This document shows positions 1 to 64,000 of a stretch of 64,000 nt of DNA, in pieces. Within the stretch, counting starts at the first letter, position 1; every line of letters starts with the position of its first letter. The notes under the pieces are model-generated. The model saw nothing but the letters and a program-made list of their open reading frames with translations. It had not been told where the DNA came from and searched no databases. Location: NCBI GenBank assembly GCA_963717295.1, contig OY970330.1, positions 2,117,902 to 2,181,901 on the forward strand, given 5' to 3'. The stretch is from Thermoanaerobaculaceae bacterium. Its GTDB lineage: Bacteria; Acidobacteriota; Thermoanaerobaculia; Multivoradales; UBA5704. The position numbers and the translations under genes were made by a program.

Positions 1-1080
1 CGAGAAGCTGACATTTCCCGCCGACCAGCGCTCCGGTTCGGGGAGCCATTCGAAGGCGTAGTCCGGGGGGCGAATCCCCTGTTCACCGGCGCGTCCCCAG
101 TCGAAGAACTCCTGCCAGCGCACCGCTTCGAGAAGCGCCTCCGCCGCCTCGCCGGCGCGCCTCGCGAGCGAGCTTCCGGGCGCGCTCCGGCCGGCGATCG
201 GCAAGTGGCGCGAGAGAGCCCCGAGCGCCTCCCGCAGCTCCGCATAGGCGCGGCCGTCGGCCAGGACGCCGACGACCACCCGGTCGCTCCCGGCGAGGCG
301 GCCGAGGAGAGCCTGCCAGACGGCCAGCAGGACCGCCTGCTCGGGAACCGCCAGCCGCCGGGCGGCGGCGGCGATCCGATCGGCGGTCCCGGCCGCGAGG
401 GCGACCAGCAGAACGCAGGGGGAGAAGCCGGCCGCGGGAGTCCGGAGGCCGGGCAGGGCCACCTCGGCCGCGAGCGCCTCCTGGAGATCGGGGGAGCTCC
501 AGCGTTGCGCGCCGACCGAGCCGCCCTCGCCTTCGAAGACCTCGTTCTGCCACTCGGCGATGTCGGCGTACTGCAACGGCCCCTCGTCCGCCGGCGGTCC
601 GTCCTGCCGGCCGTAGGCGTCGACGACCTCCCGCAACAGGTTGATCAGCCCGGGGCCATCGCTCGCCACCGCCGGCAGGGCGACGCCGAGCAGGTGCCGG
701 CCCGGTTCAGGGGAGACGAGGGCGGCGCGCAGCACCGGTCCGGCCGCCAGATCGAAGGGTTCGCGGCAAGCGGCGAGGAGCAGCTCTTCGCCCGCCTGGC
801 GAGCCTCCGGCCGGAGCAGGGAGAACTTCGCCTCCGGTTGGACCACCTGGAGGGGGATCGTCATTCCGGGTAGCGCGTGGAAGGTGGTGCGCAGGACTTC
901 ATGGCGCTCGATCGTCGCGGCGAACGCCGCGGCGAGACGGCCGGGCTCGAGCTCCCCGTCGATGCGCAGCATCGCCCAGGTCGTGAACGCCCCTTGGCCG
1001 AGCTCCGTCATCAGCGCCCAGAGGTGGCGCTGCTGCGGCGAGAGACGGGTGCCGGTCAGGGGCTTGCTCTGCATCGTCAT
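1..1080 (-). CDS. NRPS, N-terminal part (C-terminus outside window); begins with a condensation-like domain whose catalytic motif is degenerate
   Basis: My own reverse-complement translation from ATG at 1080-1078 gives an uninterrupted reading frame to position 1: MTMQSKPLTGTRLSPQQRHLWALMTE...IERHEVLRTTF... (C1 and C2 motifs present). The C3 position reads VALPAVASDGPG instead of MHHxxxDG. It is missing from the ORF track because it runs off the window edge. Confidence 0.8.
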   Translation of the reverse strand, partial: MTMQSKPLTGTRLSPQQRHLWALMTELGQGAFTTWAMLRIDGELEPGRLAAAFAATIERHEVLRTTFHALPGMTIPLQVVQPEAKFSLLRPEARQAGEELLLAACREPFDLAAGPVLRAALVSPEPGRHLLGVALPAVASDGPGLINLLREVVDAYGRQDGPPADEGPLQYADIAEWQNEVFEGEGGSVGAQRWSSPDLQEALAAEVALPGLRTPAAGFSPCVLLVALAAGTADRIAAAARRLAVPEQAVLLAVWQALLGRLAGSDRVVVGVLADGRAYAELREALGALSRHLPIAGRSAPGSSLARRAGEAAEALLEAVRWQEFFDWGRAGEQGIRPPDYAFEWLPEPERWSAGNVSFS

Positions 1081-1092
1081 CGTCGCGCCGCC

Positions 1093-4000
1093 TCAGCCCT
1101 TCTCCTGCCGCCGCTTGAGACCGGTCAAGCTCTGCCGCCGAGCCTGGAGCAGATCCTCCTCCTGAGTCCGCTGACGGACCGCCCAGGCGCCGGCCACCCC
1201 GGCCGCGAGATCGGCCAGGGACCTGCCGGGGTGCGCCTCCGCGAGCCGCAGGAGCGCTTCGAAGCCGGCCGCGAAGCGCTGGATCGTGGCCTCCTCGAAG
1301 AGGTCCGACTTGTATTCGAAAAAGCCGCGCATCCCCTCGGGCGTCTCTCTCATCTCGAGCTTCAGGTCGTGCCGCACGAGGCCGCTGTGGAGATCGATTC
1401 CCCGCATTCTCACTCCCGGCAGCTCCACGGCCGGCAGGGGGACGTTTTGGAGGACGAACCAGACCTGGAAGAGCGGGGTCCGGCTCACGCTACGCTCGGG
1501 CCGCAGAGCGTCGACCACCAGCTCGAACGGGGTGTCCTGATGCGCGAAGGCGCCGAGCGCCACCGCGCGCACCCGCCCGACCAACTCGGCGAAGGTCGGG
1601 TCGCCGCCCAGGTCCGTGCGCATCACCAGGGTGTTGACGAAGAACCCGATCAGCCCCTCGGTCTCGGCCCGGCGGCGGTTGGTGATCGGCGTGCCCACCG
1701 CGATGTCGTCCTGCCGCGAGTGCAGATGGAGAAGCAGCTGAAAACCGGCGAGGAGAACCATGAACAGGGTGGCATCGTGCTGGCGCGCCAAGGTGTTGAG
1801 CCCATCCCGCAGCTCCCTCGCGAGAGTGAAGTGGGACCGCGCTCCACGCGAGCTGGCCCCCTCGGGACCGAGAGGCCGGACCGGCAGGTCGGTGCGCCCC
1901 GGCGAGCCCCCGAGCTGGCGCTTCCAGTAGGCGAGCTGCCCGGCGAGCACCGGCCCGCGGAGCCAGGCCTGCTGCCAAGCCGCGAAATCGACGTACTGGA
2001 AGGCTGGCTCCGGCAGCGGCGAGGGCCGCCCGGCGGCGAAGGCGGCGTAGAGCGGCACCAGCTCGGTCACCAGGATGCCGCGCGACCAGGCATCGCTGAC
2101 GATGTGGTGCATGGTGAAGAGCACCAGGCAGTCGTCATCCTCGAGGTCGACCAGCGCGCACCGCAGCAGCGGCCCTTTCCCGAGATCGAAGGGGAGGGCC
2201 GCCTCGGCCCACGCGAGCCGTACGACCTCCTCCTCGCGCGCGGCCGGAAGCAAGCCGCGCAGGTCGACAACCGGCAGCGGGATGGGACGGGCCGGGGCGA
2301 TCCGCTGCCGCGGCTGGCCTGCGACCACCGGGAAGGTGGCGCGCAGCACTTCCTGCCGGCGCACGATCTCGGAGATCGCGAGCTCCAGGGCGCGCAAGTC
2401 GAACGCACCGCTCACCCGCACGGTCCCGAACACGTTGTAGGCCGGGTTTCCAGGCTCGAGCTGGTCGAGAAACCAGAGCCGAAGCTGCGGCGAGGAGAGC
2501 GGCAGCTCGCCGTTGCGAGGAATCCTGAGCAGGGGCGGCTCCTTCGTCACGGCCCGTCCGCGATCGCCGGGCTCCCCAAGGCCGACGGAGGCCGACGACG
2601 ACCGGCCGGCCGGCGGCGCCGACGCGGGCAGCGCGCCGCCGACCAGCGAGTGCATCAGCTCATGCCCCTCGTCGAGCGCGAAGAGAGGGCGGACGGCAGC
2701 GAAGCCGAGGCCGCCGATCGGACAGATCCCCAGCCCGCAGGCGGGAGCGCCGGCCCGCAGGAGCTGAAGCATCGCCCCGGCTTCGAGCAGGCAGAAATCC
2801 CGCGCGCGCTTTCCGTAGAGCGGCGCGATGGCTCCTGCCTGGGCGATCAGGAAGAGGGAGAAGGCGGAACGCTCGAAGATCGGACGGTTGATGAAATCGG
2901 CATGGATGCCGGGATCGAGCTCGACTCCGGGGGTGAGGGCGACGAGCCGGTGCTCGGCCGGATGGTAGTAGTAGGTCCCGGCCGGAATCCCCTCGACCCG
3001 CCCTGCCTTGACGTGCAAATAGACCTGCACGGGATAGACGCCACCCGCCGAGGGATAGAGGCGTTGCGGGTGATCGCCGGCCGGCAGCTCCCGCAAGCTG
3101 GCGAGGAACCTGCCGAAAGCCCGGTTGAGGATCGGCTCCGCGGCGAAGAACCGCTCGCTGCGGAGCTCCGGCGGTCCGGCGTCGCCTGCCTGCAGGTCGA
3201 GATGCCGGCGCGCGGGATCGGCCGGACGCAGGTCCAGCCGCCGCTCCTTGAAACGCTCGCGCTCTTCCGGATCGGCGACGCTCTCCGGAGACCAGCGCGA
3301 GGCCGCCTCGGGGACGGCCGTCTCCGGACGCTCCTGCGCGTAGAGCCTGGCGAGCCCGGCGACCGTCGGCGTCCGGAAGAACTCCTCCATCGTGGGCCGG
3401 AAGGACAGATCGCGCTCGAGCTGGTTGGAGATGCGAATGAGGTCGACCGAGTTCGCCCCCAGGTCGAGAAGGTTGGCATCCCACTCCACGCGGTCGAAAC
3501 CCAATACCCGTTCGACGATCTGGCGGATCGTTTCAGCCAGGGGAGACCCGGAGCTCGGGCCGCCCGGCACGGCTTCGTGGCGTTGAGTGAGGGGCGGCGG
3601 CAGGGCGCGGCGGTCGACCTTGCCGGTGGCCGACAGCGGCAGGGATTCCAGGAACACGTACGACGACGGCACCATGTAGGCCGGCAGCCTGCCCGCCAGG
3701 TAGGCGCGCAGGCTCTCCTCGCTCTCCTCGACTCCCGGCTCGCCGACCACATAGGCCACCAGGCGCTTGCTCCCCTGCGCCTCGCCCACCGCCGCCACCA
3801 CGCACGAACGCACCGCCACGTGCCGGGACAGCACCGACTCGATCTCCCCGAGCTCGATGCGGTAACCCTGCACCTTGACCTGGAAGTCCTCGCGGCCCAG
3901 GAACTCGATCGTCCCGTCCGGCAGGAAGCGCCCCAGATCCCCCGTCCGGTACAGACGCTCGCCCGTCCGCGGATGCACCAGGAAGCTCGCAGCCGTCCGC

Positions 4001-6678
4001 TCTTCCGCACCCCAGTAACCCCGCGCCACCCCGGCACCCCCAATGTACAGGTCGCCCGGCACCCAGGCCGGGCAGAGCGACAGCGCCTCGTTCAGCACGT
4101 ACATCCGCTGGTTCGACATCGCCCGCCCGTACGGGATGCTCCTCCACTGCGGCAGCACCGTCCCGATCGGGTAGAGGATCGACCAGATCGATCCCTCCGT
4201 CGCGCCCCCCAGGCTCACCACCTCCACCGCGCCCAGACGACGCGCCCGATCGGGCAGCGACAAGGGCAGCCAATCCCCCGACAGCAGCGCCAGACGAAGG
4301 CTCGGCGCCAGAGCGCTACTCCGCGACTCCGCCCAGTCCACCAGCACCTCGAACAACGCCGGCACCGAGTCCCACACCGTCACCCCATGCTCCAACATCA
4401 GCTCATGCCAGCGCCCGGGCTCGCGGGCCGCCCACGGCTCCGGCATCACCACCGCGCCACCCGCCGACAAAACGCCGAAAAGGTCGTACACCGACAGGTC
4501 GAACGACAGCGACGACAGCGCCAGAACCCGGTCCTCGGCGCCCAGACCGAAACGGCGATTGACGTCGGCCACCGTGTTGAGAGCCGCGCGGTGCTCGATC
4601 ATCACCCCCTTCGGCTCACCCGTCGAGCCCGAAGTGAAGATCACGTAGGCCAGGTCCGAGGGCGACTGCGCCGCCGCCAGAGGCGCCCCGGCCGGCTCCG
4701 GACCGTCCTCGACCAGCACCCGCTCGATGCCGGACGGCCAGTCCAGGACGGCGGCCAGGGAAGGCTGCGTCACCGCCACCCGCACACCCCCCAGCGAGAG
4801 CAGTTGGCGCAAGCGCTCACCCGGCACACCGGCCTCGATCGGCAGGTACGCTCCTCCCGACTCCAACACCCCCAGCACCCCCACCACCTGCTCCCACCCC
4901 TTCTCCATCACCACCGCCACCAACTCGTCCGGACGCACCGCGAGGTCCCGCAGGCGAAGCGCCAGAGATCGCGAACGCGCCGCCAACTCGCCGTAGGAGA
5001 GCATCCGCGACCCGGAGATCACCGCCGGCCGCCCCGGCGCCGACGCCGCCCGCGCCAGGAAACCCGAGTGCAGCAGCCCCTCCGGCAACGGCGCCGACGT
5101 CGCGTTGACCGACTCGATCAGCTCTCGATGCCGCGACGACGCCAGCGCCAGCGGCGGCTCCTCCCAAGCCCCCTCGTCTTGCGCCAGACGCTCCAGGAGC
5201 CCACGGTAGGCGGCGAACATCTCGTCCAGCAGGCCGGCCGGAAACAGATCCTCCACCGCGTCCCAGTTGAAACCGAGAGCGCCCCCCTCCTCCATGACCC
5301 GGTGGTCGAGCCACACCTGCGGGGTCTGCGAGATGCTGTAGACGTTGTCGGCCACCAGCAGGCTCGTCGTTTCAGCGGCCCCCTGCCCCTCCTGGCCGAG
5401 CGTGCTGGTGAACACCACCGGCATGCGCCCTCCCGCGGCGTTGCCGGCCCGCCGGGCGAGCTGGCGCAGAACCTTGACGCCGCTCACGTAGCTGTATTCG
5501 AGATCGCTCCAGAGCTGCTGCTGGAGGGTGCGAGCGCGCTGGCGGAAGGTGTTCGCCGTGACGTCGACGACGAGGAGCACCGTGGCCGAGAAGTCCCCCA
5601 TGATGGCGTTGACCTGCGGGTGGAGCGGCAGCCGGTTGAACAGCGTGAGGTTCAAGACGAACCGGGGGCTCTTGCACCAGGTGGCGAGGACGTTCGAGAA
5701 CGCCGCCAGCAGCAGGCCGGACGGGGTGAGCCCCTCGCGCCGGGCGGCGGCCTTGAGCGCTCCCCAACGCGCCGGATCGAGCCGCCCGAGGTGACGGGTG
5801 AAGACGGGCTGCTTGATGGTTCCAGGATCTCTTGCGAGCGGCAGTTGGGGCGGCCCCGGAAGGTTGGCCAGCCGACGCTCCCAATGCGCCTCCGCCTGCC
5901 GGTAGCGCTCGCCGCCATGGAGGGCCTTCTCCGCCAGCACGTAGTCGCGGAACGACAGTTCCAGCGAGGGCAGCTCGAGGGCTGGATCGCCGTAGAGCTT
6001 GAACAGCTCGCCGAAGAAAATCTGGAAGCTCCAGGCATCGCCGATCAGTAGATCGAGGCTCAGATGCAGGCGCGTGCGGCCCTCCTCGAAGCGGGAGGCA
6101 CGGATCTCGAACAGTGGCCAGCGATCGGTCGCGAGAACCTGATGCGAGAGCCGGTCGCGCAGCTCGCCCCGGCGGGCCTCGGCCGCGAGGGCCGGCACGC
6201 CGTGGAGCTCGAGCACCTCGATGCCGTAGCGCGGCACCTCCGGCAGGATGCGTTGCTGCCCGTCGTCGCCCACGATCATGCGCAGCATGCCGTGCCGTAG
6301 GATGAGCTGGTTCAGAGCCTGCTCCAGGCGCGCCAGATCGAGATCCTGGAAGTCGAGCTCCAGATAGAAATGCGGCGCCACGTTGCCGAGCTCGAAATCG
6401 CCGCGGCGCCCGATCCAGTAAGCCTGCTGGAGATCGGTCAGCGGGAAGGGGAGGTGCCGCTCGTGCGGCACCGGAACGATCCCCGGCAGGCTCGCGGCCC
6501 GCGTCCCCGGCTCGACCTCGAGCAGCGCCACGATCTCGGCCTTGCGCCGGCTGAGCTCGTCGCGCAGCACCGAGGTCAGCACTCCCTGGGGGGCGTTCAA
6601 GCGCAAGCGGCTTCCTTCGGTCCAGATCTGGACATCGAGGCCGCGCAGTTGAGCGACGAAATCGGCGGTCGACGTCAC
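1093..6678 (-). CDS. NRPS module Cy-A(Cys)-PCP-Ox-C (heterocyclization, adenylation, carrier, FMN oxidase, C-terminal condensation domain)
   Basis: Cy motifs FPLTDLQQAYWIGR and DLLIGDAWSF. A domain LAYVIFTSGSTGEPKGV with FDLSVYD (Stachelhaus D-L-Y) and SLGGATEGSIW, a Cys-type code. PCP LGANSVDLIRISNQL. Nitroreductase-like Ox (YPSAGGVYPVQVYL...GLGICPIGG). C domain with MHHIVSDAWS. Its start overlaps the upstream gene's stop by 4 bp. Confidence 0.9.
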   Translation of the reverse strand: MTSTADFVAQLRGLDVQIWTEGSRLRLNAPQGVLTSVLRDELSRRKAEIVALLEVEPGTRAASLPGIVPVPHERHLPFPLTDLQQAYWIGRRGDFELGNVAPHFYLELDFQDLDLARLEQALNQLILRHGMLRMIVGDDGQQRILPEVPRYGIEVLELHGVPALAAEARRGELRDRLSHQVLATDRWPLFEIRASRFEEGRTRLHLSLDLLIGDAWSFQIFFGELFKLYGDPALELPSLELSFRDYVLAEKALHGGERYRQAEAHWERRLANLPGPPQLPLARDPGTIKQPVFTRHLGRLDPARWGALKAAARREGLTPSGLLLAAFSNVLATWCKSPRFVLNLTLFNRLPLHPQVNAIMGDFSATVLLVVDVTANTFRQRARTLQQQLWSDLEYSYVSGVKVLRQLARRAGNAAGGRMPVVFTSTLGQEGQGAAETTSLLVADNVYSISQTPQVWLDHRVMEEGGALGFNWDAVEDLFPAGLLDEMFAAYRGLLERLAQDEGAWEEPPLALASSRHRELIESVNATSAPLPEGLLHSGFLARAASAPGRPAVISGSRMLSYGELAARSRSLALRLRDLAVRPDELVAVVMEKGWEQVVGVLGVLESGGAYLPIEAGVPGERLRQLLSLGGVRVAVTQPSLAAVLDWPSGIERVLVEDGPEPAGAPLAAAQSPSDLAYVIFTSGSTGEPKGVMIEHRAALNTVADVNRRFGLGAEDRVLALSSLSFDLSVYDLFGVLSAGGAVVMPEPWAAREPGRWHELMLEHGVTVWDSVPALFEVLVDWAESRSSALAPSLRLALLSGDWLPLSLPDRARRLGAVEVVSLGGATEGSIWSILYPIGTVLPQWRSIPYGRAMSNQRMYVLNEALSLCPAWVPGDLYIGGAGVARGYWGAEERTAASFLVHPRTGERLYRTGDLGRFLPDGTIEFLGREDFQVKVQGYRIELGEIESVLSRHVAVRSCVVAAVGEAQGSKRLVAYVVGEPGVEESEESLRAYLAGRLPAYMVPSSYVFLESLPLSATGKVDRRALPPPLTQRHEAVPGGPSSGSPLAETIRQIVERVLGFDRVEWDANLLDLGANSVDLIRISNQLERDLSFRPTMEEFFRTPTVAGLARLYAQERPETAVPEAASRWSPESVADPEERERFKERRLDLRPADPARRHLDLQAGDAGPPELRSERFFAAEPILNRAFGRFLASLRELPAGDHPQRLYPSAGGVYPVQVYLHVKAGRVEGIPAGTYYYHPAEHRLVALTPGVELDPGIHADFINRPIFERSAFSLFLIAQAGAIAPLYGKRARDFCLLEAGAMLQLLRAGAPACGLGICPIGGLGFAAVRPLFALDEGHELMHSLVGGALPASAPPAGRSSSASVGLGEPGDRGRAVTKEPPLLRIPRNGELPLSSPQLRLWFLDQLEPGNPAYNVFGTVRVSGAFDLRALELAISEIVRRQEVLRATFPVVAGQPRQRIAPARPIPLPVVDLRGLLPAAREEEVVRLAWAEAALPFDLGKGPLLRCALVDLEDDDCLVLFTMHHIVSDAWSRGILVTELVPLYAAFAAGRPSPLPEPAFQYVDFAAWQQAWLRGPVLAGQLAYWKRQLGGSPGRTDLPVRPLGPEGASSRGARSHFTLARELRDGLNTLARQHDATLFMVLLAGFQLLLHLHSRQDDIAVGTPITNRRRAETEGLIGFFVNTLVMRTDLGGDPTFAELVGRVRAVALGAFAHQDTPFELVVDALRPERSVSRTPLFQVWFVLQNVPLPAVELPGVRMRGIDLHSGLVRHDLKLEMRETPEGMRGFFEYKSDLFEEATIQRFAAGFEALLRLAEAHPGRSLADLAAGVAGAWAVRQRTQEEDLLQARRQSLTGLKRRQEKG

Positions 6679-9600
6679 AGCTCGATGTCCTCCCGCGGCC
6701 CCTCGCCGGCGGACCCCGCGGGCTCCTCCTGGAAGGGCTCCCAGGCGGCCGACGCCCCGATGCGCCCGCCGAGCAGCGAATGGAGCGGAACGTGGGTGTC
6801 GGCGAGGGCGAAGTGATGGCGGACGCGCGCGAAGTCGACGGCGCCGATCGGACAGAGGCCGATCTCGCAGGCCGGCGCCGCGAGCATCAGCAGTTGCCCC
6901 ATGTAGCCCGCTTCGAGGAGGCTGAAGTCACGGCCCGCGCGGCCGTACATCGGCGCCACCGCCTGGGCCTCGGCGATCAGGAAGAGCGCGAAGGCCGCCT
7001 CGTCGTAAATCGGGCGGTTGATGAACTCGACGTAGATGCCGGGATCGATCTCCGCGCCCGGCGCCAGGGCGACCAACCGGTGAGCGGCCGGATGGTGGTA
7101 GTAGACGCCCCCCTCCAGTCCCTCGACCCGCCCAGCCTTCGCGTAGAGATAGGTCTGGACCGGGTAGAGCCCGCCGGCTGACGGGTAGAGCCGCCGCTCG
7201 CCATCGGGCTCGGCGATCCGGCGGAGCACTCCCAGCAGGCTGGCGAGATCCTGCCGGGGGATTGGCTCGGGACTGAAACGGCGATAGCTGCGGCGGGTTG
7301 CGAGGAGCGCCGCGAGAGCTCCTTGCCCGTCGCCGGGCACCGCGAGGTCGAGGCTCCGCGTTCCGGACGCGTCCGCGCGGAGCCCCAAGTCGCGCTCCTT
7401 GAACGCCGCGCGCTCCGCCGGATCGAGCAGCAGCCCGAAGCGTGTCCAGGCGGACTCGACGGGATCGACCGGCGCGCTCACCGGGGCCGGCGGGGGCGCG
7501 GCCAGGCGTGCCTCGTAGTAGCCCACGACGCTCCGCGGCGTCGAGAGGCGGAACAGCTCGTCGATCGTGGGGCGTGAGCCGAACTCGATCTCGAGCAGAT
7601 TGGCCACCCGGACCATCTCGATCGATGTCGCACCGAGATCGAAAAGGAGGACGTCGGGGTCGAGGAGCTCGGTCTTGAGCACGGAACCGATCACCGCGTA
7701 GACCCGCTCGGCGAGGTTGGAGCCGCCGGGCTGAGCGCCCGGCACGGCTTCGTGGCGTTGAACGAGGGGCGGCGGCAGGGCGCGGCGATCGACCTTGCCG
7801 GTGGCCGACAGCGGCAGGGATTCCAGGAACACGTACGACGACGGCACCATGTAGGCCGGCAGCTTGCCCGCCAGGTAGGCGCGCAGGCTCTCCTCGCTCT
7901 CCTCGACTCCCGGCTCGCCGACCACATAGGCCACCAGGCGCTTGCTCCCCTGCGCCTCGCCCACCGCCACCACCACGCATGAACGCACCGCCACGTGCCG
8001 GGACAGCACCGACTCGATCTCCCCGAGCTCGATGCGGTAACCCTGCACCTTGACCTGGAAGTCCTCGCGGCCCAGGAACTCGATCGTCCCGTCCGGCAGG
8101 AAGCACCCCAGATCCCCCGTCCGGTACAGACGCTCGCCCGTCCGCGGATGCACCAGGAAGCTCGCAGCCGTCCGCTCTTCCGCACCCCAGTAACCCCGCG
8201 CCACCCCGGCACCCCCAATGTACAGGTCGCCCGGCACCCAGGCCGGGCAGAGCGACAGCGCCTCGTTCAGCACGTACATCCGCTGGTTCGACATCGCCCG
8301 CCCGTACGGGATGCTCCTCCACTGCGGCAGCACCGTCCCGATCGGGTAGAGGATCGACCAGATCGATCCCTCCGTCGCGCCCCCCAGGCTCACCACCTCC
8401 ACCGCGCCCAGACGACGCGCCCGATCGGGCAGCGACAAGGGCAGCCAATCCCCCGACAGCAGCGCCAGACGAAGGCTCGGCGCCAGAGCGCTACTCCGCG
8501 ACTCCGCCCAGTCCACCAGCACCTCGAACAACGCCGGCACCGAGTCCCACACCGTCACCCCATGCTCCAACATCAGCTCGTGCCAGCGCCCGGGCTCGCG
8601 GGCCGCCCACGGCTCCGGCATCACCACCGCGCCACCCGCCGACAGAACGCCGAAAAGGTCGTACACCGACAGGTCGAACGACAGCGACGACAGCGCCAGA
8701 ACCCGGTCCTCGGCGCCCAGACCGAAACGGCGATTGACGTCGGCCACCGTGTTGAGAGCCGCGCGGTGCTCGATCATCACCCCCTTCGGCTCACCCGTCG
8801 AGCCCGAAGTGAAGATCACGTAGGCCAGGTCCGAGGGCGACTGCGCCGCCGCCAGCGGCGCCCCGGCCGGCTCCGGGCCGTCCTCTACCAGCACCCGCTC
8901 GATGCCGGACGGCCAGTCCAGGACGGCGGCCAGGGACGGCTGCGTCACCGCCACCCGCACACCCCCCAGCGAGAGCAGTTGGCGCAAGCGCTCACCCGGC
9001 ACACCAGCCTCGATCGGCAGGTACGCTCCTCCCGACTCCAACACCCCCAGCACCCCCACCACCTGCTCCCACCCCTTCTCCATCACCACCGCCACCAACT
9101 CGTCCGGACGCACCGCGAGGTCCCGCAGGCGAAGCGCCAGAGATCGCGAACGCGCCGCCAACTCGCCGTAGGAGAGCATCCGCGACCCGGAGATCACCGC
9201 CGGCCGCCCCGGCGCCGACGCCGCCCGCGCCAGGAAACCCGAGTGCAGCAGCCCCTCCGGCAACGGCGCCGACGTCGCGTTGACCGACTCGATCAGCTCC
9301 CGATGCCGCGACGGCGCCAGCGCCAGCGGCGGCTCCTCCCAAGCCCCCTCGTCTTGCGCCAGACGCTCCAGGAGCCCACGGTAGGCGGCGAACATCTCGT
9401 CCAGCAGGCCAACCGGGAACAGATCCTCCACCGCGTCCCAGTTGAAACCGAGAGCGCCCCCCTCCTCCATGACCTGATGGTCGAGCCACACCTGCGGGGT
9501 CTGCGAGATGCTGTAGACGCTCTCGACCGTCAGAGCGTCGATGTCCCCCGTGGCCCCCTGCCCCTCCTGGCCGAGCGTGCTGGTGAACACCACCGGCATG

Positions 9601-10766
9601 CGGGCTCCCGCTCCGTCGCCCCGAACGCGAGCGAGCTCGCGCAGCAACTGCACGCCGCTCATGTAGCTGTGCTCGAGATCCCGCCAGAGCTGCTCCTGAA
9701 TCTCGCGGAGCGTCTGCCGGAGGGGCGCCGCCAGGTCGACATCGACCGCAAGCAGGTTGAGAGAGGTGAAGTCGCCGACCACCTGATTGACCTCGGGGTG
9801 GAGAGGCAGGCGGTTGAACAGTGTGAGATTCAAGGTGAAGCGTGGGCTCCGGCTCCAGGTGGCGAGCACCGTCGCGTAGATCCCGAGCAACAGGCCGGAG
9901 GGAGTCAGGCCGAGATGAGTGGCCCGCGTCTTGAGGCGCGACCAGCGCCCGGCATCCAGGGTGGCGCGCCGGCGCGCGAAGCGGGGATCGGCGAGCGCGG
10001 CGCCGCCGCTGCGCTCCAGCGGCAACTGAGGCGATGGCGGGAGCTCGGCCAGGCGCGCCCGCCAGTACTCCAGGGAACGCCGGTGAGGCTCGGAGTTACG
10101 GAGCGCCCGCTCGGCGAGCACGTAGTCGCGGAAAGAGAGCTCGAGCGGCGCCATGTCGGCCGCGGGATCCTGATAGAAGACCGCGAGATCGCCCAGCAGC
10201 AGCCGGAAGCTCCAAAGGTCCGCGATCATGATGTCGAAGCTGAAGTGCAAGCGGACCTTGCCGCCGTCGAGCAGCGAGGCCCGGATCTCGAACAGCGGCC
10301 AGCGGTCGGCGGGAAGCACCTGGTGCGACAGCTCTTCCCGCATCGCGGCGAGGTGCGCCGCGGCCTCCCGCGGATCCCGGCCGCGCAGGTCGGTCGCCGG
10401 CACCGTGAACGGCGGCACCTCGGGGAGGATCCGTTGTGACCCGTCCGCCAGGAAAACCGCGCGCAGCATGTCGTGGCGATCGATCAGCCGGCGCCAGGCC
10501 TGCTCGAAGCGGACGATGTCCAACTCCCCGCTTTCGAACTCCATATAGCTGTGGGCCGAGACGTGGCCCAGCTCGATCCCGCTCTGACGTCCGATCCAGT
10601 AGGCCTGCTGGATGTCGGTCAATGGGAACGGCAGATGCCGATCGCCGGGCGCCGGCACGACTTGCGAAAAACGGCCGCCGTCGGACGGCTTCCTGCCCAG
10701 CCGTTGGGTCAGCAATCTCAGCTTCTCGGGAGAGAGCTCCGCGATACGACCTGAGAGGTCAGTCAT
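6675..10766 (-). CDS. NRPS module Cy-A(Cys)-PCP-Ox (thiazole-forming)
   Basis: Cy motifs FPLTDIQQAYWIGR and DIMIADLWSF. The A domain is near-identical to that of 1093..6678 (DLY / SLGGATE Cys code). PCP FDLGATSIEMVRVANLL. C-terminal SagB/McbC-like FMN oxidase (YPSAGGLYPVQTYL...EIGLCPIGA). 4-bp overlaps with both neighbouring genes. Confidence 0.9.
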   Translation of the reverse strand: MTDLSGRIAELSPEKLRLLTQRLGRKPSDGGRFSQVVPAPGDRHLPFPLTDIQQAYWIGRQSGIELGHVSAHSYMEFESGELDIVRFEQAWRRLIDRHDMLRAVFLADGSQRILPEVPPFTVPATDLRGRDPREAAAHLAAMREELSHQVLPADRWPLFEIRASLLDGGKVRLHFSFDIMIADLWSFRLLLGDLAVFYQDPAADMAPLELSFRDYVLAERALRNSEPHRRSLEYWRARLAELPPSPQLPLERSGGAALADPRFARRRATLDAGRWSRLKTRATHLGLTPSGLLLGIYATVLATWSRSPRFTLNLTLFNRLPLHPEVNQVVGDFTSLNLLAVDVDLAAPLRQTLREIQEQLWRDLEHSYMSGVQLLRELARVRGDGAGARMPVVFTSTLGQEGQGATGDIDALTVESVYSISQTPQVWLDHQVMEEGGALGFNWDAVEDLFPVGLLDEMFAAYRGLLERLAQDEGAWEEPPLALAPSRHRELIESVNATSAPLPEGLLHSGFLARAASAPGRPAVISGSRMLSYGELAARSRSLALRLRDLAVRPDELVAVVMEKGWEQVVGVLGVLESGGAYLPIEAGVPGERLRQLLSLGGVRVAVTQPSLAAVLDWPSGIERVLVEDGPEPAGAPLAAAQSPSDLAYVIFTSGSTGEPKGVMIEHRAALNTVADVNRRFGLGAEDRVLALSSLSFDLSVYDLFGVLSAGGAVVMPEPWAAREPGRWHELMLEHGVTVWDSVPALFEVLVDWAESRSSALAPSLRLALLSGDWLPLSLPDRARRLGAVEVVSLGGATEGSIWSILYPIGTVLPQWRSIPYGRAMSNQRMYVLNEALSLCPAWVPGDLYIGGAGVARGYWGAEERTAASFLVHPRTGERLYRTGDLGCFLPDGTIEFLGREDFQVKVQGYRIELGEIESVLSRHVAVRSCVVVAVGEAQGSKRLVAYVVGEPGVEESEESLRAYLAGKLPAYMVPSSYVFLESLPLSATGKVDRRALPPPLVQRHEAVPGAQPGGSNLAERVYAVIGSVLKTELLDPDVLLFDLGATSIEMVRVANLLEIEFGSRPTIDELFRLSTPRSVVGYYEARLAAPPPAPVSAPVDPVESAWTRFGLLLDPAERAAFKERDLGLRADASGTRSLDLAVPGDGQGALAALLATRRSYRRFSPEPIPRQDLASLLGVLRRIAEPDGERRLYPSAGGLYPVQTYLYAKAGRVEGLEGGVYYHHPAAHRLVALAPGAEIDPGIYVEFINRPIYDEAAFALFLIAEAQAVAPMYGRAGRDFSLLEAGYMGQLLMLAAPACEIGLCPIGAVDFARVRHHFALADTHVPLHSLLGGRIGASAAWEPFQEEPAGSAGEGPREDIEL

Positions 10767-13700
10767 AGGGCTCCGTTTCCTTCGGCATAGGCCGGGTCCT
10801 CGAGCTCCGCCAGCACCTCGAGAAGCTCCGCATTGTCGACCTGGTCGGTGATCAGATGGACGATCAGCTTCGCCAGCTCCGCGATCGTCGCGCCGACGAA
10901 GAGGCGGCTGAGCGGCACCTCGATCTGCAGCGTCTCGCGCAACCGCGAGGCCAGGTCGATCGCCAGCAGCGAATGCCCGCCGAGCTCGAAGAAGTTGTCA
11001 TGGACTCCGATCTGCTCGATGCCCAGCATCTCTTCCCAAAGGCCGGCCAGCATCTGCTCGAGCTCGCTCGACGGCGCTCGATAGGAGACCCCGACGTTGG
11101 GGCGCGGATGCCGGGTTCCTGGCGCGGCGGCTCCGGTGCGCCGGCCGGCCTCGCCGGCGCTCGCCGGCGGCCGCGCCTGCTCGCGGATCAGGGTCTCGAG
11201 GTCGACGCCCGAGACGACGATCTGCGGCCCGGCACCGCTGGCCAGGGCGCGCGCGAAGGCCTCGATCCCCTCGGCCGGCCGGATGGCGCGGCCGGTCACC
11301 GGCCCTTCGGCGGCCGGCCGGTCCGTTGCGGCGGCGGCGCGCGGCGGCGTGGCGACGTCGACCTTGCGAGCGGTGAACTCCTCGACTTCGACCAGCACCT
11401 CTCCGCTCTCGGTCAGCAGGGCGATCTCGAGCACCGCCGTATCCCCGGCCGAGAGGGCTGCGTCGACGCGAAAGTGCGCCAGCAGGCGCCGCGTGAGCGG
11501 CGCGTGCTGCCGCAGCCGCCCGTAGGAGAGCGGCAGGTAGCCCGCACGGCCGGTGAGCAGCAGACCGCACGCCGTAGCGACGTCGAGCAGCGCCGGATGC
11601 AGCCCGAAGACAGCGAGATCGCCGGCGAATGCCGGCGGCAGCTCGAGGACCGCCAATCCCTCGCCGTCGCCGACGCAGCCCTCGCGCAGCACGTCCCAGC
11701 GCGGCCCCCAGAGAGTCAGCTTCCCGCCCGCCCGCCGCTCCACCGGCAAGTCGACCACCGCGCAGCGCGCGCGAATTGCCGCCGGCTCCCGGCGCGCCGG
11801 CGCCGGACCGTCGAAGGGGAGGGCGCGGCCGGTGGCGTGAAGCCGCCAGCCTTCCCCCTTTCCATCGCGGCTGGTAATCCTGAAGGTCAGCTCCCCCGCG
11901 TGCTCGGCGAGCGCCGTGCGCACCTCCGCCTCCTCCCCCTCATCGACCGCCAGGGGGGAGAGAAAGACCGCCTCCCGCAGCTCGACGCCGGTCCCGGGCC
12001 GCTGCGCGGCTACGGCGGCCCGCGCCATTTCGAGGAGCGCCGTGCCGGGGAGGACGGGACGGCCCATCAGCCGGTGCTCGGCGAGCACCCAGTGGCGAGC
12101 TGGGGAGAGACGGAGAGCCGTCTCCATGCCGCCCCCCTCGCCGAGCAGCGGGCTCGACTCGAGGGAGGGCGCCCCCGGACGCTCCGGGCGCGCGCCGAGC
12201 GACATGCCGGTACCCTCCCAGCCATACCAGTCGAGCGCGAGAACGCTCGGCCCGCCGCGGGCCGAGCGCCAATGGGCGAAGGCGTCCAGGAAGGCATTGG
12301 CGGCGACATAGTCGACGCGCCCCAGGCCGCCGGTGATCCCGAAGGTCGACGAGAACAGGGCGAAGAAGTCGAGCGACTCACCGGCGAGCAAGGCATCGAG
12401 CACCAGAACGCCCTTGACCTTGGGGTCCAGCACAGGGCTCATCCTCTCCGCGGTCTGGCGCAGGAGCAGGCCGCCTCCCGCCGCGCCCGCGGCATGAAGA
12501 ACGCCGTGGAGGGGACCGAATCGCCGCCTGGCCTCGGTCAGGACGGCGCCCAGGGCCGCCTCGTCCGTGACGTCGGCGCTCGCCACCATGACCTCGGCGC
12601 CGGCGGCCTCGAGCTCGAGGAGCTGCCGCACCTGCTCGCCCAACGGGCCTGGGTCGTCCTGCCAGAGAGGCCAATCCCCGCGGGGCGGGAAAGCGGAACG
12701 GCCGACTAGGACCAGCCGCGCCGCGAGCTCACGCGCGAGGTATCCCGCGAAGATGAGGCCGAGCCCACCCATACCGCCCGTGATCAGGTAGGTCCCACGT
12801 TGCCGGAACGGCGGCCGCTCCGCGGCGGGGAGAGGCGCGGGCTCGAACGTCTGCACCCAACGATGGGGCCCGCGCAGGGCCACCGGCGCCCCGGGGTCGA
12901 GAGCCGAGAGCTCGGCAAGCAGCCGCGCGGCACCGGCCTCCTCCCCTCTGCCCGGTGCGGGCGAAACCACGTCGATCACCCGGCAAGCCAGCCCAGGCAG
13001 CTCCTGCGGTATGACCTTGGCGGGACCGAGCACCAGCGCCGCGGCCGGCGAGAGGGGCTCGCTCCCGTCCACGTCGAACAGTCCGCTCACCACCACGCTG
13101 AGCGCCACCCGCGCCTCCCCGCTCCGCCCCGCCAGGGCTTGGGCGAGATGCAGGAGACTGTAGAAACCGAGCGTCTCGAGCTCTTCGACAGCCTCCCGAT
13201 CGGCCCTCCCCGCCGCCTTGGCACCCGTCGCCCAGAGGTGGACGATGCGAACCAGCGCCCCACCCGCCAGCGGGAGCTCGCCGAGCAGCGCCTGGTAATC
13301 CTCCAGCCGGCGCGGGGAAAGCTCATAGGCGCCCTCGCCACGGCGGGCGAAGGCCACGCCGGGAGCCACGGTCACCACCGCCTCGCCGCGTTTTGCGAGC
13401 TCGTTGGCGAGATCACCGCCGAGACCGCCGCCGGACACGAAGAGCAGCCAGAGGCCACCCCCACCGGTGGCCAGTGCCGGCGCCGGCCGCGGCAGCCGCT
13501 TCCATGACGGGACATAGAACCAATCCGCCAGATCGGATTTGCGGCCGGCCGGGGCGGGAGCATTCGCCGGCGCGGCGGCGGCCTTTCTCTCCACCCAAAA
13601 GCGGCGGCGCTCGAAAGCGTAGGTTGGCAGCGGCACCCGGCGTCGCGACACCGGCCCTTGGAAGGCCTTCCACTCGGGCTCTACGCCGTTGGTCCAGAGC

Positions 13701-16253
13701 CGTCCGAGGGCGTTGAGCAGGGCCCGCTGCTCTTCTCCGGGCTCCCGGCTCTCGGGGAGCGAGGCCACCACCGGCCAGGCGGTGGGCACGGCGGGGTGGT
13801 TGCGCGCCAGGGTGAGCAGGGTACGCCCCGGACCGACCTCGAGCAGCGCCGCGTGCTCGAGTGTCGCGAGTGTCGCGAGGCCGGCCGAGAAGCGGACAGG
13901 GTGGCGCAGGTGGCTGACCCAATAGGCGGGGTCGGTGGCTTCCTCGGGCCGGATCCAGGCGCCGGTGAGGTTCGACACCCAGGGCAGCTGCGGGGACCGC
14001 AGGCGGATGCGGGCGAGCTCCTGGCGGAACGGCTCGAGGATCGGCTCCATCATCGCGGAGTGGAAAGCGTGCGAGGTGCGCAGACGCCGGCACCGGACCC
14101 CCCGTCCGGAAAGCGTCGCGGCGAGCTCCTCGAGGGCGTCGACGGGGCCGGAAACCGTCGACAGCAAAGGCGCGTTCTCGGCGGCCAGAGAGAGCCGGCC
14201 GCCGAGCAGCGCAGCCACCTCGGCGGCGGGGAGCGGTACGCTCAGCATGCCGCCCGGAGGCAACCGCTGCATGAGGCGTCCGCGCGCCGCGACCAGCGCC
14301 AGCGCATCCTCCAGCGAGAGCGTGCCGCCCAGGCAGGCCGCCACGTACTCGCCCACGCTGTGCCCGAGCATCGCCCGGGGCCGCACCCCCCAGGCGATCC
14401 ACTGCTCCGCGAGCGCGTACTCGACGGCGAACAGGGCGGGCTGCGCGAGCTCGGTCTCCTCGAGACGGGCGGCGGCGTCCGCGGCGTTCGACCCGTCAGA
14501 CCCCGCGCCGGGCTTCAGAAGCCGCCGCAGGTCGAACCCCAGCGATGGAGTGAGGATCTCGGAGCAGCGGTCGAAAGCCGCGCGGAAGACGGCCTCGCCA
14601 GGATAGAGGCCGCTCCCCATCTCCAGGTACTGCGCCCCCTGGCCGGGGAAGAGGAAAACGACCGGCGTGCCGGCCTCGCCGCCGATGCCTTCGATCACCC
14701 GCTTCGGATCGAGCGCGGTGAGCGCCGCCGTCGCCTCGGCGCCGCTCGCGCAAACCACCGCTCGGCGGTGCGCGAAGGCGGAGCGCCCCACCTGCAAGGT
14801 CCAGGCGACGTCGGCCAGAGCGAGCTCTGGGAGGGCGCGCAGATGCTCGGCCAGCCGATCGCTGTTGGCGGCGAGGGCACCGGCGGTCTTGCCCGAGGTC
14901 ACGAGGAGCTGCAGCGGCCGGACGGCCGGGGCGGTGGGCGCGGCGGACGGCGCCTCCTCGAGGACGACATGGGCGTTGGTTCCGCCGATCCCGAAGGAGC
15001 TGACACCGGCGCGCCGCACTCCCTTCCCGGCCGGCCACGGCCGCAGCCCGGCGTTGACGAAGAATGGGCTGGCATCGAAGTCGATCTCGGGGTTCGGGCG
15101 CTCGAAGTGGAGGCTCGGCGGCAGCCAGCCGTGCCGCAGCGCGAGCACGGTCTTGATGAGGCCGGCGATACCGGCCGCGGCGTCCAGGTGCCCGATACCG
15201 GTCTTGACCGATCCCAGGGCGCAGAAACCGCGCTTCTCCGTGCTCGCCCGGAAGACGTGGGTGAGCGCGCTCACCTCGATCGGGTCGCCGAGCGGTGTGC
15301 CGGTGCCGTGCGCCTCGATGTAGCTGATCGACTCGGGGTCGACCTCGGCCATGTCGAGCGCCTCGGTGAGGACGGCGATCTGGCCGGCGGAGCCGGGTGC
15401 CGTGTAGCCCGCCTTCAAGGAGCCGTCGTTATTGACCGCCGAGCCGCGAAGGACGGCGAGAATCGTGTCGTTGTCGGCCAGCGCTTCGTCCAGACGCTTC
15501 AGGACGACGAGACCCAGGCCGCTGCCGAAGACGGTTCCGCCGGCGCGGCTGTCGAAAGCACGGCAGTGCCCGTCGGGCGACAGGATTCCGCCCGGCTCAT
15601 ACAGATAGCCGCCGCGTCCCGGCGGCTTGACGGAGGCGCCCCCCGCCAAGGCGAGGTCGCACTGGAAGTCGAGCAGCGCCTGGGAGGCCAGGTGAACGGC
15701 GACCAGCGAGGTCGAGCAGGCCGTCTGGACTCCGATGCTCGGCCCCTTCAAGCCCAGCTTGTAGGAGATCCGCGTGCTCAAGTAGTCCTTGTCGGCGGCG
15801 ACCGTGAGCTGCAGCGACGACACCGATCGCACGAGATCCGGGTCCGACAGGATGTTCCGCAGCAGGTAGTGATTGATGCCGCAGCCGGCATAGACACCGA
15901 TCGAGCCCGGGAAGCGCGAGGACACGTAGCCGGCGTTCTCGAGCGCCTCCCAGGCGCACTCGAGGAGGAGACGGTGCTGGGGGTCGGTCAGCTCCGCCTC
16001 ACGCGGGTTGATGTCGAAGAACTCGGCGTCGAACAGCTCGACGCCGTCGATCCGTGACTCTGCCCGCACGAAATGGGGGTCACGCAGCCGGTCGGGCTCG
16101 ACCCCTGCCTGGGCCGCCTCGTCCTCCGACAGGAACGTGATCGCTTCGACCCCGTCCTTGAGGTTCTGCCAGAACTGGTCGAGCGTCGGCGCCCCGGGGA
16201 AACGCCCCGACATGCCGATCACCGCCACGGCGGGCGCGGAGCGGGGGGCCGTC

Positions 16254-16267
<14 letters not shown>
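10763..16267 (-). CDS. Type I PKS module KS-AT(malonyl)-KR-DH-ACP
   Basis: KS motifs GVQTACSTSLVAVHLA, EAHGTGT, GSVKTGIGHLD. AT GHSVGEY plus HAFHS (malonyl signature). KR Rossmann GTYLITGGMGGLGL with YVAANAFLD. Hotdog DH motif HRLMGRPVLPG located after the KR. ACP LGGHSLLAIDL. Confidence 0.9.
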
Positions 16268-38222
<21,955 letters not shown>

Positions 38223-38302
38223 GGAATATTCCTGTAATGCGATCCATAAATTTCACAGATCGCCTTAAAACTGCTTCGCTTAATCCTCACCGATCTTGGG
38301 AG

Positions 38303-38332
38303 AGTATATCTTTTAGTTTGACGAGCTGTCAA
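38303..38332 (-). promoter_or_regulatory. Near-consensus sigma70-type promoter for the megasynthetase operon
   Basis: Minus strand reads TTGACA-18 nt-TATACT, about 75 nt upstream of the TTG start. It sits in a ~190-bp AT-rich block (38223..38413) in a ~70% GC context. The -35 lies inside the palindrome TTGACgagctGTCAA. Confidence 0.4.
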
Positions 38333-38413
38333 TTCTCCGTGCCGTCAGTTAATTAATTGATCTTTGCTTTATTGCGCGCAATATATAAATAGAAACATTA
38401 TGGCCCTGACCCA

Positions 38414-38450
38414 CTGATTCGTAATCAGCAGGTCATCGGTTCAAATCCGA
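38414..38450 (+). repeat. 37-nt direct repeat of the 3' half (anticodon stem to T-arm) of the downstream tRNA-Thr; att-like remnant
   Basis: CTGATTCGTAATCAGCAGGTCATCGGTTCAAATCCGA matches tRNA positions 28-64 with one mismatch. No D-arm or acceptor stem is present. Confidence 0.5.
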
Positions 38451-38683
38451 AAGTCCCCGCCGAACCGGTCCTTCTCCTTGCCGCTCGGCAAGCGGCCGGG
38501 AACCCGAAACGCTGGGGCCGTCTGGCCGGCATTCTCCGCTCGCGGCCCACCAACGCTTCCCTCTGGAGGAGCTCAAGAGGAGCGGTCGCCGTCCTGCCGA
38601 GGCACCCGCCGCGGGGCCTCTGATCCGCCATCCCGCGAGCGAGCCCGGACGGTGGCGGTCCTGAGGCAGGCAGGCATCGCAGG

Positions 38684-38712
38684 TTGCCTTGCGGAGTCCG
38701 TTGCCCTACAAT
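38684..38712 (+). promoter_or_regulatory. Putative sigma70 promoter of tRNA-Thr
   Basis: TTGCCT-17 nt-TACAAT, about 40 nt upstream of the mature tRNA 5' end. Confidence 0.35.
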
Positions 38713-38751
38713 ACGCCTCCGCTTGCGTAGACCAGCCTGGGTCTCCGTTCA

Positions 38752-38826
38752 GCCGACGTAGCTCAGGGGTAGAGCAGCTGATTCGTAATCAGCAGGTCGT
38801 CGGTTCAAATCCGACCGTCGGCTCCA
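38752..38826 (+). tRNA. tRNA-Thr (anticodon CGU), CCA encoded
   Basis: Manual cloverleaf: acceptor GCCGACG/CGTCGGC, D-arm GCTC-AGGGGTA-GAGC, anticodon arm GCTGA-TTCGTAA-TCAGC (anticodon CGT), T-arm GTCGG-TTCAAAT-CCGAC, discriminator T plus CCA. 75 nt. Confidence 0.85.
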
Positions 38827-38889
38827 TTCGTAACTACGTGCAAAATAAGCACTTCCGCCGCGGCACCCACCGGCGGCCGGGGATATCGA

Positions 38890-39796
38890 TCACCGGTCCA
38901 GTGGCGGCAGGGATCGCCGGTATTGTGGCGCCCCGTCAATCGCACGCAGGCGCCGCTCCACCTCCCGCGAGTACTCGGCACGCCACGCGCGAAACATGCA
39001 GCTTCGCGTAATGCCGGGCACCGCGATCGCCAGCAACGCTTCGGGCACCTGCACGCCTTTCCGCAATGCGGCGAGGGCGTGGAGTTGGGCCCAAAAGCCG
39101 GCGGCGAGGCCGAGCGCCGCCGCGAACAGCAACGGCCTGACGTAGATCTCCGGCAAACGTCCCGCCTGCGCGTCGGCCTTCGCGCGCAGAGTGCCTTCTT
39201 CCATGCCGCGCCGGTGCCCGTCACGCTCCCCGGCCTCCTGGCCCTCTGCTTCGCCGGCAACGCGTCCGGCGGCTGCCCCCTCCTCCCGGCAGCGCGCCGC
39301 GCCGCCGTCGCCGCACGCGGTGGCCGCGAGGCACGCGCACAATAGGAGCGCCACCCCCATCAGCGAGCCGGCCTGCGCCCGTGGCAGCGCGAAGCGCGGA
39401 CGCGCGAGGCCAAGGAGCTGCCTGTCCAGCGAGTCGGCGTGCGCGGGCATCCGGCGGACCAAGTCAAACGCGAGAAACTGCACCGCGAAACCGAGGACCA
39501 TGCCCGCGGCAAAGGCCAGGGTGAACCAGCTCGGATCGTAGGAGTATGCGCGGCTGGCGACGAGGCGCTTGCGTTGTGCCTCATATGCGGCGGGCTCGCT
39601 GCCGGCATGCGCGACCGCGAATGCCGGTGCGTAGGCGCGCTCGAAGGCCTCTTGGTACGCCGCGTGGAAGGCCGGTCCGTATGCGCCCTGACATTTGCTT
39701 TCGGTATCGATGCAGCCGCCGGCCGCCAGAGCGGCGGCCAGGAGCGGGAGCATCGTGAGCCAGCGTGCGAGTGTGGTCGTCGAGATGCCGCGCATG
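38890..39796 (-). CDS. Hypothetical lipoprotein / membrane-associated protein
   Basis: Internal start MRGISTTTLARWLTMLPLLAAALAAGGC (lipobox-like AAGGC) preceded by a GGAG RBS. The ORF-track start at 39906 is probably an N-terminal over-extension. Confidence 0.5.
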
Positions 39797-39806
39797 GTAA
39801 GGCTCC

Positions 39807-40391
39807 TTATTTCTTCAGCCGCTGGAGGCCAATGAGTTGCGCTGGCACGATGCGCGTGCCGGGCGCCGAGCGCTCCAGCCCCCCGCCGGGGAGCGTGCGC
39901 ATCCACCGGCGCAGAGGCGGCACCGGTGTCGGCGGCGAGAACGCGCCCTTCGGCACGATCAGTGTGGCTTTGAAATCTGACTTCTTCGGCAGTGACAGCA
40001 TGCGCCGCGCTTCTCTGGCTGAGTCCGGCACGTGGTTGGTGACATAGATCGAGCGCGACGTATCGCGCTTCATGAGCACTTTTTGCGTGCGGATCGACTG
40101 CGCTTCTTCTCTGCGCATCGCCCGCTCCACCGTCTCGGTCATCGGGCCGCCATGGCCCATATGGAAGTCATCGCGGAGCCAGCGCCGGCCGGTAACATAG
40201 TGACTCGTCGACCTGGGCCCGGCCTCCGCGGCAAGGCGGCCTTCGCCGGCTGCGGCGTGGGAGACGATCCGCCGGACGCCGGCGGACAAGTCCGAGAGGA
40301 AATTGGAAAGTCCCATCGCATGAGACTCGCGGGGCGTCAGCAAGATCGACACCGTCGCGAGCAGAACGAGCAAGAGTCCACGTGCGGTCAT
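39807..40391 (-). CDS. Secreted hypothetical protein
   Basis: N-terminal signal peptide MTARGLLLVLLATVSILLTPRESHA. No recognisable domain. Confidence 0.5.
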   Translation of the reverse strand: MTARGLLLVLLATVSILLTPRESHAMGLSNFLSDLSAGVRRIVSHAAAGEGRLAAEAGPRSTSHYVTGRRWLRDDFHMGHGGPMTETVERAMRREEAQSIRTQKVLMKRDTSRSIYVTNHVPDSAREARRMLSLPKKSDFKATLIVPKGAFSPPTPVPPLRRWMRTLPGGGLERSAPGTRIVPAQLIGLQRLKK

Positions 40392-40395
40392 GTTT

Positions 40396-41670
40396 TCACC
40401 TCATTGAGTGAGTGGTTCGACCCAGGGTTGGCGGATGTGTCGGTACCAGCACGCCGACGGCAGCGCCCCATGACGCCGCCTCGATGGCTCGCCCGGTGCG
40501 ATCGACTCCGGACGGGGCATCGTGTGCCGAGAGAAGCGAGGCTTCAACCATTTCAGCCAGCAGTCGCGCTGCCACCCGGCCGCCTCCACGTGCCGGCAGC
40601 AGACGCGCGAACGGAACGTTGAGAATCGGTATAGGCGCCGCCACGAGAGCGCCCAGAATGTCAGCCGTCGCGTGCTGCTGCGCCAGCAGCAGCTGTTGGT
40701 TGCGTTGCGCCACGAGGCAATCCTGCCCGAAAGCGCTGAAGGCGGAGTCGTTCCCGGCGGCGCACAGCACCGCGCGGTCGAGCCCCGTCCCGAGCGTCAG
40801 GCTTCGGAAGATCGAGCGAACGAAGGCTTCGCCGGACCCGCCGGCTGTCGAGGTGAAGAAGGCATCAGAGAAGTACACCGACGAGGTGGCATCGAGAATT
40901 TGGCCGTCGCGCCGGACGCGGAACGCAAACGGAATGCCGGCGCTGCGGGCGTTGACGTGTGCGAGCGTAAGACGGTAGACGTCGGACACGCCGAAGACGG
41001 GTTCGCCGTTCACCCGCAGCAGCACGTCACCGGGCCGCAGGTTTACCGGGCTGCCGAGCGGTGTGGCCGGAATGACCGAGTCGACGTCGACGCCAGGGCC
41101 GAAGGACGTGTTGGCGTCCGAGAACACCGCACCCGTGAGCACCGGCATGGGCCGATCGGCCATCGCCTCGATGAAGGTGAGCCGCCGCGGCAGCGTCGCC
41201 GCGAGAGCGCGCGCCTGTGCCTGCGATTCCTCGAGCGAATCGCCCAGCGGCATCAGCAGCAGCGATGGGTCGTCCGGATCAGGCGCCGCGAATACCAAGC
41301 GCGGCTCGACTCCCGGTTCGAGCGCCGCCGTCTGGCACGAGACCGTCGCTTCACCGATCTGCCGCTCGTGATCACCCGCAAACGGCATTGGCCCCCCGTA
41401 GATCGCCTGTGCGATCGAGCCATCGGCTGAGAGCGCCAGGTGAAACCTGTCGTGGCCGGGGTCGAACTTCCAGTCGAATTGGACCGACTGTCCGGGTTCG
41501 ATTTCGACGACGTGGGGAATGCACGCGTCCTTTGCCGGCAGGCAGAAAGTGACGGTGATCGGGAAGGGCATCACGCTGATGCCGGTGATCGTGACCAGGC
41601 GTCCGGCGGGCCGGAAGAACAGCCACCAGACAACGCCCACGACGATCGCAGCAACCAGGAGCCTTCGCAT
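40396..41670 (-). CDS. Membrane-anchored PDZ-domain protein
   Basis: N-terminal TM segment (LLVAAIVVGVVWWLFF). PDZ-like segment PVNLRPGDVLLRVNGEPVFGVSDVYRL. Forms a co-directional operon with the two genes above (5-bp gap). Confidence 0.6.
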   Translation of the reverse strand: MRRLLVAAIVVGVVWWLFFRPAGRLVTITGISVMPFPITVTFCLPAKDACIPHVVEIEPGQSVQFDWKFDPGHDRFHLALSADGSIAQAIYGGPMPFAGDHERQIGEATVSCQTAALEPGVEPRLVFAAPDPDDPSLLLMPLGDSLEESQAQARALAATLPRRLTFIEAMADRPMPVLTGAVFSDANTSFGPGVDVDSVIPATPLGSPVNLRPGDVLLRVNGEPVFGVSDVYRLTLAHVNARSAGIPFAFRVRRDGQILDATSSVYFSDAFFTSTAGGSGEAFVRSIFRSLTLGTGLDRAVLCAAGNDSAFSAFGQDCLVAQRNQQLLLAQQHATADILGALVAAPIPILNVPFARLLPARGGGRVAARLLAEMVEASLLSAHDAPSGVDRTGRAIEAASWGAAVGVLVPTHPPTLGRTTHSMR

Positions 41671-41842
41671 ATCGAGGCTTATCCTCCATCGGCACGCCGC
41701 GGCGGAGCAAGAGAGGGGGGGCGGCTCCCGGCCTCCCCACGGCCTCGGTTCGCCCCCCCGGATTTGCGTAGTCCGGACCGCTTGCTATCATCCGGCTCGC
41801 CACGCTGGCGGACAGCGATCGGCTACGCGTACGGAGACGACC

Positions 41843-43501
41843 GTGAACGACCTTCTCGACCTTCGCTGGCTGATCCGCATCGGCGGCAACGCCCCTACAG
41901 CACAGAAGTTCCCGCCGATGCCACTCAAGGAGCGGATCGAGATGCTGAGCGACCAGTTGCGGCGCGACGGCATCCTGTCGGGGCCGCCGAGCGACGCGCT
42001 GCAGTACCTGACGCTGATGGCCGAGTTCGAGTATGGATTCGGCTCGCGGCAGAGGACCGCGGCCAACGAATTGGCGCACGCCGTCAAGGCCCTGCGCACG
42101 CGGTTTGATCAGTGGTGCAGCCACGAGCGGTCCACGTTTCGCGCCGGAGACGACCCTCGCACCCTACGGCAGGAAATCTGGGCCCTGATGGCGCACGCGT
42201 TTTATCATGACTACTGCGCGGGTGAGGTCCTGTCGGTGGCCAAGGCGCTCAAGGCGCTCAAAGCGCTCAAGCGTGTGGTGGACGAGGAGCTGATCCCGCT
42301 CGGGAAGTACGAGGCGTGGGGCACACGCGCGCGGCTCTGCGAGTTGCTGGCGCAGTGCATGCGCACCGAGAGGCACTTCGACGAGGCTCGCGATCAGTTT
42401 CTGGAGGCCCTCGAGCATACGCAGGCGCGCCTGAATGAGAAGCACGAGACGGCGAAGGACCTGGAAGCCGAGCAGGCATTCGCCACCATTTCAACCGCGC
42501 GGCTCCTGGGCGGGCTGGGACGGCTGGCGATTCTGCGCGGCCAGCTCAGGGACGCCCTCCAGATGCTACGCAGCGCGCAGACGATTCTGGACTCCGTACA
42601 GAACGATGCCCTGAAGGACGTCATCGACTCGCAGATCCTGATCGCCGAGCGGCGGCGCCTGAAGCCTGGCACGGAGTCTTGGGATGTCTGGATCGACAAG
42701 CTGACCGAGGCCTGGAAGCGGTTCACCCAGAAGCACGACTATGACGGACAGCGGCGCTGCTGCTACGAGCTGGGCCAGGCGCACGTCGAGCTGGCCGAGC
42801 TCCTGCCGGCATCGAAGCGGCCTGAGGCGCTGGAGTTGGCCGACACGTGGATCACACGGCTGGAAGGCATTACCGGGAAAAGCGACGTCGTGAACCGGAC
42901 GCCGGAGCTCTACCGGGCGCACGTGCTTCGCGCATTCCGCCACCTGCTGGCGCAGGACGAAGCCGACGGGGCCACCGAGCATTCCCGACCGGCTGCTGAG
43001 AGCCTGCGCCAGGCACTGGCTCTACGTGGCTCGTGCCGGTTGGACCTGGCGGGATGCGACTGTATCGATATCCAGCTGGCGAAAGGGCTCATCGACCCCG
43101 ACAAGGGGGATGCGGTCGAACATTTCCTGAAGGTGCACCGCGGGGCGGCTGGTAAAGACGATATCGACCTGGAGCTCGAAGCCCTGATTCGGGCGGCGCA
43201 GGCCGAGCTCGCCCACGGCAACGTGGAAGCGGCGCGAAGGCACCTGCGGCGAGCGACGCAGTCCAGCGTGCGCGTGGAGAACGGGTTTCTGAAGGCGCTG
43301 TTCAAGGAGACGGCGCAGCGCGTCAAGTTGCGGCCGCGCTTCGAGTTCCCACTCGAGGGCTGGAAGGCGGATATGAAGAACGCCGAGGTGCACTACCTGA
43401 AGTGGGCGCTGGCCACGGGAAAGACGAAGACCGAAGCGGCGAAGCTGCTGCGGATCGACCTTCCGAAGCTGAGGCAGCTCCTCAAAACGCACGGGCTTTG
43501 A
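41843..43501 (+). CDS. Transcriptional regulator with C-terminal Fis-type HTH (HTH_8) and a large N-terminal helical (TPR-like) domain; no AAA+ sigma54 module
   Basis: C-terminus HYLKWALATGKTKTEAAKLLRIDLPKLRQLLK. GTG start at 41843 preceded by GGAGA. The ORF-track N-terminus (41519) overlaps the upstream gene and is rejected. Confidence 0.55.
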   Translation: MNDLLDLRWLIRIGGNAPTAQKFPPMPLKERIEMLSDQLRRDGILSGPPSDALQYLTLMAEFEYGFGSRQRTAANELAHAVKALRTRFDQWCSHERSTFRAGDDPRTLRQEIWALMAHAFYHDYCAGEVLSVAKALKALKALKRVVDEELIPLGKYEAWGTRARLCELLAQCMRTERHFDEARDQFLEALEHTQARLNEKHETAKDLEAEQAFATISTARLLGGLGRLAILRGQLRDALQMLRSAQTILDSVQNDALKDVIDSQILIAERRRLKPGTESWDVWIDKLTEAWKRFTQKHDYDGQRRCCYELGQAHVELAELLPASKRPEALELADTWITRLEGITGKSDVVNRTPELYRAHVLRAFRHLLAQDEADGATEHSRPAAESLRQALALRGSCRLDLAGCDCIDIQLAKGLIDPDKGDAVEHFLKVHRGAAGKDDIDLELEALIRAAQAELAHGNVEAARRHLRRATQSSVRVENGFLKALFKETAQRVKLRPRFEFPLEGWKADMKNAEVHYLKWALATGKTKTEAAKLLRIDLPKLRQLLKTHGL

Positions 43502-43544
43502 GGAGCGCGTAGGTCGCCACCCTTTTCCGACATCACTTGGCAGC

Positions 43545-44657
43545 ATGGGCTATAGTCGAACCATGGTTCGGCAGACCTTGCTGGCGCTCGGTCTCCTTCT
43601 GATGCCGGGCGCCGCCACGACGCAGACACTCGCACCCGAGAAGATCAAGGCGATCGAGCGCGTCGTCTCGGCCTGGATGTCGAAGTCCGGCATTCCCGGG
43701 CTATCAGTCGCCATCGCTCTCGATGGGAAGGTCGTGTGGTCGAACGGCTATGGGCTGGCCGATCTGGAGAATTTCGTCCCGGCGACGGCCGACTCCCTCT
43801 TTCGAACGGCCTCCATCGGCAAGAGCCTCACGGCCACCGCCGCGATGCGGCTCGTCGAGGAGGGGAGGCTCAAGCTCGATGAGCCGGTACAGTCCTACTG
43901 CCCGGCATTCCCAGTGAAGCCATGGCCGCTGAAGGTTCGGCATCTCCTTTCCCATACCGGCGGGATTCGGCACTACGGGGGTCCGCATGACGCCGAGGAG
44001 CAGGCCAGCACGAAACACTATGCGAGTGTGATCGACGCGCTCGCACCCTTCAAGGACGATCCTCTGAAGCTCGAGCCCGGCACCGAGTATCTGTACAGTA
44101 CTTACGGCTACGACGTGCTCGGGTGCGTCGTCCAAGGCGCGGCCGGAGAGCCGTTCCTCGAAGTGGTGCGGCGCCTGGTCTTCGCTCCATCCGGCATGAC
44201 GCGCACGCGCGACGACGACCCTGCTGCAATTCTGCCCCACCGGGCTGCTGGCTACGCGCGGGACAAGGGACAGATTCGCAACGCGATCCACGTCGACATG
44301 AGCAATCGGCTGCCGGCGGGCGGCTATGTCACCACCTCGACCGAGCTTGCCGCATTCGCCGCGATGTTCATCGATTGCAAGCTGGTGAGCTGCGCGACTC
44401 GCGATGCGATGTTGAAAGAGGTGGCGCTCAAAAACGGCGACACGGTCAACTATGGCATCGGCTGGGCGATCGTCGAAGACGCCTCCGGACATCCGGACGG
44501 CCGGGCCTTCCACGGCGGCTCCAGCCCCGGCGCTAGCGGCATGCTCTACATCGTTCCCGCACGACACCTCGCCGTCGTCATCCTGTCGAATCTCGAAGAC
44601 GCCCCCGACCGCTTGCCGACGGCCCTGGCGATTGGAAACATCGTGTCGCCGTTTTGA
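43545..44657 (+). CDS. Beta-lactamase-family serine hydrolase (class C / PBP-like fold), secreted
   Basis: Signal peptide LLALGLLLMPGAATTQ. S-x-x-K active-site motif ASIGKSLTA. Family-typical length (370 aa). Confidence 0.8.
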   Translation: MGYSRTMVRQTLLALGLLLMPGAATTQTLAPEKIKAIERVVSAWMSKSGIPGLSVAIALDGKVVWSNGYGLADLENFVPATADSLFRTASIGKSLTATAAMRLVEEGRLKLDEPVQSYCPAFPVKPWPLKVRHLLSHTGGIRHYGGPHDAEEQASTKHYASVIDALAPFKDDPLKLEPGTEYLYSTYGYDVLGCVVQGAAGEPFLEVVRRLVFAPSGMTRTRDDDPAAILPHRAAGYARDKGQIRNAIHVDMSNRLPAGGYVTTSTELAAFAAMFIDCKLVSCATRDAMLKEVALKNGDTVNYGIGWAIVEDASGHPDGRAFHGGSSPGASGMLYIVPARHLAVVILSNLEDAPDRLPTALAIGNIVSPF

Positions 44658-44756
44658 TCTCGGTGCCCAGCGAAATCGCCCGGCAGTATCTATGCTACGC
44701 GAAGCTGGGGACCGGCGAGTCCCGAGCAGCCCCGGCCCAGTGGATGCTGCGCCCAA

Positions 44757-45113
44757 CGGCTCATTGAGAGGTCGCAATTCCACATTGTGAAGTCGCAACG
44801 GCTCGTTGCGAGGTCACAACGGCTCATTGAGAGCTCGCAACGGCTCGTTGAGAGGTCGCAATCCCACATTGTGAGCTCGCAATCTCAGATTGTGAGGTCG
44901 CAACGGCTCGTTGAGAGGTCACAATGTCTCATTGCGAGCTCGCAATCCCACATTGTGAGGTCGCAATCCGGGATTGCGAGGTCGCAAAGTGAGATTGCGA
45001 GGTCGCAATGCCGCAAAGAGAGCGCCCAATGCCGCAAAGCATGGCCTCAATACCGCAAAGAGTGGCTACAATACCGCAAGATGAGGACCCATCGTCACGA
45101 TGCGAGGTCCCAA
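44757..45113. repeat. Tandem array of ~17 x 21-bp repeats (consensus nnnnnnATTGnGAGGTCGCAA; the last units shift to TGCCGCAAAGnnnGnnnnCAA)
   Basis: Direct reading of the sequence: strict 21-bp periodicity with a conserved 15-nt 3' part and a variable 6-nt 5' part. Locally lower GC (~52%). Confidence 0.85.
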
Positions 45114-45745
45114 CATGGCAGGCAGCCCGCCCTGAGACCTTCTCCGTCAACTTCAACTCCCATCCGGATACCCGCCGCGATGCAGCACCATAGGGTAATG
45201 CGGCAGCGTGTCGGGCCTGCGGACCGACGCCCGCCAGCCGTCTGGATAGGGCTCCAGTCCTCGGAATAAGGGCGACTGCCTCGCGCCGGGCTCGCCGGCC
45301 AATCTCTCCAACGACTTCCGAAGGGCTCTGATGGCATCCCTGCCGAAGCGCTCCTGCCAGCTCTCTTCGAGCGCATGGCGAGCCGATGACGGTACGCGGC
45401 CTGAGCCTCTCGGCCCCTCGGCGTGAGGCGTGCGATCTTCGCCCGGCCGCCGGCGGGGTCCGGCTCGACGACGATGTAGCCCCACCTCTCCATGCCGTTC
45501 AAATTCGTCGGCGTGCGGGCAAGGCGCTCAAGCTCAGCGACGGTCACCCCCTCCTCGCCGACGAAACGCAGGCAGGTCGACCACATCGCCAGCGACGTCA
45601 GCCAGGGAGCCTGGCGCGCGCCGGGGGTCGAGCCATGGTTCGCCGTCCGATGCGGCATCTGGTGCTCGAGCTCGTTGTCGAGCTCGATCGTGAAGGCGAC
45701 GAGTGTCTGCGAGAGCAGAGTCGAAAGAGGGATTTGGGAAGGCAT
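45095..45745 (-). CDS. Putative winged-helix (MarR-like) transcriptional regulator; C-terminal tail doubtful
   Basis: N-terminal 130 aa (LSQTLVAFTIELDNELEH...GVTVAELERLARTPTNLNGMERWGYIVVEP) resemble small wHTH regulators. The C-terminal ~80 aa are low-complexity and run into the repeat array. Confidence 0.4.
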   Translation of the reverse strand: MPSQIPLSTLLSQTLVAFTIELDNELEHQMPHRTANHGSTPGARQAPWLTSLAMWSTCLRFVGEEGVTVAELERLARTPTNLNGMERWGYIVVEPDPAGGRAKIARLTPRGREAQAAYRHRLAMRSKRAGRSASAGMPSEPFGSRWRDWPASPARGSRPYSEDWSPIQTAGGRRSAGPTRCRITLWCCIAAGIRMGVEVDGEGLRAGCLPCWDLAS

Positions 45746-45825
45746 GAGATAGGATAAACCCTTACGATGCTAGACCTTTCAACCAACCCGATCTGCAGGC
45801 TGGACGCTGCCACGATCGAGCCGCC

Positions 45826-46518
45826 ATGAACACGGCAACCCGGCTGGTCTCCTCGCTCGGCTACGCCCTCTGGCGCCCCGTCCTGCGCCGGCGGCTGGGC
45901 CGCGTCTCGCTCGAAGAGATCGACGGCGTAGTTCTCATGGTGCTTCCCGAGGTCTTCAATCCGGCCGTCTATCGCACGGGCACGCTGCTGGCCCAGGCGG
46001 TCGCGGCGTGGACGCCTCCCGACGTCAGGCATTGTGAGGACATCCGGGTCCTCGACGTGGGAACGGGCAGCGGGGTCGGCTCGGTGTTCGCCGCCCGGCG
46101 GGGATTTCGGGCCGTGGCGGTAGACGTCAATCCCGAGGCGGTACGGTGCGCCCGGATCAACGCCCTTCTCCACCACCTGGAAGAACGGATCGACGTGCGG
46201 CAGGGCGACCTCTTCTCCCCGGTGGCCGGCGAGCGCTTCGATCTCGTGCTGTTCAATCCCCCCTTCTTTCGCGGCGAGCCAGCGGGCGATCTCGATCGGG
46301 CCTGGCGCGGCACGGATGTGCTGGAGCGCTTCGCCGCCGGCCTTCCCGAGGCCTTGAATCCGGACGGCACCGCTCTCCTCTGCCTGTCGACCGATGGCGA
46401 CGGCGACGCTCTGCTCGCCCGGCTGAGAGACGGCGGGTTCGGGATCGAGACGGCTGTCCAGCAAGACTTCGCCAATGAGATCGTCACCGTCCACGCGGTG
46501 CGAAGGACGGCGGCGTGA
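45826..46518 (+). CDS. Class I SAM-dependent methyltransferase (HemK/PrmC-like, NPPF motif)
   Basis: VLDVGTGSGVGSVFAA (motif I) and DLVLFNPPFF. 4-bp overlap with the next gene. Confidence 0.7.
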   Translation: MNTATRLVSSLGYALWRPVLRRRLGRVSLEEIDGVVLMVLPEVFNPAVYRTGTLLAQAVAAWTPPDVRHCEDIRVLDVGTGSGVGSVFAARRGFRAVAVDVNPEAVRCARINALLHHLEERIDVRQGDLFSPVAGERFDLVLFNPPFFRGEPAGDLDRAWRGTDVLERFAAGLPEALNPDGTALLCLSTDGDGDALLARLRDGGFGIETAVQQDFANEIVTVHAVRRTAA

Positions 46519-48020
46519 GGCGCAAGGTCCTGCTGGTCAATCCCCGAATGTGCCCTCCCAGAGCGGTACGAATGCCGCTCTCGCTCCTGTCTTTGGGCGC
46601 GGCGCTGGAGGGCGAGCACGACTACCGGATCGTCGACGGCAACGTCGATCCCGACGCCCGGGGGACCGTGCTGCGCGAGCTCGCGTCGGGAGGGTACGAC
46701 CTGCTGGGGATCACCGTCATGCCCGGGCCGCAGGTGGCGCCGGCCATCGAGATCTCGCGGGCGGCGCGGCAGGCCCGCCCGGAGGTCCCGATCGCCTGGG
46801 GCGGCTACTTCCCGACGCTCTATCCCGAGGCGGCGATCAATGCCTCCTACGTGGATTATGTGGTGCGCGGACAGGGGGAGACGACGCTTCTCGAGCTGAT
46901 GGCCGCCGCCCCGGACGCGGGCTCGGCCGTGGCCGGGATCGCCGGCCTCACCTGGAAGGACCGCGGCGAGGTGCGCCACAATCCGGACCGGCCGTTTCAG
47001 CCGGCGGACCACTTCCCTCTCCTGCCCTACGAGCGCGTGGCGGCGGACATGGACCGCTACCTGCGCCCGAGCTTCATGGGAACGCGCACCGCCGTCCACC
47101 AGGCCGCCATCGGCTGCCGCTATCACTGCACGTTCTGTGGCGTCGTCTCGATGTTCAACGGCGTGACGAAGCTGGACGCGCCGGCCCGTCTCGAAGCCGC
47201 GCTCACCACGCTACGGGACCGCTGGGGAGCCACGGCGGCGCAGTTCTACGACAACAATTTCTTCGACCGCGAGGAGACGAGCGTCCCCATTCTGGAGGTG
47301 CTGGCCCGCCTCGGCTTGCCCTGGTGGTGCTACGCCCGGGCGGACACGCTGGCCGAGTTCGCACTCCCCACCTGGGATCTGATTCGCCGCAGCCGCCTGA
47401 AGATGGCCTACATCGGCGCCGAGACGGCGAGCGACGAGGTGTTGCGGTCGATGAAGAAGGGCAGCCGCGTCTCGCACACCTTCGAGGCCGTCCGCCTCTG
47501 CCGCGCGCACGGGGTGACGCCGGAGCTTTCGTTCGTGCTGGGCGGTCCGGAAGATCCGGAGGGGGAGATCGAAAAGACTTTCGAGCTGATCAAGGGATTG
47601 AAGGCCGTGCATCCCGAGTGCGAGGTCATCCTGTATTTTTACAGCCCGACGCCCCAGCGTGACCCAACGGCGGCGGCGAATACAGCTCGCCTGCCGAAGC
47701 TGGCGCGGTACGGCCCTGAAGGGCTGGCCTTGCCGGCCACGCCGGAGGAATGGACCGAACCGCAATGGATTCGCTACGTCTGCCACCAGGACGCACCGTG
47801 GCTGACACCGAAAATCCGGCAGCGGATCGCGGACTTCTCCACCGTTCTAGGCTGCCGCTTCCCCACCGTGCAGGATTACCGGACGCCCGCCTGGGGCAAG
47901 GCGCTGTTGCGCGGGCTGGCGAGCCGGCGGTATGAAAAGGGACGGTATGACGATCCGTGGGAATTGCGGCTGGCGAAAAGGATGATTCCGTTGCGGGAGC
48001 CACAACGCGAAAGCGTGTAA
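46515..48020 (+). CDS. Cobalamin-binding (class B) radical SAM enzyme
   Basis: N-terminal B12-binding-like domain (KVLLVNPR...DLLGITVM). CxxxCxxC cluster CRYHCTFC. Confidence 0.85.
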   Translation: MRRKVLLVNPRMCPPRAVRMPLSLLSLGAALEGEHDYRIVDGNVDPDARGTVLRELASGGYDLLGITVMPGPQVAPAIEISRAARQARPEVPIAWGGYFPTLYPEAAINASYVDYVVRGQGETTLLELMAAAPDAGSAVAGIAGLTWKDRGEVRHNPDRPFQPADHFPLLPYERVAADMDRYLRPSFMGTRTAVHQAAIGCRYHCTFCGVVSMFNGVTKLDAPARLEAALTTLRDRWGATAAQFYDNNFFDREETSVPILEVLARLGLPWWCYARADTLAEFALPTWDLIRRSRLKMAYIGAETASDEVLRSMKKGSRVSHTFEAVRLCRAHGVTPELSFVLGGPEDPEGEIEKTFELIKGLKAVHPECEVILYFYSPTPQRDPTAAANTARLPKLARYGPEGLALPATPEEWTEPQWIRYVCHQDAPWLTPKIRQRIADFSTVLGCRFPTVQDYRTPAWGKALLRGLASRRYEKGRYDDPWELRLAKRMIPLREPQRESV

Positions 48021-48063
48021 TCCTGACCGGCGAATCCGCCGGAAACACGACACCGCTCCCCCC

Positions 48064-48262
48064 CAATGTAGAGACGCCCGGAGGGTAGCGCCAGCTACCC
48101 CGTGGGGCGTCTCCCGTCGGAGGCATTCCGTCAAAATACGTGAAAGATCTGAAGACCGAAAACCTTGTCTGGTCCAGGCCGTTCAGAAAACGGGGATGGC
48201 GATCCTTCGCCGGAGACGCCCCACGGGGTAGCTGGCGCTACCCTCCGGGCGTCTCTACATTG
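48064..48262. mobile_element. MITE-like element copy 1 (199 bp, 51-bp perfect terminal inverted repeats)
   Basis: TIR CAATGTAGAGACGCCCGGAGGGTAGCGCCAGCTACCCCGTGGGGCGTCTCC, inverted at the other end, around a ~97-bp core. An ~85%-identical second copy lies at 51356..51554. Flank similarity extends to ~48050..48295. Confidence 0.7.
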
Positions 48263-48284
48263 GCTGCGGTCGGCCTCCGGGATT

Positions 48285-48641
48285 TCAGACGTCTTCTAGT
48301 CGATCTTGGCTTTCTCCCTCGACGAGGGTCGCGCTCGTCAGATCCGTGCTCACCACCTCATACTCGGTCTGGCGTCCGAAGCGGATGACGTCGCCGAGCC
48401 GGAGAATGCAGCGGTCGATGCGGGCGTCATTGACGTACGTTCCTCCCGAAGAGCCGAGATCCTTCAGCACCAACTCCGCGCCCTGCCACTGGATGCGCGC
48501 GTGCCGGCGCGAGACGGCGAGATCCGAGAGGACGAAATCGCAGCTCGTCGCCCTGCCGATCTGGAGCGGCCTGTCGTCCGGCCGGATCTCACCGGTGAGG
48601 ACAGGACCGCCTCGGCGTACGAGCTTCAGCAAATACCGCAT
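48285..48641 (-). CDS. FHA-domain protein
   Basis: IGRATSCDFVLSDLAVSRRHARI...LKDLGSSGGTYVND (canonical FHA core). Confidence 0.8.
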   Translation of the reverse strand: MRYLLKLVRRGGPVLTGEIRPDDRPLQIGRATSCDFVLSDLAVSRRHARIQWQGAELVLKDLGSSGGTYVNDARIDRCILRLGDVIRFGRQTEYEVVSTDLTSATLVEGESQDRLEDV

Positions 48642-48691
48642 CTCGGATGATCCCTCCTGGAAAAGGATATTTTAAGTTATCTTCGGAATCC

Positions 48692-51325
48692 ATGCTCGCC
48701 GCCGGCACCCGACTTGGTCCCTACGAGATCCTCGCCCCGCTGGGGGCGGGCGGCATGGGGGAGGTCTACCGCGCGCAGGACCCGCGGTTGGGACGGCAGG
48801 TGGCGATCAAGATCCTGCCTCCCGAGCGCGCCTTCGATCCCCAGCGTCTCCACCGTTTCGAGCAGGAGGCGCGGGCCGCTTCGTCGCTCAACCATCCTCA
48901 CATCCTGGCGGTTTACGACTTCTGCTCCGGCTCGGGGATGTCCTACCTCGTGACCGAGCTGCTCGAGGGCGAGACCCTGCGCTCCAGGCTCCTCGCAGGA
49001 GCGCTGCCGGTGCGCAAGGCCATGGACATCGCGGTCCAGATCGCCCGCGGGCTGGCGGCGGCGCACGAGCAGGGAATCGTGCACCGGGACCTGAAGCCGG
49101 AGAACCTGTTCCTGATGCGGGATGGACAGGTGAAGATCCTCGATTTCGGTCTCGCCAAGCTGCCGCTTCCCGAATCGGCGTCCAGGCTCGCCGCGGCGAC
49201 GACCACGCCCGGCACGGAGCCGGGCGTGGTGATGGGAACGGTCGGCTACATGGCGCCCGAGCAGGCTCGCGGGCTGCCGGTCGATCACCGGGCGGACCTC
49301 TTCTCCCTGGGCGCCATCCTCTACGAGATGCTCGCCGGACGCCGGGCCTTCCAGGGGAGCTCGGAGGTCGAAGTCTTGAGCGCTATCCTCCGCGAGGATC
49401 CACCGGACCTGCAGAGCGCGGAGGGCCGGCCGGTCCCCCTGGCCGTCGAGCTCGTGGTCCGGCACTGTCTGGAGAAGGACCCCGAGGCGCGCTTCCAGTC
49501 GGCGCGCGACTTCGCCTTTGCCCTGGGTGCGCTGACCGGCTCCACGTCCAGCCTCGCCGTGGCAACTCCCGCCGCCCGGCGCAAGCGGATCGCCTGGGGA
49601 GCCGTGGCCGTCCTCTTGCTCGCACTCCTGGGCGCGGGAGCGATGGCCTGGCTCACCCGGCGATCCGACGAACGGAGGACTCCCCTCCAACTCTCCGTGC
49701 TGGCGCCGGACGGCGAGAAGCTGTACAGCTTCCCCTCCGCGGTGCTCTCGCCGGACGGCCGCCAGATCGTCCTCGTCGCCACCGGGAGCAACAGCCGGAC
49801 CCGCCTCTGGGTCCGCTCCCTGGACCACGACGATACAAGGCTACTGGACGGGACGCTCGGAGCGCGGCGTCCTTTCTGGTCGCCGGACGGGAAGGACATC
49901 GCGTTCTTCGCCGACGGCAAGCTCAAGCGGATTCCCACCACGGGCGGCGCGGTGCAGACCGTGGCGGAAGCACCCACGGGAAGCGGCGGCGCCTGGGGAC
50001 GGGACGGGACGATTCTGTTCGCGCCCACCAATATGTCGCCGCTCTGGCGCGTCGGCGCGGGCGGCGGGCGCGCGGTGCCGGTCACCCGGCTGGATCCGGC
50101 CCGACACGAAACCAGCCACCGCTTTCCAGTCTTCCTCCCCGACCAGAAGCACTTCCTCCTCTACGTGCGGACCGACGGAAGCCGCAGCGGCATCTACACC
50201 GGGACACTCGGCTCGCCGGACCTGCGCTTTCTCTCCCCCTCCTCCTCGAACGCCCTCTACGCCCCGCCGGGGTACCTCCTCTTCGTCAGCGAGGGGAACC
50301 TGATGGCCCGGCGGTTCGATGCCGGGTCGCTCGAGCTTTCAGGGGCGCCGGTCGCCCTGGCGGAGGGGATCAGCATCGAGGCCGATGCGGCCGACTTCTC
50401 GGCCTCCGCTGCGGGCATCCTGGCCTACCGCCCGGTGCCCATGATGCTCACGCAGAACCAATGGTTCGATCGCACCGGGCAGCGTCTGGGCGCGCTGGGA
50501 GAGGTGGGCTACTGGTCCAGCCCGCGGATCTCTCCGGACGGCCGGCAGGTGGCGGTGATGCGCGTGGACCCTCGGACTCAGAATCTCGGCGTCTGGCTCC
50601 TCGACGCTGTACAGGGGCAGGCACGGCTCTTCGCGGAAGCGCACCCCGGCACCTACCTCTTCCCTGTCTGGTCCCCGGATCAGTCGCGACTCGCTCTCGC
50701 CGTCGAGCGCGGAGGCGCGGCGGACCTCTATACCAAGGACCTGGATGGCGGAGCCGAGCACGCGCTGCTGGTCTCCAGCCGTTACAAGATGCCCACCGAC
50801 TGGTCTTCCGACGGCCGGCTGCTCTTCTACACGAAGTCCGACCCCGCCGGGGATTTCGATGTGGAGGCGTTGCCGCTTGCGGGCGGCCCGCCCCTCTCCG
50901 TCGTGAGCAGCCCATTCTCCGAGGGGGACACCCAGCTTTCGCCGGACGGCCGATGGCTCACCTACACCTCCGACGCCAGCGGGCGGATGGACGTCTACGT
51001 GCGTCCCTTCGCCCAGCCGGGAGCGGAGCGGGTGGTCTCGCCCGGGGGAGGATTCGGTCCGCACTGGCGGCGCGACGGCCGGGAGCTCTTCTACATCGCG
51101 CCGGACGGCCGGCTCATGGCCGTGCCCATGGCACCGGGGAAGGAGCCCGATCCATTGCCCGCCCACGTCCTCTTCGACGCGCGCCTGGGCGTCCTGCCCT
51201 ACGACCTGGCCGAGTACGACATCACGCCGGACGGCCAGCGCTTCCTCGTCAACCAGACGGTAGGCCCCCCCGCCCCCGAAGCTGTCAACCTGCTCTTCGA
51301 TTGGACGGCGAGGCTGCCGCGCTGA
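48692..51325 (+). CDS. Ser/Thr protein kinase with TM segment and C-terminal TolB-like (PD40/WD40-like) beta-propeller
   Basis: LGAGGMGEVYRA...AIKIL, HRDLKPENLFL, DFGLAK, GTVGYMAPE. TM LLLALLGAGAMAWL. Repeated SPDG blocks in the C-terminal half. Start is the probable internal Met; the ORF-track start is 48647. Confidence 0.85.
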   Translation: MLAAGTRLGPYEILAPLGAGGMGEVYRAQDPRLGRQVAIKILPPERAFDPQRLHRFEQEARAASSLNHPHILAVYDFCSGSGMSYLVTELLEGETLRSRLLAGALPVRKAMDIAVQIARGLAAAHEQGIVHRDLKPENLFLMRDGQVKILDFGLAKLPLPESASRLAAATTTPGTEPGVVMGTVGYMAPEQARGLPVDHRADLFSLGAILYEMLAGRRAFQGSSEVEVLSAILREDPPDLQSAEGRPVPLAVELVVRHCLEKDPEARFQSARDFAFALGALTGSTSSLAVATPAARRKRIAWGAVAVLLLALLGAGAMAWLTRRSDERRTPLQLSVLAPDGEKLYSFPSAVLSPDGRQIVLVATGSNSRTRLWVRSLDHDDTRLLDGTLGARRPFWSPDGKDIAFFADGKLKRIPTTGGAVQTVAEAPTGSGGAWGRDGTILFAPTNMSPLWRVGAGGGRAVPVTRLDPARHETSHRFPVFLPDQKHFLLYVRTDGSRSGIYTGTLGSPDLRFLSPSSSNALYAPPGYLLFVSEGNLMARRFDAGSLELSGAPVALAEGISIEADAADFSASAAGILAYRPVPMMLTQNQWFDRTGQRLGALGEVGYWSSPRISPDGRQVAVMRVDPRTQNLGVWLLDAVQGQARLFAEAHPGTYLFPVWSPDQSRLALAVERGGAADLYTKDLDGGAEHALLVSSRYKMPTDWSSDGRLLFYTKSDPAGDFDVEALPLAGGPPLSVVSSPFSEGDTQLSPDGRWLTYTSDASGRMDVYVRPFAQPGAERVVSPGGGFGPHWRRDGRELFYIAPDGRLMAVPMAPGKEPDPLPAHVLFDARLGVLPYDLAEYDITPDGQRFLVNQTVGPPAPEAVNLLFDWTARLPR

Positions 51326-51355
51326 TCTTGCACCCTCGCCGATACCGCTCCCCCT

Positions 51356-51554
51356 CAATGTAGAGACGCCCGGAGGGTAGCGCCAGCTACCCCGTGGGGC
51401 GTCTCCGGCGGAGACATGATCTCAAAATTACGTGGAAGATCTGAAGACCGAAAGCCCTATCTGGTCCAGACCGTTCAGAAAACGGGGATAACGATCCTTC
51501 GCCGGAGACGCCCCACGGGGTAGCTGGCGCTACCCTCCGGGCGTCTCTACATTG
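51356..51554. mobile_element. MITE-like element copy 2 (199 bp), same orientation as copy 1
   Basis: 51-bp TIRs identical to copy 1. The core is ~85% identical. Flank similarity extends to ~51342..51632 with a ~45-bp insertion in the right flank. Confidence 0.7.
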
Positions 51555-51626
51555 GCTGGCGGCGACATGGTGTCTCGTGGCATTACACCCGACGGGTCAA
51601 AACTGGCGGTCGGCCTCCAGATAATT

Positions 51627-53048
51627 TCATGACATCTCCGCCTGCGGCCACAACCAATCGCTGACCACCTTCTCCACCGGCAAGGCATACCTGTCACGTT
51701 TCAATCGCCAGCGCGCCAGGGCCCTCGCGGGGCGTGTCCAGGGCGCTCCCCGATTCCAGGCGAGGCGCTGGTAGAACTTGAAGCGCTCGATGCGGCGGTG
51801 TCTCTCAGGGCTCACCCAGGGACCGGCGGAGCCGATGAAATCGAAGCGGGCCCAGTCGTCCAGGGTGCTCGGCAGGACATAGCCGTCGCGGACGGCGTCG
51901 TCGGTCAGCGCGGAGCCGGGGTAGGGTTTGAAGTAGAAAATCGGCGTTTCGAAACCGGGCGACAGGGAACGCAGGCGCTTCGCCACGTCGAGCGAGGCCT
52001 GGACGCTCTCGTCGTCCTCTCCCGGGAAGCCGACGATGAAGGGAAAGATCACGTTCACGCCGTGGCGCAGGCACTTCTCGGCACTCTCGAAAACCTGCTC
52101 CAGCTTGATGTCCTTCTTGATGCGGTCCATCGTCGCCTGCGAGCCGGACTCGACGCCGACGATCACCCGCCTCAAGCCCGAACGCCGGCACTTCGCCATC
52201 GCCTCCTCGGAGAGCCGCGCTCCCTGGTCGGCCCGCATCGTCGCCGCCCAGGTGATCGGGATCTGGCGGCGCAAGAGCTCGTCGGCCACGGCCTCGACCC
52301 GCGGCGCGTAGGTGAAGTAGGTCTCGTCCTGAAAGGATAGATCGTCGAAGCCGTAGCGGCGATACAGCTCTTCGATCTCCTGGCCCATGCGCTCCGACGC
52401 GAGCCCGATCCATTTGCGCTTGTAGACGAACGGATCGGCGCAGAAGGCACAACGGAAGGCGCAGCCCTGGGAGGAGATGTAATCGAGCTGGCGCTTGCCC
52501 TTGAGCTCGAAATAGCGCTCGACAGGCAGCATTCGATAGTCGTGCGGACGCAGAGTGTTGAGATCGGCGAGCGGGCGGGGCGGGTTCTGGCGGATGGTGC
52601 CGTCCGCGGCGCGAACCATGCAGCCCGCGCACCCGCAAGCCGCGATGGGCTCCCCCGCCGCCAGCCGGTCGCAGATCTCGTGAAAAGTGACCTCGCCCTG
52701 AGCCTGGACGGTGACGTCCACGCTCGGCTCCTCCAGGCACTCGGTGCCGAACATCGACGGGTGCCAGCCGCCCCAGATCACCGGCAGGTCCGGCCGGTAG
52801 GCCTTGGCCGCCCGCGAGATCGCCACGGCGTCCGCGATCGGCGCGCCGGTCAACACCGTCACGCCCAGACAGAGGGCGCCATCGAGAGCCGCGAGCACGG
52901 CCCCGGCCGGATCGGCTTCGAGGCGGCCGTCGATGATCTGCACCTCATAGCGCTCGGGATCGAGATGCGAGCCCACGGCGACGAGCGCGAGCGGCATCGT
53001 GTAGAACACAGCCCGTGGGTTGTAGAGCACGACGCGATGGCGGCTCAT
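51627..53048 (-). CDS. Cobalamin-binding radical SAM enzyme (paralog of 46515..48020)
   Basis: Start MSRHRVVLYNPRAVFYTMPLALVAVG (B12-domain-like), cluster CAFRCAFC. ATGA overlap with the upstream gene. The ORF-track start at 53264 is rejected as an over-extension. Confidence 0.8.
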   Translation of the reverse strand: MSRHRVVLYNPRAVFYTMPLALVAVGSHLDPERYEVQIIDGRLEADPAGAVLAALDGALCLGVTVLTGAPIADAVAISRAAKAYRPDLPVIWGGWHPSMFGTECLEEPSVDVTVQAQGEVTFHEICDRLAAGEPIAACGCAGCMVRAADGTIRQNPPRPLADLNTLRPHDYRMLPVERYFELKGKRQLDYISSQGCAFRCAFCADPFVYKRKWIGLASERMGQEIEELYRRYGFDDLSFQDETYFTYAPRVEAVADELLRRQIPITWAATMRADQGARLSEEAMAKCRRSGLRRVIVGVESGSQATMDRIKKDIKLEQVFESAEKCLRHGVNVIFPFIVGFPGEDDESVQASLDVAKRLRSLSPGFETPIFYFKPYPGSALTDDAVRDGYVLPSTLDDWARFDFIGSAGPWVSPERHRRIERFKFYQRLAWNRGAPWTRPARALARWRLKRDRYALPVEKVVSDWLWPQAEMS

Positions 53049-54106
53049 GCGCTTCCTTCCCGTAGCGACAAAGAGCAGACACAGCGCCGGCAGATGGGAT
53101 CGCGCGCCGTGTCGAGAGTCTGGCGCCACGAGATCGCGGCCGGCGAGTTGAGAATCGCGCCCAGGCTCTCCGCATGCCTCACGTTTCCCAGCGGCGGCTG
53201 GAAGAAACAGGGGCGCACGGAGCCGTCCGCCTCGACGACGGCGGAGACCCAGGGGGCATTGCACTCAACAGGGGCGAAATCGCCTTCGGCGAGCAGGGCG
53301 GCGAAATGACGCAACAGCCGGCGCCCGAGCTTCTCCGGGCTCTCGGCGATGAAACCGCTCGCGAAGTCGGCGGCGCGCTCGATCGTCAGGGCCTCCAGCT
53401 CCGCGGCCAGAAGGGGCAGATCCTCACGGCGGAGCGCGACCTCGGCGGCGCGGTCGTCGCCCCAGCCGCCGGGACGGTTGAAGGCTTCGCTGGTGACGTC
53501 GGCGGCGAGGAAGCTCAAGCGGTCGAGCCCAAGCTCGTGGGCGGCTGCCACGGTCGCCCGCAAAACGTGGAAGTTCGGCCGCTGCACCGTGCAACGGCCG
53601 GAGACGGCGATGCCGGGACCGGCGGCGCGCACGGCGGCGACGCCCTGCGCCAGGCGGTCATAGGCACGAGGAACATCGCGGATGAGATCGTGAACCTCGC
53701 GGGGGCCGTCGAGGCTGACGACGACATCGTCGCAGACTCGGGCGAGCGCCGTGGCATCGCGGGCGAGGAGCAGGCCCGTCGAAAGGATGGTGATGCCGAT
53801 GCCCGCGTCGTGGAGATGGGCGCAGAGGTCCCAAAGATGGCTATGGAGCAGGGCCTCGCCGCCCGAGAGCACCACCCTTCGGACGCCCAAAAGCTGCCAC
53901 TCCCCGAGCCAGCGCTCCACCTCGGCCGCCGAGATCTCCTCCCGTCCCTTGTCGCGCCAGATGTCGCACATCAGGCAGCGGCAGTTGCAGCGGCTGTGAG
54001 GGTAGAGGATCAGGATGGGCAGCCGGGTCACCGGATCTTCGCGAGGCAGCGCCGGGAGAACGGGCGCGGCGACCTCCGGTCTGGGGGCGGGAGCGAGGAC
54101 CGTCAT
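53045..54106 (-). CDS. Radical SAM protein with C-terminal SPASM/twitch-like Cys cluster
   Basis: CNCRCLMC near the N-terminus (start MTVLAPAP...). C-terminal CNAPW...C...CRRCVCS. ATGA overlaps on both sides. Confidence 0.7.
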   Translation of the reverse strand: MTVLAPAPRPEVAAPVLPALPREDPVTRLPILILYPHSRCNCRCLMCDIWRDKGREEISAAEVERWLGEWQLLGVRRVVLSGGEALLHSHLWDLCAHLHDAGIGITILSTGLLLARDATALARVCDDVVVSLDGPREVHDLIRDVPRAYDRLAQGVAAVRAAGPGIAVSGRCTVQRPNFHVLRATVAAAHELGLDRLSFLAADVTSEAFNRPGGWGDDRAAEVALRREDLPLLAAELEALTIERAADFASGFIAESPEKLGRRLLRHFAALLAEGDFAPVECNAPWVSAVVEADGSVRPCFFQPPLGNVRHAESLGAILNSPAAISWRQTLDTARDPICRRCVCSLSLREGSA

Positions 54107-54870
54107 CGCCTCTCCAGCTCCAGCAGATAGTGATCGGAAAGCCAGGGCAGCGGAGGCACGGTCTCCAGCCGGCGCTCCCACTGGGCAAGGGAGGCCAGCA
54201 GGCGAGGATGGGCTTGGGCCCAGGGCTCCCACTCCGTCGGCGGCAGCAGCGCGCCGACCGCGCTCAGCCGCAAAGGGCGGAACGCGGGAGCCAAGGCGCG
54301 GCGCAGGGTCGAGGGAGCCGGATAGCGGACGGTGATGCCGCGCCATTCGACGCCGCCGCGCCGCAGCCGGCGGAAAGCCTTGCCAATCTCGCCCCGCGGC
54401 AGGAACCCCGCCCACTCCCAGGGAACGAAAGGCCCCATGACGCACAGCAGAACCGCACCGCCCGGTCGCACCAGATCGCCCAAGGTCCGCCCGAGACCGG
54501 CCAGGTCCGCCACGCAGTTGAGCCCGCCGAAATCAGAGAAGGCGCCGTCGAAGGGGCCGGAGAGAGACGAGAGATCCTCGATCGCCAGCCGCCGCGTCTC
54601 GATCCTCTCCGAAAGGCCAGCCGCCGCCACTTTGGAGCGGGCCTGCTCGATCATCGATTCCGCAGCGTCCGTCGCGACCACTCGAACGCTCCGGCGGCCC
54701 AGATGGACCGCGTCCTCGCCCGTGCCGCACGCCATCTCCAGAACGCGATCGCCGGAAGCAAATCGGGCGTCCAGTCGATGCTGTACCGCTTGGCGCAGGA
54801 GCGCTCCAAGAGGCGTGGAGGTAAAGTGGAAATCGTAACCGGCGGCCAGCGAGTCGAATCCCAGGGTCAC
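54103..54870 (-). CDS. Class I SAM-dependent methyltransferase
   Basis: VLEMACGTGEDAVHL (motif I), acidic loop VVATDAAESM. Confidence 0.75.
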   Translation of the reverse strand: MTLGFDSLAAGYDFHFTSTPLGALLRQAVQHRLDARFASGDRVLEMACGTGEDAVHLGRRSVRVVATDAAESMIEQARSKVAAAGLSERIETRRLAIEDLSSLSGPFDGAFSDFGGLNCVADLAGLGRTLGDLVRPGGAVLLCVMGPFVPWEWAGFLPRGEIGKAFRRLRRGGVEWRGITVRYPAPSTLRRALAPAFRPLRLSAVGALLPPTEWEPWAQAHPRLLASLAQWERRLETVPPLPWLSDHYLLELERR

Positions 54871-56252
54871 GCCTCCACCTCCCCCGCCAGCACCGCCATC
54901 GCCTCCCGCGCCGCCAGCGCCTCGGCCTTCTTCGCCGCCGCGAGACCCGGATCATCCATCGCGCGGTGCGCCGCCACCTCGCCGCGCAGCCAGCGGTCCG
55001 CCTGCTTGTAATAGGCCTTCGAGCGCCGGCCACGGATCGCGTAGTCGCGGTCCGTCCCGTCCTCCCAGGTTTTGGTCGCGGTCACCCGATCGGCGGCGTC
55101 CTTGAAGTAGCCGGTGTTCTTGATCGGATAGGCCACGGTGGTGAAGAAGACGTCCGGGTTCGCCTTCTTCACGTGCTCGACGGTGGCCTCCATGTCCTCC
55201 AGGGTCTCGCCCTCGTAACCCCACATGAGGAACATGCCCACCTGAATGCCGTGGCGTTGCGCGGCGTGGGTGGCCCACTGCACCTGCTCGGCCGTGACGC
55301 CCCGCTCCATGGCGTCGAGAATGCGCTGGCTGCCGCTCTCCGAGCCGATCCAGATGCGGTAGCAGCCCAGCTCCGCCAGGGTCTCCAGCACTTCGTCGCG
55401 CATCATGCGGTCAGCACGGGAAATGGTTTCGAAAGGGAGGCGCAGTCCCCGCCGCTTCAGCTCGGCCGAGTACTCGTAGAGCCACCGGTGATTGATCGTG
55501 AAGACGTCGTCCGCGTACCAGACCTGATCGGGCTGCCAGCGGTCGCGGATCTGCTCCAGCTCGCCCGCCACGTCGGCGACGCTGCGCCGGCGGTGCGTGA
55601 AGCCGAAGACGGCGTGCGAGCACCAGCGGCATTTATAAGGGCAGCCGCGGGCCGTGCTCAGATTGACGCTCCCCATGCCGTGGTGCGTGCGCCAGACTTC
55701 GACGTAACGCTGCTGATCGATCTGCTCGCGGTCGGGCCAGGGCAGCGCATCGAGATCGGCGATCTGCGTCCGCTCCGCATTGTGAACGACGGCGCCCGTC
55801 TCGTCGCGAAAGATGGTGCCGGCGACGCCGTGGAGGCGGTGGGAGCCGCGTTGCGCGAGGGCCGGCAGCAGCTCGGCCATCGTCTCCTCCCCTTCCCCGG
55901 TCACGATGACCGAGGCGCCGTGATCCAGATACTCCTCGGGATAATTGGCCGACTCGGGGCCGCCCAGCACGACCGTCCAGCCGTGATCGCGGGCGAAGAC
56001 GGCGATCTCGATCACCGGCCGCCGCGTCATCAGGTTGGTGTAGATCCCCAGGACTCCCGGTCCCTCGGCGAGACGCGCGAAGAGATGCTCGCGATTCGCG
56101 AACGTAGTGTCGAACATCTCCACGCCGAAACCTTTCTGGCGCAGGTAGGAGGAGATATAGAGCAGACCCAGCGTCGGGTACGGCTTCATGATCTCCCGCT
56201 CCTTCTCGTCCTCCGAGAGAAAGTAGCCGTGAGTGAGCAGGACGTCGGGCAT
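54867..56252 (-). CDS. Cobalamin-binding radical SAM enzyme (subtype with N-terminus LLTHGYFL..D.KE...M.PYP.LGLLY)
   Basis: B12-binding-like N-terminal domain. Cluster CPYKCRWC. Radical SAM core GSESGSQRILD. Confidence 0.85.
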   Translation of the reverse strand: MPDVLLTHGYFLSEDEKEREIMKPYPTLGLLYISSYLRQKGFGVEMFDTTFANREHLFARLAEGPGVLGIYTNLMTRRPVIEIAVFARDHGWTVVLGGPESANYPEEYLDHGASVIVTGEGEETMAELLPALAQRGSHRLHGVAGTIFRDETGAVVHNAERTQIADLDALPWPDREQIDQQRYVEVWRTHHGMGSVNLSTARGCPYKCRWCSHAVFGFTHRRRSVADVAGELEQIRDRWQPDQVWYADDVFTINHRWLYEYSAELKRRGLRLPFETISRADRMMRDEVLETLAELGCYRIWIGSESGSQRILDAMERGVTAEQVQWATHAAQRHGIQVGMFLMWGYEGETLEDMEATVEHVKKANPDVFFTTVAYPIKNTGYFKDAADRVTATKTWEDGTDRDYAIRGRRSKAYYKQADRWLRGEVAAHRAMDDPGLAAAKKAEALAAREAMAVLAGEVEA

Positions 56253-56272
56253 GATGCCTCTTACTCCAAATC

Positions 56273-57766
56273 CTAATTCCAGGTCCGCGAAAGATCCGGC
56301 GCGGCGAGCTCGGCCCAGGTGCGGTGCACGGCCGTGGGCACGGCGCTGCGCGACACCGGCTCCAGGCGCTCCAGCTCACGCCAGTCGTCGTTCAGGCGGT
56401 CCATCTCCGGCCCCGGCTCTTCTCCCTCGCGCTGCCGCAGGCGCAGCTCGAGGTCGCGGTGCACGAGCAGCCGCAGACGGCGATAGAAAGGCGTCTGGTA
56501 GGTGCCCTGGAACATCATGGCGAGGTCGTTGCTGTCGTGCCAGTGAGTCTTCTCTCCCAGCTCGGCCTGGACCATGTCGAAGAACCGGGTGCCGGGCAGC
56601 GGATAGGAGACGCTGACGCCGACGTCGTCCGGCAGGACCTCCCGCACCAGCTCGACCGTGGCGCGGATGTCCTCGAAGGTCTCGCCGGGATATCCGAACT
56701 GGAGGAACCAGCAGGCGCGGATGCCGGCCTGCCGCAGGCGCCGGGTGGCGTCGACGATCTGGCTGACGCGGGTGCCCTTGTCCATTGCGTCGAGAATCTT
56801 CTGGCTGCCGCTCTCGGCGCCCAGCCACACCTCGACGCAGCCGGCGCGGGCGAGGCCGTCCACGGCGACGGGGGTCATCAGGTCGGCGCGCGACTGAATG
56901 GTGAACGGAATCACCGCATCGCGCGCCGCCACCTCCAGGGCCAGCTCGGCGACCCACTTCGGCTGCAGGCCGAAGATGTCGTCCGCGAACCACAGGTGGT
57001 CGGGCCTGAGGGTGCCCTTGACCAGGGCCATCTCCTCGGCGACGTTGGCCGGCGAGCGCATGGCGTAGCGCCGGCCCCAAATGGGCTTCGCGCACCAGTT
57101 GCAGTGGAACGGACAGCCGCGGGTCGTCACCAGGTTGAGGCTGTACCGGCCGTGCGCCTGCCGCCAGGCGGCGCGGTAGCGCTCGACGTCGAGGAGGTCC
57201 CAGGCCGGAAAGGGAAGGAGGTCGGGCTGGCGCTCGGGCTCCCGGGGCGGCGTGCGCCGCGCGCCGTCGTCCGCCTGGGCGTCGGGAAGGACGAGCCCGG
57301 CCACGGCCTCGACCGGCCGCGCCGAGCGCCCGGTCAGCACGTCCAAAAGCTCGCAGAGCGTATGGTCCGCCTCGCCCCCCAGGCCGTAGGCGACGCCGGC
57401 CTCGAAGTACGGCTGTGGGTGATCGGTCAAATCGGAGCCCGCGGCGAGCACGGTGATGCCGCGCTTGCAGGCCAGCCGGCTCATGCGGCAGGCCGCCTCC
57501 CGCGCGTGGCCCAGGCACATCTTGGTGAGGAAGTTGAAGCTGTCCTCATAAATCGCCACGAAGCGGGGCCGGTGGCGGTCGAGCGCCTCGGCGAGCTCTT
57601 CCTCCCCCGCCGCGAGCATGGCGTCGAAGAGGGCCACGTCATAGCCGCTCCGGCGCAGCATGGCGGCGGCGTAGAGGGTGGCGAGCGGCGCGTAGGGACG
57701 CATCTTCTCGACCTGCTTGGGATCGTTGCGCAGGAAGAACGAGTGGGCGAGGAGGACGTCAGCCAC
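56273..57766 (-). CDS. Cobalamin-binding radical SAM enzyme (paralog of 54867..56252)
   Basis: MADVLLAHSFFLRNDPKQVEKMRPYAPLATLY. Cluster CPFHCNWC. GAESGSQKILD. Confidence 0.85.
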   Translation of the reverse strand: MADVLLAHSFFLRNDPKQVEKMRPYAPLATLYAAAMLRRSGYDVALFDAMLAAGEEELAEALDRHRPRFVAIYEDSFNFLTKMCLGHAREAACRMSRLACKRGITVLAAGSDLTDHPQPYFEAGVAYGLGGEADHTLCELLDVLTGRSARPVEAVAGLVLPDAQADDGARRTPPREPERQPDLLPFPAWDLLDVERYRAAWRQAHGRYSLNLVTTRGCPFHCNWCAKPIWGRRYAMRSPANVAEEMALVKGTLRPDHLWFADDIFGLQPKWVAELALEVAARDAVIPFTIQSRADLMTPVAVDGLARAGCVEVWLGAESGSQKILDAMDKGTRVSQIVDATRRLRQAGIRACWFLQFGYPGETFEDIRATVELVREVLPDDVGVSVSYPLPGTRFFDMVQAELGEKTHWHDSNDLAMMFQGTYQTPFYRRLRLLVHRDLELRLRQREGEEPGPEMDRLNDDWRELERLEPVSRSAVPTAVHRTWAELAAPDLSRTWN

Positions 57767-58457
57767 GCCGGATCAGCTCCAGAGCGAAAAACGTTCCCAG
57801 CGAGCGGAAGCCCGGCAGGCTGGAAGCCGCACGCTCCCAGCTCATCCTTTGATCTCCAGAGTCGTCCACGGATCGGAATATACCCTGTCCGCTTGAAGCC
57901 GAGACCACGAAATCGCGAGCCAATACACGGGCGAGCTCACGCGGCGTCCACAGACGGTGCGGCACCTCGGTGCCGGCGATACGGACGGCGAGCGTCCGCC
58001 GGTGCCTGCGCCACCGGTTCAGGACGTGCAGAAAGAGGACGCCTCCAGGCCGCACCAGCCGTGCCGCGCCGGCGGCGAAACCGGTGAGGTCCGCGACGGC
58101 GTTGAGGCCGGCGAAGGTGGAGATCAGCCCATCGAAAGGACCCTCCAATCCGGCCTCGTCCAGGCGATTGAGATCGGCGACGACCGTGGGGACCGAGGGC
58201 GCCTTCAGGGTCAACAGGGACAGCATGCCCGGGGAGAGATCGCAGGCCGTCACGGCGACTCCGCGACCCACGAGATGGAGCACGTCGAGGCCCGTGCCGG
58301 CGGTGACGTCCAGCACCCGCGAGCCGGGAGGATACAGGGCGTCGAGCCGCTCCCACAGCCGCTCCCGCACCCAGGTGGACGGCGCCACCGCTCTCTCGTA
58401 GTCCGCGGCGATGGCGTCGTAGGCGGTCCGGGCCGGGGAGACGGGAGAGTCAGGCAT
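57759..58457 (-). CDS. Class I SAM-dependent methyltransferase
   Basis: Internal start MPDSPVSP. VLDVTAGTGLDVLHL (motif I). 8-bp overlap with the downstream radical SAM gene. The ORF-track start at 58655 is rejected. Confidence 0.7.
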   Translation of the reverse strand: MPDSPVSPARTAYDAIAADYERAVAPSTWVRERLWERLDALYPPGSRVLDVTAGTGLDVLHLVGRGVAVTACDLSPGMLSLLTLKAPSVPTVVADLNRLDEAGLEGPFDGLISTFAGLNAVADLTGFAAGAARLVRPGGVLFLHVLNRWRRHRRTLAVRIAGTEVPHRLWTPRELARVLARDFVVSASSGQGIFRSVDDSGDQRMSWERAASSLPGFRSLGTFFALELIRRG

Positions 58458-58478
58458 GGGTAGGGATGATGCTATCCG

Positions 58479-58517
58479 AACAAAAAGACCCTCATCACCC
58501 CGGGTGAGGGGGTGAGG
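58479..58517 (-). terminator. Intrinsic terminator-like GC hairpin plus U-tract after 58495..60420
   Basis: Minus strand reads CCCTCACCCCCTCACCCGGGGTGATGAGGG followed by TCTTTTTGTT. Confidence 0.4.
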
Positions 58518-60420
58518 GTTCGGGGGTGGGACCGTCGACCGCGCGCAGCACGACCTGAGGCGAGCGGTTGAAGGCGACCCGGCCGGTAGGACATTCGACC
58601 GCCACATGGTAGCTCCCCGCTCCGGGCGCCACGAAGTCGGCTTCGTAGACTCCATCGCCCACGGGGCGGGCCGGCAGCCGCGACTGCCAGGAGCCGGAGG
58701 AGAGGAAGGCCATCACCTGGACGTCGGCGAGGCCGTCGACCGGCTCGTTCGTCGTGGGATCGGTCAGGCGGAAACGCAGGTGCGCCGCCTGACCGGCGGT
58801 CACCGTGCGGCTCGCGATCTGGGGCGCCACGCCGTACGGCCGTTCACGCAGCCGCTTCGCCGCGAGCACGGGGTCCGCAGCCACGGTCACGTCGAAGCAG
58901 TGCACGGTGCGCGGCGTGTCGAGGAAGAAGGCGAGGCGGTACCGGCCCGGCCCGGGCATGCGGGCGACGGTCTCGTAATTTCCCGGCGAGCGCTCCTTCA
59001 GGCTGCGGTCGACGACCAGCACGGCGCGCGGGTGGCCGCCGTAGTCCTGGAAGCTCCCCATGGGCGCCGCCATGCCCTCGCGATAGTAGTAGATGGCCCC
59101 GTCCGCCGCATTGGCGACCAGCATGCCCCCAGGCTCGGGCGCCCGCACGATGGCGTCGGGGCGCGTCGACAGATCGCCCGGCGGGTTCATGAGACCGGGC
59201 GGGTGCTCGCCGCCGGGGAAATCGGCCACGGAAAGCGCGTGCCCCTTCTCGCCCAACCCGGCCAGGGTGATCATCAGCACGCTGTCGCTCTCGCGCTGGC
59301 GCACGTAGGCGAGAGTGTCGGAGAACACGACCTGCTCCGGGGTGCCCGGAACCTCGCCGCTCTGCACGAAAGTGCCGGCCGCCACGTCGAGCACGTGGAC
59401 GCGGCGGGCCTGTGCGTTGGCCACGATGGCGAAGCGGCCGCCGGGGGCGAAACGCAGCGGGCCGAGGCCAGGCTCGGCGGCGTTGATGGTCGTCCGGATC
59501 TGCAGGTGCTCGGGGTCGGCGACGAACACCTTCCCCGCCTCGCCCGCCACGGCATAGACGGCGTGGCCGAGCGTCGACCAGGCGACCGAGGTCGGCGCCG
59601 CGGGTAGCTCGATCTCCCCGAGCTTCACCAGCCGCGCGGTGTCGATCACGGCCAGGGTCTTTGCCTTGCCGTCGGTGACGAACAGGCGACGGCTGTCGTC
59701 GGAGAGCACGAGATCTCGTCGCGGCTCCCCGGGCTCAGCGACGCCGATCGGAATCCGTCCAAGAAGCTTGAGACTCAGGGTGTCGATCGCGGCGACGCCC
59801 GCCGCTCCGGCGACCCAGAGCCTGCCGCCGTCGGGCTCCAAAGCAAGCCGGCCGGGATGCGGGCCGGCGTCGAGCTGGGCGAGCACCTTCCAGTCCGCCG
59901 TGTCGACCGCCGCCACCTTGCCGGCGGCCGGCTGCGAGACGTAGAGGCGGGCGCGGTCTTGGGACAGCACCCAGTCCTCCCCCGGGCTTTCGAGCTTCAC
60001 CTGGGCGAGGAGCTTGCTGCCGCCGAAGCCGGAGAGCGGATCGATCACCGCCACCGTCGCGTCGTCGTTGAGCGCCAGCACCTTGTAGGCGTTCAGGTCG
60101 ACGGCCGGACGGCGGAAGAAGCTGCCGCTGAGCATCTGCTCCACCGTCTCGGTGCAGGAGACGCCTTTGCCCGCACCGCGCGCCATGGCCGAATCGAGCC
60201 AGGCGGCGGGCGAGGCGCCGGCGAGCGGGGTGCCCGTCGCCACGTCGGAGAGCCGGAAGCGGATCACCGTCTCCTGCCCTTCTTTGAGATCGGGGAGATC
60301 GGGCACCGCCGCAAGCTCGATGGCGATTCCTTTCTCGACCGCGCGCATCTCCCCGGCCCGGACGGCGAAAGGGCCGGGGAGGACGAGCGCGGCGAGCAGC
60401 GGCAGGACGAGTCGCGGCAT
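58495..60420 (-). CDS. Secreted protein with YVTN-type beta-propeller repeats and C-terminal Ig-like region
   Basis: Start MPRLVLPLLAALVLPGPFAVRAG (signal peptide) in ATGA overlap with the oxidase stop. Repeated ~40-aa blocks (RLYVS..., RLWVAG..., RLFVTDG..., KVFVAD...). Confidence 0.6.
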   Translation of the reverse strand: MPRLVLPLLAALVLPGPFAVRAGEMRAVEKGIAIELAAVPDLPDLKEGQETVIRFRLSDVATGTPLAGASPAAWLDSAMARGAGKGVSCTETVEQMLSGSFFRRPAVDLNAYKVLALNDDATVAVIDPLSGFGGSKLLAQVKLESPGEDWVLSQDRARLYVSQPAAGKVAAVDTADWKVLAQLDAGPHPGRLALEPDGGRLWVAGAAGVAAIDTLSLKLLGRIPIGVAEPGEPRRDLVLSDDSRRLFVTDGKAKTLAVIDTARLVKLGEIELPAAPTSVAWSTLGHAVYAVAGEAGKVFVADPEHLQIRTTINAAEPGLGPLRFAPGGRFAIVANAQARRVHVLDVAAGTFVQSGEVPGTPEQVVFSDTLAYVRQRESDSVLMITLAGLGEKGHALSVADFPGGEHPPGLMNPPGDLSTRPDAIVRAPEPGGMLVANAADGAIYYYREGMAAPMGSFQDYGGHPRAVLVVDRSLKERSPGNYETVARMPGPGRYRLAFFLDTPRTVHCFDVTVAADPVLAAKRLRERPYGVAPQIASRTVTAGQAAHLRFRLTDPTTNEPVDGLADVQVMAFLSSGSWQSRLPARPVGDGVYEADFVAPGAGSYHVAVECPTGRVAFNRSPQVVLRAVDGPTPEPSPPHPG

Positions 60421-63400
60421 CACCGGCTGCCGCCCTCCTCGGCCCGCGGGGCCGGGCTGGAGGCGGCCGGCACGGCCGGCGTCGAGACTTCCGACTGCTT
60501 GCAGCTCTGCACCCGGAAGATACCCCAGAGGCCGAGATCGAACTGGTCCGCCGGATAGGTGCGGAAGAGGTAGTCGCCGGTGACGGCGTTGGAGCCGCCC
60601 GCCCTCTCGATGAGAACGTCGAAGTGGTTGCCCGGACCGTGGCCGCTGCGGGAGCCCTGCCAGAGGCTGAGCGAGTCCCGGCCCGAGGGGCTGTCGAGAC
60701 GCGGACGTGGCGGCCCGTAGGAGGGGAGGAAGGACGCCCCGGCCAGCGCGCTGGGGACGCAACCCCGCTGGTTCGAGACGATCGACGAGGAGTAGAGGTT
60801 GGTCTGGGTGGTCTGCGGCGCGCAGCCGAGCAGGCCGGTGCTCTCGTAGGGCGTCTCGGTCCAGACGTGGCCGTAGAGCTCGAAGACCTCGTTGGTGATG
60901 ACGCCTCCCGGATGCAGCAGCCGGAAGCGCACCGGCTCGCCGGCGCAGGCGGTCAGCGTCGGCACCTGATTCTGGTTGCAGTTGGCGAAGACGCCGCTGA
61001 CGCAGACGCCTTTGACGAGCGCCGTCGTGCAGCACTTCGCGGAGTTGGAGAGGATGCACGAGACGTCGCCCGAGGTGGCGCAGTTGATGCCGCTGAAGTT
61101 GGGCAGCATCGTCTTGAAGTTGAAGGCGTTGAGGGCCGCGGCGCCGAGCGTGCCGGCCGGGGACGGCGGTTTGGCCAGGCCGTCCTGGGTGGCGAGCACG
61201 AACTCGTGGAACGCGGGGCCGTTGGGCGGCTTCACGTGGGCCTCGACGCCGTCGGCCGCCGACCAGCCGCCCGCGCCCTCGGGCTCGATCACCAGCGCGC
61301 CGAAGAGGCCGTGCTGGTAGTGGTTGACGACGTCGGACGGCAGCAGGTTGGAGGCGCCGAGCTCGATCGGGATGTACGGGTTCGCGGCGTTGTGGACGTC
61401 GATGTTGCCGGCGTACCAGGTGTAGGTCACGTTGGAGCCGATCGCCACTGTCTGGTAGGGGTTGGCGCCGACGTTGAAGCCGTCGCTGGTCGAGGCGTCG
61501 AAGGTGGGAAGCTGCGGATGCAGGCCCACCGAGGACGAGGTGTTCGAAGGAAGGCAGGGAGTCGTCGTGCCGCCCGCGGCGCAGGTCAGGCCGAAGGTCG
61601 GCGGATTGGTCTGCGCCGGCGGCGGCAGGTTGGGCGCCGAGGCGCCCGCCGGCAGGCTGGCCGAGGTGAGGAAGTTGTAGAGCTTCACCGTCACGCAGTC
61701 ACCGGCGTTGGCGCGCAGCACCAGGGGCTCGGGAGTCGGACGCTTGGGCTTGCAGGAGGCGCTCGGCGTGGTGCAATTGAGGTCCTCCAGCTTGTAGTAG
61801 AGGGTGGCGTTGGGATCGGCGATGCCTCCCTGAAGCGCGGTGTAGGTCACGCTGCCCGACAGTGCCACCACCGTGTAGTTGCGGTTCTGGTGCGGCAGGG
61901 TGACCTTCGCGGGGCAGACCGGAATCGACCCGGCCTGGGCCGGATTCTGGTTCTGGGGCAGCGGGCGCAGGTCGCCGCGGCGGTCGCCGTAGGCGCGCAG
62001 GAGCGACCAGTTGCCGCCCGCCTGCTCGATCGCCGCGGCCCCTGCCATGAACAGGTAGTCGGCCTGCTTGCCGGTTCCGCTCACCGGCGCCGAGACCCAG
62101 CCCGGCAGCCGGAAGATCTGTTCGAAATGCTCCGAGATTCCCATCACCTGGCTGCCGCGCCAGCCCGAATCGACCCAGCCGGGCTGCGATAGCCAGTGCA
62201 CGCCGTGGATGGCGAGGTTGTGCGGGTTGATCTGGCCAGTGACCAGCGTGCGCACCTGCACGTCGTCGCCGGCATAGGAGCGCAGGAGCGGAGTGAAGGG
62301 ATCGCCCGGCTGGACGTCCCTGGTCAACGGCGGATAGGGGCCGGTGCCGGTGAGCCAGGGCCGCACCTGCGAGGTGTAGGCGTAGGCCATGTCGCCGAGG
62401 GTGCCCGAGGTCGACGGCTTCTGGGTCGCCGGGTCGATGATGCGCGGGTAGAGCGGCTCGTTGCGGTAGTTCATCGAGAAGCTGTTGGAGCCGCCCGCGA
62501 GGGTGATCACCTCGGCCGCGACCTTGTTCGGCGCGTCGATGGGCAGCGTGCCCCAGGTGGCGATGTTGGGCAGCACCGTCGCCTTGCCGGCGGGGCCGAA
62601 GACGTTGAGCGGCTGGTAGGCGACCACCTGGCCGGGAACGCCGGCCACCGTGTTGCAGGTCGCCTGGGCGTAATTGCAGGCCGAGACGTCCTCGGCGGTC
62701 TGCCAGGTGGCGAGCCGGCACGACAGCTTCGTGTTGTTGGAGCAGAAGCCGTAGGCGTAGCAAACGCCCGTGCCGCACCCCGAGGCCGGCTGGGTGGCGG
62801 TGGCGGGCGTGCAGGAGCGGGTGCTATCCACCGAGCACCAGCCCTTGCCAGCGAACGGGTTGACCACCGACGCGGCGAACGGCGAGTAGGTGAGCGTCGA
62901 GTCCTGCACGGCGAAGACGAACTCGCGGAAGCTCGCCTTGCTGACCGGCGTCTCGATGACCGCCTGCCAGGTGGTGGGGCCGCCGTCGCGCACCGACAGG
63001 CCGTTGGGGCCGGTCGCCGTGCGGCCGGGAATCGGCTGGCCGGTCTTCGGGTCGACGCCGCCGAACGGCGCTCCCACCGTGCTCTCGTTGCCGTACCAGA
63101 GCGAGCCCTTGGGCTCGATCACCAGGCCGGCGTAGAGGCCCGCCTGCTGGTGGGTCGACGGCCCGAAGTGGTCGTGGGTGAACACCGTGCGTAGCGTGCG
63201 GTCGACGGCGAGGGCGGCCGGCGGATCGTGACGCGGGCCGTCGAACAGCGGATCGGCGTACCAGCGCTGGATGGTGGCCTGCGCTCCCAGCCAGCGGCCG
63301 CCCGGGCCGGCGCCGAAGAACGGCAGCGTCTTGGCGGCGAGCCGGCGGGTGGGAGCGCCGGAGCCGGAGCCGGCGGCCAGGCCGCCGCCGGCGTTGATGG

Positions 63401-63941
63401 CGCGGATGCGCTCGGTCACCTCGTCGGGCGAGAAGGTGCCGTCCTCGTAGTTGAAGCCGTTGGTGGCGCCGTCGGAGGAGGTGACGTCGAACTTCACCAG
63501 GTGGATGTGCTGGCCGAGGATGTCGGTCGGCGTGCGCACCTGGAAGTCGTCGAGCTCGTAGACGTTCGGCACCAAGTTGGCGAGCGTGTACTCGATGCAC
63601 TCGCCGGAGTTGGCGCGGAAGAACAGAGGCTCCGGCGCGCGCTTGCCGGCGAGGGTGTTCTCGACGTCACCCCACAGCGCCAGCATGCGCTGCTGCGGGA
63701 AGTGCCACCCCTCCTTGTTGAAGACGGCGTCGAGCTGGATGTCGGCCGCCTTGTAATGGCGCGTCACCAGCCCTGGAGGCTTGCCGCCGGCCCGGCTGTA
63801 GTTGATGCAGGGATCGGCATAGGGGGCGCCGGCGACTGCCGGCAGGCCATTGAGGATGAACTGCGCCGGCTTCGGCGCCCTCTCCTGGGTGAAGGTGGCG
63901 TGGAAGCGCTGGCCGTGAACCGCCATGGCGAGCTGCTCCAC
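60420..63941 (-). CDS. Large (1173 aa) multicopper-oxidase-like protein
   Basis: Cu-site-like motifs FTHDHFGPSTHQQAGLYAGLVIEP (compare CueO/CotA WxHDHxxxxxxxxxYxGLxG), HIHLVKFDV, IHGVHW, YQHGLFGALVIEPEG and ELYGHVW, spread over several cupredoxin-sized segments. No N-terminal signal peptide is visible. Confidence 0.55.
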   Translation of the reverse strand: MEQLAMAVHGQRFHATFTQERAPKPAQFILNGLPAVAGAPYADPCINYSRAGGKPPGLVTRHYKAADIQLDAVFNKEGWHFPQQRMLALWGDVENTLAGKRAPEPLFFRANSGECIEYTLANLVPNVYELDDFQVRTPTDILGQHIHLVKFDVTSSDGATNGFNYEDGTFSPDEVTERIRAINAGGGLAAGSGSGAPTRRLAAKTLPFFGAGPGGRWLGAQATIQRWYADPLFDGPRHDPPAALAVDRTLRTVFTHDHFGPSTHQQAGLYAGLVIEPKGSLWYGNESTVGAPFGGVDPKTGQPIPGRTATGPNGLSVRDGGPTTWQAVIETPVSKASFREFVFAVQDSTLTYSPFAASVVNPFAGKGWCSVDSTRSCTPATATQPASGCGTGVCYAYGFCSNNTKLSCRLATWQTAEDVSACNYAQATCNTVAGVPGQVVAYQPLNVFGPAGKATVLPNIATWGTLPIDAPNKVAAEVITLAGGSNSFSMNYRNEPLYPRIIDPATQKPSTSGTLGDMAYAYTSQVRPWLTGTGPYPPLTRDVQPGDPFTPLLRSYAGDDVQVRTLVTGQINPHNLAIHGVHWLSQPGWVDSGWRGSQVMGISEHFEQIFRLPGWVSAPVSGTGKQADYLFMAGAAAIEQAGGNWSLLRAYGDRRGDLRPLPQNQNPAQAGSIPVCPAKVTLPHQNRNYTVVALSGSVTYTALQGGIADPNATLYYKLEDLNCTTPSASCKPKRPTPEPLVLRANAGDCVTVKLYNFLTSASLPAGASAPNLPPPAQTNPPTFGLTCAAGGTTTPCLPSNTSSSVGLHPQLPTFDASTSDGFNVGANPYQTVAIGSNVTYTWYAGNIDVHNAANPYIPIELGASNLLPSDVVNHYQHGLFGALVIEPEGAGGWSAADGVEAHVKPPNGPAFHEFVLATQDGLAKPPSPAGTLGAAALNAFNFKTMLPNFSGINCATSGDVSCILSNSAKCCTTALVKGVCVSGVFANCNQNQVPTLTACAGEPVRFRLLHPGGVITNEVFELYGHVWTETPYESTGLLGCAPQTTQTNLYSSSIVSNQRGCVPSALAGASFLPSYGPPRPRLDSPSGRDSLSLWQGSRSGHGPGNHFDVLIERAGGSNAVTGDYLFRTYPADQFDLGLWGIFRVQSCKQSEVSTPAVPAASSPAPRAEEGGSR

Positions 63942-64000
63942 CCCCGTTCCCTCTTCAGGCAGCTCGAAAGCCTTGACCTTCTCCAGCGTCTTGCTGAAGT

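What the first reader, a model, noticed from the sequence alone, without database searches (positions are those of the whole stretch)
1..38222. Five-gene FAAL-NRPS-PKS assembly line predicted to build an N-acyl lipopeptide-polyketide with three thiazoles
Domain order read from the sequence: FAAL-ACP, then five C-A-PCP modules and Cy-A(Ox)-PCP, then KS-AT(malonyl)-KR-DH-ACP, then Cy-A-PCP-Ox, then Cy-A-PCP-Ox-C, then a degenerate C-like domain that continues off-window. All three Cy-module A domains carry the Cys-type pocket (FDLSVYD plus S(L/M)GGATE). Each has an FMN oxidase, so three thiazoles are expected: one before and two after a vinylogous malonate extension. The layout follows bleomycin/myxothiazol logic (PKS between thiazole-forming NRPS modules). 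The overall architecture (FAAL-primed hexamodular NRPS leading into thiazole, PKS, bithiazole and a further C domain) does not match any pathway I can name. All junctions are 4-14-bp overlaps, so it is one operon.
Basis: partly seen in the sequence, partly recalled or inferred. Interest (0 to 1): 0.75.

Follow-up and report, generated by a model that had tools for sequence, protein, structure and literature searches.

The report
Orphan thiazole-rich lipopeptide assembly line
This is a real, intact but uncharacterised giant enzyme assembly line, from an uncultured bacterium, predicted to build a fatty-acid-capped peptide with three sulfur-containing rings and (from a near-identical relative) hydroxylated aspartates; it is a good genome-mining target but every step follows known rules.

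Summary
I confirmed FAAL-ACP, five C-A-PCP modules, Cy-A(Ox)-PCP, KS-AT(malonyl)-KR-DH-ACP, Cy-A-PCP-Ox, Cy-A-PCP-Ox-C and a histidine-less C-like domain, all on the minus strand of 1-38222.

Three details are wrong:
- The last junction is a 12-nt gap, not an overlap.
- The line does not end at gene 5.
- No carbonyl would survive between the vinyl group and the bithiazole.

A metagenome contig 97% identical in DNA (L082) continues past the window edge. There, gene 5 is C*-A(Asp)-PCP-E-C. It is followed by a TauD-family dioxygenase gene and then another C*-A(Asp)-PCP-C-A(Cys-type) gene.

The "degenerate C" belongs to a distinct LPxLxxD class. In related loci this class sits next to TauD and upstream of Asp- or His-coded A domains. 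I read it as the published beta-hydroxyaspartate "interface domain".

No protein above 64% identity was found among 5.8 billion, so the cluster is orphan. Its parts have precedents: lusichelins (azoline-vinyl-thiazole-azoline) and cyanochelins (FAAL, azole, beta-OH-Asp). The likely product is an amphiphilic peptide, possibly a metallophore.

Verdict: new member of a known kind, moderate interest.

The parts
16254..38222 (-). Gene 1 (7322 aa, TTG start): FAAL-ACP, five C-A-PCP modules, then Cy-A(Ox)-PCP
   Evidence: Pfam; motif map; C/Cy alignment. The start codon follows an in-frame TGA and an AGGA.
36543..38222 (-). FAAL domain (aa 1-560), followed by an ACP (LGVDSL, aa ~627)
   Evidence: Best PDB matches are FAAL structures: 7r7e-g, 3kxw, FadD32, FadD23 and FadD28. 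The top family-specific NCBIfam models, after a generic NRPS/PKS model, are fatty-acid--AMP ligases, all below curated cut-offs. Pfam DIP2-like AMP domain.
20343..36155 (-). Modules 1-5 (C-A-PCP x5). Specificity codes: DIFDNALTFK (Ala-like?), DLTKVGHVGK (Asp), DAWFVGIVVK (Leu-like), DLFNCALT-K (Ala-like?), DPRHFGFQAK (unknown). No E domains and no dual E/C motif.
   Evidence: Codes were extracted by alignment to GrsA-PheA, recalled from memory; the control returned DAWTIAAICK.
16323..20270 (-). Module 6: Cy (DYLLADAWS)-A(Cys, DLYNLSMIWK), with an FMN Ox domain inserted between A8 and A10, then PCP
10763..16267 (-). Gene 2 (1834 aa): KS (Cys183, His320, His360)-AT (GHSVG/HAFH, malonyl)-KR-DH (HxxxGxxxxP and a catalytic Asp)-ACP. 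The DH lies after the KR.
   Evidence: Pfam order; sequence; PDB hits for KS-AT-KR and for the DH. All 7 related loci with this DH type have the KR->DH order.
6675..10766 (-). Gene 3 (1363 aa): Cy (DIMIADLWS)-A(Cys)-PCP-Ox
1093..6678 (-). Gene 4 (1861 aa): TubC_N docking domain-Cy (DLLIGDAWS)-A(Cys)-PCP-Ox-C (HHIVSDA)
1..1080 (-). Gene 5, first 360 aa only: C-like interface domain (LPAVASDG replaces HHxxxDG). In the 97%-identical contig L082 the full protein is 1979 aa: I-A(Asp, DLTKIGHVGK)-PCP-E-C.
3542..5725 (-). Repeat copy 1 (end of Cy, plus the A domain of gene 4). It pairs with 7719-9902.
   Evidence: blastn 94% over 2.2 kb. In the core (aa 417-1001) only about 19 codons differ.
7719..9902 (-). 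Repeat copy 2 (end of Cy, plus the A domain of gene 3). Both related JGI contigs end inside these repeats.

Best explanation
A single co-directional gene string encodes a hybrid NRPS-PKS assembly line. Domains and motifs are shown directly. Chemistry is inferred from established NRPS/PKS rules.

Steps inside the window:
1. A fatty acid is adenylated by the FAAL and loaded on the ACP.
2. C1 N-acylates residue 1.
3. Five all-L modules add a small residue, Asp, a Leu-like residue, a small residue, and an unknown residue.
4. Module 6 condenses, cyclises and oxidises Cys to thiazole 1.
5. The PKS adds malonate. KR and DH leave an enoyl thioester.
6. Two Cy-A-PCP-Ox modules turn its carbonyl and two Cys residues into a bithiazole. 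The result is acyl-pentapeptidyl-thiazole-CH=CH-thiazole-thiazole.
7. The C domain at the end of gene 4 passes this chain to the Asp module of gene 5.

Steps beyond the window, inferred from the 97%-identical contig:
8. The N-terminal histidine-less C-like domain of gene 5 is an interface domain. It recruits a stand-alone TauD-family Fe/2OG hydroxylase to make beta-hydroxy-Asp on the carrier.
9. That Asp module carries an E domain.
10. The TauD gene and a second interface-A(Asp)-PCP module follow, then a C-A(Cys-type) module and more.

The product is therefore an orphan N-acyl peptide-polyketide with a tri-thiazole unit and one or two beta-OH-Asp residues. It is plausibly an amphiphilic metallophore.
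For: - Domain order and catalytic motifs.
- Cys codes DLYNLSMIWK and DLY(S/D)LSLIWK, and Asp code DLTKVGHVGK.
- FAAL identity.
- Malonyl AT (HAFH).
- DH His and Asp present, with closest PDB matches being PKS dehydratases.
- Translational coupling of the genes.
- Colinear independent assemblies L140 and L082 at about 97% nt.
- Beyond the window, L082 encodes I-A(Asp)-PCP-E-C, TauD (Pfam 1.4e-47, HxE...H triad), then I-A(Asp)-PCP-C-A.
- Interface class: the 17 best homologues of the gene 5 N-terminus (two of them the L082 copies themselves) all carry LPxLxxD (one SxxLxxD variant). The roughly 28 weaker hits are canonical C domains, nearly all with HHxxxD.
- 13 of those 17 have a TauD homologue in the held DNA, mostly immediately upstream.
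- The A domain that follows codes Asp in 8 cases, a close DLTK variant in 1, and His in 2.
- The interface-domain concept and its link to siderophore beta-hydroxylases come from Reitz 2019, as cited in PMC12230676 and in bioRxiv 10.64898/2026.07.24.740629.
- A relative at 64% identity (the P0005 contigs) and the Acidobacteriota locus L016 keep the order KR-DH-ACP | Cy modules | C | C-like-A-PCP.
Against: - No product is known, and nothing here shows expression.
- Everything left of window position 1 comes from a relative (97% nt over 3.7 kb), not from this genome.
- The published interface-domain and beta-hydroxylase profile HMMs could not be run.
- L081 and L083 have LPxLxxD domains followed by Gln-like codes with no TauD in the held DNA.
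- The KR has neither the LDD motif nor the Trp motif, so alcohol stereochemistry and olefin geometry cannot be read. The DH lacks the usual Q/H after the catalytic Asp.
- A1, A4 and A5 specificities are weak or unknown.
- No TonB receptor or siderophore transporter was found in the 26 kb upstream flank, so a metal-binding role is unproven.
- No TE or other release domain was seen.
Confidence: 0.8

Rival explanations
1. Same assembly line, but the product is a non-chelating bioactive lipopeptide (antibiotic or toxin) in which beta-OH-Asp is only structural, as in syringomycin or turnercyclamycin.
For: No TonB-dependent receptor, ABC importer or iron-regulation gene was found in window 38-64 kb. 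Fully oxidised thiazoles are poor iron ligands. PMC12971057 notes that beta-OH-Asp hydroxylase models also catch non-metallophore lipopeptides.
Against: The TauD and interface domains are most similar to those in cyanobacterial FAAL / C-TauD-I-A(Asp) loci that look like cyanochelin clusters. The Cy/PKS(KR-DH)/Cy-Ox cassette is shared with lusichelin-like metallophore loci. Two alpha-hydroxycarboxylate units are a classic Fe(III)-binding set. The downstream flank is unseen.
Confidence: 0.4
2. One reading: a five-gene line in which the terminal degenerate C domain is an inactive remnant or the release point after the bithiazole.
For: Within the window only the first 360 aa of gene 5 are visible, and they lack the catalytic histidines.
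Against: The 97%-identical contig shows gene 5 continuing as A-PCP-E-C, followed by TauD and more NRPS. The domain belongs to a conserved TauD-linked class.
Confidence: 0.04
3. The PKS module does not yield a simple vinyl link. Either the oddly placed DH is inactive or isomerising (leaving beta-hydroxy or a shifted double bond), or the module acts more than once.
For: The DH lies after the KR, not between AT and KR. Its YGP and DxxxQ/H motifs deviate (WGP, DVATA). Its closest PDB matches are trans-AT-type DHs.
Against: The catalytic His (HxxxGxxxxP) and Asp are present. The same KR->DH module type occurs in cyanobacterial loci with the Cy / PKS / Cy-Ox layout. In lusichelin biosynthesis the PKS KR and DH are credited with the olefin between two azole rings.
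Confidence: 0.15
4. Assembly artefact or decayed cluster: the 2.2-kb repeat could have produced a chimeric join, or the genes may be non-functional.
For: Genes 3 and 4 share a near-identical 1.75-2.2 kb segment, and both related JGI contigs break exactly there.
Against: All ORFs are intact over 38 kb with every catalytic motif kept. The two repeat copies have different, sensible flanks (Cy7 vs dock-Cy8; Ox7 vs Ox8-C). The 64% relative has the same gene order across this point.
Confidence: 0.03

Closest known systems
Lusichelin pathway (Lusitaniella coriacea; PMC12210259)
   Same: It uses Cy-A-PCP, then a malonyl PKS whose KR and DH give an olefin, then Cy-A(Ox), then Cy. This yields azoline-CH=CH-thiazole-azoline, the same ring-vinyl-ring-ring unit predicted here. 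Cyanobacterial loci with this layout share the KR->DH module type at 31-39% (KR, DH) and 50-60% (KS, Cy, A) identity.
   Different: Lusichelins start from salicylate, have no fatty acid, no pentapeptide and no beta-OH-Asp, and keep three of four rings as thiazolines. Here all three rings have an Ox domain. No sequence of the lus genes themselves was compared.
Cyanochelins A-C (cyanobacterial lipopeptide siderophores; PMC12628792, bioRxiv 10.64898/2026.07.24.740629)
   Same: FAAL start, an N-terminal azole, PKS parts, and beta-OH-Asp made by C + TauD + interface-domain modules. Cyanobacterial loci with FAAL-C-TauD-I-A(Asp)-PCP-Cy-A... hold the closest TauD homologues (48-55%). They also hold the nearest interface-domain homologues outside the cluster's own second copy (27-31% over the full domain).
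   Different: Here TauD is a separate gene rather than fused. The order is peptide, then thiazoles, then beta-OH-Asp. There are three thiazoles and five extra modules. Identities are far below orthology.
Interface (I) domains of beta-OH-Asp/His siderophore NRPSs (Reitz et al. 2019 PNAS, cited in PMC12230676)
   Same: C-superfamily fold without the HHxxxDG histidines, placed directly before an Asp-coded A domain, with a TauD-type hydroxylase adjacent.
   Different: The original paper and its HMM were not available, so the match is by signature motif and context only. The host cluster is a thiazole-rich hybrid rather than a classical siderophore NRPS.
Epothilone EpoB/EpoC, myxothiazol MtaC/MtaD and bleomycin BlmIV/BlmIII (from my own knowledge)
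   Same: Ox inserted in the A domain (EpoB, MtaD) or placed after the PCP (MtaC, BlmIII). Thiazole followed by a KR/DH PKS gives a vinyl-thiazole (epothilone). Two consecutive Cy modules give a bithiazole (myxothiazol, bleomycin).
   Different: None has the FAAL-pentapeptide front or the beta-OH-Asp back. The only protein in the top-120 list for gene 3 named after a characterised thiazole pathway (BlmIV) is 47% identical.

Membership tests
Thiazole-forming NRPS module (Cy-A(Cys)-PCP + FMN oxidase) | Cyclisation domain with DxxxxDxxS in place of HHxxxDG | tested here: met
   DYLLADAWS, DIMIADLWS and DLLIGDAWS
Thiazole-forming NRPS module (Cy-A(Cys)-PCP + FMN oxidase) | A-domain specificity code of the Cys type (DLYNLSLIWK) | tested here: met
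   DLYNLSMIWK and DLY(S/D)LSLIWK x2, 9/10 matches. The reference code is from memory.
Thiazole-forming NRPS module (Cy-A(Cys)-PCP + FMN oxidase) | Nitroreductase-fold Ox domain with an RSxRxF FMN motif in each module | tested here: met
   Pfam PF00881 at 5.8e-15, 5.5e-23 and 1.1e-13. Motifs read.
Thiazole-forming NRPS module (Cy-A(Cys)-PCP + FMN oxidase) | Demonstrated thiazole in the product | not testable with these tools
   No producer or compound is available.
FAAL-primed lipoinitiation | Adenylating domain of the fatty acyl-AMP ligase clade, followed by ACP and a starter C | tested here: met
   PDB top hits are FAALs at E 1e-164 to 1e-65. ACP LGVDSL and C1 HHIVAD.
FAAL-primed lipoinitiation | FAAL-specific insertion that blocks CoA ligation | not tested
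   No structural alignment was made.
NRPS interface (I) domain for beta-hydroxy-Asp/His | Condensation-superfamily domain lacking the catalytic HHxxxDG histidines | tested here: met
   Pfam Condensation 1.2e-32. LPAVASDG aligns to MHHIVSDG of Txo1. The LPxLxxD class is shared by 17 homologues.
NRPS interface (I) domain for beta-hydroxy-Asp/His | Sits directly upstream of an Asp- (or His-) activating A domain | tested here: met
   Met in the 97%-identical contig L082: DLTKIGHVGK and DLTKVGHVGK. In relatives the code is Asp, Asp-like or His in 11 of the 15 where it could be read. This is off-window for this genome.
NRPS interface (I) domain for beta-hydroxy-Asp/His | Partner TauD/TfdA-family beta-hydroxylase encoded in the cluster | tested here: met
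   L082 8663-9649, Pfam TauD 1.4e-47. TauD is adjacent to 13 of 17 I-type domains. It is not inside the window.
NRPS interface (I) domain for beta-hydroxy-Asp/His | Score above threshold with the published or antiSMASH interface-domain HMM | not testable with these tools
   The profile is not in Pfam, NCBIfam, PHROGs or PADLOC. The Reitz 2019 paper is not held.
Cyanochelin BGC family | Orthologous genes and module order of the ccs clusters | tested here: not met
   Only domain-level similarity (27-55%) to cyanochelin-like loci, with a different module order.
   Best hit to gene 3 is 64% (unnamed JGI metagenome) and to gene 5 is 41%. MIBiG/antiSMASH itself was not run. Genes 1, 2 and 4 were not searched in the protein database.
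NRP metallophore (antiSMASH rule, PMC12971057) | Siderophore-type beta-hydroxylase HMM hit plus NRPS; transporters nearby as support | tested here: inconclusive
   TauD is present in the relative, but its clade was not assigned. No transporter was found in the upstream 26 kb.

The most novel reading that the evidence does not exclude
The line makes a structurally new class of amphiphilic metallophore from an uncultured soil bacterium (best NRPS hits are Acidobacteriota/Thermoanaerobaculia and Gemmatimonadota). The molecule would be an N-acyl pentapeptide joined to a conjugated thiazole-vinyl-bithiazole chromophore and two beta-hydroxyaspartates. It would be built with a non-canonical KS-AT-KR-DH-ACP module type and a split, stand-alone version of the C-TauD-interface-A(Asp) module.
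Probability: 0.3. Interest if true: 0.55.

Novelty: new member of a known kind. Interest (0 to 1): 0.4.

Why it matters
If expressed, the cluster would give a lipopeptide with no described analogue, from a lineage with almost no characterised natural products. Its parts are individually associated with metal binding or bioactivity: a conjugated tri-thiazole unit, beta-hydroxyaspartates and a lipid tail. The same contigs offer a clean test case for how a stand-alone TauD hydroxylase is recruited by interface domains. They also show a PKS module type with the dehydratase placed after the ketoreductase. None of this overturns known NRPS/PKS logic, so the value is as a prioritised genome-mining target rather than as a conceptual surprise.

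Tried and rejected
- Exact look-up of gene 3 in the contig index found nothing.
- The GTDB scan with gene 3 gave only 44-60% relatives, so the source organism is not identifiable that way.
- I first read the strong LgrA hit for A5 (E 1e-142) as evidence for Gly. The printed alignment showed the score is the sum of two A domains of about 240 bits each, so I dropped that inference. A5 remains unassigned.
- Paper searches for PDB codes 8XJZ/8XJU and 8Z0Q returned nothing useful.
- The coral-microbiome paper concerns RiPP thiazoles and is relevant only as context for BGC-rich Acidobacteriota.
- Reitz 2019 (PMC6778253) is not held, and PMC10212144 does not discuss interface domains.
- I tried to extend beyond L082 by finding the full-length downstream NRPS in the protein database. 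The best hit was 48% identical, so that metagenome's proteins are not indexed.
- The P0005 relative has no retrievable DNA.
- KR stereotyping by the LDD and Trp motifs failed because neither motif is present.
- The TauD clade could not be assigned. PDB and NCBIfam gave only generic TauD-family hits.
Full report
**Observation**

The window is about 70% G+C. Positions 1-38222 are filled by five co-directional minus-strand reading frames with coding-type GC3 of 0.86-0.89:
- Gene 1: 16254-38222, 7322 aa
- Gene 2: 10763-16267, 1834 aa
- Gene 3: 6675-10766, 1363 aa
- Gene 4: 1093-6678, 1861 aa
- Gene 5: starts at 1080 and runs off the left edge

Pfam gives AMP-binding, Condensation, PP-binding and one Nitroreductase domain in gene 1. 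Gene 2 has KS, AT, KR, PKS-DH and PP-binding, in that order. Gene 3 has Condensation, AMP-binding, PP-binding and Nitroreductase. Gene 4 has a TubC_N docking domain, the same four domains and a second Condensation. Gene 5 has a Condensation fragment.

**Domain anatomy**

- FAAL-ACP comes first.
- Five C-A-PCP modules follow, with HHIVAD, HHIIADG, HHMVCDA, HHIVCDG and HHIAADG.
- Three Cy domains carry DYLLADAWS, DIMIADLWS and DLLIGDAWS.
- A final C in gene 4 carries HHIVSDA.
- Gene 5 has LPAVASDG in place of the histidine motif.
- Every carrier domain keeps its serine.
- In module 6 the oxidase lies between adenylation motifs A8 and A10. In genes 3 and 4 it follows the PCP.
- The N-terminal domain is a fatty acyl-AMP ligase by its PDB neighbours: 7r7e-g, 3kxw, FadD32, FadD23 and FadD28.
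- The KS has its Cys/His/His triad and the AT has GHSVG and HAFH (malonyl). The DH has the HxxxGxxxxP histidine and the catalytic Asp.
- FDLSVYD and S(L/M)GGATE occur in exactly the three Cy-module A domains.

**Specificity codes**

I extracted Stachelhaus codes by alignment to GrsA-PheA. That reference sequence is from memory, and the control returned DAWTIAAICK.

| A domain | Code | Reading |
|---|---|---|
| A1 | DIFDNALTFK | Ala-like, weak |
| A2 | DLTKVGHVGK | Asp |
| A3 | DAWFVGIVVK | Leu-like |
| A4 | DLFNCALT-K | Ala-like, weak |
| A5 | DPRHFGFQAK | unassigned |
| A6 | DLYNLSMIWK | Cys |
| A7, A8 | DLY(S/D)LSLIWK | Cys |

There are no E domains and no dual E/C motif in the window.

**Small corrections to the observation**

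Three junctions overlap (8-14, 4 and 4 nt). The gene 4/gene 5 junction is a 12-nt spacer.

Genes 3 and 4 share a 2.2-kb repeat (window 3542-5725 and 7719-9902). Its core, covering the end of Cy and the whole A domain, differs at only about 19 codons.

**Relatives and what lies beyond the window**

No close protein exists in the 5.8-billion-protein collection. The best hit is 64% for gene 3 (P0005, an unnamed JGI metagenome protein) and 41% for gene 5. The GTDB scan gave 44-60% relatives, many of them Acidobacteriota/Thermoanaerobaculia and cyanobacterial genomes.

The metagenome scan with gene 4 found two contigs from one JGI sample that are the same cluster in a close strain:
- L140 (Ga0134125_10000042) aligns without gaps to window 33564-9265 at 96.9% nt.
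- L082 (Ga0134125_10000305) aligns to window 3739-1 at 97.3% nt and then continues 12 kb further.

Both contigs end inside the repeat. This explains the breaks and independently supports the window's colinearity.

In L082, gene 5 is 1979 aa. Its parts are:
- the histidine-less C-like domain;
- an A domain coded DLTKIGHVGK (Asp);
- a PCP;
- a canonical E domain (HHLAIDAVS, EGHGRE, RTVGWFT, FNYLG);
- a C domain (HHLLIDG).

A 329-aa TauD-family gene follows (Pfam 1.4e-47, with an HxE...H iron triad). After it comes an open frame that runs off the locus. That frame encodes a second C-like domain (SLPSLCADM), A(Asp, DLTKVGHVGK), PCP, C (HHIVFDG) and a Cys-type A domain. The line therefore has at least seven genes. 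No release domain has been seen yet.

**The 'degenerate C' is an interface domain**

I ran tblastn of the gene 5 N-terminus against all 159 fetched loci. The 17 best matches, which include the two L082 copies themselves, carry LPxLxxD (one carries SxxLxxD) at the active-site position. Nearly all of the roughly 28 weaker matches are ordinary C domains with HHxxxD.

Thirteen of the 17 have a TauD homologue (48-55% identical to the L082 TauD) in the held DNA, usually immediately upstream. This gives the layout C-TauD-C*-A-PCP.

The A domain that follows is coded DLTKIGHVGK or DLTKVGHVGK (Asp) in eight cases, a close DLTK variant in one, and DSASIAEVWK (His-like) in two. Two relatives (L081, L083) have Gln-like codes and no TauD in the held stretch.

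This is the context published for the interface domain. That domain is a non-canonical member of the condensation superfamily associated with siderophore beta-hydroxylases (Reitz et al. 2019). antiSMASH 8 cites and implements it (PMC12230676). [quoted passage not shown]

I could not run the published HMM and the paper is not held. Membership therefore rests on motif and context.

The simplest reading is as follows. The C domain at the end of gene 4 condenses the bithiazolyl chain onto Asp-S-PCP of gene 5. The interface domain recruits the stand-alone TauD enzyme to hydroxylate that Asp.

**The central cassette has precedents**

A 64%-identical relative (the P0005 contigs) has KR-DH-ACP | Cy-A-PCP-Ox | dock-Cy-PCP-Ox-C (no A domain) | C-A-PCP-C....

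Acidobacteriota locus L016 has Cy-A(Ox) | KS-AT-KR-DH-ACP | Cy-A-PCP-Cy-A-Ox | ... C | C*-A(Asp)-PCP.

All seven loci that contain this DH type place it after the KR. Four of them are cyanobacterial or similar loci. Three of those run Cy-A | KS-AT-KR-DH-ACP and two continue into Cy-A(Ox) (L060, L135). The fourth (L030) starts at the PKS and continues into two Cy-A modules with no Ox detected.

That is the logic described for lusichelins. There a Cy module, a malonyl PKS with KR and DH, a Cy-Ox module and a further Cy module give thiazoline-CH=CH-thiazole-thiazoline (PMC12210259).

Cyanochelins combine FAAL, an N-terminal azole, PKS parts and beta-OH-Asp modules.

Lusichelin and cyanochelin are the closer functional analogues.

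**Predicted chemistry (inferred)**

The predicted chain is:
acyl-X1-Asp-(Leu-like)-X4-X5-thiazole-CH=CH-thiazole-thiazole-CO-D-(beta-OH)Asp-(beta-OH)Asp-Cys-...

The enoyl carbonyl becomes C2 of the second thiazole.

The KR has neither diagnostic stereochemistry motif, so olefin geometry is open.

**Function**

Several features point to an amphiphilic metallophore:
- two alpha-hydroxycarboxylate residues;
- an extra Asp;
- a lipid tail;
- kinship of the TauD/interface parts with cyanochelin-like loci;
- kinship of the Cy/PKS cassette with lusichelin-like loci.

Against this, the 26 kb upstream of the cluster holds no siderophore transporter. Beta-OH-Asp also occurs in non-chelating lipopeptides. 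I put the metallophore reading at roughly one in two, and the domain-level description at high confidence.

**Novelty**

The cluster is orphan and its module combination is not described. Every step follows established NRPS/PKS rules, and large orphan hybrids of this type are common in soil metagenomes. I rate it a new member of a known kind, with moderate interest.

**Surroundings**

Upstream of gene 1 there is an AT-richer stretch containing the likely promoter.

The right-hand flank contains:
- a class-C beta-lactamase/AmpH-like gene;
- a Ser/Thr kinase with PD40 repeats, and an FHA protein;
- four B12-binding radical SAM genes, one SPASM radical SAM gene and two methyltransferases;
- an MnxG-like multicopper oxidase.

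None of these is clearly tied to the assembly line.

Noticed in passing
window 45826-58655: A dense set of four B12-binding radical SAM genes (46515-48020 +, 51627-53264 -, 54867-56252 -, 56273-57766 -), one radical SAM/SPASM gene (53045-54445 -) and two SAM methyltransferases (45826-46518 +, 57759-58655 -). It could be a separate RiPP or lipid-modification cluster. No precursor peptide was looked for.
   Followed up: partly
window 60420-63998 (-): An ORF of about 1190 aa with GC3 0.94 and no Pfam hit. It matches the NCBIfam MnxG manganese-oxidising multicopper oxidase model (E 8e-167, far below the curated cut-off). It runs off the right edge.
   Followed up: partly
window 3542-5725 and 7719-9902: A near-identical 1.75-2.2 kb repeat (end of Cy, plus the whole Cys A domain) shared by genes 3 and 4. 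It looks like recent gene conversion. Both related JGI contigs end inside it, so it breaks short-read assemblies.
   Followed up: yes
window 10763-16267 (gene 2); L016, L030, L033, L035, L060, L135, L140: The PKS module has its dehydratase after the ketoreductase (KS-AT-KR-DH-ACP) instead of between AT and KR. All seven fetched loci with this DH type share the order, including cyanobacterial lusichelin-like layouts. I do not know whether this module type has been described.
   Followed up: partly
JGI contigs carrying P0005 (samples 3300043331, 3300056388): In a 64%-identical relative, the second bithiazole module (1403 aa: dock-Cy-PCP-Ox-C) has no A domain. Its PCP must be loaded in trans, as in bleomycin. 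The window's gene 4 has instead gained a copy of gene 3's A domain.
   Followed up: no
L082 12836-15730: After the second Asp module the relative encodes an ordinary C domain (HHIVFDG) paired with a Cys-type A domain (FDLSVYD, LGGATEATIWS). This implies an uncyclised Cys (free thiol) or a later modification.
   Followed up: no
L021 17777 and L121 18906: Interface-type domains here are followed by A domains coded DSASIAEVWK (His-like). This suggests beta-hydroxy-His modules in these FAAL-containing loci (L021 cyanobacterial, L121 an unassigned metagenome contig).
   Followed up: no
window 38001-46000: G+C drops to 0.64-0.67 here, against 0.70-0.73 in the NRPS genes. The region includes an AT-rich stretch just upstream of the gene 1 start, the likely promoter. 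ORFs here (39807-40391, 40396-41670, 41519-43501) have little or no family match.
   Followed up: no
window 43545-44657 (+) and 48285-51325: A serine beta-lactamase/AmpH-like hydrolase lies 5 kb upstream of the cluster. A Ser/Thr kinase with PD40 repeats sits next to an FHA-domain gene. A link to the cluster is unknown.
   Followed up: no

Follow-up and report, generated by a model that had tools for sequence, protein, structure and literature searches.

The window analysed here, a stretch of 64,000 nucleotides, carries on its minus strand an NRPS assembly line whose last visible subunit, g5, extends beyond position 1 of the window. The subunit before it, g4, closes with an intact C domain, and g5 opens with a domain of the same superfamily from which both catalytic histidines have gone. 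The features needed below, all on the minus strand, are these:

1..1080, minus strand: g5, the next NRPS subunit, with an N-terminal domain of the C superfamily lacking both catalytic His, assigned below to the interface (I) type
649..678, minus strand: LPAVASDGPG, which occupies the HHxxxDG active-site position in alignments with ordinary C domains
1018..1044, minus strand: LSPQQRHLW, the C1-type motif, retained in the g5 domain and typical of its family (SPQQ+xLW)
1081..1092, minus strand: intergenic gap between g4 and g5, 12 nt, read from the sequence
1091..1094, minus strand: GAGG, 10 nt upstream of the g5 ATG
1093..6678, minus strand: g4, 1861 aa, with a TubC_N dock, Cy, A, T, a nitroreductase-type Ox and C
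1096..1209, minus strand: g4 C-terminal tail, 38 aa after the C domain (…RQRTQEEDLLQARRQSLTGLKRRQEKG)
1210..2511, minus strand: g4 C-terminal C domain, intact and LCL-like (Pfam, aa 1390-1823, E 1.3e-126)
2083..2109, minus strand: HHIVSDAWS, the catalytic motif of the g4 C domain, intact in the sequence
6675..38222, minus strand: upstream assembly line g1-g3 from domain calls, comprising g1 (FAAL-ACP-(C-A-T)x5-Cy-A(Ox)-T), g2 (a PKS module) and g3 (Cy-A-T-Ox)

The A domain of g4 has a Cys-like code (DLYSLSLIWK). Read from its motifs, the C-terminal domain of g4 is a canonical LCL condensation domain with C1-C5 intact, HHxxxDG included; it carries LSSPQLRLWFLDQ, MHHIVSDAWS and IGFFVNTLVMR, and scores 557.7 bits against an HMM of ordinary C domains versus 211.1 bits against the HMM of the I family. 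An intact C domain at the end of this gene, as the preliminary description had it, is thus borne out both by MHHIVSDAWS and by the Pfam match. Looked up as an exact protein, g4 gave no match with either V or M as its first residue. Beyond the assembly line, the 38-64 kb part of the window contains a kinase gene, a beta-lactamase gene and radical-SAM genes. No TauD was found anywhere in the 64-kb window, and no P450 among the scanned ORFs, which in the 38-64 kb part were a portion of those present.

The g4 stop codon (TGA) lies at 1095..1093 and the g5 ORF starts with ATG at 1080..1078, both on the minus strand, so that the two genes are separated by 12 nt and not by the 10 bp first reported. 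The GAGG at 1091..1094 is likely the ribosome-binding site of g5 and, together with the short gap, suggests that g4 and g5 are translationally coupled. Since the g5 ORF crosses the window edge at position 1, its visible part amounts to 360 aa, about 80% of the domain. This part matches Pfam Condensation (PF00668, E 1.2e-32, profile positions 7-327 of 456) and, in agreement with the initial reading of normal C1 and C2 motifs, retains both LSPQQRHLW and IERHEVLRTTF. As LPAVASDGPG aligns with HHxxxDG, both histidines are missing from the g5 domain, and misalignment, which had been named as one way in which the reported loss could prove wrong, is not borne out.

A frameshift or sequencing error, the other suggested way out, does not account for the loss either. 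A metagenome contig (L082), independently assembled and 97.3% nt-identical to window positions 1..3739, has VALPAVASDGPG together with an intact 1979-aa ORF; this agreement, and the fact that the substitution is clade-wide, mean that the loss of the histidines is no artefact. An exact 45-mer from the start of the window was absent from the metagenome collection. In L082 the counterpart of g5 is organised as I-A(Asp, DLTKIGHVGK)-T-E-C, and it is followed by a standalone TauD gene and then by a second subunit, I-A(Asp)-T-C; the TauD gene lies 4.9 kb downstream of the g4-g5 junction, before the second I domain. From this relative we infer the architecture I-A(Asp)-T-E-C for g5 in the present cluster. 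Given a window free of TauD and a junction gap of only 12 nt, it is also this relative, and not the window, on which the link to a hydroxylase rests.

Two profile HMMs, one for the I family and one for ordinary C domains, were trained without window sequences, and the g5 domain scored 321.5 bits against the former and 146.0 bits against the latter. In an exhaustive profile search, the domains at 224-702 bits were all N-terminal and all carried (L/M)P(A/S)LCxD, the family consensus at the His-motif position; every other domain scored 196 bits or less, including two weaker N-terminal ones (192 and 176 bits). P136 and D141 are invariant in a 17-sequence alignment (A3), A137 only in a 4-sequence alignment (A2), and the 17 members share 22 invariant columns at about 35% identity among them. 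In a neighbour-joining tree the g5 domain falls within a monophyletic clade of TauD-linked domains, with a long branch to ordinary C domains; its placement among I domains is by proxy, with the TauD-linked relatives and the homology to CcsL (see below) standing in for reference I domains. More than 580 occurrences of the family were found in the GTDB species representatives, spread over Acidobacteriota, Cyanobacteria, Chloroflexota and other phyla, and the closest match to the g5 domain among these representatives is 43% identical. Between the window and the 97% relative, dN/dS is 0.36 for the g5 I domain, which indicates purifying selection, and 0.23 for the intact C domain next to it.

General resources were less specific. 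NCBIfam returned only generic NRPS matches for the g5 domain, and the best sequence matches in a PDB profile search were ordinary C domains, with no solved I domain among them. The AF2 model of the 360-aa partial domain reached a pLDDT of 69.6, with a poorly modelled C-lobe, and Foldseek matched it to generic C domains at TM 0.45-0.53, all matches belonging to the C superfamily; the model would thus seem to say no more than 'C fold'.

The genomic context of the family was sampled in 79 loci with 96 family domains, using the 4-sequence alignment as the query of the locus scan, since the 17-sequence alignment was too diverse. The family domain is the N-terminus of its protein in all 96 cases, and the preceding protein, where upstream sequence is visible, usually ends in T-C. 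That the two domains lie on separate polypeptides throughout makes the earlier term 'C-C0 tandem' misleading: this is a junction between subunits, of the published interface-domain type. A TauD-family Fe/alpha-KG dioxygenase (PF02668, E 1e-45 to 1e-54) stands immediately upstream in 65 of the 96, and where the upstream C domain is visible the TauD is fused to it in 16 cases and a separate gene in 36. Fifteen of the 96 junctions (~16%), that of the window among them, have no adjacent TauD, and nine of these 15 have none within 10 kb; they were not found to form a subclade of their own but are scattered over the tree. The A domains that follow (78 members) mostly carry the Asp code DLTK[IV]GHVGK, and codes for Asn, His, Gln and Glu also occur. 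With or without TauD, the upstream C domain is followed by a conserved tail, for which an alignment of 51 upstream-protein tails gave the consensus …ELxEASRQKLKxVKRKAV. The g4 tail resembles this consensus and was the best match when a tail HMM was run on the six-frame translated window, at an E value of 0.056, which is suggestive of membership of this tail type but not significant.

Interface domains of the NRPSs for beta-hydroxyaspartate/histidine siderophores were reportedly described by Reitz et al. (2019, PNAS 116:19805), and interface-domain profiles are included in antiSMASH 8. Like the Reitz-type domains, the g5 domain belongs to the C superfamily, has lost the catalytic His motif and follows a C domain, and the sampled family shares with them a position directly N-terminal to A(Asp)-T and a beta-hydroxylase of the TauD type, whether fused or standalone. 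Unlike them, the g4-g5 junction has no hydroxylase between its subunits, the sole TauD (in L082) lying one subunit further down, and the sampled clade comes mainly from Acidobacteriota and Cyanobacteria, whereas the Reitz type belongs to proteobacterial siderophore clusters.

Two characterised pathways offer closer points of comparison. In that of myxoglucamide, MxgA (…ACP-C-Ox) precedes MxgB (I-A-PCP), the LCL C domain of MxgA performs the condensation in trans, and coupled hydroxylation and condensation did not depend on the I domain of MxgB in vitro (PMC13638107). The junction studied here is alike in that an intact LCL C domain closes g4 and an I domain opens g5, with an A-T pair predicted after it from L082. 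However, the C domain of MxgA is followed by a fused dioxygenase and the substrate there is Glu, whereas g4 lacks such a fusion and Asp, judging from L082, would be the substrate; moreover, MxgB is described as being without the second His, whereas the g5 domain has both replaced (LPAV…). In the cyanochelin B pathway, CcsL (BAU16061) comes after CcsK (BAU16062), a standalone Asp beta-hydroxylase (PMC12628792); both are encoded on plasmid 2 of Leptolyngbya sp. NIES-3755 (AP017310.1). The N-terminus of CcsL is 34% identical to the g5 domain over 90% of the length of the latter, and CcsL shares with the L082 counterpart of g5 this homologous N-terminal domain, Asp specificity, an E domain and a standalone TauD-type hydroxylase. 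The gene order differs, as the CcsK gene lies directly before CcsL whereas the TauD gene of L082 comes after g5 and before the next I-domain subunit.

The preliminary description had offered a recruitment, X-type or docking domain; recruitment and docking pointed in the right direction, but the X-type label does not hold. The glycopeptide X domain (PDB 4tx2, 4tx3) is, like the g5 domain, a dead member of the C superfamily, and it is found among the fold matches of g5. However, X domains sit after the last T and before TE and recruit P450s to the carrier-bound substrate, whereas the g5 domain is N-terminal in its subunit, before an A domain in L082, and the scanned ORFs offer no P450 partner. 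Nor is the X domain its nearest relative, being the closest neither by sequence nor by fold, with no special Foldseek similarity. A starter C domain was also rejected. Such domains are N-terminal, keep an intact HHxxxDG and acylate the first amino acid; the g5 domain has no His motif, and its subunit stands in mid-pathway, preceded by a T-C protein.

We therefore regard it as likely that the His-less domain of g5 is a non-catalytic interface domain of the known type, with the C domain of g4 acting in trans and the I domain serving as a scaffold or recruiter for a subunit whose Asp is hydroxylated by TauD. The I domain would take the structural place of the module's own C domain, and the A-T pair of g5 would load an Asp destined for beta-hydroxylation. 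The C-terminal C domain of g4 would then join the thiazolyl-acyl chain carried by the g4 T domain to Asp or beta-OH-Asp loaded on that of g5; by analogy with MxgA, it is the probable catalyst of this peptide bond in trans. The I domain would probably keep the two subunits together and offer the Asp bound to the T domain to an Fe(II)/alpha-KG hydroxylase of the TauD type. The candidate for this enzyme is the standalone gene that follows g5 shortly beyond the window edge and precedes the second I-A(Asp)-T subunit. As this single TauD gene lies before the second I subunit, one enzyme may serve both Asp modules. Recruitment by I domains is in itself putative, given that the MxgB domain could be dispensed with in vitro.

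A role as a docking scaffold between subunits only, independent of any hydroxylase, would make the pairing with the upstream C domain and its basic tail the primary function and the TauD link secondary. It would suit the N-terminal position in 96 of 96 cases, usually after a T-C protein where visible, the 15 junctions without TauD between the subunits, the one in the window included, a tail that is conserved irrespective of TauD, and an MxgB I domain that is not needed for hydroxylation in vitro (PMC13638107). We nevertheless find this distinctly unlikely: TauD is placed exactly at the junction in 65 of 96, the A codes match residues that are beta-hydroxylated, the TauD-less members form no clade, L082 does encode a TauD 4.9 kb downstream, and the g4 tail match falls short of significance. 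A related and wider idea can be entertained tentatively, as a minor but real chance, namely that I domains are a general inter-subunit junction device that receives the upstream C domain with its basic tail (…QKLKxxKRKxV), with hydroxylase recruitment as an option. The window junction, along with ~16% of those sampled, would then represent a 'bare' form, and the first Asp module would either use the one downstream TauD or go without it.

That the domain is a decaying, functionless remnant of an active C domain after gene splitting or recombination, as had also been proposed, might be read from the loss of both histidines with an intact C domain directly adjoining. This is effectively refuted by a conserved clade with its own motifs and 22 invariant columns in 17 members despite ~35% identity, its recurrence over several phyla, a dN/dS of 0.36 and an ORF that is intact in two independent assemblies. 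Non-canonical catalysis by residues outside the His motif (e.g. dehydration, epimerisation or acyl transfer) could draw on the invariance of D141 and several other positions and on the precedents of MxgH and CmodAA, atypical C domains with new activities (PMC13638107). It is nonetheless very improbable, as the family motif has neither a His nor another obvious general base in place of HH, no product feature calls for such an activity, and the published in-vitro work found the I domain not to be required (PMC13638107).

On the favoured reading, 'interface domain' is the annotation that the His-less domain should receive, in place of 'inactive C domain' or 'pseudogene', and the C domain that closes g4 should be counted with the module that follows. 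The I domain of g5 probably flags an Asp residue that is beta-hydroxylated and, because an E domain is present, probably D-configured; taken together with the FAAL start and the three modules that form thiazoles, it points to a lipopeptide metallophore-like product. The g5 domain adds to the published I-domain family and is nothing new in kind, the loose end being a junction without a hydroxylase of its own. I domains are widespread outside Proteobacteria, always at a protein boundary in our survey, and a sizeable minority of their junctions lack their own hydroxylase, which bears on what I domains do.

The window has a G+C content of about 70% and carries a hybrid NRPS/PKS assembly line on the minus strand, running from 38222 to 1 through four genes (g1 to g4) into a fifth, g5, that leaves the window after 360 codons:

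16254..38222, minus strand: g1, 7322 aa, FAAL-ACP-(C-A-T)x5-Cy-A(Ox)-T
10763..16267, minus strand: g2, one PKS module
6675..10766, minus strand: g3, Cy-A-T-Ox
1093..6678, minus strand: g4, TubC_N docking domain, Cy, A, T, Ox, C

The A domains of the three Cy modules (the last of g1, g3 and g4) have Cys-like codes, DLYNLSMIWK and DLYSLSLIWK, so three thiazoles are predicted. Two placements of the nitroreductase-type Ox occur within this one cluster: downstream of the T domain in g3 and g4, and embedded in the A domain of the last g1 module, where it separates A8 from A10. By Pfam coordinates g2 is ordered KS-AT-(psi-KR)-KR-DH-ACP, an unusual arrangement with the dehydratase after the ketoreductase. 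A 1724-aa open frame antisense to g4 (877-6051, plus strand) can almost certainly be put down to the high G+C, since all the NRPS domains sit on the sense strand. The cluster boundary shows as a step in G+C at about 38-46 kb, with values of about 0.71 before it and about 0.65 after it, and the region from 38 to 64 kb contains a Ser/Thr kinase, a beta-lactamase and several radical-SAM genes:

43545-44657, plus strand: serine beta-lactamase-family gene, in the cluster flank
46515..48020, plus strand: radical-SAM gene with a B12-binding domain
48647-51325, plus strand: Ser/Thr protein kinase with PD40 beta-propeller repeats, in the cluster flank
51627..53264, minus strand: radical-SAM gene with a B12-binding domain
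53045..54445, minus strand: radical-SAM gene with a SPASM domain
54867..56252, minus strand: radical-SAM gene with a B12-binding domain

The radical-SAM group (46515-56252) lies outside the NRPS cluster and may be a separate peptide-modification locus.

The preliminary description had reported an intact C domain followed, across a gene boundary, by a C-like domain without its histidines. Indeed, g4 ends in a full C domain (aa 1390-1823) with the usual motifs, MHHIVSDAWS among them. Its stop codon (TGA, 1095..1093) is followed by 12 nt containing GAGG, rather than the 10 first stated, and then by the g5 start codon (ATG at 1080). The g5 fragment matches the Pfam Condensation domain (E 1.2e-32) with good C1 and C2 motifs, and reads LPAVASDGPG at the HHxxxDG position, so that the original observation was correct. 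The same type of substitution is found in the three closest database proteins (LPALCAD, LPALCSD and MPALIAD). Scored against HMMs built from other genomes only, the g5 domain reached 321.5 bits with the C0 (histidine-less) clade versus 146.0 with ordinary C domains, the opposite of every other C domain in the window.

The g5 domain and the three closest database proteins were combined into a profile for an exhaustive search of 1.8 billion representative proteins, with matches re-scored per domain. About 30 domains scored 224-702 bits; each lies at the start (residue 1-20) of a multi-modular NRPS protein and carries (L/M)P(A/S)LCxD. The usual layout of these proteins is C0-A-T-C…, many of them closing with a C domain. 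The remaining domains all score at or below 196 bits, and HHxxxDG is kept in all internal C domains; two proteins carry borderline N-terminal members, P0036 (192 bits) and P0103 (176 bits, motif IPSIYGD).

A genome scan found more than 580 relatives among GTDB species representatives. We examined the loci of 78 of these and one from a protein look-up, annotated with custom HMMs for C, A, T, C0 and TauD; most are from Acidobacteriota (Pyrinomonadaceae, Thermoanaerobaculia, Blastocatellia) or Cyanobacteria, and Chloroflexota, Binatia and others supply the rest. All 96 C0 domains recovered stand at a protein start, the upstream in-frame stop lying a median of 16 and a maximum of 185 codons away, and the protein before them, as far as visible, nearly always has T-C at its end. 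Exactly between the subunits, 65 of the 96 have a dioxygenase of the Fe(II)/alpha-KG-dependent TauD family (about 350 aa; PF02668, E 1e-45 to 1e-54); where the upstream C domain is visible, it is fused to the C-terminus of that domain in 16 cases and a separate gene in 36. A direct C-then-C0 junction lacking TauD, as in the window, occurs in 15 of the 96, of which six still have a TauD not more than 10 kb away. The A domains after C0 mostly have Asp codes (DLTK[IV]GHVGK), the others including codes for Asn, His, Gln and Glu. In one locus (L001, 10001-12787) and in protein P0077 the order is I-C-A-T after a T-C protein, placing the I domain between two catalytic-looking C domains. The g5 domain lacks the catalytic histidines, belongs to a TauD- and Asp-linked clade found always at a subunit start, and follows an intact C domain.

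This arrangement is an already published interface-domain architecture. In myxoglucamide biosynthesis, MxgA (…ACP-C-Ox) precedes MxgB (I-A-PCP); the MxgA C domain is of the LCL type with HHxxxDG and performs chain extension, its Ox is an alpha-KG dioxygenase through which PCP-bound Glu is beta-hydroxylated, and the C-like domain at the N-terminus of MxgB, without HHxxxDG, falls among the interface (I) domains described by Reitz et al. 2019 (PMC13638107). Profiles for interface domains and their beta-hydroxylases were added in antiSMASH 8 (PMC12230676). With 34% identity over 90% of its length, the g5 domain also matched a protein in the plasmid collection, at the N-terminus of BAU16061 (Leptolyngbya sp. 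NIES-3755 plasmid 2), whose gene has the TauD gene BAU16062 directly before it. In the cyanochelin B cluster (PMC12628792), BAU16061 is CcsL, which is specific for Asp and includes an E domain, and BAU16062 is CcsK, an Asp beta-hydroxylase that stands alone. The g5 domain very probably adds a member to this established domain family, at a junction of a type already described.

No TauD gene was found anywhere within the 64-kb window. A metagenome contig (L082, Ga0134125_10000305), with 97.3% DNA identity to window positions 1..3739, extends beyond the edge:

Fifth gene, 1979 aa: I-A(DLTKIGHVGK, Asp)-T-E-C
L082 8609-9631: standalone TauD gene, after the fifth gene
Sixth gene: second I domain, then A(DLTKVGHVGK, Asp)-T-C

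In the fifth gene the E domain carries HHLAIDAVSW, EGHGRE and RTVGWFTS, the final C domain carries HHLLIDGWT, and the end is a basic tail typical of the family (…DDSLLQKFKSARRRAVS…). The TauD gene and second I-A(Asp)-T-C subunit occupy L082 8609-13717. This layout implies that the cluster contains a hydroxylase one subunit further down, off the window, and has two interface-domain junctions with apparently one hydroxylase. In L069, L080, L035 and L001, too, the first I module lacks TauD and the junction after it carries one.

The original interpretation of the histidine-less domain was partly right: of the roles offered, one of the recruitment or docking type fits these data, and a remnant and an X domain are rejected. 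A decaying remnant does not fit the I-domain dN/dS of 0.36 between the window and L082, although the counts are small, with 12 differences each at synonymous and non-synonymous level; for the intact C domain beside it, dN/dS was 0.23, from similarly small counts (21 and 14). An AF2 model of the 360-aa partial domain (pLDDT 69.6; N-lobe good, cut C-lobe poor) retrieved only C-superfamily structures with Foldseek (TM 0.45-0.53), and an X domain, the other suggestion, was not preferred among them; a search by sequence found no solved I-domain structure.

By analogy with MxgA and MxgB, the g4 C domain would make the bond in trans, joining the thiazole-containing chain on the g4 T domain to Asp or beta-OH-Asp on the g5 T domain. 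The I domain may retain a C-A-type platform for its own A domain, and its contact partner may be the hydroxylase, the upstream C domain with its tail, or both. That tail, a conserved basic motif in the 30-60 aa following the C domain of the upstream proteins (L003-L080; consensus …ELKEASRQKLKNVKRKAV), is kept with fused and standalone TauD alike and also where there is none, and may be a docking peptide. The g4 tail (RQRTQEEDLLQARRQSLTGLKRR; 1096-1209, minus strand) is the best match in the whole window, weak at E 0.056, and is a lead rather than a finding. One TauD probably hydroxylates both Asp modules, in which case the module with the E domain would yield D-beta-OH-Asp. Recruitment is a putative role even for I domains in general, since MxgB did not need its I domain in vitro (PMC13638107). 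What remains of interest in this cluster is the hydroxylase missing at the g4-g5 junction, and its bearing on the primary role of I domains.

Follow-up and report, generated by a model that had tools for sequence, protein, structure and literature searches.

Two adjacent NRPS genes of a Thermoanaerobaculaceae bacterium carry a long direct repeat across their cysteine-activating A domains, and the question raised by this locus is whether the repeat records the birth of a second thiazole module or a later exchange between two modules that were already present. The original prediction, made on the same DNA, left the choice between recent duplication and gene conversion of an A-domain cassette. 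Here we present an analysis of the whole 64,000-nucleotide stretch (the window, contig OY970330.1), to which all coordinates refer. With a probability of roughly 85%, we read the repeat as the product of recurrent gene conversion between anciently duplicated, adjacent thiazole modules, in which the downstream module probably served as donor, and we place the tract under the definition of a genetic repeat of intense nucleotide skews (GRINS; Nivina et al. 2021, PMC8256042). The tract displays mosaic identity, a collapse of dS, phylogenetic incongruence and nucleotide skew, and it occurs in homogenised form in a 97.6% identical relative.

The genes of the assembly line are encoded on the reverse strand. 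According to Pfam scans the downstream NRPS gene (1093..6678, 1861-aa product) consists of a TubC_N docking domain, Cy, A(Cys), PCP, Ox (nitroreductase family) and C, and the upstream gene (6675..10766 from the ORF coordinates, 1363-aa product) of Cy, A(Cys), PCP and Ox; Condensation, AMP-binding, PP-binding and Nitroreductase were found in both. The upstream gene overlaps its neighbour on either side by 4 nt, which suggests an operon. Both thiazole modules are fed by a PKS module KS-AT-KR-DH-ACP (10763..16267). A 7322-aa NRPS (16254..38222), assigned by domain mapping and by a Pfam scan carried out as two halves, comprises FAAL-ACP, five C-A-PCP modules and then Cy-A(Ox embedded)-PCP. At the other end, positions 1..1083 hold only the start of the next NRPS gene (C domain, from the translation and a Pfam Condensation match), which runs past the window edge, so that the assembly line continues. 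The BGC lies in a variable region adjoining a tRNA-Thr gene. A relative with a 92%-identical kinase (locus L085) has only window positions 45825-51558 in common, at 90-93% identity in this syntenic DNA, and the BGC is absent there.

The A-domain specificity code of both repeat copies is DLYDLSLIWK and agrees at nine of ten positions with DLYNLSLIWK of most relatives, which we take to be the canonical Cys code, with code positions by GrsA numbering. Both modules are predicted to be thiazole-forming Cy-A(Cys)-PCP-Ox modules with a Cys-like code, the domain order that had been read from the sequence before. The carrier domains of the two modules are 36% identical to each other. A third Cys-type A domain in the 7322-aa NRPS (A7, 17547-18929), with 61% amino-acid and about 74% nucleotide identity to the tract, is an unconverted and unskewed internal control (GC3 skew +0.02).

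The direct repeat comprises 3561..5349 (copy 1, downstream module) and 7736..9524 (copy 2, upstream module), both on the reverse strand and offset by exactly 4175 bp. Over 1789 bp the copies as assembled differ at 23 positions without gaps (98.7% identity, ungapped comparison and blastn), and the longest mismatch-free run, at 3931-4404, extends over 474 bp. Identity in 150-nt windows is at least 0.80 from about 3560 to 5450, which bears out the near-identical repeat of about 1.9 kb in the original prediction; the sub-ORF pairs that it quoted at a 4175-bp offset are present in the ORF list. In the proteins the tract starts VYSISQTPQVWLDH and ends QRHEAVPG, corresponding to residues 444-1040 of the 1861-aa product and 415-1011 of the 1363-aa product with nine differences; the 23 nucleotide differences are mostly synonymous in the core. 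Copy 1 encodes the last approximately 55 aa of Cy, followed by the Cy-A linker and all of the A domain (Acore plus Asub), and extends over the first approximately 15 aa of the A-PCP linker.

Identity changes within about 50-150 bp at the tract edges, and the flanks share only 30-67% amino-acid, 50-75% nucleotide and about 0.4-0.6 third-position identity. At 0.029, dS in the tract is far below the 0.87-1.06 of the Cy, PCP and Ox flanks of the same two modules, which had rightly been described as diverged. This collapse of dS relative to the flanks means that neither chance nor protein-level conservation or selection explains the repeat. A 27-bp divergent patch (5350-5376) separates the core from a Cy-side shoulder (5377..5545 and its partner 9552..9720, reverse strand) of intermediate identity (75-93%) and dS (0.39), which probably represents a conversion tract of earlier date or one that was partly repaired. 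A sharply bounded tract within diverged paralogues, the pattern of concerted evolution, is found at 98.7% against 50-75% identity.

The tract also bears an intense skew on the coding strand, a new observation that the original prediction had missed. The four-fold sites of the tract have a G/(G+C) of 0.75, whereas those of the flanking domains, of the PKS gene and of the 7322-aa NRPS have 0.47-0.53 (p 1e-15 to 1e-20); all eight four-fold codon families are shifted, and the coding strand is strongly G- and T-rich at synonymous sites. Mean |GC skew| and |TA skew| on the coding strand are 0.222 and 0.261 in copy 1 and 0.224 and 0.256 in copy 2, whereas mean |GC skew| does not exceed 0.09 in any other part of the assembly-line genes (0.075 in the unskewed PKS gene). 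GC3 skew is +0.36 to +0.37 over the tract, with local 60-codon bins up to +0.70. GC skew and identity occupy a common span (r=0.77), and tract and flanks have the same GC and GC3 content, the difference being in skew only. GC and TA skew are both positive throughout the tract, with a correlation of r=+0.14 inside it and +0.28 across both genes.

GRINS are defined as regions of >500 bp that share >80% DNA identity with a second region in their cluster and have mean |GC skew| and |TA skew| >0.15, calculated in 150-nt windows with a 30-nt step (PMC8256042). The tract satisfies this operational definition and is a clear further instance of a process already described rather than an element of a new type. 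The two copies are the single pair >500 bp with >80% identity in the whole 64-kb window, and none of 940 other 1789-bp windows reached both skew thresholds together. Mean |TA skew| is already 0.12-0.18 in unrepeated parts of the cluster, so that the TA threshold discriminates poorly and GC skew is the discriminating measure.

Three other explanations were considered and rejected. The skew is not a general trait of Cys A domains: 36 homologous Cys-A regions of high GC content have a median of 0.084 for mean |GC skew|, and the third Cys A domain of the cluster is unskewed. Amino-acid composition does not account for it, since all eight four-fold codon families shift and amino-acid usage is about that of other A domains. 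Runs of three or more G occur 33 times per kb in the tract compared to 15-21 elsewhere; as to G-quadruplexes or G-runs as an explanation, each copy contains only one canonical G4 motif, compared to a mean of 2.1 after mononucleotide shuffling, with no excess over the number expected from composition.

The history of the two modules was read from related loci. One-genome-per-species references contained no close relative (best match 45-59% identical), and exact look-ups of the 1363-aa protein and of P0121 and P0241 found none on record. The loci L081-L084 of distant relatives possess both Cy-A-PCP-Ox modules at a spacing of 4169-4232 bp and a uniform identity of 71-72%. In neighbour-joining (NJ) trees with relatives that are only 54-66% identical (bootstraps 84-91% for positional orthology and donor direction), the N-part of the downstream Cy clusters with its counterparts from the relatives' downstream modules (91%) and not with its own neighbour. 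Both modules consequently long predate the homogenisation. The two tract copies are sisters (100%) nested in the downstream-type A clade (84%), and both Ox domains fall inside the downstream clade (98%). The Cy and PCP of the upstream module group weakly with the relatives' upstream modules; the flanks thus follow position in part (31-49% support for the upstream position), whereas the tract follows the genome. Copy 2 is the probable recipient, judging from this nesting; it carries an R to C exchange at an arginine conserved throughout the 12 remaining sequences of the alignment.

A skewed A-core is likewise seen in the downstream-type A domains of L084 and L081, and the 22-26 kb of sequence covered at each of these loci contained no copy with >80% identity. 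The upstream-type A domains of the relatives are unskewed, and the downstream A domain of L083 is without skew. The order of skew and conversion was left open in the GRINS paper (PMC8256042), and the single-copy skewed homologues in distant relatives form, together with the tract, a small system bearing on whether skew precedes conversion. We put forward only tentatively, and hold to be rather doubtful, that skew is an old, maintained trait of the downstream-type A lineage, single-copy in L081 and L084, and that the skewed sequence is a 'seed' which repeatedly and directionally overwrites its unskewed neighbour. If true, this would be a natural case, outside Streptomyces and outside PKS domains, of the skew-first, conversion-second sequence put forward for the GRINS life cycle, readable from relatives.

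The same observations bear on the possibility that a skewed Cy-end/A segment was acquired horizontally into both modules and that the skew is that of a donor genome, not of GRINS type. The synonymous-site composition of the tract is indeed unlike that of the rest of the cluster, and the location of the BGC beside tRNA-Thr in a variable region, together with its absence from the syntenic locus of a relative, fits such an origin. But GC and GC3 of the tract match the flanks, the tract is nested, within this cluster family, in the downstream-type A clade, which has a skewed A-core also in L081 and L084, and a single conversion is more parsimonious than two insertions that share the same in-frame end-points. 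We regard a foreign cassette as improbable.

A close relative is represented by a metagenome contig (L094), 97.6% identical to the window over 12.2 kb, which covers 921 bp of the tract (residues 415-721) in the upstream copy only. It has the same skewed, homogenised sequence joined to an upstream-type Cy. Over these 921 bp the paralogues of the window are 98.4% identical to each other, and L094 is 96.1% and 95.8% identical to them, compared to 98.1-98.2% in the orthologous flanks (Fisher p=0.0014); at 30 sites the two copies of the window are alike and L094 differs. These alignments indicate that the homogenisation is older than the split between window and L094 and has gone on since, although the excess divergence of the tract from L094 could instead reflect a locally raised mutation rate.

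L094 also speaks to an assembly or polishing artefact, in which copies that were collapsed, expanded or cross-polished would be less alike in the real genome. Repeats of this kind break assemblies: L094 ends within the tract and P0241, from a second, independent relative and covering residues 814-1040 of the downstream copy only, begins within it, and the colibactin paper cautions on assembly errors at the clbJ/clbK repeat (PMC8209727). Each copy, however, is joined in frame to a Cy and a PCP-Ox that differ between the modules, both ORFs are intact, every module needs an A domain, most of the 23 differences are synonymous in the core, and the independent L094 has the same skewed sequence on an upstream-type Cy. 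In addition, the kinase in the window is 100% identical to a database protein on an 8.78 Mb contig, which suggests a chromosome-scale assembly. An artefact is quite improbable on these grounds. A recent tandem duplication of a Cy-A module segment of about 4.2 kb as the origin of the second thiazole module accords with the direct orientation, the constant offset and the very high tract identity, but is very improbable, as it predicts uniform identity over unit and junction, against the dS of 0.87-1.06 in Cy-N, PCP and Ox, the relatives with both modules at a uniform identity of about 72%, the clustering of the downstream Cy with the relatives' downstream Cy (91%), and the TubC_N docking and terminal C domains that the upstream gene lacks. 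Of the two processes originally named, gene conversion stands and recent tandem duplication falls with the mosaic identity and the relatives that have both modules; that the event generated the bithiazole pair does not hold, since L081-L084 already possess the pair; the predicted substrate was left unchanged.

Under recurrent gene conversion, the two adjacent Cy-A-PCP-Ox modules would be ancient duplicates in which non-reciprocal homologous recombination, presumably of RecA type, repeatedly holds a cassette near-identical (concerted evolution). The unit exchanged would run from the Cy C-terminus through the Cy-A linker and take in the cysteine-activating A domain in full, with the downstream A domain likely overwriting the upstream one, and the skew may be older than conversion and favour it. 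The product, a putative bithiazole-containing lipopeptide-polyketide, would be unchanged by conversion, given the Cys-like code that the two A domains share. The 1.8-kb direct repeat could further mediate an in-frame 4175-bp deletion, with loss of one thiazole, or a duplication, and mono-, bi- and tri-thiazole variants could plausibly arise in nature by this route. The repeat is a break point that annotation and genome mining can anticipate; the sequences of two relatives stop within it, and the predicted hotspot for deletion and misassembly is plausible. For engineering, the Cy C-terminus, linker and whole A domain represent a naturally tolerated exchange unit, used here with two carriers that are only 36% identical.

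Three known systems are comparable. In colibactin biosynthesis of E. coli a 1480-bp clbJ/clbK repeat, a known assembly hazard, recombines to give a recurrent 5651-bp deletion, and the resulting in-frame clbJK fusion occurs in 12 of 109 strains (PMC8209727); we found the repeat in CFT073 at a 5653-bp offset. With about 1.5 kb it is, like the tract, a near-identical A-domain direct repeat in consecutive thiazole NRPS modules, and it is a documented precedent for the risk of deletion and misassembly as well as, through the fusion, for the thiazole variants proposed above; a deletion variant was not seen for the present cluster. Unlike the tract, the clbJ/clbK repeat is unskewed (mean |GC skew| 0.12, |TA skew| 0.07-0.09, about the same as the rest of clbJ and clbK), and it was rejected as a second GRINS for this reason. 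In microcystin synthetase, A-domain replacement between mcyB1 and mcyC is likewise intragenomic recombination of A-domain-encoding segments within one NRPS cluster (PMC2174460; for the NRPS recombination landscape see Baunach et al. 2021, PMC8097286). There and in the landscape events specificity is altered, whereas here the exchange is neutral, Cys to Cys, and the unit comprises Cy C-terminus, linker, Acore and Asub.

With GRINS the tract shares an intra-cluster repeat of >500 bp and >80% identity, both mean skews >0.15, association with conversion, and a skew that is strongest at third codon positions as synonymous 'recoding'. It differs in its two copies only and in GC and TA skews that are both positive yet weakly correlated, compared to r about 0.7 over all GRINS windows, which is typical of GRINS but outside their formal definition (PMC8256042). 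It also differs in lying in an NRPS A domain rather than a PKS domain, 'some' GRINS having been reported in NRPS modules, and in its host phylum, which the main text of that paper does not mention (PMC8256042). GRINS-type skewed conversion tracts now extend to an NRPS A domain in Acidobacteriota.

Two thiazole-forming NRPS genes of the window carry a near-identical direct repeat whose copies lie exactly 4175 bp apart, as determined by blastn and ungapped comparison. The upstream gene (6675..10766, minus strand) encodes a 1363-aa protein with the domain order Cy-A-PCP-Ox, and the downstream gene (1093..6678, minus strand) an 1861-aa protein in which a TubC_N docking domain is followed by Cy-A-PCP-Ox-C. 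The core of the repeat, 3561-5349 in the downstream module (copy 1) and 7736-9524 in the upstream module (copy 2), spans 1789 bp with 23 mismatches (98.7% identity) and no indels; its longest uninterrupted match measures 474 bp. It encodes the final ~55 residues of the Cy domain (starting VYSISQTPQVWLDH), the Cy-A linker, the entire A domain and the beginning of the A-PCP linker, up to QRHEAVPG. Across this span the two proteins differ in 9 residues; beyond it both modules share 30-67% protein and 50-75% DNA identity. Values of dS (Nei-Gojobori) rise from 0.029 in the tract to 0.39 in a short Cy-side 'shoulder' (5377-5545 / 9552-9720) and reach 0.87-1.06 across the Cy-N, PCP and Ox parts of the same two modules. 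The Cy-A repeat with diverged flanks of the original prediction was thus borne out by blastn, by the ungapped comparison at the 4175-bp offset and by the dS contrast. No other pair in the 64-kb window exceeds both 500 bp and 80% identity.

The tract is a case of concerted evolution of the GRINS type (genetic repeat of intense nucleotide skews), a known process, and not the duplication that founded the module pair. GRINS are defined as sequences of >500 bp that recur at >80% identity within their own cluster and whose mean absolute skews, both GC and TA, are >0.15; their skews peak at third positions and are linked to gene conversion (Nivina et al. 2021, PMC8256042). The tract lies above every one of these thresholds for length, identity, GC skew and TA skew, although the TA criterion discriminates weakly in this cluster and the GC-TA correlation within the tract is low (r=+0.14).

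In the composition profile a block of strong strand asymmetry lies exactly over each tract copy. Following the scheme of the GRINS paper, skews were measured on the coding strand in 150-nt windows with a 30-nt step. Copy 1 has mean absolute GC and TA skews of 0.222 and 0.261, copy 2 of 0.224 and 0.256, and the flanking domains, the PKS gene and the 7322-aa NRPS of 0.056-0.090 and 0.115-0.181; in 1093..38222 not one of 940 other windows of 1789 bp has both values above 0.15. The GC3 skew, about 0 elsewhere, reaches +0.36 to +0.37 in the tract. Four-fold degenerate sites of the tract have a G/(G+C) of 0.75, compared with 0.47-0.53 for flanks, PKS gene, large NRPS and the other A domains taken together (Fisher p 1e-15 to 1e-20), and a T/(T+A) of 0.86 versus 0.61-0.67 elsewhere. 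All eight codon families are shifted while amino-acid composition is barely altered; the skew is a synonymous effect. GC skew and identity span the same stretch (r=0.77). A general trait of Cys A domains was rejected as the source of the skew, given a median mean absolute GC skew of 0.084 in 36 high-GC homologues and an unskewed third Cys-type A domain in the cluster (17547-18929; 61% aa identity to the tract). Short skewed patches were also observed at the Asub-encoding ends of two A domains of the large NRPS, in module 5 (23838-24209, minus strand; GC skew 0.21, GC3 skew 0.41; ~74% identity with the tract's Asub portion) and in module 4 (26997-27347, minus strand; GC skew 0.21, GC3 skew 0.25). 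Both are under the 500-bp and 80% thresholds and may be skew elements that have decayed or are only beginning to form.

A metagenome scan yielded a contig of a close relative, Ga0134121_10000118 (L094), which corresponds to window 20775..8604 at 97.6% identity over 12.2 kb, terminates within tract copy 2 at the equivalent of 8604 and matches the window in skew. Over the 921 bp of upstream-copy tract that it covers, L094 is 96.1% identical to the upstream and 95.8% to the downstream copy; the window copies are 98.4% identical to each other over the same 921 bp. Outside the tract L094 and the window share 98.1-98.2%, and the extra divergence within it is significant (Fisher p=0.0014). L094 differs at 30 sites where both window copies agree; at the 15 sites where these differ, it carries the upstream allele 9 times and the downstream allele 6 times, interleaved. 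Because the upstream copy of L094 is ~96% identical to the downstream copy of the window, the tract was already homogenised before the two lineages split. Within-genome paralogues are closer than between-genome orthologues in the tract, which is the signature of continuing concerted evolution, with the caveat that a locally raised mutation rate could contribute to the divergence. A protein fragment from a close relative (P0241), 95% identical to the PCP-Ox-C part, begins inside the tract (residue 814 in the numbering of the 1861-aa protein) and repeats the L094 pattern at the protein level, with six residues unlike both window copies. The end of L094 and the start of P0241 both fall within the repeat, as expected where short-read assemblies break, and these breaks support the earlier warning of misassembly. 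The relatives behind both sequences would, by implication, also hold two near-identical copies.

A recent tandem duplication of a 4175-bp unit, by which the second module was originally supposed to have been made, predicts even identity over the unit, but the identity is uneven. Relatives of the downstream protein with the same architecture (P0095, P0096 and P0116; metagenomic, 54-55% identity) have their context in four distant metagenomic loci, L081-L084. In all four a Cy-A-PCP-Ox module precedes a dock-Cy-A-PCP-Ox-C protein, with a module spacing of 4169-4232 bp and 71-72% identity along Cy-A; no homogenised block was found along Cy-A of these pairs. Instead of a single-thiazole ancestor, every one of these loci already has both modules. 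In neighbour-joining trees per region (200 bootstraps) the Cy N-part of the window's downstream module clusters with the relatives' downstream modules (91%), whereas the two tract copies are sisters (100%) and stand jointly within the downstream-type clade (84%). In the Ox tree the downstream clade takes in both window copies (98%), suggestive of an exchange at an earlier date; the PCP region grouped without resolution. From the relatives' paired modules and these groupings it follows that the module pair is old and that the tract was homogenised later and non-reciprocally, with the downstream module most likely the donor and the upstream one the recipient. Gene conversion thus stands from the original interpretation, and duplication creating the pair does not.

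Both window copies carry the specificity code DLYDLSLIWK, and DLYNLSLIWK-like codes occur in the relatives' upstream and downstream A domains. Code positions are numbered, and Cys assigned, by the GrsA positions. Because both copies and both domains of the relatives have Cys-type codes, the bithiazole capacity was not made by the conversion, and the view that the repeat generated the bithiazole pair is not upheld. Specificity position 278 (4369-4371 / 8544-8546) is Asp in both copies and Asn in most relatives; the change from Asn to Asp in a Cys-type code is also present in the upstream module of L083. The upstream copy has Cys (TGC) at 8103-8105 (residue 888 of the 1363-aa protein), in the motif TGDLGR directly after core motif A7, where the downstream copy (3928-3930) and 11 other aligned homologues have Arg; this may reflect either a sequencing error or a harmful mutation acquired after the conversion.

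The 7322-aa gene (16254-38222, minus strand) is not a PKS but an NRPS, in which FAAL-ACP precedes five C-A-PCP modules and a final Cy-A(Ox embedded)-PCP. Next in order come a single PKS module (KS-AT-KR-DH-ACP), the two thiazole modules and another NRPS gene, which extends past the window edge; no characterised product could be assigned to the cluster. The third heterocyclisation module (16395-20309) is organised as Cy-A-Ox-A'-PCP, with Ox inside A, unlike the two Cy-A-PCP-Ox modules, and its Cys-type A domain is not homogenised to the other two.

A tRNA-Thr(CGT) gene (38752-38826, plus strand) and a low-GC dip (0.49-0.58 at 38000-38750) lie directly upstream of the NRPS start. A relative without the cluster (L085) shares 90-93% DNA identity with 45825-51558 and has the tRNA region 96% conserved and inverted; the whole cluster is missing from it and thus lies in a variable, island-like region. 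A ~200-bp palindromic element occurs at 48063-48262 and 51356-51555 (92% identical), flanking a Ser/Thr kinase gene, and also in L085 (12689-12875); with ~50-bp terminal inverted repeats and a single-strand DNA fold of -91 kcal/mol (z = -16) it resembles a MITE. Four B12-binding radical-SAM genes, one SPASM radical-SAM gene and methyltransferases at 51627-58655 (minus strand) and 45826-48020 (plus strand) may form a separate RiPP-type or methylation cluster; past 51.6 kb the syntenic stretch of L085 does not contain it.

GRINS enrichment in biosynthetic clusters is described for Streptomyces only, only some GRINS are noted in NRPS modules such as those carrying this tract, and Acidobacteriota, its apparent host phylum, are absent from the main text of the paper (PMC8256042). 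The window's kinase matches one database protein at 100% identity and proteins of Thermoanaerobaculia MAGs at 76-82%. The downstream-type A-core is strongly skewed, with GC3 values of +0.25 to +0.59, in L084 (11372-13129) and L081 (8573-10315), over the stretch homologous to the tract; no copies with >80% identity to these A-cores were found in the 22-26 kb covered of each locus, and the skew is absent from the relatives' upstream-type domains and from L083. A skewed single copy can, as the same paper proposes, be a substrate for later conversion (PMC8256042). Here a skewed single-copy downstream-type A domain would have been that substrate, and the skew in L081 and L084 appears consistent with this idea and with the tree-based donor direction. 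Among the loci examined, the only other >80% repeat clearly passing both skew thresholds is in an NRPS locus of an Acidobacteriota MAG, L030 (22028-24773 / 25172-27917; 2746 bp, 100% identity, offset 3144 bp; mean absolute GC skew 0.169, TA skew 0.165); it runs to the end of the locus sequence and may be an assembly artefact.

Homologous codons are in phase between both tract copies, so that unequal recombination would remove 4175 bp without shifting the frame. Such a deletion would yield a Cy-A-PCP-Ox-C protein of 1832 aa and cost one thiazole; alternatively, a module would be duplicated. The closest functional analogue is clbJ/clbK, where a repeat (about 1480 bp, offset 5653 bp in CFT073) also sits in the A domains of a pair of thiazole-forming modules; a clbJK fusion by a 5651-bp deletion is reported in 12 of 109 strains, together with a warning of assembly errors (PMC8209727). 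That repeat is unskewed (mean absolute GC skew 0.12, TA skew 0.07-0.09) and therefore not the same compositional phenomenon. Natural NRPS recombination mostly swaps Acore, leaving the native C-A linker and Asub in place (Baunach et al., PMC8097286), whereas the unit exchanged here is larger, taking in the Cy C-terminus and the linker as well as Acore and Asub, and is neutral for specificity.

Follow-up and report, generated by a model that had tools for sequence, protein, structure and literature searches.

REP hairpins form on single-stranded DNA. In known systems an HUH tyrosine transposase (RayT or TnpA-REP), supplied in trans from a single-copy gene, binds and cuts REPs at a GTAG foot, and an autonomous hairpin with such a foot is a hallmark of Y1-transposase substrates. 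Classical REPs measure 20-40 nt and REPINs about 110 nt. Among described systems, the GTAG REPs of TnpA-REP/RAYT subclass 2.4 (Quentin et al. 2018, PMC6006769; Di Nocera et al. 2013, PMC3733652) come closest to two elements, A and B, that lie in the 64-kb stretch of DNA analysed here (the window). A rule set for 'long hairpin' REPs with an internal bulge of 1-3 nt is given in PMC6006769, and the GTAG tag of REPs is described in PMC3733652. Further points of comparison are the REPINs (Bertels and Rainey 2011, PMC3116915; PMC3337134), the BIMEs (bacterial interspersed mosaic elements) of E. coli and bacterial MITEs such as Nezha, RUP, NEMIS/Correia and ERIC. We consider it probable, at roughly three chances in four, that each terminal inverted repeat of A and B is a GTAG-tagged long-hairpin REP and that two such REPs in inverted orientation make up each 200-bp unit, a doublet of the REPIN/BIME kind, an estimate that also covers the mobility and duplication proposed below.

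The two elements are about 200 bp long each, have the same orientation with a start-to-start spacing of 3,292 bp and enclose a pair of genes. The gene content, two B12-binding radical SAM proteins, an FHA protein and a Ser/Thr kinase, is as the first-pass annotation had described it and agrees with Pfam matches. The features are as follows.

46572..48020, plus strand: rSAM1, B12-binding radical SAM protein of 482 aa, left neighbour, convergent with the FHA gene; 100% identity to P0121
48040..48284, plus strand: element A, full extent including the imperfect outer family ends (left ...ACGACACCGCTCCCCCC; right GGCTGCGGTCGGCCTCC...)
48063..48114, plus strand: left arm of A, REP-type hairpin with the GTAG foot at 48068-48071
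48115..48211, plus strand: core of A, 97 nt, less G+C-rich
48212..48263, minus strand: right arm of A, exact reverse complement of the left arm of A
48285..48641, minus strand: FHA-domain gene, 118 aa, cargo between A and B; Pfam FHA 2.9e-21
48692..51325, plus strand: Ser/Thr kinase with PD40 beta-propeller, 877 aa, cargo; Pfam Pkinase 6.7e-49; 100% identical to P0241
51333..51626, plus strand: complete element B, with its outer ends and an additional segment of about 47 nt
51356..51406, plus strand: left arm of B, REP-type hairpin, same sequence as the arms of A
51407..51503, plus strand: core of B
51504..51555, minus strand: right arm of B
51627..53051, minus strand: rSAM2, B12-binding radical SAM protein of 474 aa, right neighbour, convergent with the kinase gene

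Identity between the two radical SAM proteins is only 28%, and the FHA gene is divergently paired with the kinase gene in all orthologous loci. The hairpin part of A (48063-48263) is made of two 52-nt arms that are 100% complementary and separated by 97 nt. That of B (51356-51555) has arms of 58 nt, 98% complementary and 83 nt apart, in which the 52-nt arm sequence of A recurs. This sequence is identical in all four arms, each of which forms a hairpin by itself. The window contains exactly four occurrences of the 43-nt hairpin GAGACGCCCGGAGGGTAGCGCCAGCTACCCCGTGGGGCGTCTC, against none in 100 shuffles, while foot and stem together, GTAGAGACGCC, are found there solely at the four arm sites. Repeat finding together with the shuffles confirms the initial description of two direct-orientation elements of about 200 bp with identical, self-folding inverted arms. 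An origin by chance or by an assembly artefact in the window was considered and rejected, because orthologous copies occur in independent assemblies. A 3.1-kb short-read contig of the source genome ends inside the left arm of copy A. Neither element has coding capacity, and no transposase is encoded by them.

From 5' to 3', the GTAG foot of an arm is followed by a 9-bp basal stem (GAGACGCCC/GGGCGTCTC), a 3x4 internal loop and an apical part consisting of a 7-bp second stem (GGGTAGC/GCTACCC) and the 4-nt loop GCCA. The foot is present in all four arms of the window, and its final G is the first base of the stem. REPs have a tetranucleotide, GTAG or GTGG, at a distance of 0-2 nt on the 5' side of their hairpin. 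They are also imperfect palindromes in which a paired, G+C-rich basal stem of 7-20 bp may be topped by a bulge with another stem, and the loop measures 2-5 nt; the window arms show both features. This anatomy matches the long-hairpin rules of PMC6006769 and the GTAG tag of PMC3733652 and was counted in favour of a REP identity: GTAG foot, paired G+C-rich basal stem, internal bulge or loop, second stem and short loop are shared. Deviations from the long-hairpin REPs concern the internal loop, which measures 3x4 nt here instead of being a 1-3-nt bulge, the last base of the foot, which can pair, and the length, which is 43-52 nt for the arms, more than in classical REPs, and about 80-90 nt with imperfect outer and inner extensions. 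A single arm, taken as single-stranded DNA, has a predicted folding energy of -18.2 kcal/mol on its own (z-scores -5.9 and -4.9). For the whole unit, in which the two inverted arms can pair into one hairpin as in REPINs, the values are -168 to -172 kcal/mol and z about -13; the predicted structure is extremely stable on either strand. The cores of A and B, with fold z-scores of -1.6 and -2.4, have no significant structure of their own.

The cores are identical at 85 of 97 positions, in keeping with the roughly 85% noted at first. Over the whole element, A and B share 91% identity with each other, compared with 82% or less with copies at unrelated loci. The core motifs CTGAAGACCGA and CCAGAnCGTTC..GAAACGG..GGCGAyCCTTCG are common to copies at unrelated loci. 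The full extent of A was derived from alignment with copy B, the orthologous copy L155 and the unrelated-locus copies L131, L164, L165 and L177. Similarity past the inverted repeats had been annotated on both sides; on the left it holds, over about 15 nt, and on the right it holds as well, up to the stop codon (TCA) of the neighbouring minus-strand gene in both copies. In copy B it resumes only after the extra segment of about 47 nt (about 51563-51609), which is bounded by a CTGGCGG direct repeat and carries CCGACGGGTCAAAAC, a motif that lies directly outside the right arm in L126, L131, L162 and L165. Outer motifs of the form CGAyACCGc..CCAGCCAATG and CATTGGCTG..CGG are common to A, B, L155 and the copies at unrelated loci. 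Since these motifs recur at unrelated loci, the flank similarity is no proof that non-element DNA was duplicated, and this interpretation was rejected; judged from the alignments, most of it represents the family's own extended, imperfect ends.

A census was performed in related soil-metagenome contigs, which are 83-93% identical to the window at orthologous loci. The arm pattern was found at 68 loci with 112 arms in total, 108 of which carry the GTAG foot. The elements had been thought to be a repeated non-coding family bounded by inverted repeats, and this is borne out; uniqueness to the two positions in the window, named beforehand as grounds for refutation, does not apply given these 112 arms in relatives. 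Note that the census figures describe related populations, while the window's own genome contributes four arms within 64 kb. Contigs of 100 kb or more, 2.9 Mb altogether, hold about 33 long-form arms, roughly one per 90 kb. Almost all arms are extragenic (88 of 90 outside GC3-supported open reading frames), and the flanking genes are mainly convergent or co-directional (14 convergent, 25 tandem, 2 divergent). Extragenic siting of this kind is typical of REPs, and the family shares with GTAG REPs its multi-copy nature, as counted in these related populations, the preference for sites downstream of genes and the occurrence as monomers, inverted dimers and clusters. Neither Rfam, at gathering or permissive thresholds, nor a viral sequence collection yielded a match, to the elements and to the arm, respectively.

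With regard to pairing, the census contains 21 doublets in (+-) and 11 in (-+) orientation, i.e., 64 of the 112 arms are paired, and 48 (about 43%) are unpaired, some of the latter sitting at locus edges. The build is mosaic, with one and the same arm found next to several distinct interior sequences. A looser pattern than that of the census, which fixed the stems, revealed four or more apical modules on the same foot and stem, each of them able to fold. Arms are exchanged independently of cores: L127 and L173 have cores that are 99% identical, whereas the apical modules of their left arms differ. In the window, likewise, core differences of 12-16% contrast with four identical arms. An Acidobacteriota MAG locus (L065) has the same architecture as A and B, with CAATGTAGAGACGCCCCGTGGGGCGTCTCC, a 61-nt core and an inverted arm. 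In being non-autonomous and multi-copy, and in having the same variant on both arms of some doublets, the family resembles REPINs. Compared with REPINs, the doublet has roughly double the length (200-250 nt) and contains a conserved core of about 97 nt; its arm also turns up in combination with other cores, in pairs of the opposite orientation and, frequently, as a singlet. Furthermore, REPIN doublets are the replicating unit and outnumber singlets, whereas the doublets described here, with both orientations and several cores, are not clearly commoner than single arms. The alternating-orientation mosaic of REPs with a small set of conserved linkers, intergenic and at gene ends, is reminiscent of E. 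coli BIMEs, a likeness drawn from sequence; the sequences themselves are unrelated, and the linkers are longer here.

The foot and stem GTAGAGACGCC is also found in and around RayT-like genes of other genomes, a further likeness to GTAG REPs. Out of 119 loci picked solely by GTAGAGACGCCC...GGGCGTCTCTAC, 25 carry a RayT-like open reading frame with the palindromes inside or beside it. This fraction overstates the general association with RayT, because the cross-phylum pattern, which required two 'feet' and does not match the window's own arms, favoured double palindromes within RayT genes. The RayT-like proteins reach 61-68 bits with the NCBIfam model REP_Tyr_transpos, and their match to Pfam Y1_Tnp is borderline; their homologues are named 'REP element-mobilizing transposase RayT' in the source records. 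Loci combining foot and stem with a RayT-like gene span several phyla, and one of them, MAG locus L062, is acidobacterial. In RayT-like genes of other genomes, REPs are inserted in frame between the HUH and Tyr motifs. Placed in the usual VETP frame, a long-form arm would bring in a stop codon, and peptides encoded by it were not present in 120 RayT homologues. REPIN-RAYT systems have a single-copy RAYT gene that the same REPs flank. Here, neither the 64-kb window nor 0.5 Mb of related contigs yielded a RayT-like gene, and none of the best 120 homologues of an acidobacterial RayT resides on the 8.78-Mb contig that holds the window. The cognate enzyme of the family is therefore unproven, in contrast to the RAYT partner of REPINs and GTAG REPs, and the arms in the window may be orphan REPs.

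The junction between rSAM1 and rSAM2 differs in content among relatives. In L189 it is empty, and the two genes are 10 nt apart. In L148/L134 a single doublet alone resides between them, and the FHA-kinase cargo is absent. In L190, L191 and L195 other cargo is present, without such arms at its boundaries; in L195 it lies between two copies, 97.5% identical, of 449 bp from the 3' end of rSAM2, so direct repeats around cargo arise here without REPs. L200, a close relative, retains rSAM1, FHA and kinase genes, while the hairpin part of copy A is gone. FHA-kinase orthologues with 76-77% identity are located at unrelated loci without arms (L197-L199). From these comparisons the junction presents itself as a hypervariable insertion spot. 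The existence of junctions without the module, along with the orthologues elsewhere, indicates that the FHA/kinase pair was very probably inserted between the two convergent radical SAM genes, and to this extent the original proposal of an insertion into a radical SAM locus, including the comparison with insert-free relatives that it called for, has held up.

If A and B are REP doublets, the following course of events can be envisaged. A RayT acting in trans in the source genome would mobilise the hairpins, and gene conversion would exchange them between copies; owing to both processes the family would persist as tens to about a hundred intergenic copies, mostly downstream of genes. The FHA/kinase pair would have translocated into the hypervariable junction between the two radical SAM genes, where most likely one doublet was already resident, as in L148/L134. 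This doublet may have been duplicated by homologous (Campbell-type) recombination upon arrival of the module or by local copying afterwards, leaving two sister copies in the two convergent intergenic regions that now flank the FHA/kinase pair.

In principle, the same arrangement could be explained by A and B being the ends of a composite, transposon-like cassette that moved either by transposition or by excision of a circle and its re-integration through doublet recombination. Two direct sister copies do flank the cargo, they resemble each other more closely (91%) than any copy at an unrelated locus (82% or less), and they share an uncommon GGA variant of the internal loop. The one-doublet state of L148/L134 and the empty L189, both without the cargo, and the FHA-kinase orthologues at other loci would also fit. 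However, a composite transposon consists of two autonomous IS and is found as a unit at different sites, whereas A and B encode no transposase and cargo plus doublets were seen at this junction alone; a second locus with the same cassette and doublets was not encountered, and the distant FHA-kinase loci are free of arms. L200 keeps the module without the hairpin part of copy A, and other cargo occupies the junction without such arms at its boundaries, flanked in L195 by the rSAM2 duplication instead. Nothing shows that A and B moved the cassette, and the composite-transposon-like delivery suggested by the first-pass annotation is unlikely. Equally doubtful is a related idea that treats the doublets as portable homology: a circle of FHA-kinase and one doublet would have recombined with the resident doublet, and REPINs would then serve as a 'cassette shuttle' for signalling modules in Thermoanaerobaculia.

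A and B might also be elements selected for a host function, i.e., stabilisers of 3' ends, bidirectional terminators or insulators, or sites for nucleoid proteins. Each lies between the 3' ends of a convergent pair of genes, the family is rare in divergent promoter regions, as the gene orientations in the census illustrate, and the structure is extremely stable on either strand. Roles of this type are described for E. coli REPs in PMC3733652. Against this speaks that a promoter and terminator scan of both strands from 47500 to 52200 returned no terminator-like site. The arms are followed by CCGTCGG or CCGGCGG, and a T/U tract is absent, so A and B contain no canonical intrinsic terminator. In addition, there is no Rfam match, and relatives function with a 10-nt intergenic region or without copy A. 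As a sole explanation, a selected host function is thus quite improbable; it is compatible with a REP origin and not an alternative to it.

Similarly improbable is that A and B are classical MITEs, internally deleted DDE-type IS mobilised in trans by a full-length IS with the same terminal inverted repeats: they are short (200-250 bp), non-coding, intergenic and numerous, bear long terminal inverted repeats and, like bacterial MITEs, have strong RNA/DNA secondary structure, but no direct repeat that could represent a target-site duplication adjoins the ends of the window copies or the unrelated-locus copies, no parent IS with matching ends is present in any fetched locus, about 43% of the arms stand alone, the orientation is reversed in 11 pairs, arms are exchanged irrespective of the cores, and every arm folds into a hairpin by itself and has a GTAG foot. 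The label 'MITE-like', which the elements had initially received, is better replaced by REP/REPIN/BIME-type in view of the foot, the self-folding arms, the many singlets, the occurrence of both pairings, the lack of a detectable target-site duplication and, in the loci retrieved, of an IS with matching ends.

Taken as GTAG-tagged REP doublets, the elements extend REP/REPIN-type repeats of this class to Thermoanaerobaculia (Acidobacteriota), a phylum not named for GTAG REPs in PMC6006769 or PMC3733652. Pairs of REPs account for the breaks and fold-backs of short-read assemblies at this locus, and they call for caution in annotation, as REP pairs around genes should not be read as transposons. 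The junction offers a natural allele series, comprising an empty state, one doublet, two doublets with cargo, and cargo with one hairpin deleted, which could be used to study rearrangements promoted by REP doublets. On this reading, A and B are an ordinary kind of bacterial repeat that belongs to a multi-copy family in Thermoanaerobaculia. This family is unusually large and modular: foot and basal stem are constant, apical hairpins can be exchanged, and there are several conserved types of core. The rapid swapping of apical modules on a fixed GTAG and basal stem might, at a low probability, represent a so far undescribed, RayT-templated process of conversion.

The first-pass annotation had described two inverted-repeat elements on either side of an FHA gene and a Ser/Thr kinase gene (the FHA-kinase module). 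Copies A and B were confirmed in their hairpin arms, their direct orientation (spacing 3,292 bp) and their 97-nt cores, which are identical at 85 of 97 positions. The neighbouring genes also match the earlier description, and the convergent B12-binding radical SAM genes on the outside, rSAM1 and rSAM2, encode distant paralogues (28% protein identity).

46572-48020, plus strand: rSAM1
48063-48263: copy A, two 52-nt arms, 100% complementary, 97 nt apart
48285-48641, minus strand: FHA gene
48692-51325, plus strand: Ser/Thr kinase gene
51356-51555: copy B, same arms as copy A; 58 nt, 98% complementary, 83 nt apart
51627-53051, minus strand: rSAM2

Within the window, the four arm sites account for every occurrence of the arm's 43-nt hairpin core (chance expectation 0) and of GTAGAGACGCC. 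A single arm folds as ssDNA with -18.2 kcal/mol (z about -5 to -6) and the whole unit with about -170 kcal/mol (z about -13); the core folded alone gave no significant structure. Copy B is accompanied by an extra segment of about 47 nt (51563-51609), edged by the 7-nt direct repeat CTGGCGG, which is missing from copy A and from the element at the related locus L148. The segment carries GGTGTCTCG and CCGACGGGTCAAAAC, both of which adjoin arms at other Thermoanaerobaculia loci.

Read 5' to 3', the arm is CCAAT-GTAG-AGACGCCC-GGA-GGGTAGC-GCCA-GCTACCC-CGTG-GGGCGTCT-CC. The GTAG foot is followed by a G+C-rich basal stem of 9 bp, an internal loop and a second stem of 7 bp that closes a 4-nt loop. This fits the 'canonical long' REP (repetitive extragenic palindrome), in which a 7-20-bp basal stem, with GT[AG]G at 0-2 nt on its 5' side, is connected through a small bulge to a second stem (PMC6006769), and also the GTAG-tagged REP super-family (PMC3733652). 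Two REP units in inverted orientation constitute a BIME/REPIN-type dimer (PMC3116915, PMC3337134).

The repeat unit is not a local pair. When the stems alone were fixed, the arm pattern was found in 68 stretches of soil metagenomes, mostly long contigs from two samples, and the contigs with arms are 83-93% identical to the window at orthologous loci. A looser definition yielded 112 arms in these 68 loci and the window, 108 of them with the GTAG foot, which form 21 hairpin-type (+-) and 11 (-+) doublets and leave 48 arms unpaired. One and the same arm is joined to several unrelated interior sequences, and the apical part above an unchanging foot and basal stem comes in at least four modules (GGGTAGCGCnAGCTACCC, GGGGAACCCC, CCGGAGGGAACCTCCGG, CAGTCCG...GGACTG) or is absent; every variant folds. 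Arms lie outside GC3-supported ORFs in 88 of 90 cases, and their flanking genes are convergent (14), tandem (25) or divergent (2), which is the distribution reported for REPs (PMC3733652). The same layout is seen in L065, an Acidobacteriota MAG, where the arms are short and the core measures 61 nt. The doublet class of A and B recurs at the unrelated loci L131/L162, L164, L165 and L177, and these copies carry the very motifs that had been taken as similarity of the flanks. The similarity is thus present but mostly represents the family's own ends, which reach, imperfectly, about 25 nt past the perfect repeat. No target-site duplication was visible at any copy examined. The window also contains a 21-nt tandem array (44754-45079, about 12-15 copies of CAATGGCTCATTGAGAGGTCG with a small CAATG...CATTG palindrome inside), homologues of which adjoin REP arms in L128, L139, L151 and L184; in L128 and L184 an arm stands on each side.

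The window's relatives, which are Thermoanaerobaculia, differ in what lies between rSAM1 and rSAM2.

States of the rSAM1/rSAM2 junction
L189: 10-nt spacer
L193: 135-nt spacer that contains a GTAG palindrome other than the window's, GTAGGGGCGGC...
L148/L134: a single doublet, whose left arm is of the short form and whose core is longer
L191: a single gene, function not assigned
L190: two small ORFs
L195: four genes (one Peptidase_C70) between 449-bp direct duplicates of the rSAM2 3' end, 97.5% identical
Window and L155: FHA-kinase module with doublets

FHA-kinase orthologues with 76-77% identity reside at unrelated loci devoid of arms. Together with the states in the relatives, this indicates that the module was most probably inserted into the junction, as had been proposed, and that the junction is a general hot spot. 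The duplicates in L195 (8821-9269 and 12123-12571) demonstrate that long direct repeats can enclose cargo at this site in the absence of REPs. The GTAG-footed long palindrome TTTGTAGGGGCGGC...GCCGCCCCTACAAA of a Thermoanaerobaculia MAG (L193 8570-8670, also L194) differs from the window arms, a sign that a second REP family may have colonised the junction independently. The surrounding region (45826-56252), like L189 and L193, holds conserved methyltransferases, several B12-binding radical SAM genes and a radical SAM/SPASM gene, and looks like a biosynthetic cluster, possibly of RiPP type.

Both copies predate the separation of the window's lineage from L155, where A is present, and from L127, L173, L200 and L187, where B is. 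The two are mutually closest, with 91% identity versus at most 82% to other copies. Core A is 84% identical to core B versus 72% to its own orthologue in L155, which hints at conversion between the two copies. In L127 and L173 the cores are 99% identical and the left-arm apical modules differ. In these two and in L200, B is followed by a 45-nt rSAM2 remnant and then by unrelated DNA; in L200 this DNA (10086-14154) encodes a weak match to DDE_Tnp_1 and an integrase of phage type, which suggests that a larger mobile element disrupted the radical SAM cluster there. In L176 (1-420) and L187 (215-420), parts of the locus are replaced by tandem arrays of a second type, whose units, for example GGAGTCGCTCCGCACCCTTAC, measure about 21 nt. 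The array adjoins a half core beside rSAM2 in L176 and the final ~75 nt of the kinase gene in L187. Note that L155, a 5,147-bp metagenome contig, is a fold-back in which 37-2600 and 5127-2687 match one window region in opposite orientations, and that L188, a 3,139-bp short-read contig of the source genome, stops within the left arm of A; both look like assembly failures due to the hairpin repeat.

A link to transposases emerged from a scan with the genome-wide pattern GTAGAGACGCCC...GGGCGTCTCTAC, which does not match the single-foot arms of the window and is biased to intragenic double palindromes. It hit at least 119 loci in Bacteroidota, Chloroflexota, Patescibacteria, Gemmatimonadota, Acidobacteriota and other phyla. 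With this bias, homologous ORFs of some 190 aa that carry HUH and Tyr motifs were present in 25 of the 119 loci listed; they score 61-68 bits against the NCBIfam model 'REP-associated tyrosine transposase' (RayT; family cut-off 80) and are borderline for Pfam Y1_Tnp; homologues are named RayT in their sources. The palindromes adjoin the RayT-like genes and also sit in frame within them, separating the HUH from the Tyr motif; the in-frame ones encode VETPRRGVST-like peptides with both halves co-changing. Such in-frame GTAGAGACG...CGTCTCTAC palindromes occur once to several times per gene in many phyla (proteins P0001-P0120; loci L002, L033, L040, L045, L052, L054, L058, L062, L063, L087, L094, L095, L113 and others), and paired changes in peptide variants (VETPRRGVST, VETSRRDVST, VETTRRVVST, VETGRRPVST) preserve the DNA palindrome. 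They correspond to the intragenic in-frame REP palindromes described by Quentin et al. for TnpA-REP subclass 2.4 (PMC6006769) and are therefore already known. For the window lineage, neither the window nor 0.5 Mb of related loci yielded a RayT, and none of the best 120 homologues of an acidobacterial RayT lies on the 8,777,251-bp contig that holds the window and carries P0121 and P0241, which are 100% identical to the window's rSAM1 and kinase proteins, respectively.

In principle, A and B could be the ends of a composite transposon that carried the FHA-kinase module, as the first-pass annotation had suggested. Two observations count against such delivery: L200 keeps rSAM1 and the FHA-kinase module side by side although the hairpin part of A is lost and only its outer motifs remain (...CACCGTCGCC|CATTGGCTGGCGG...), and other lineages have REP-free cargo at the same junction. 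This explanation is weakened and has a low probability, and the initial interpretation as a whole is partly supported. The elements have no Rfam match; in the window, only a tRNA gene (38752-38823) passes the gathering threshold. They had also been considered candidate bidirectional terminators; neither copy contains a canonical terminator, and REPs in general may plausibly act as terminators or stabilisers. The best-supported reading is that A and B are sister copies of a REP-doublet family residing in both convergent intergenic regions around the inserted FHA/kinase pair, where the second copy may have arisen by Campbell-type recombination involving a doublet already resident there, or by subsequent local copying.
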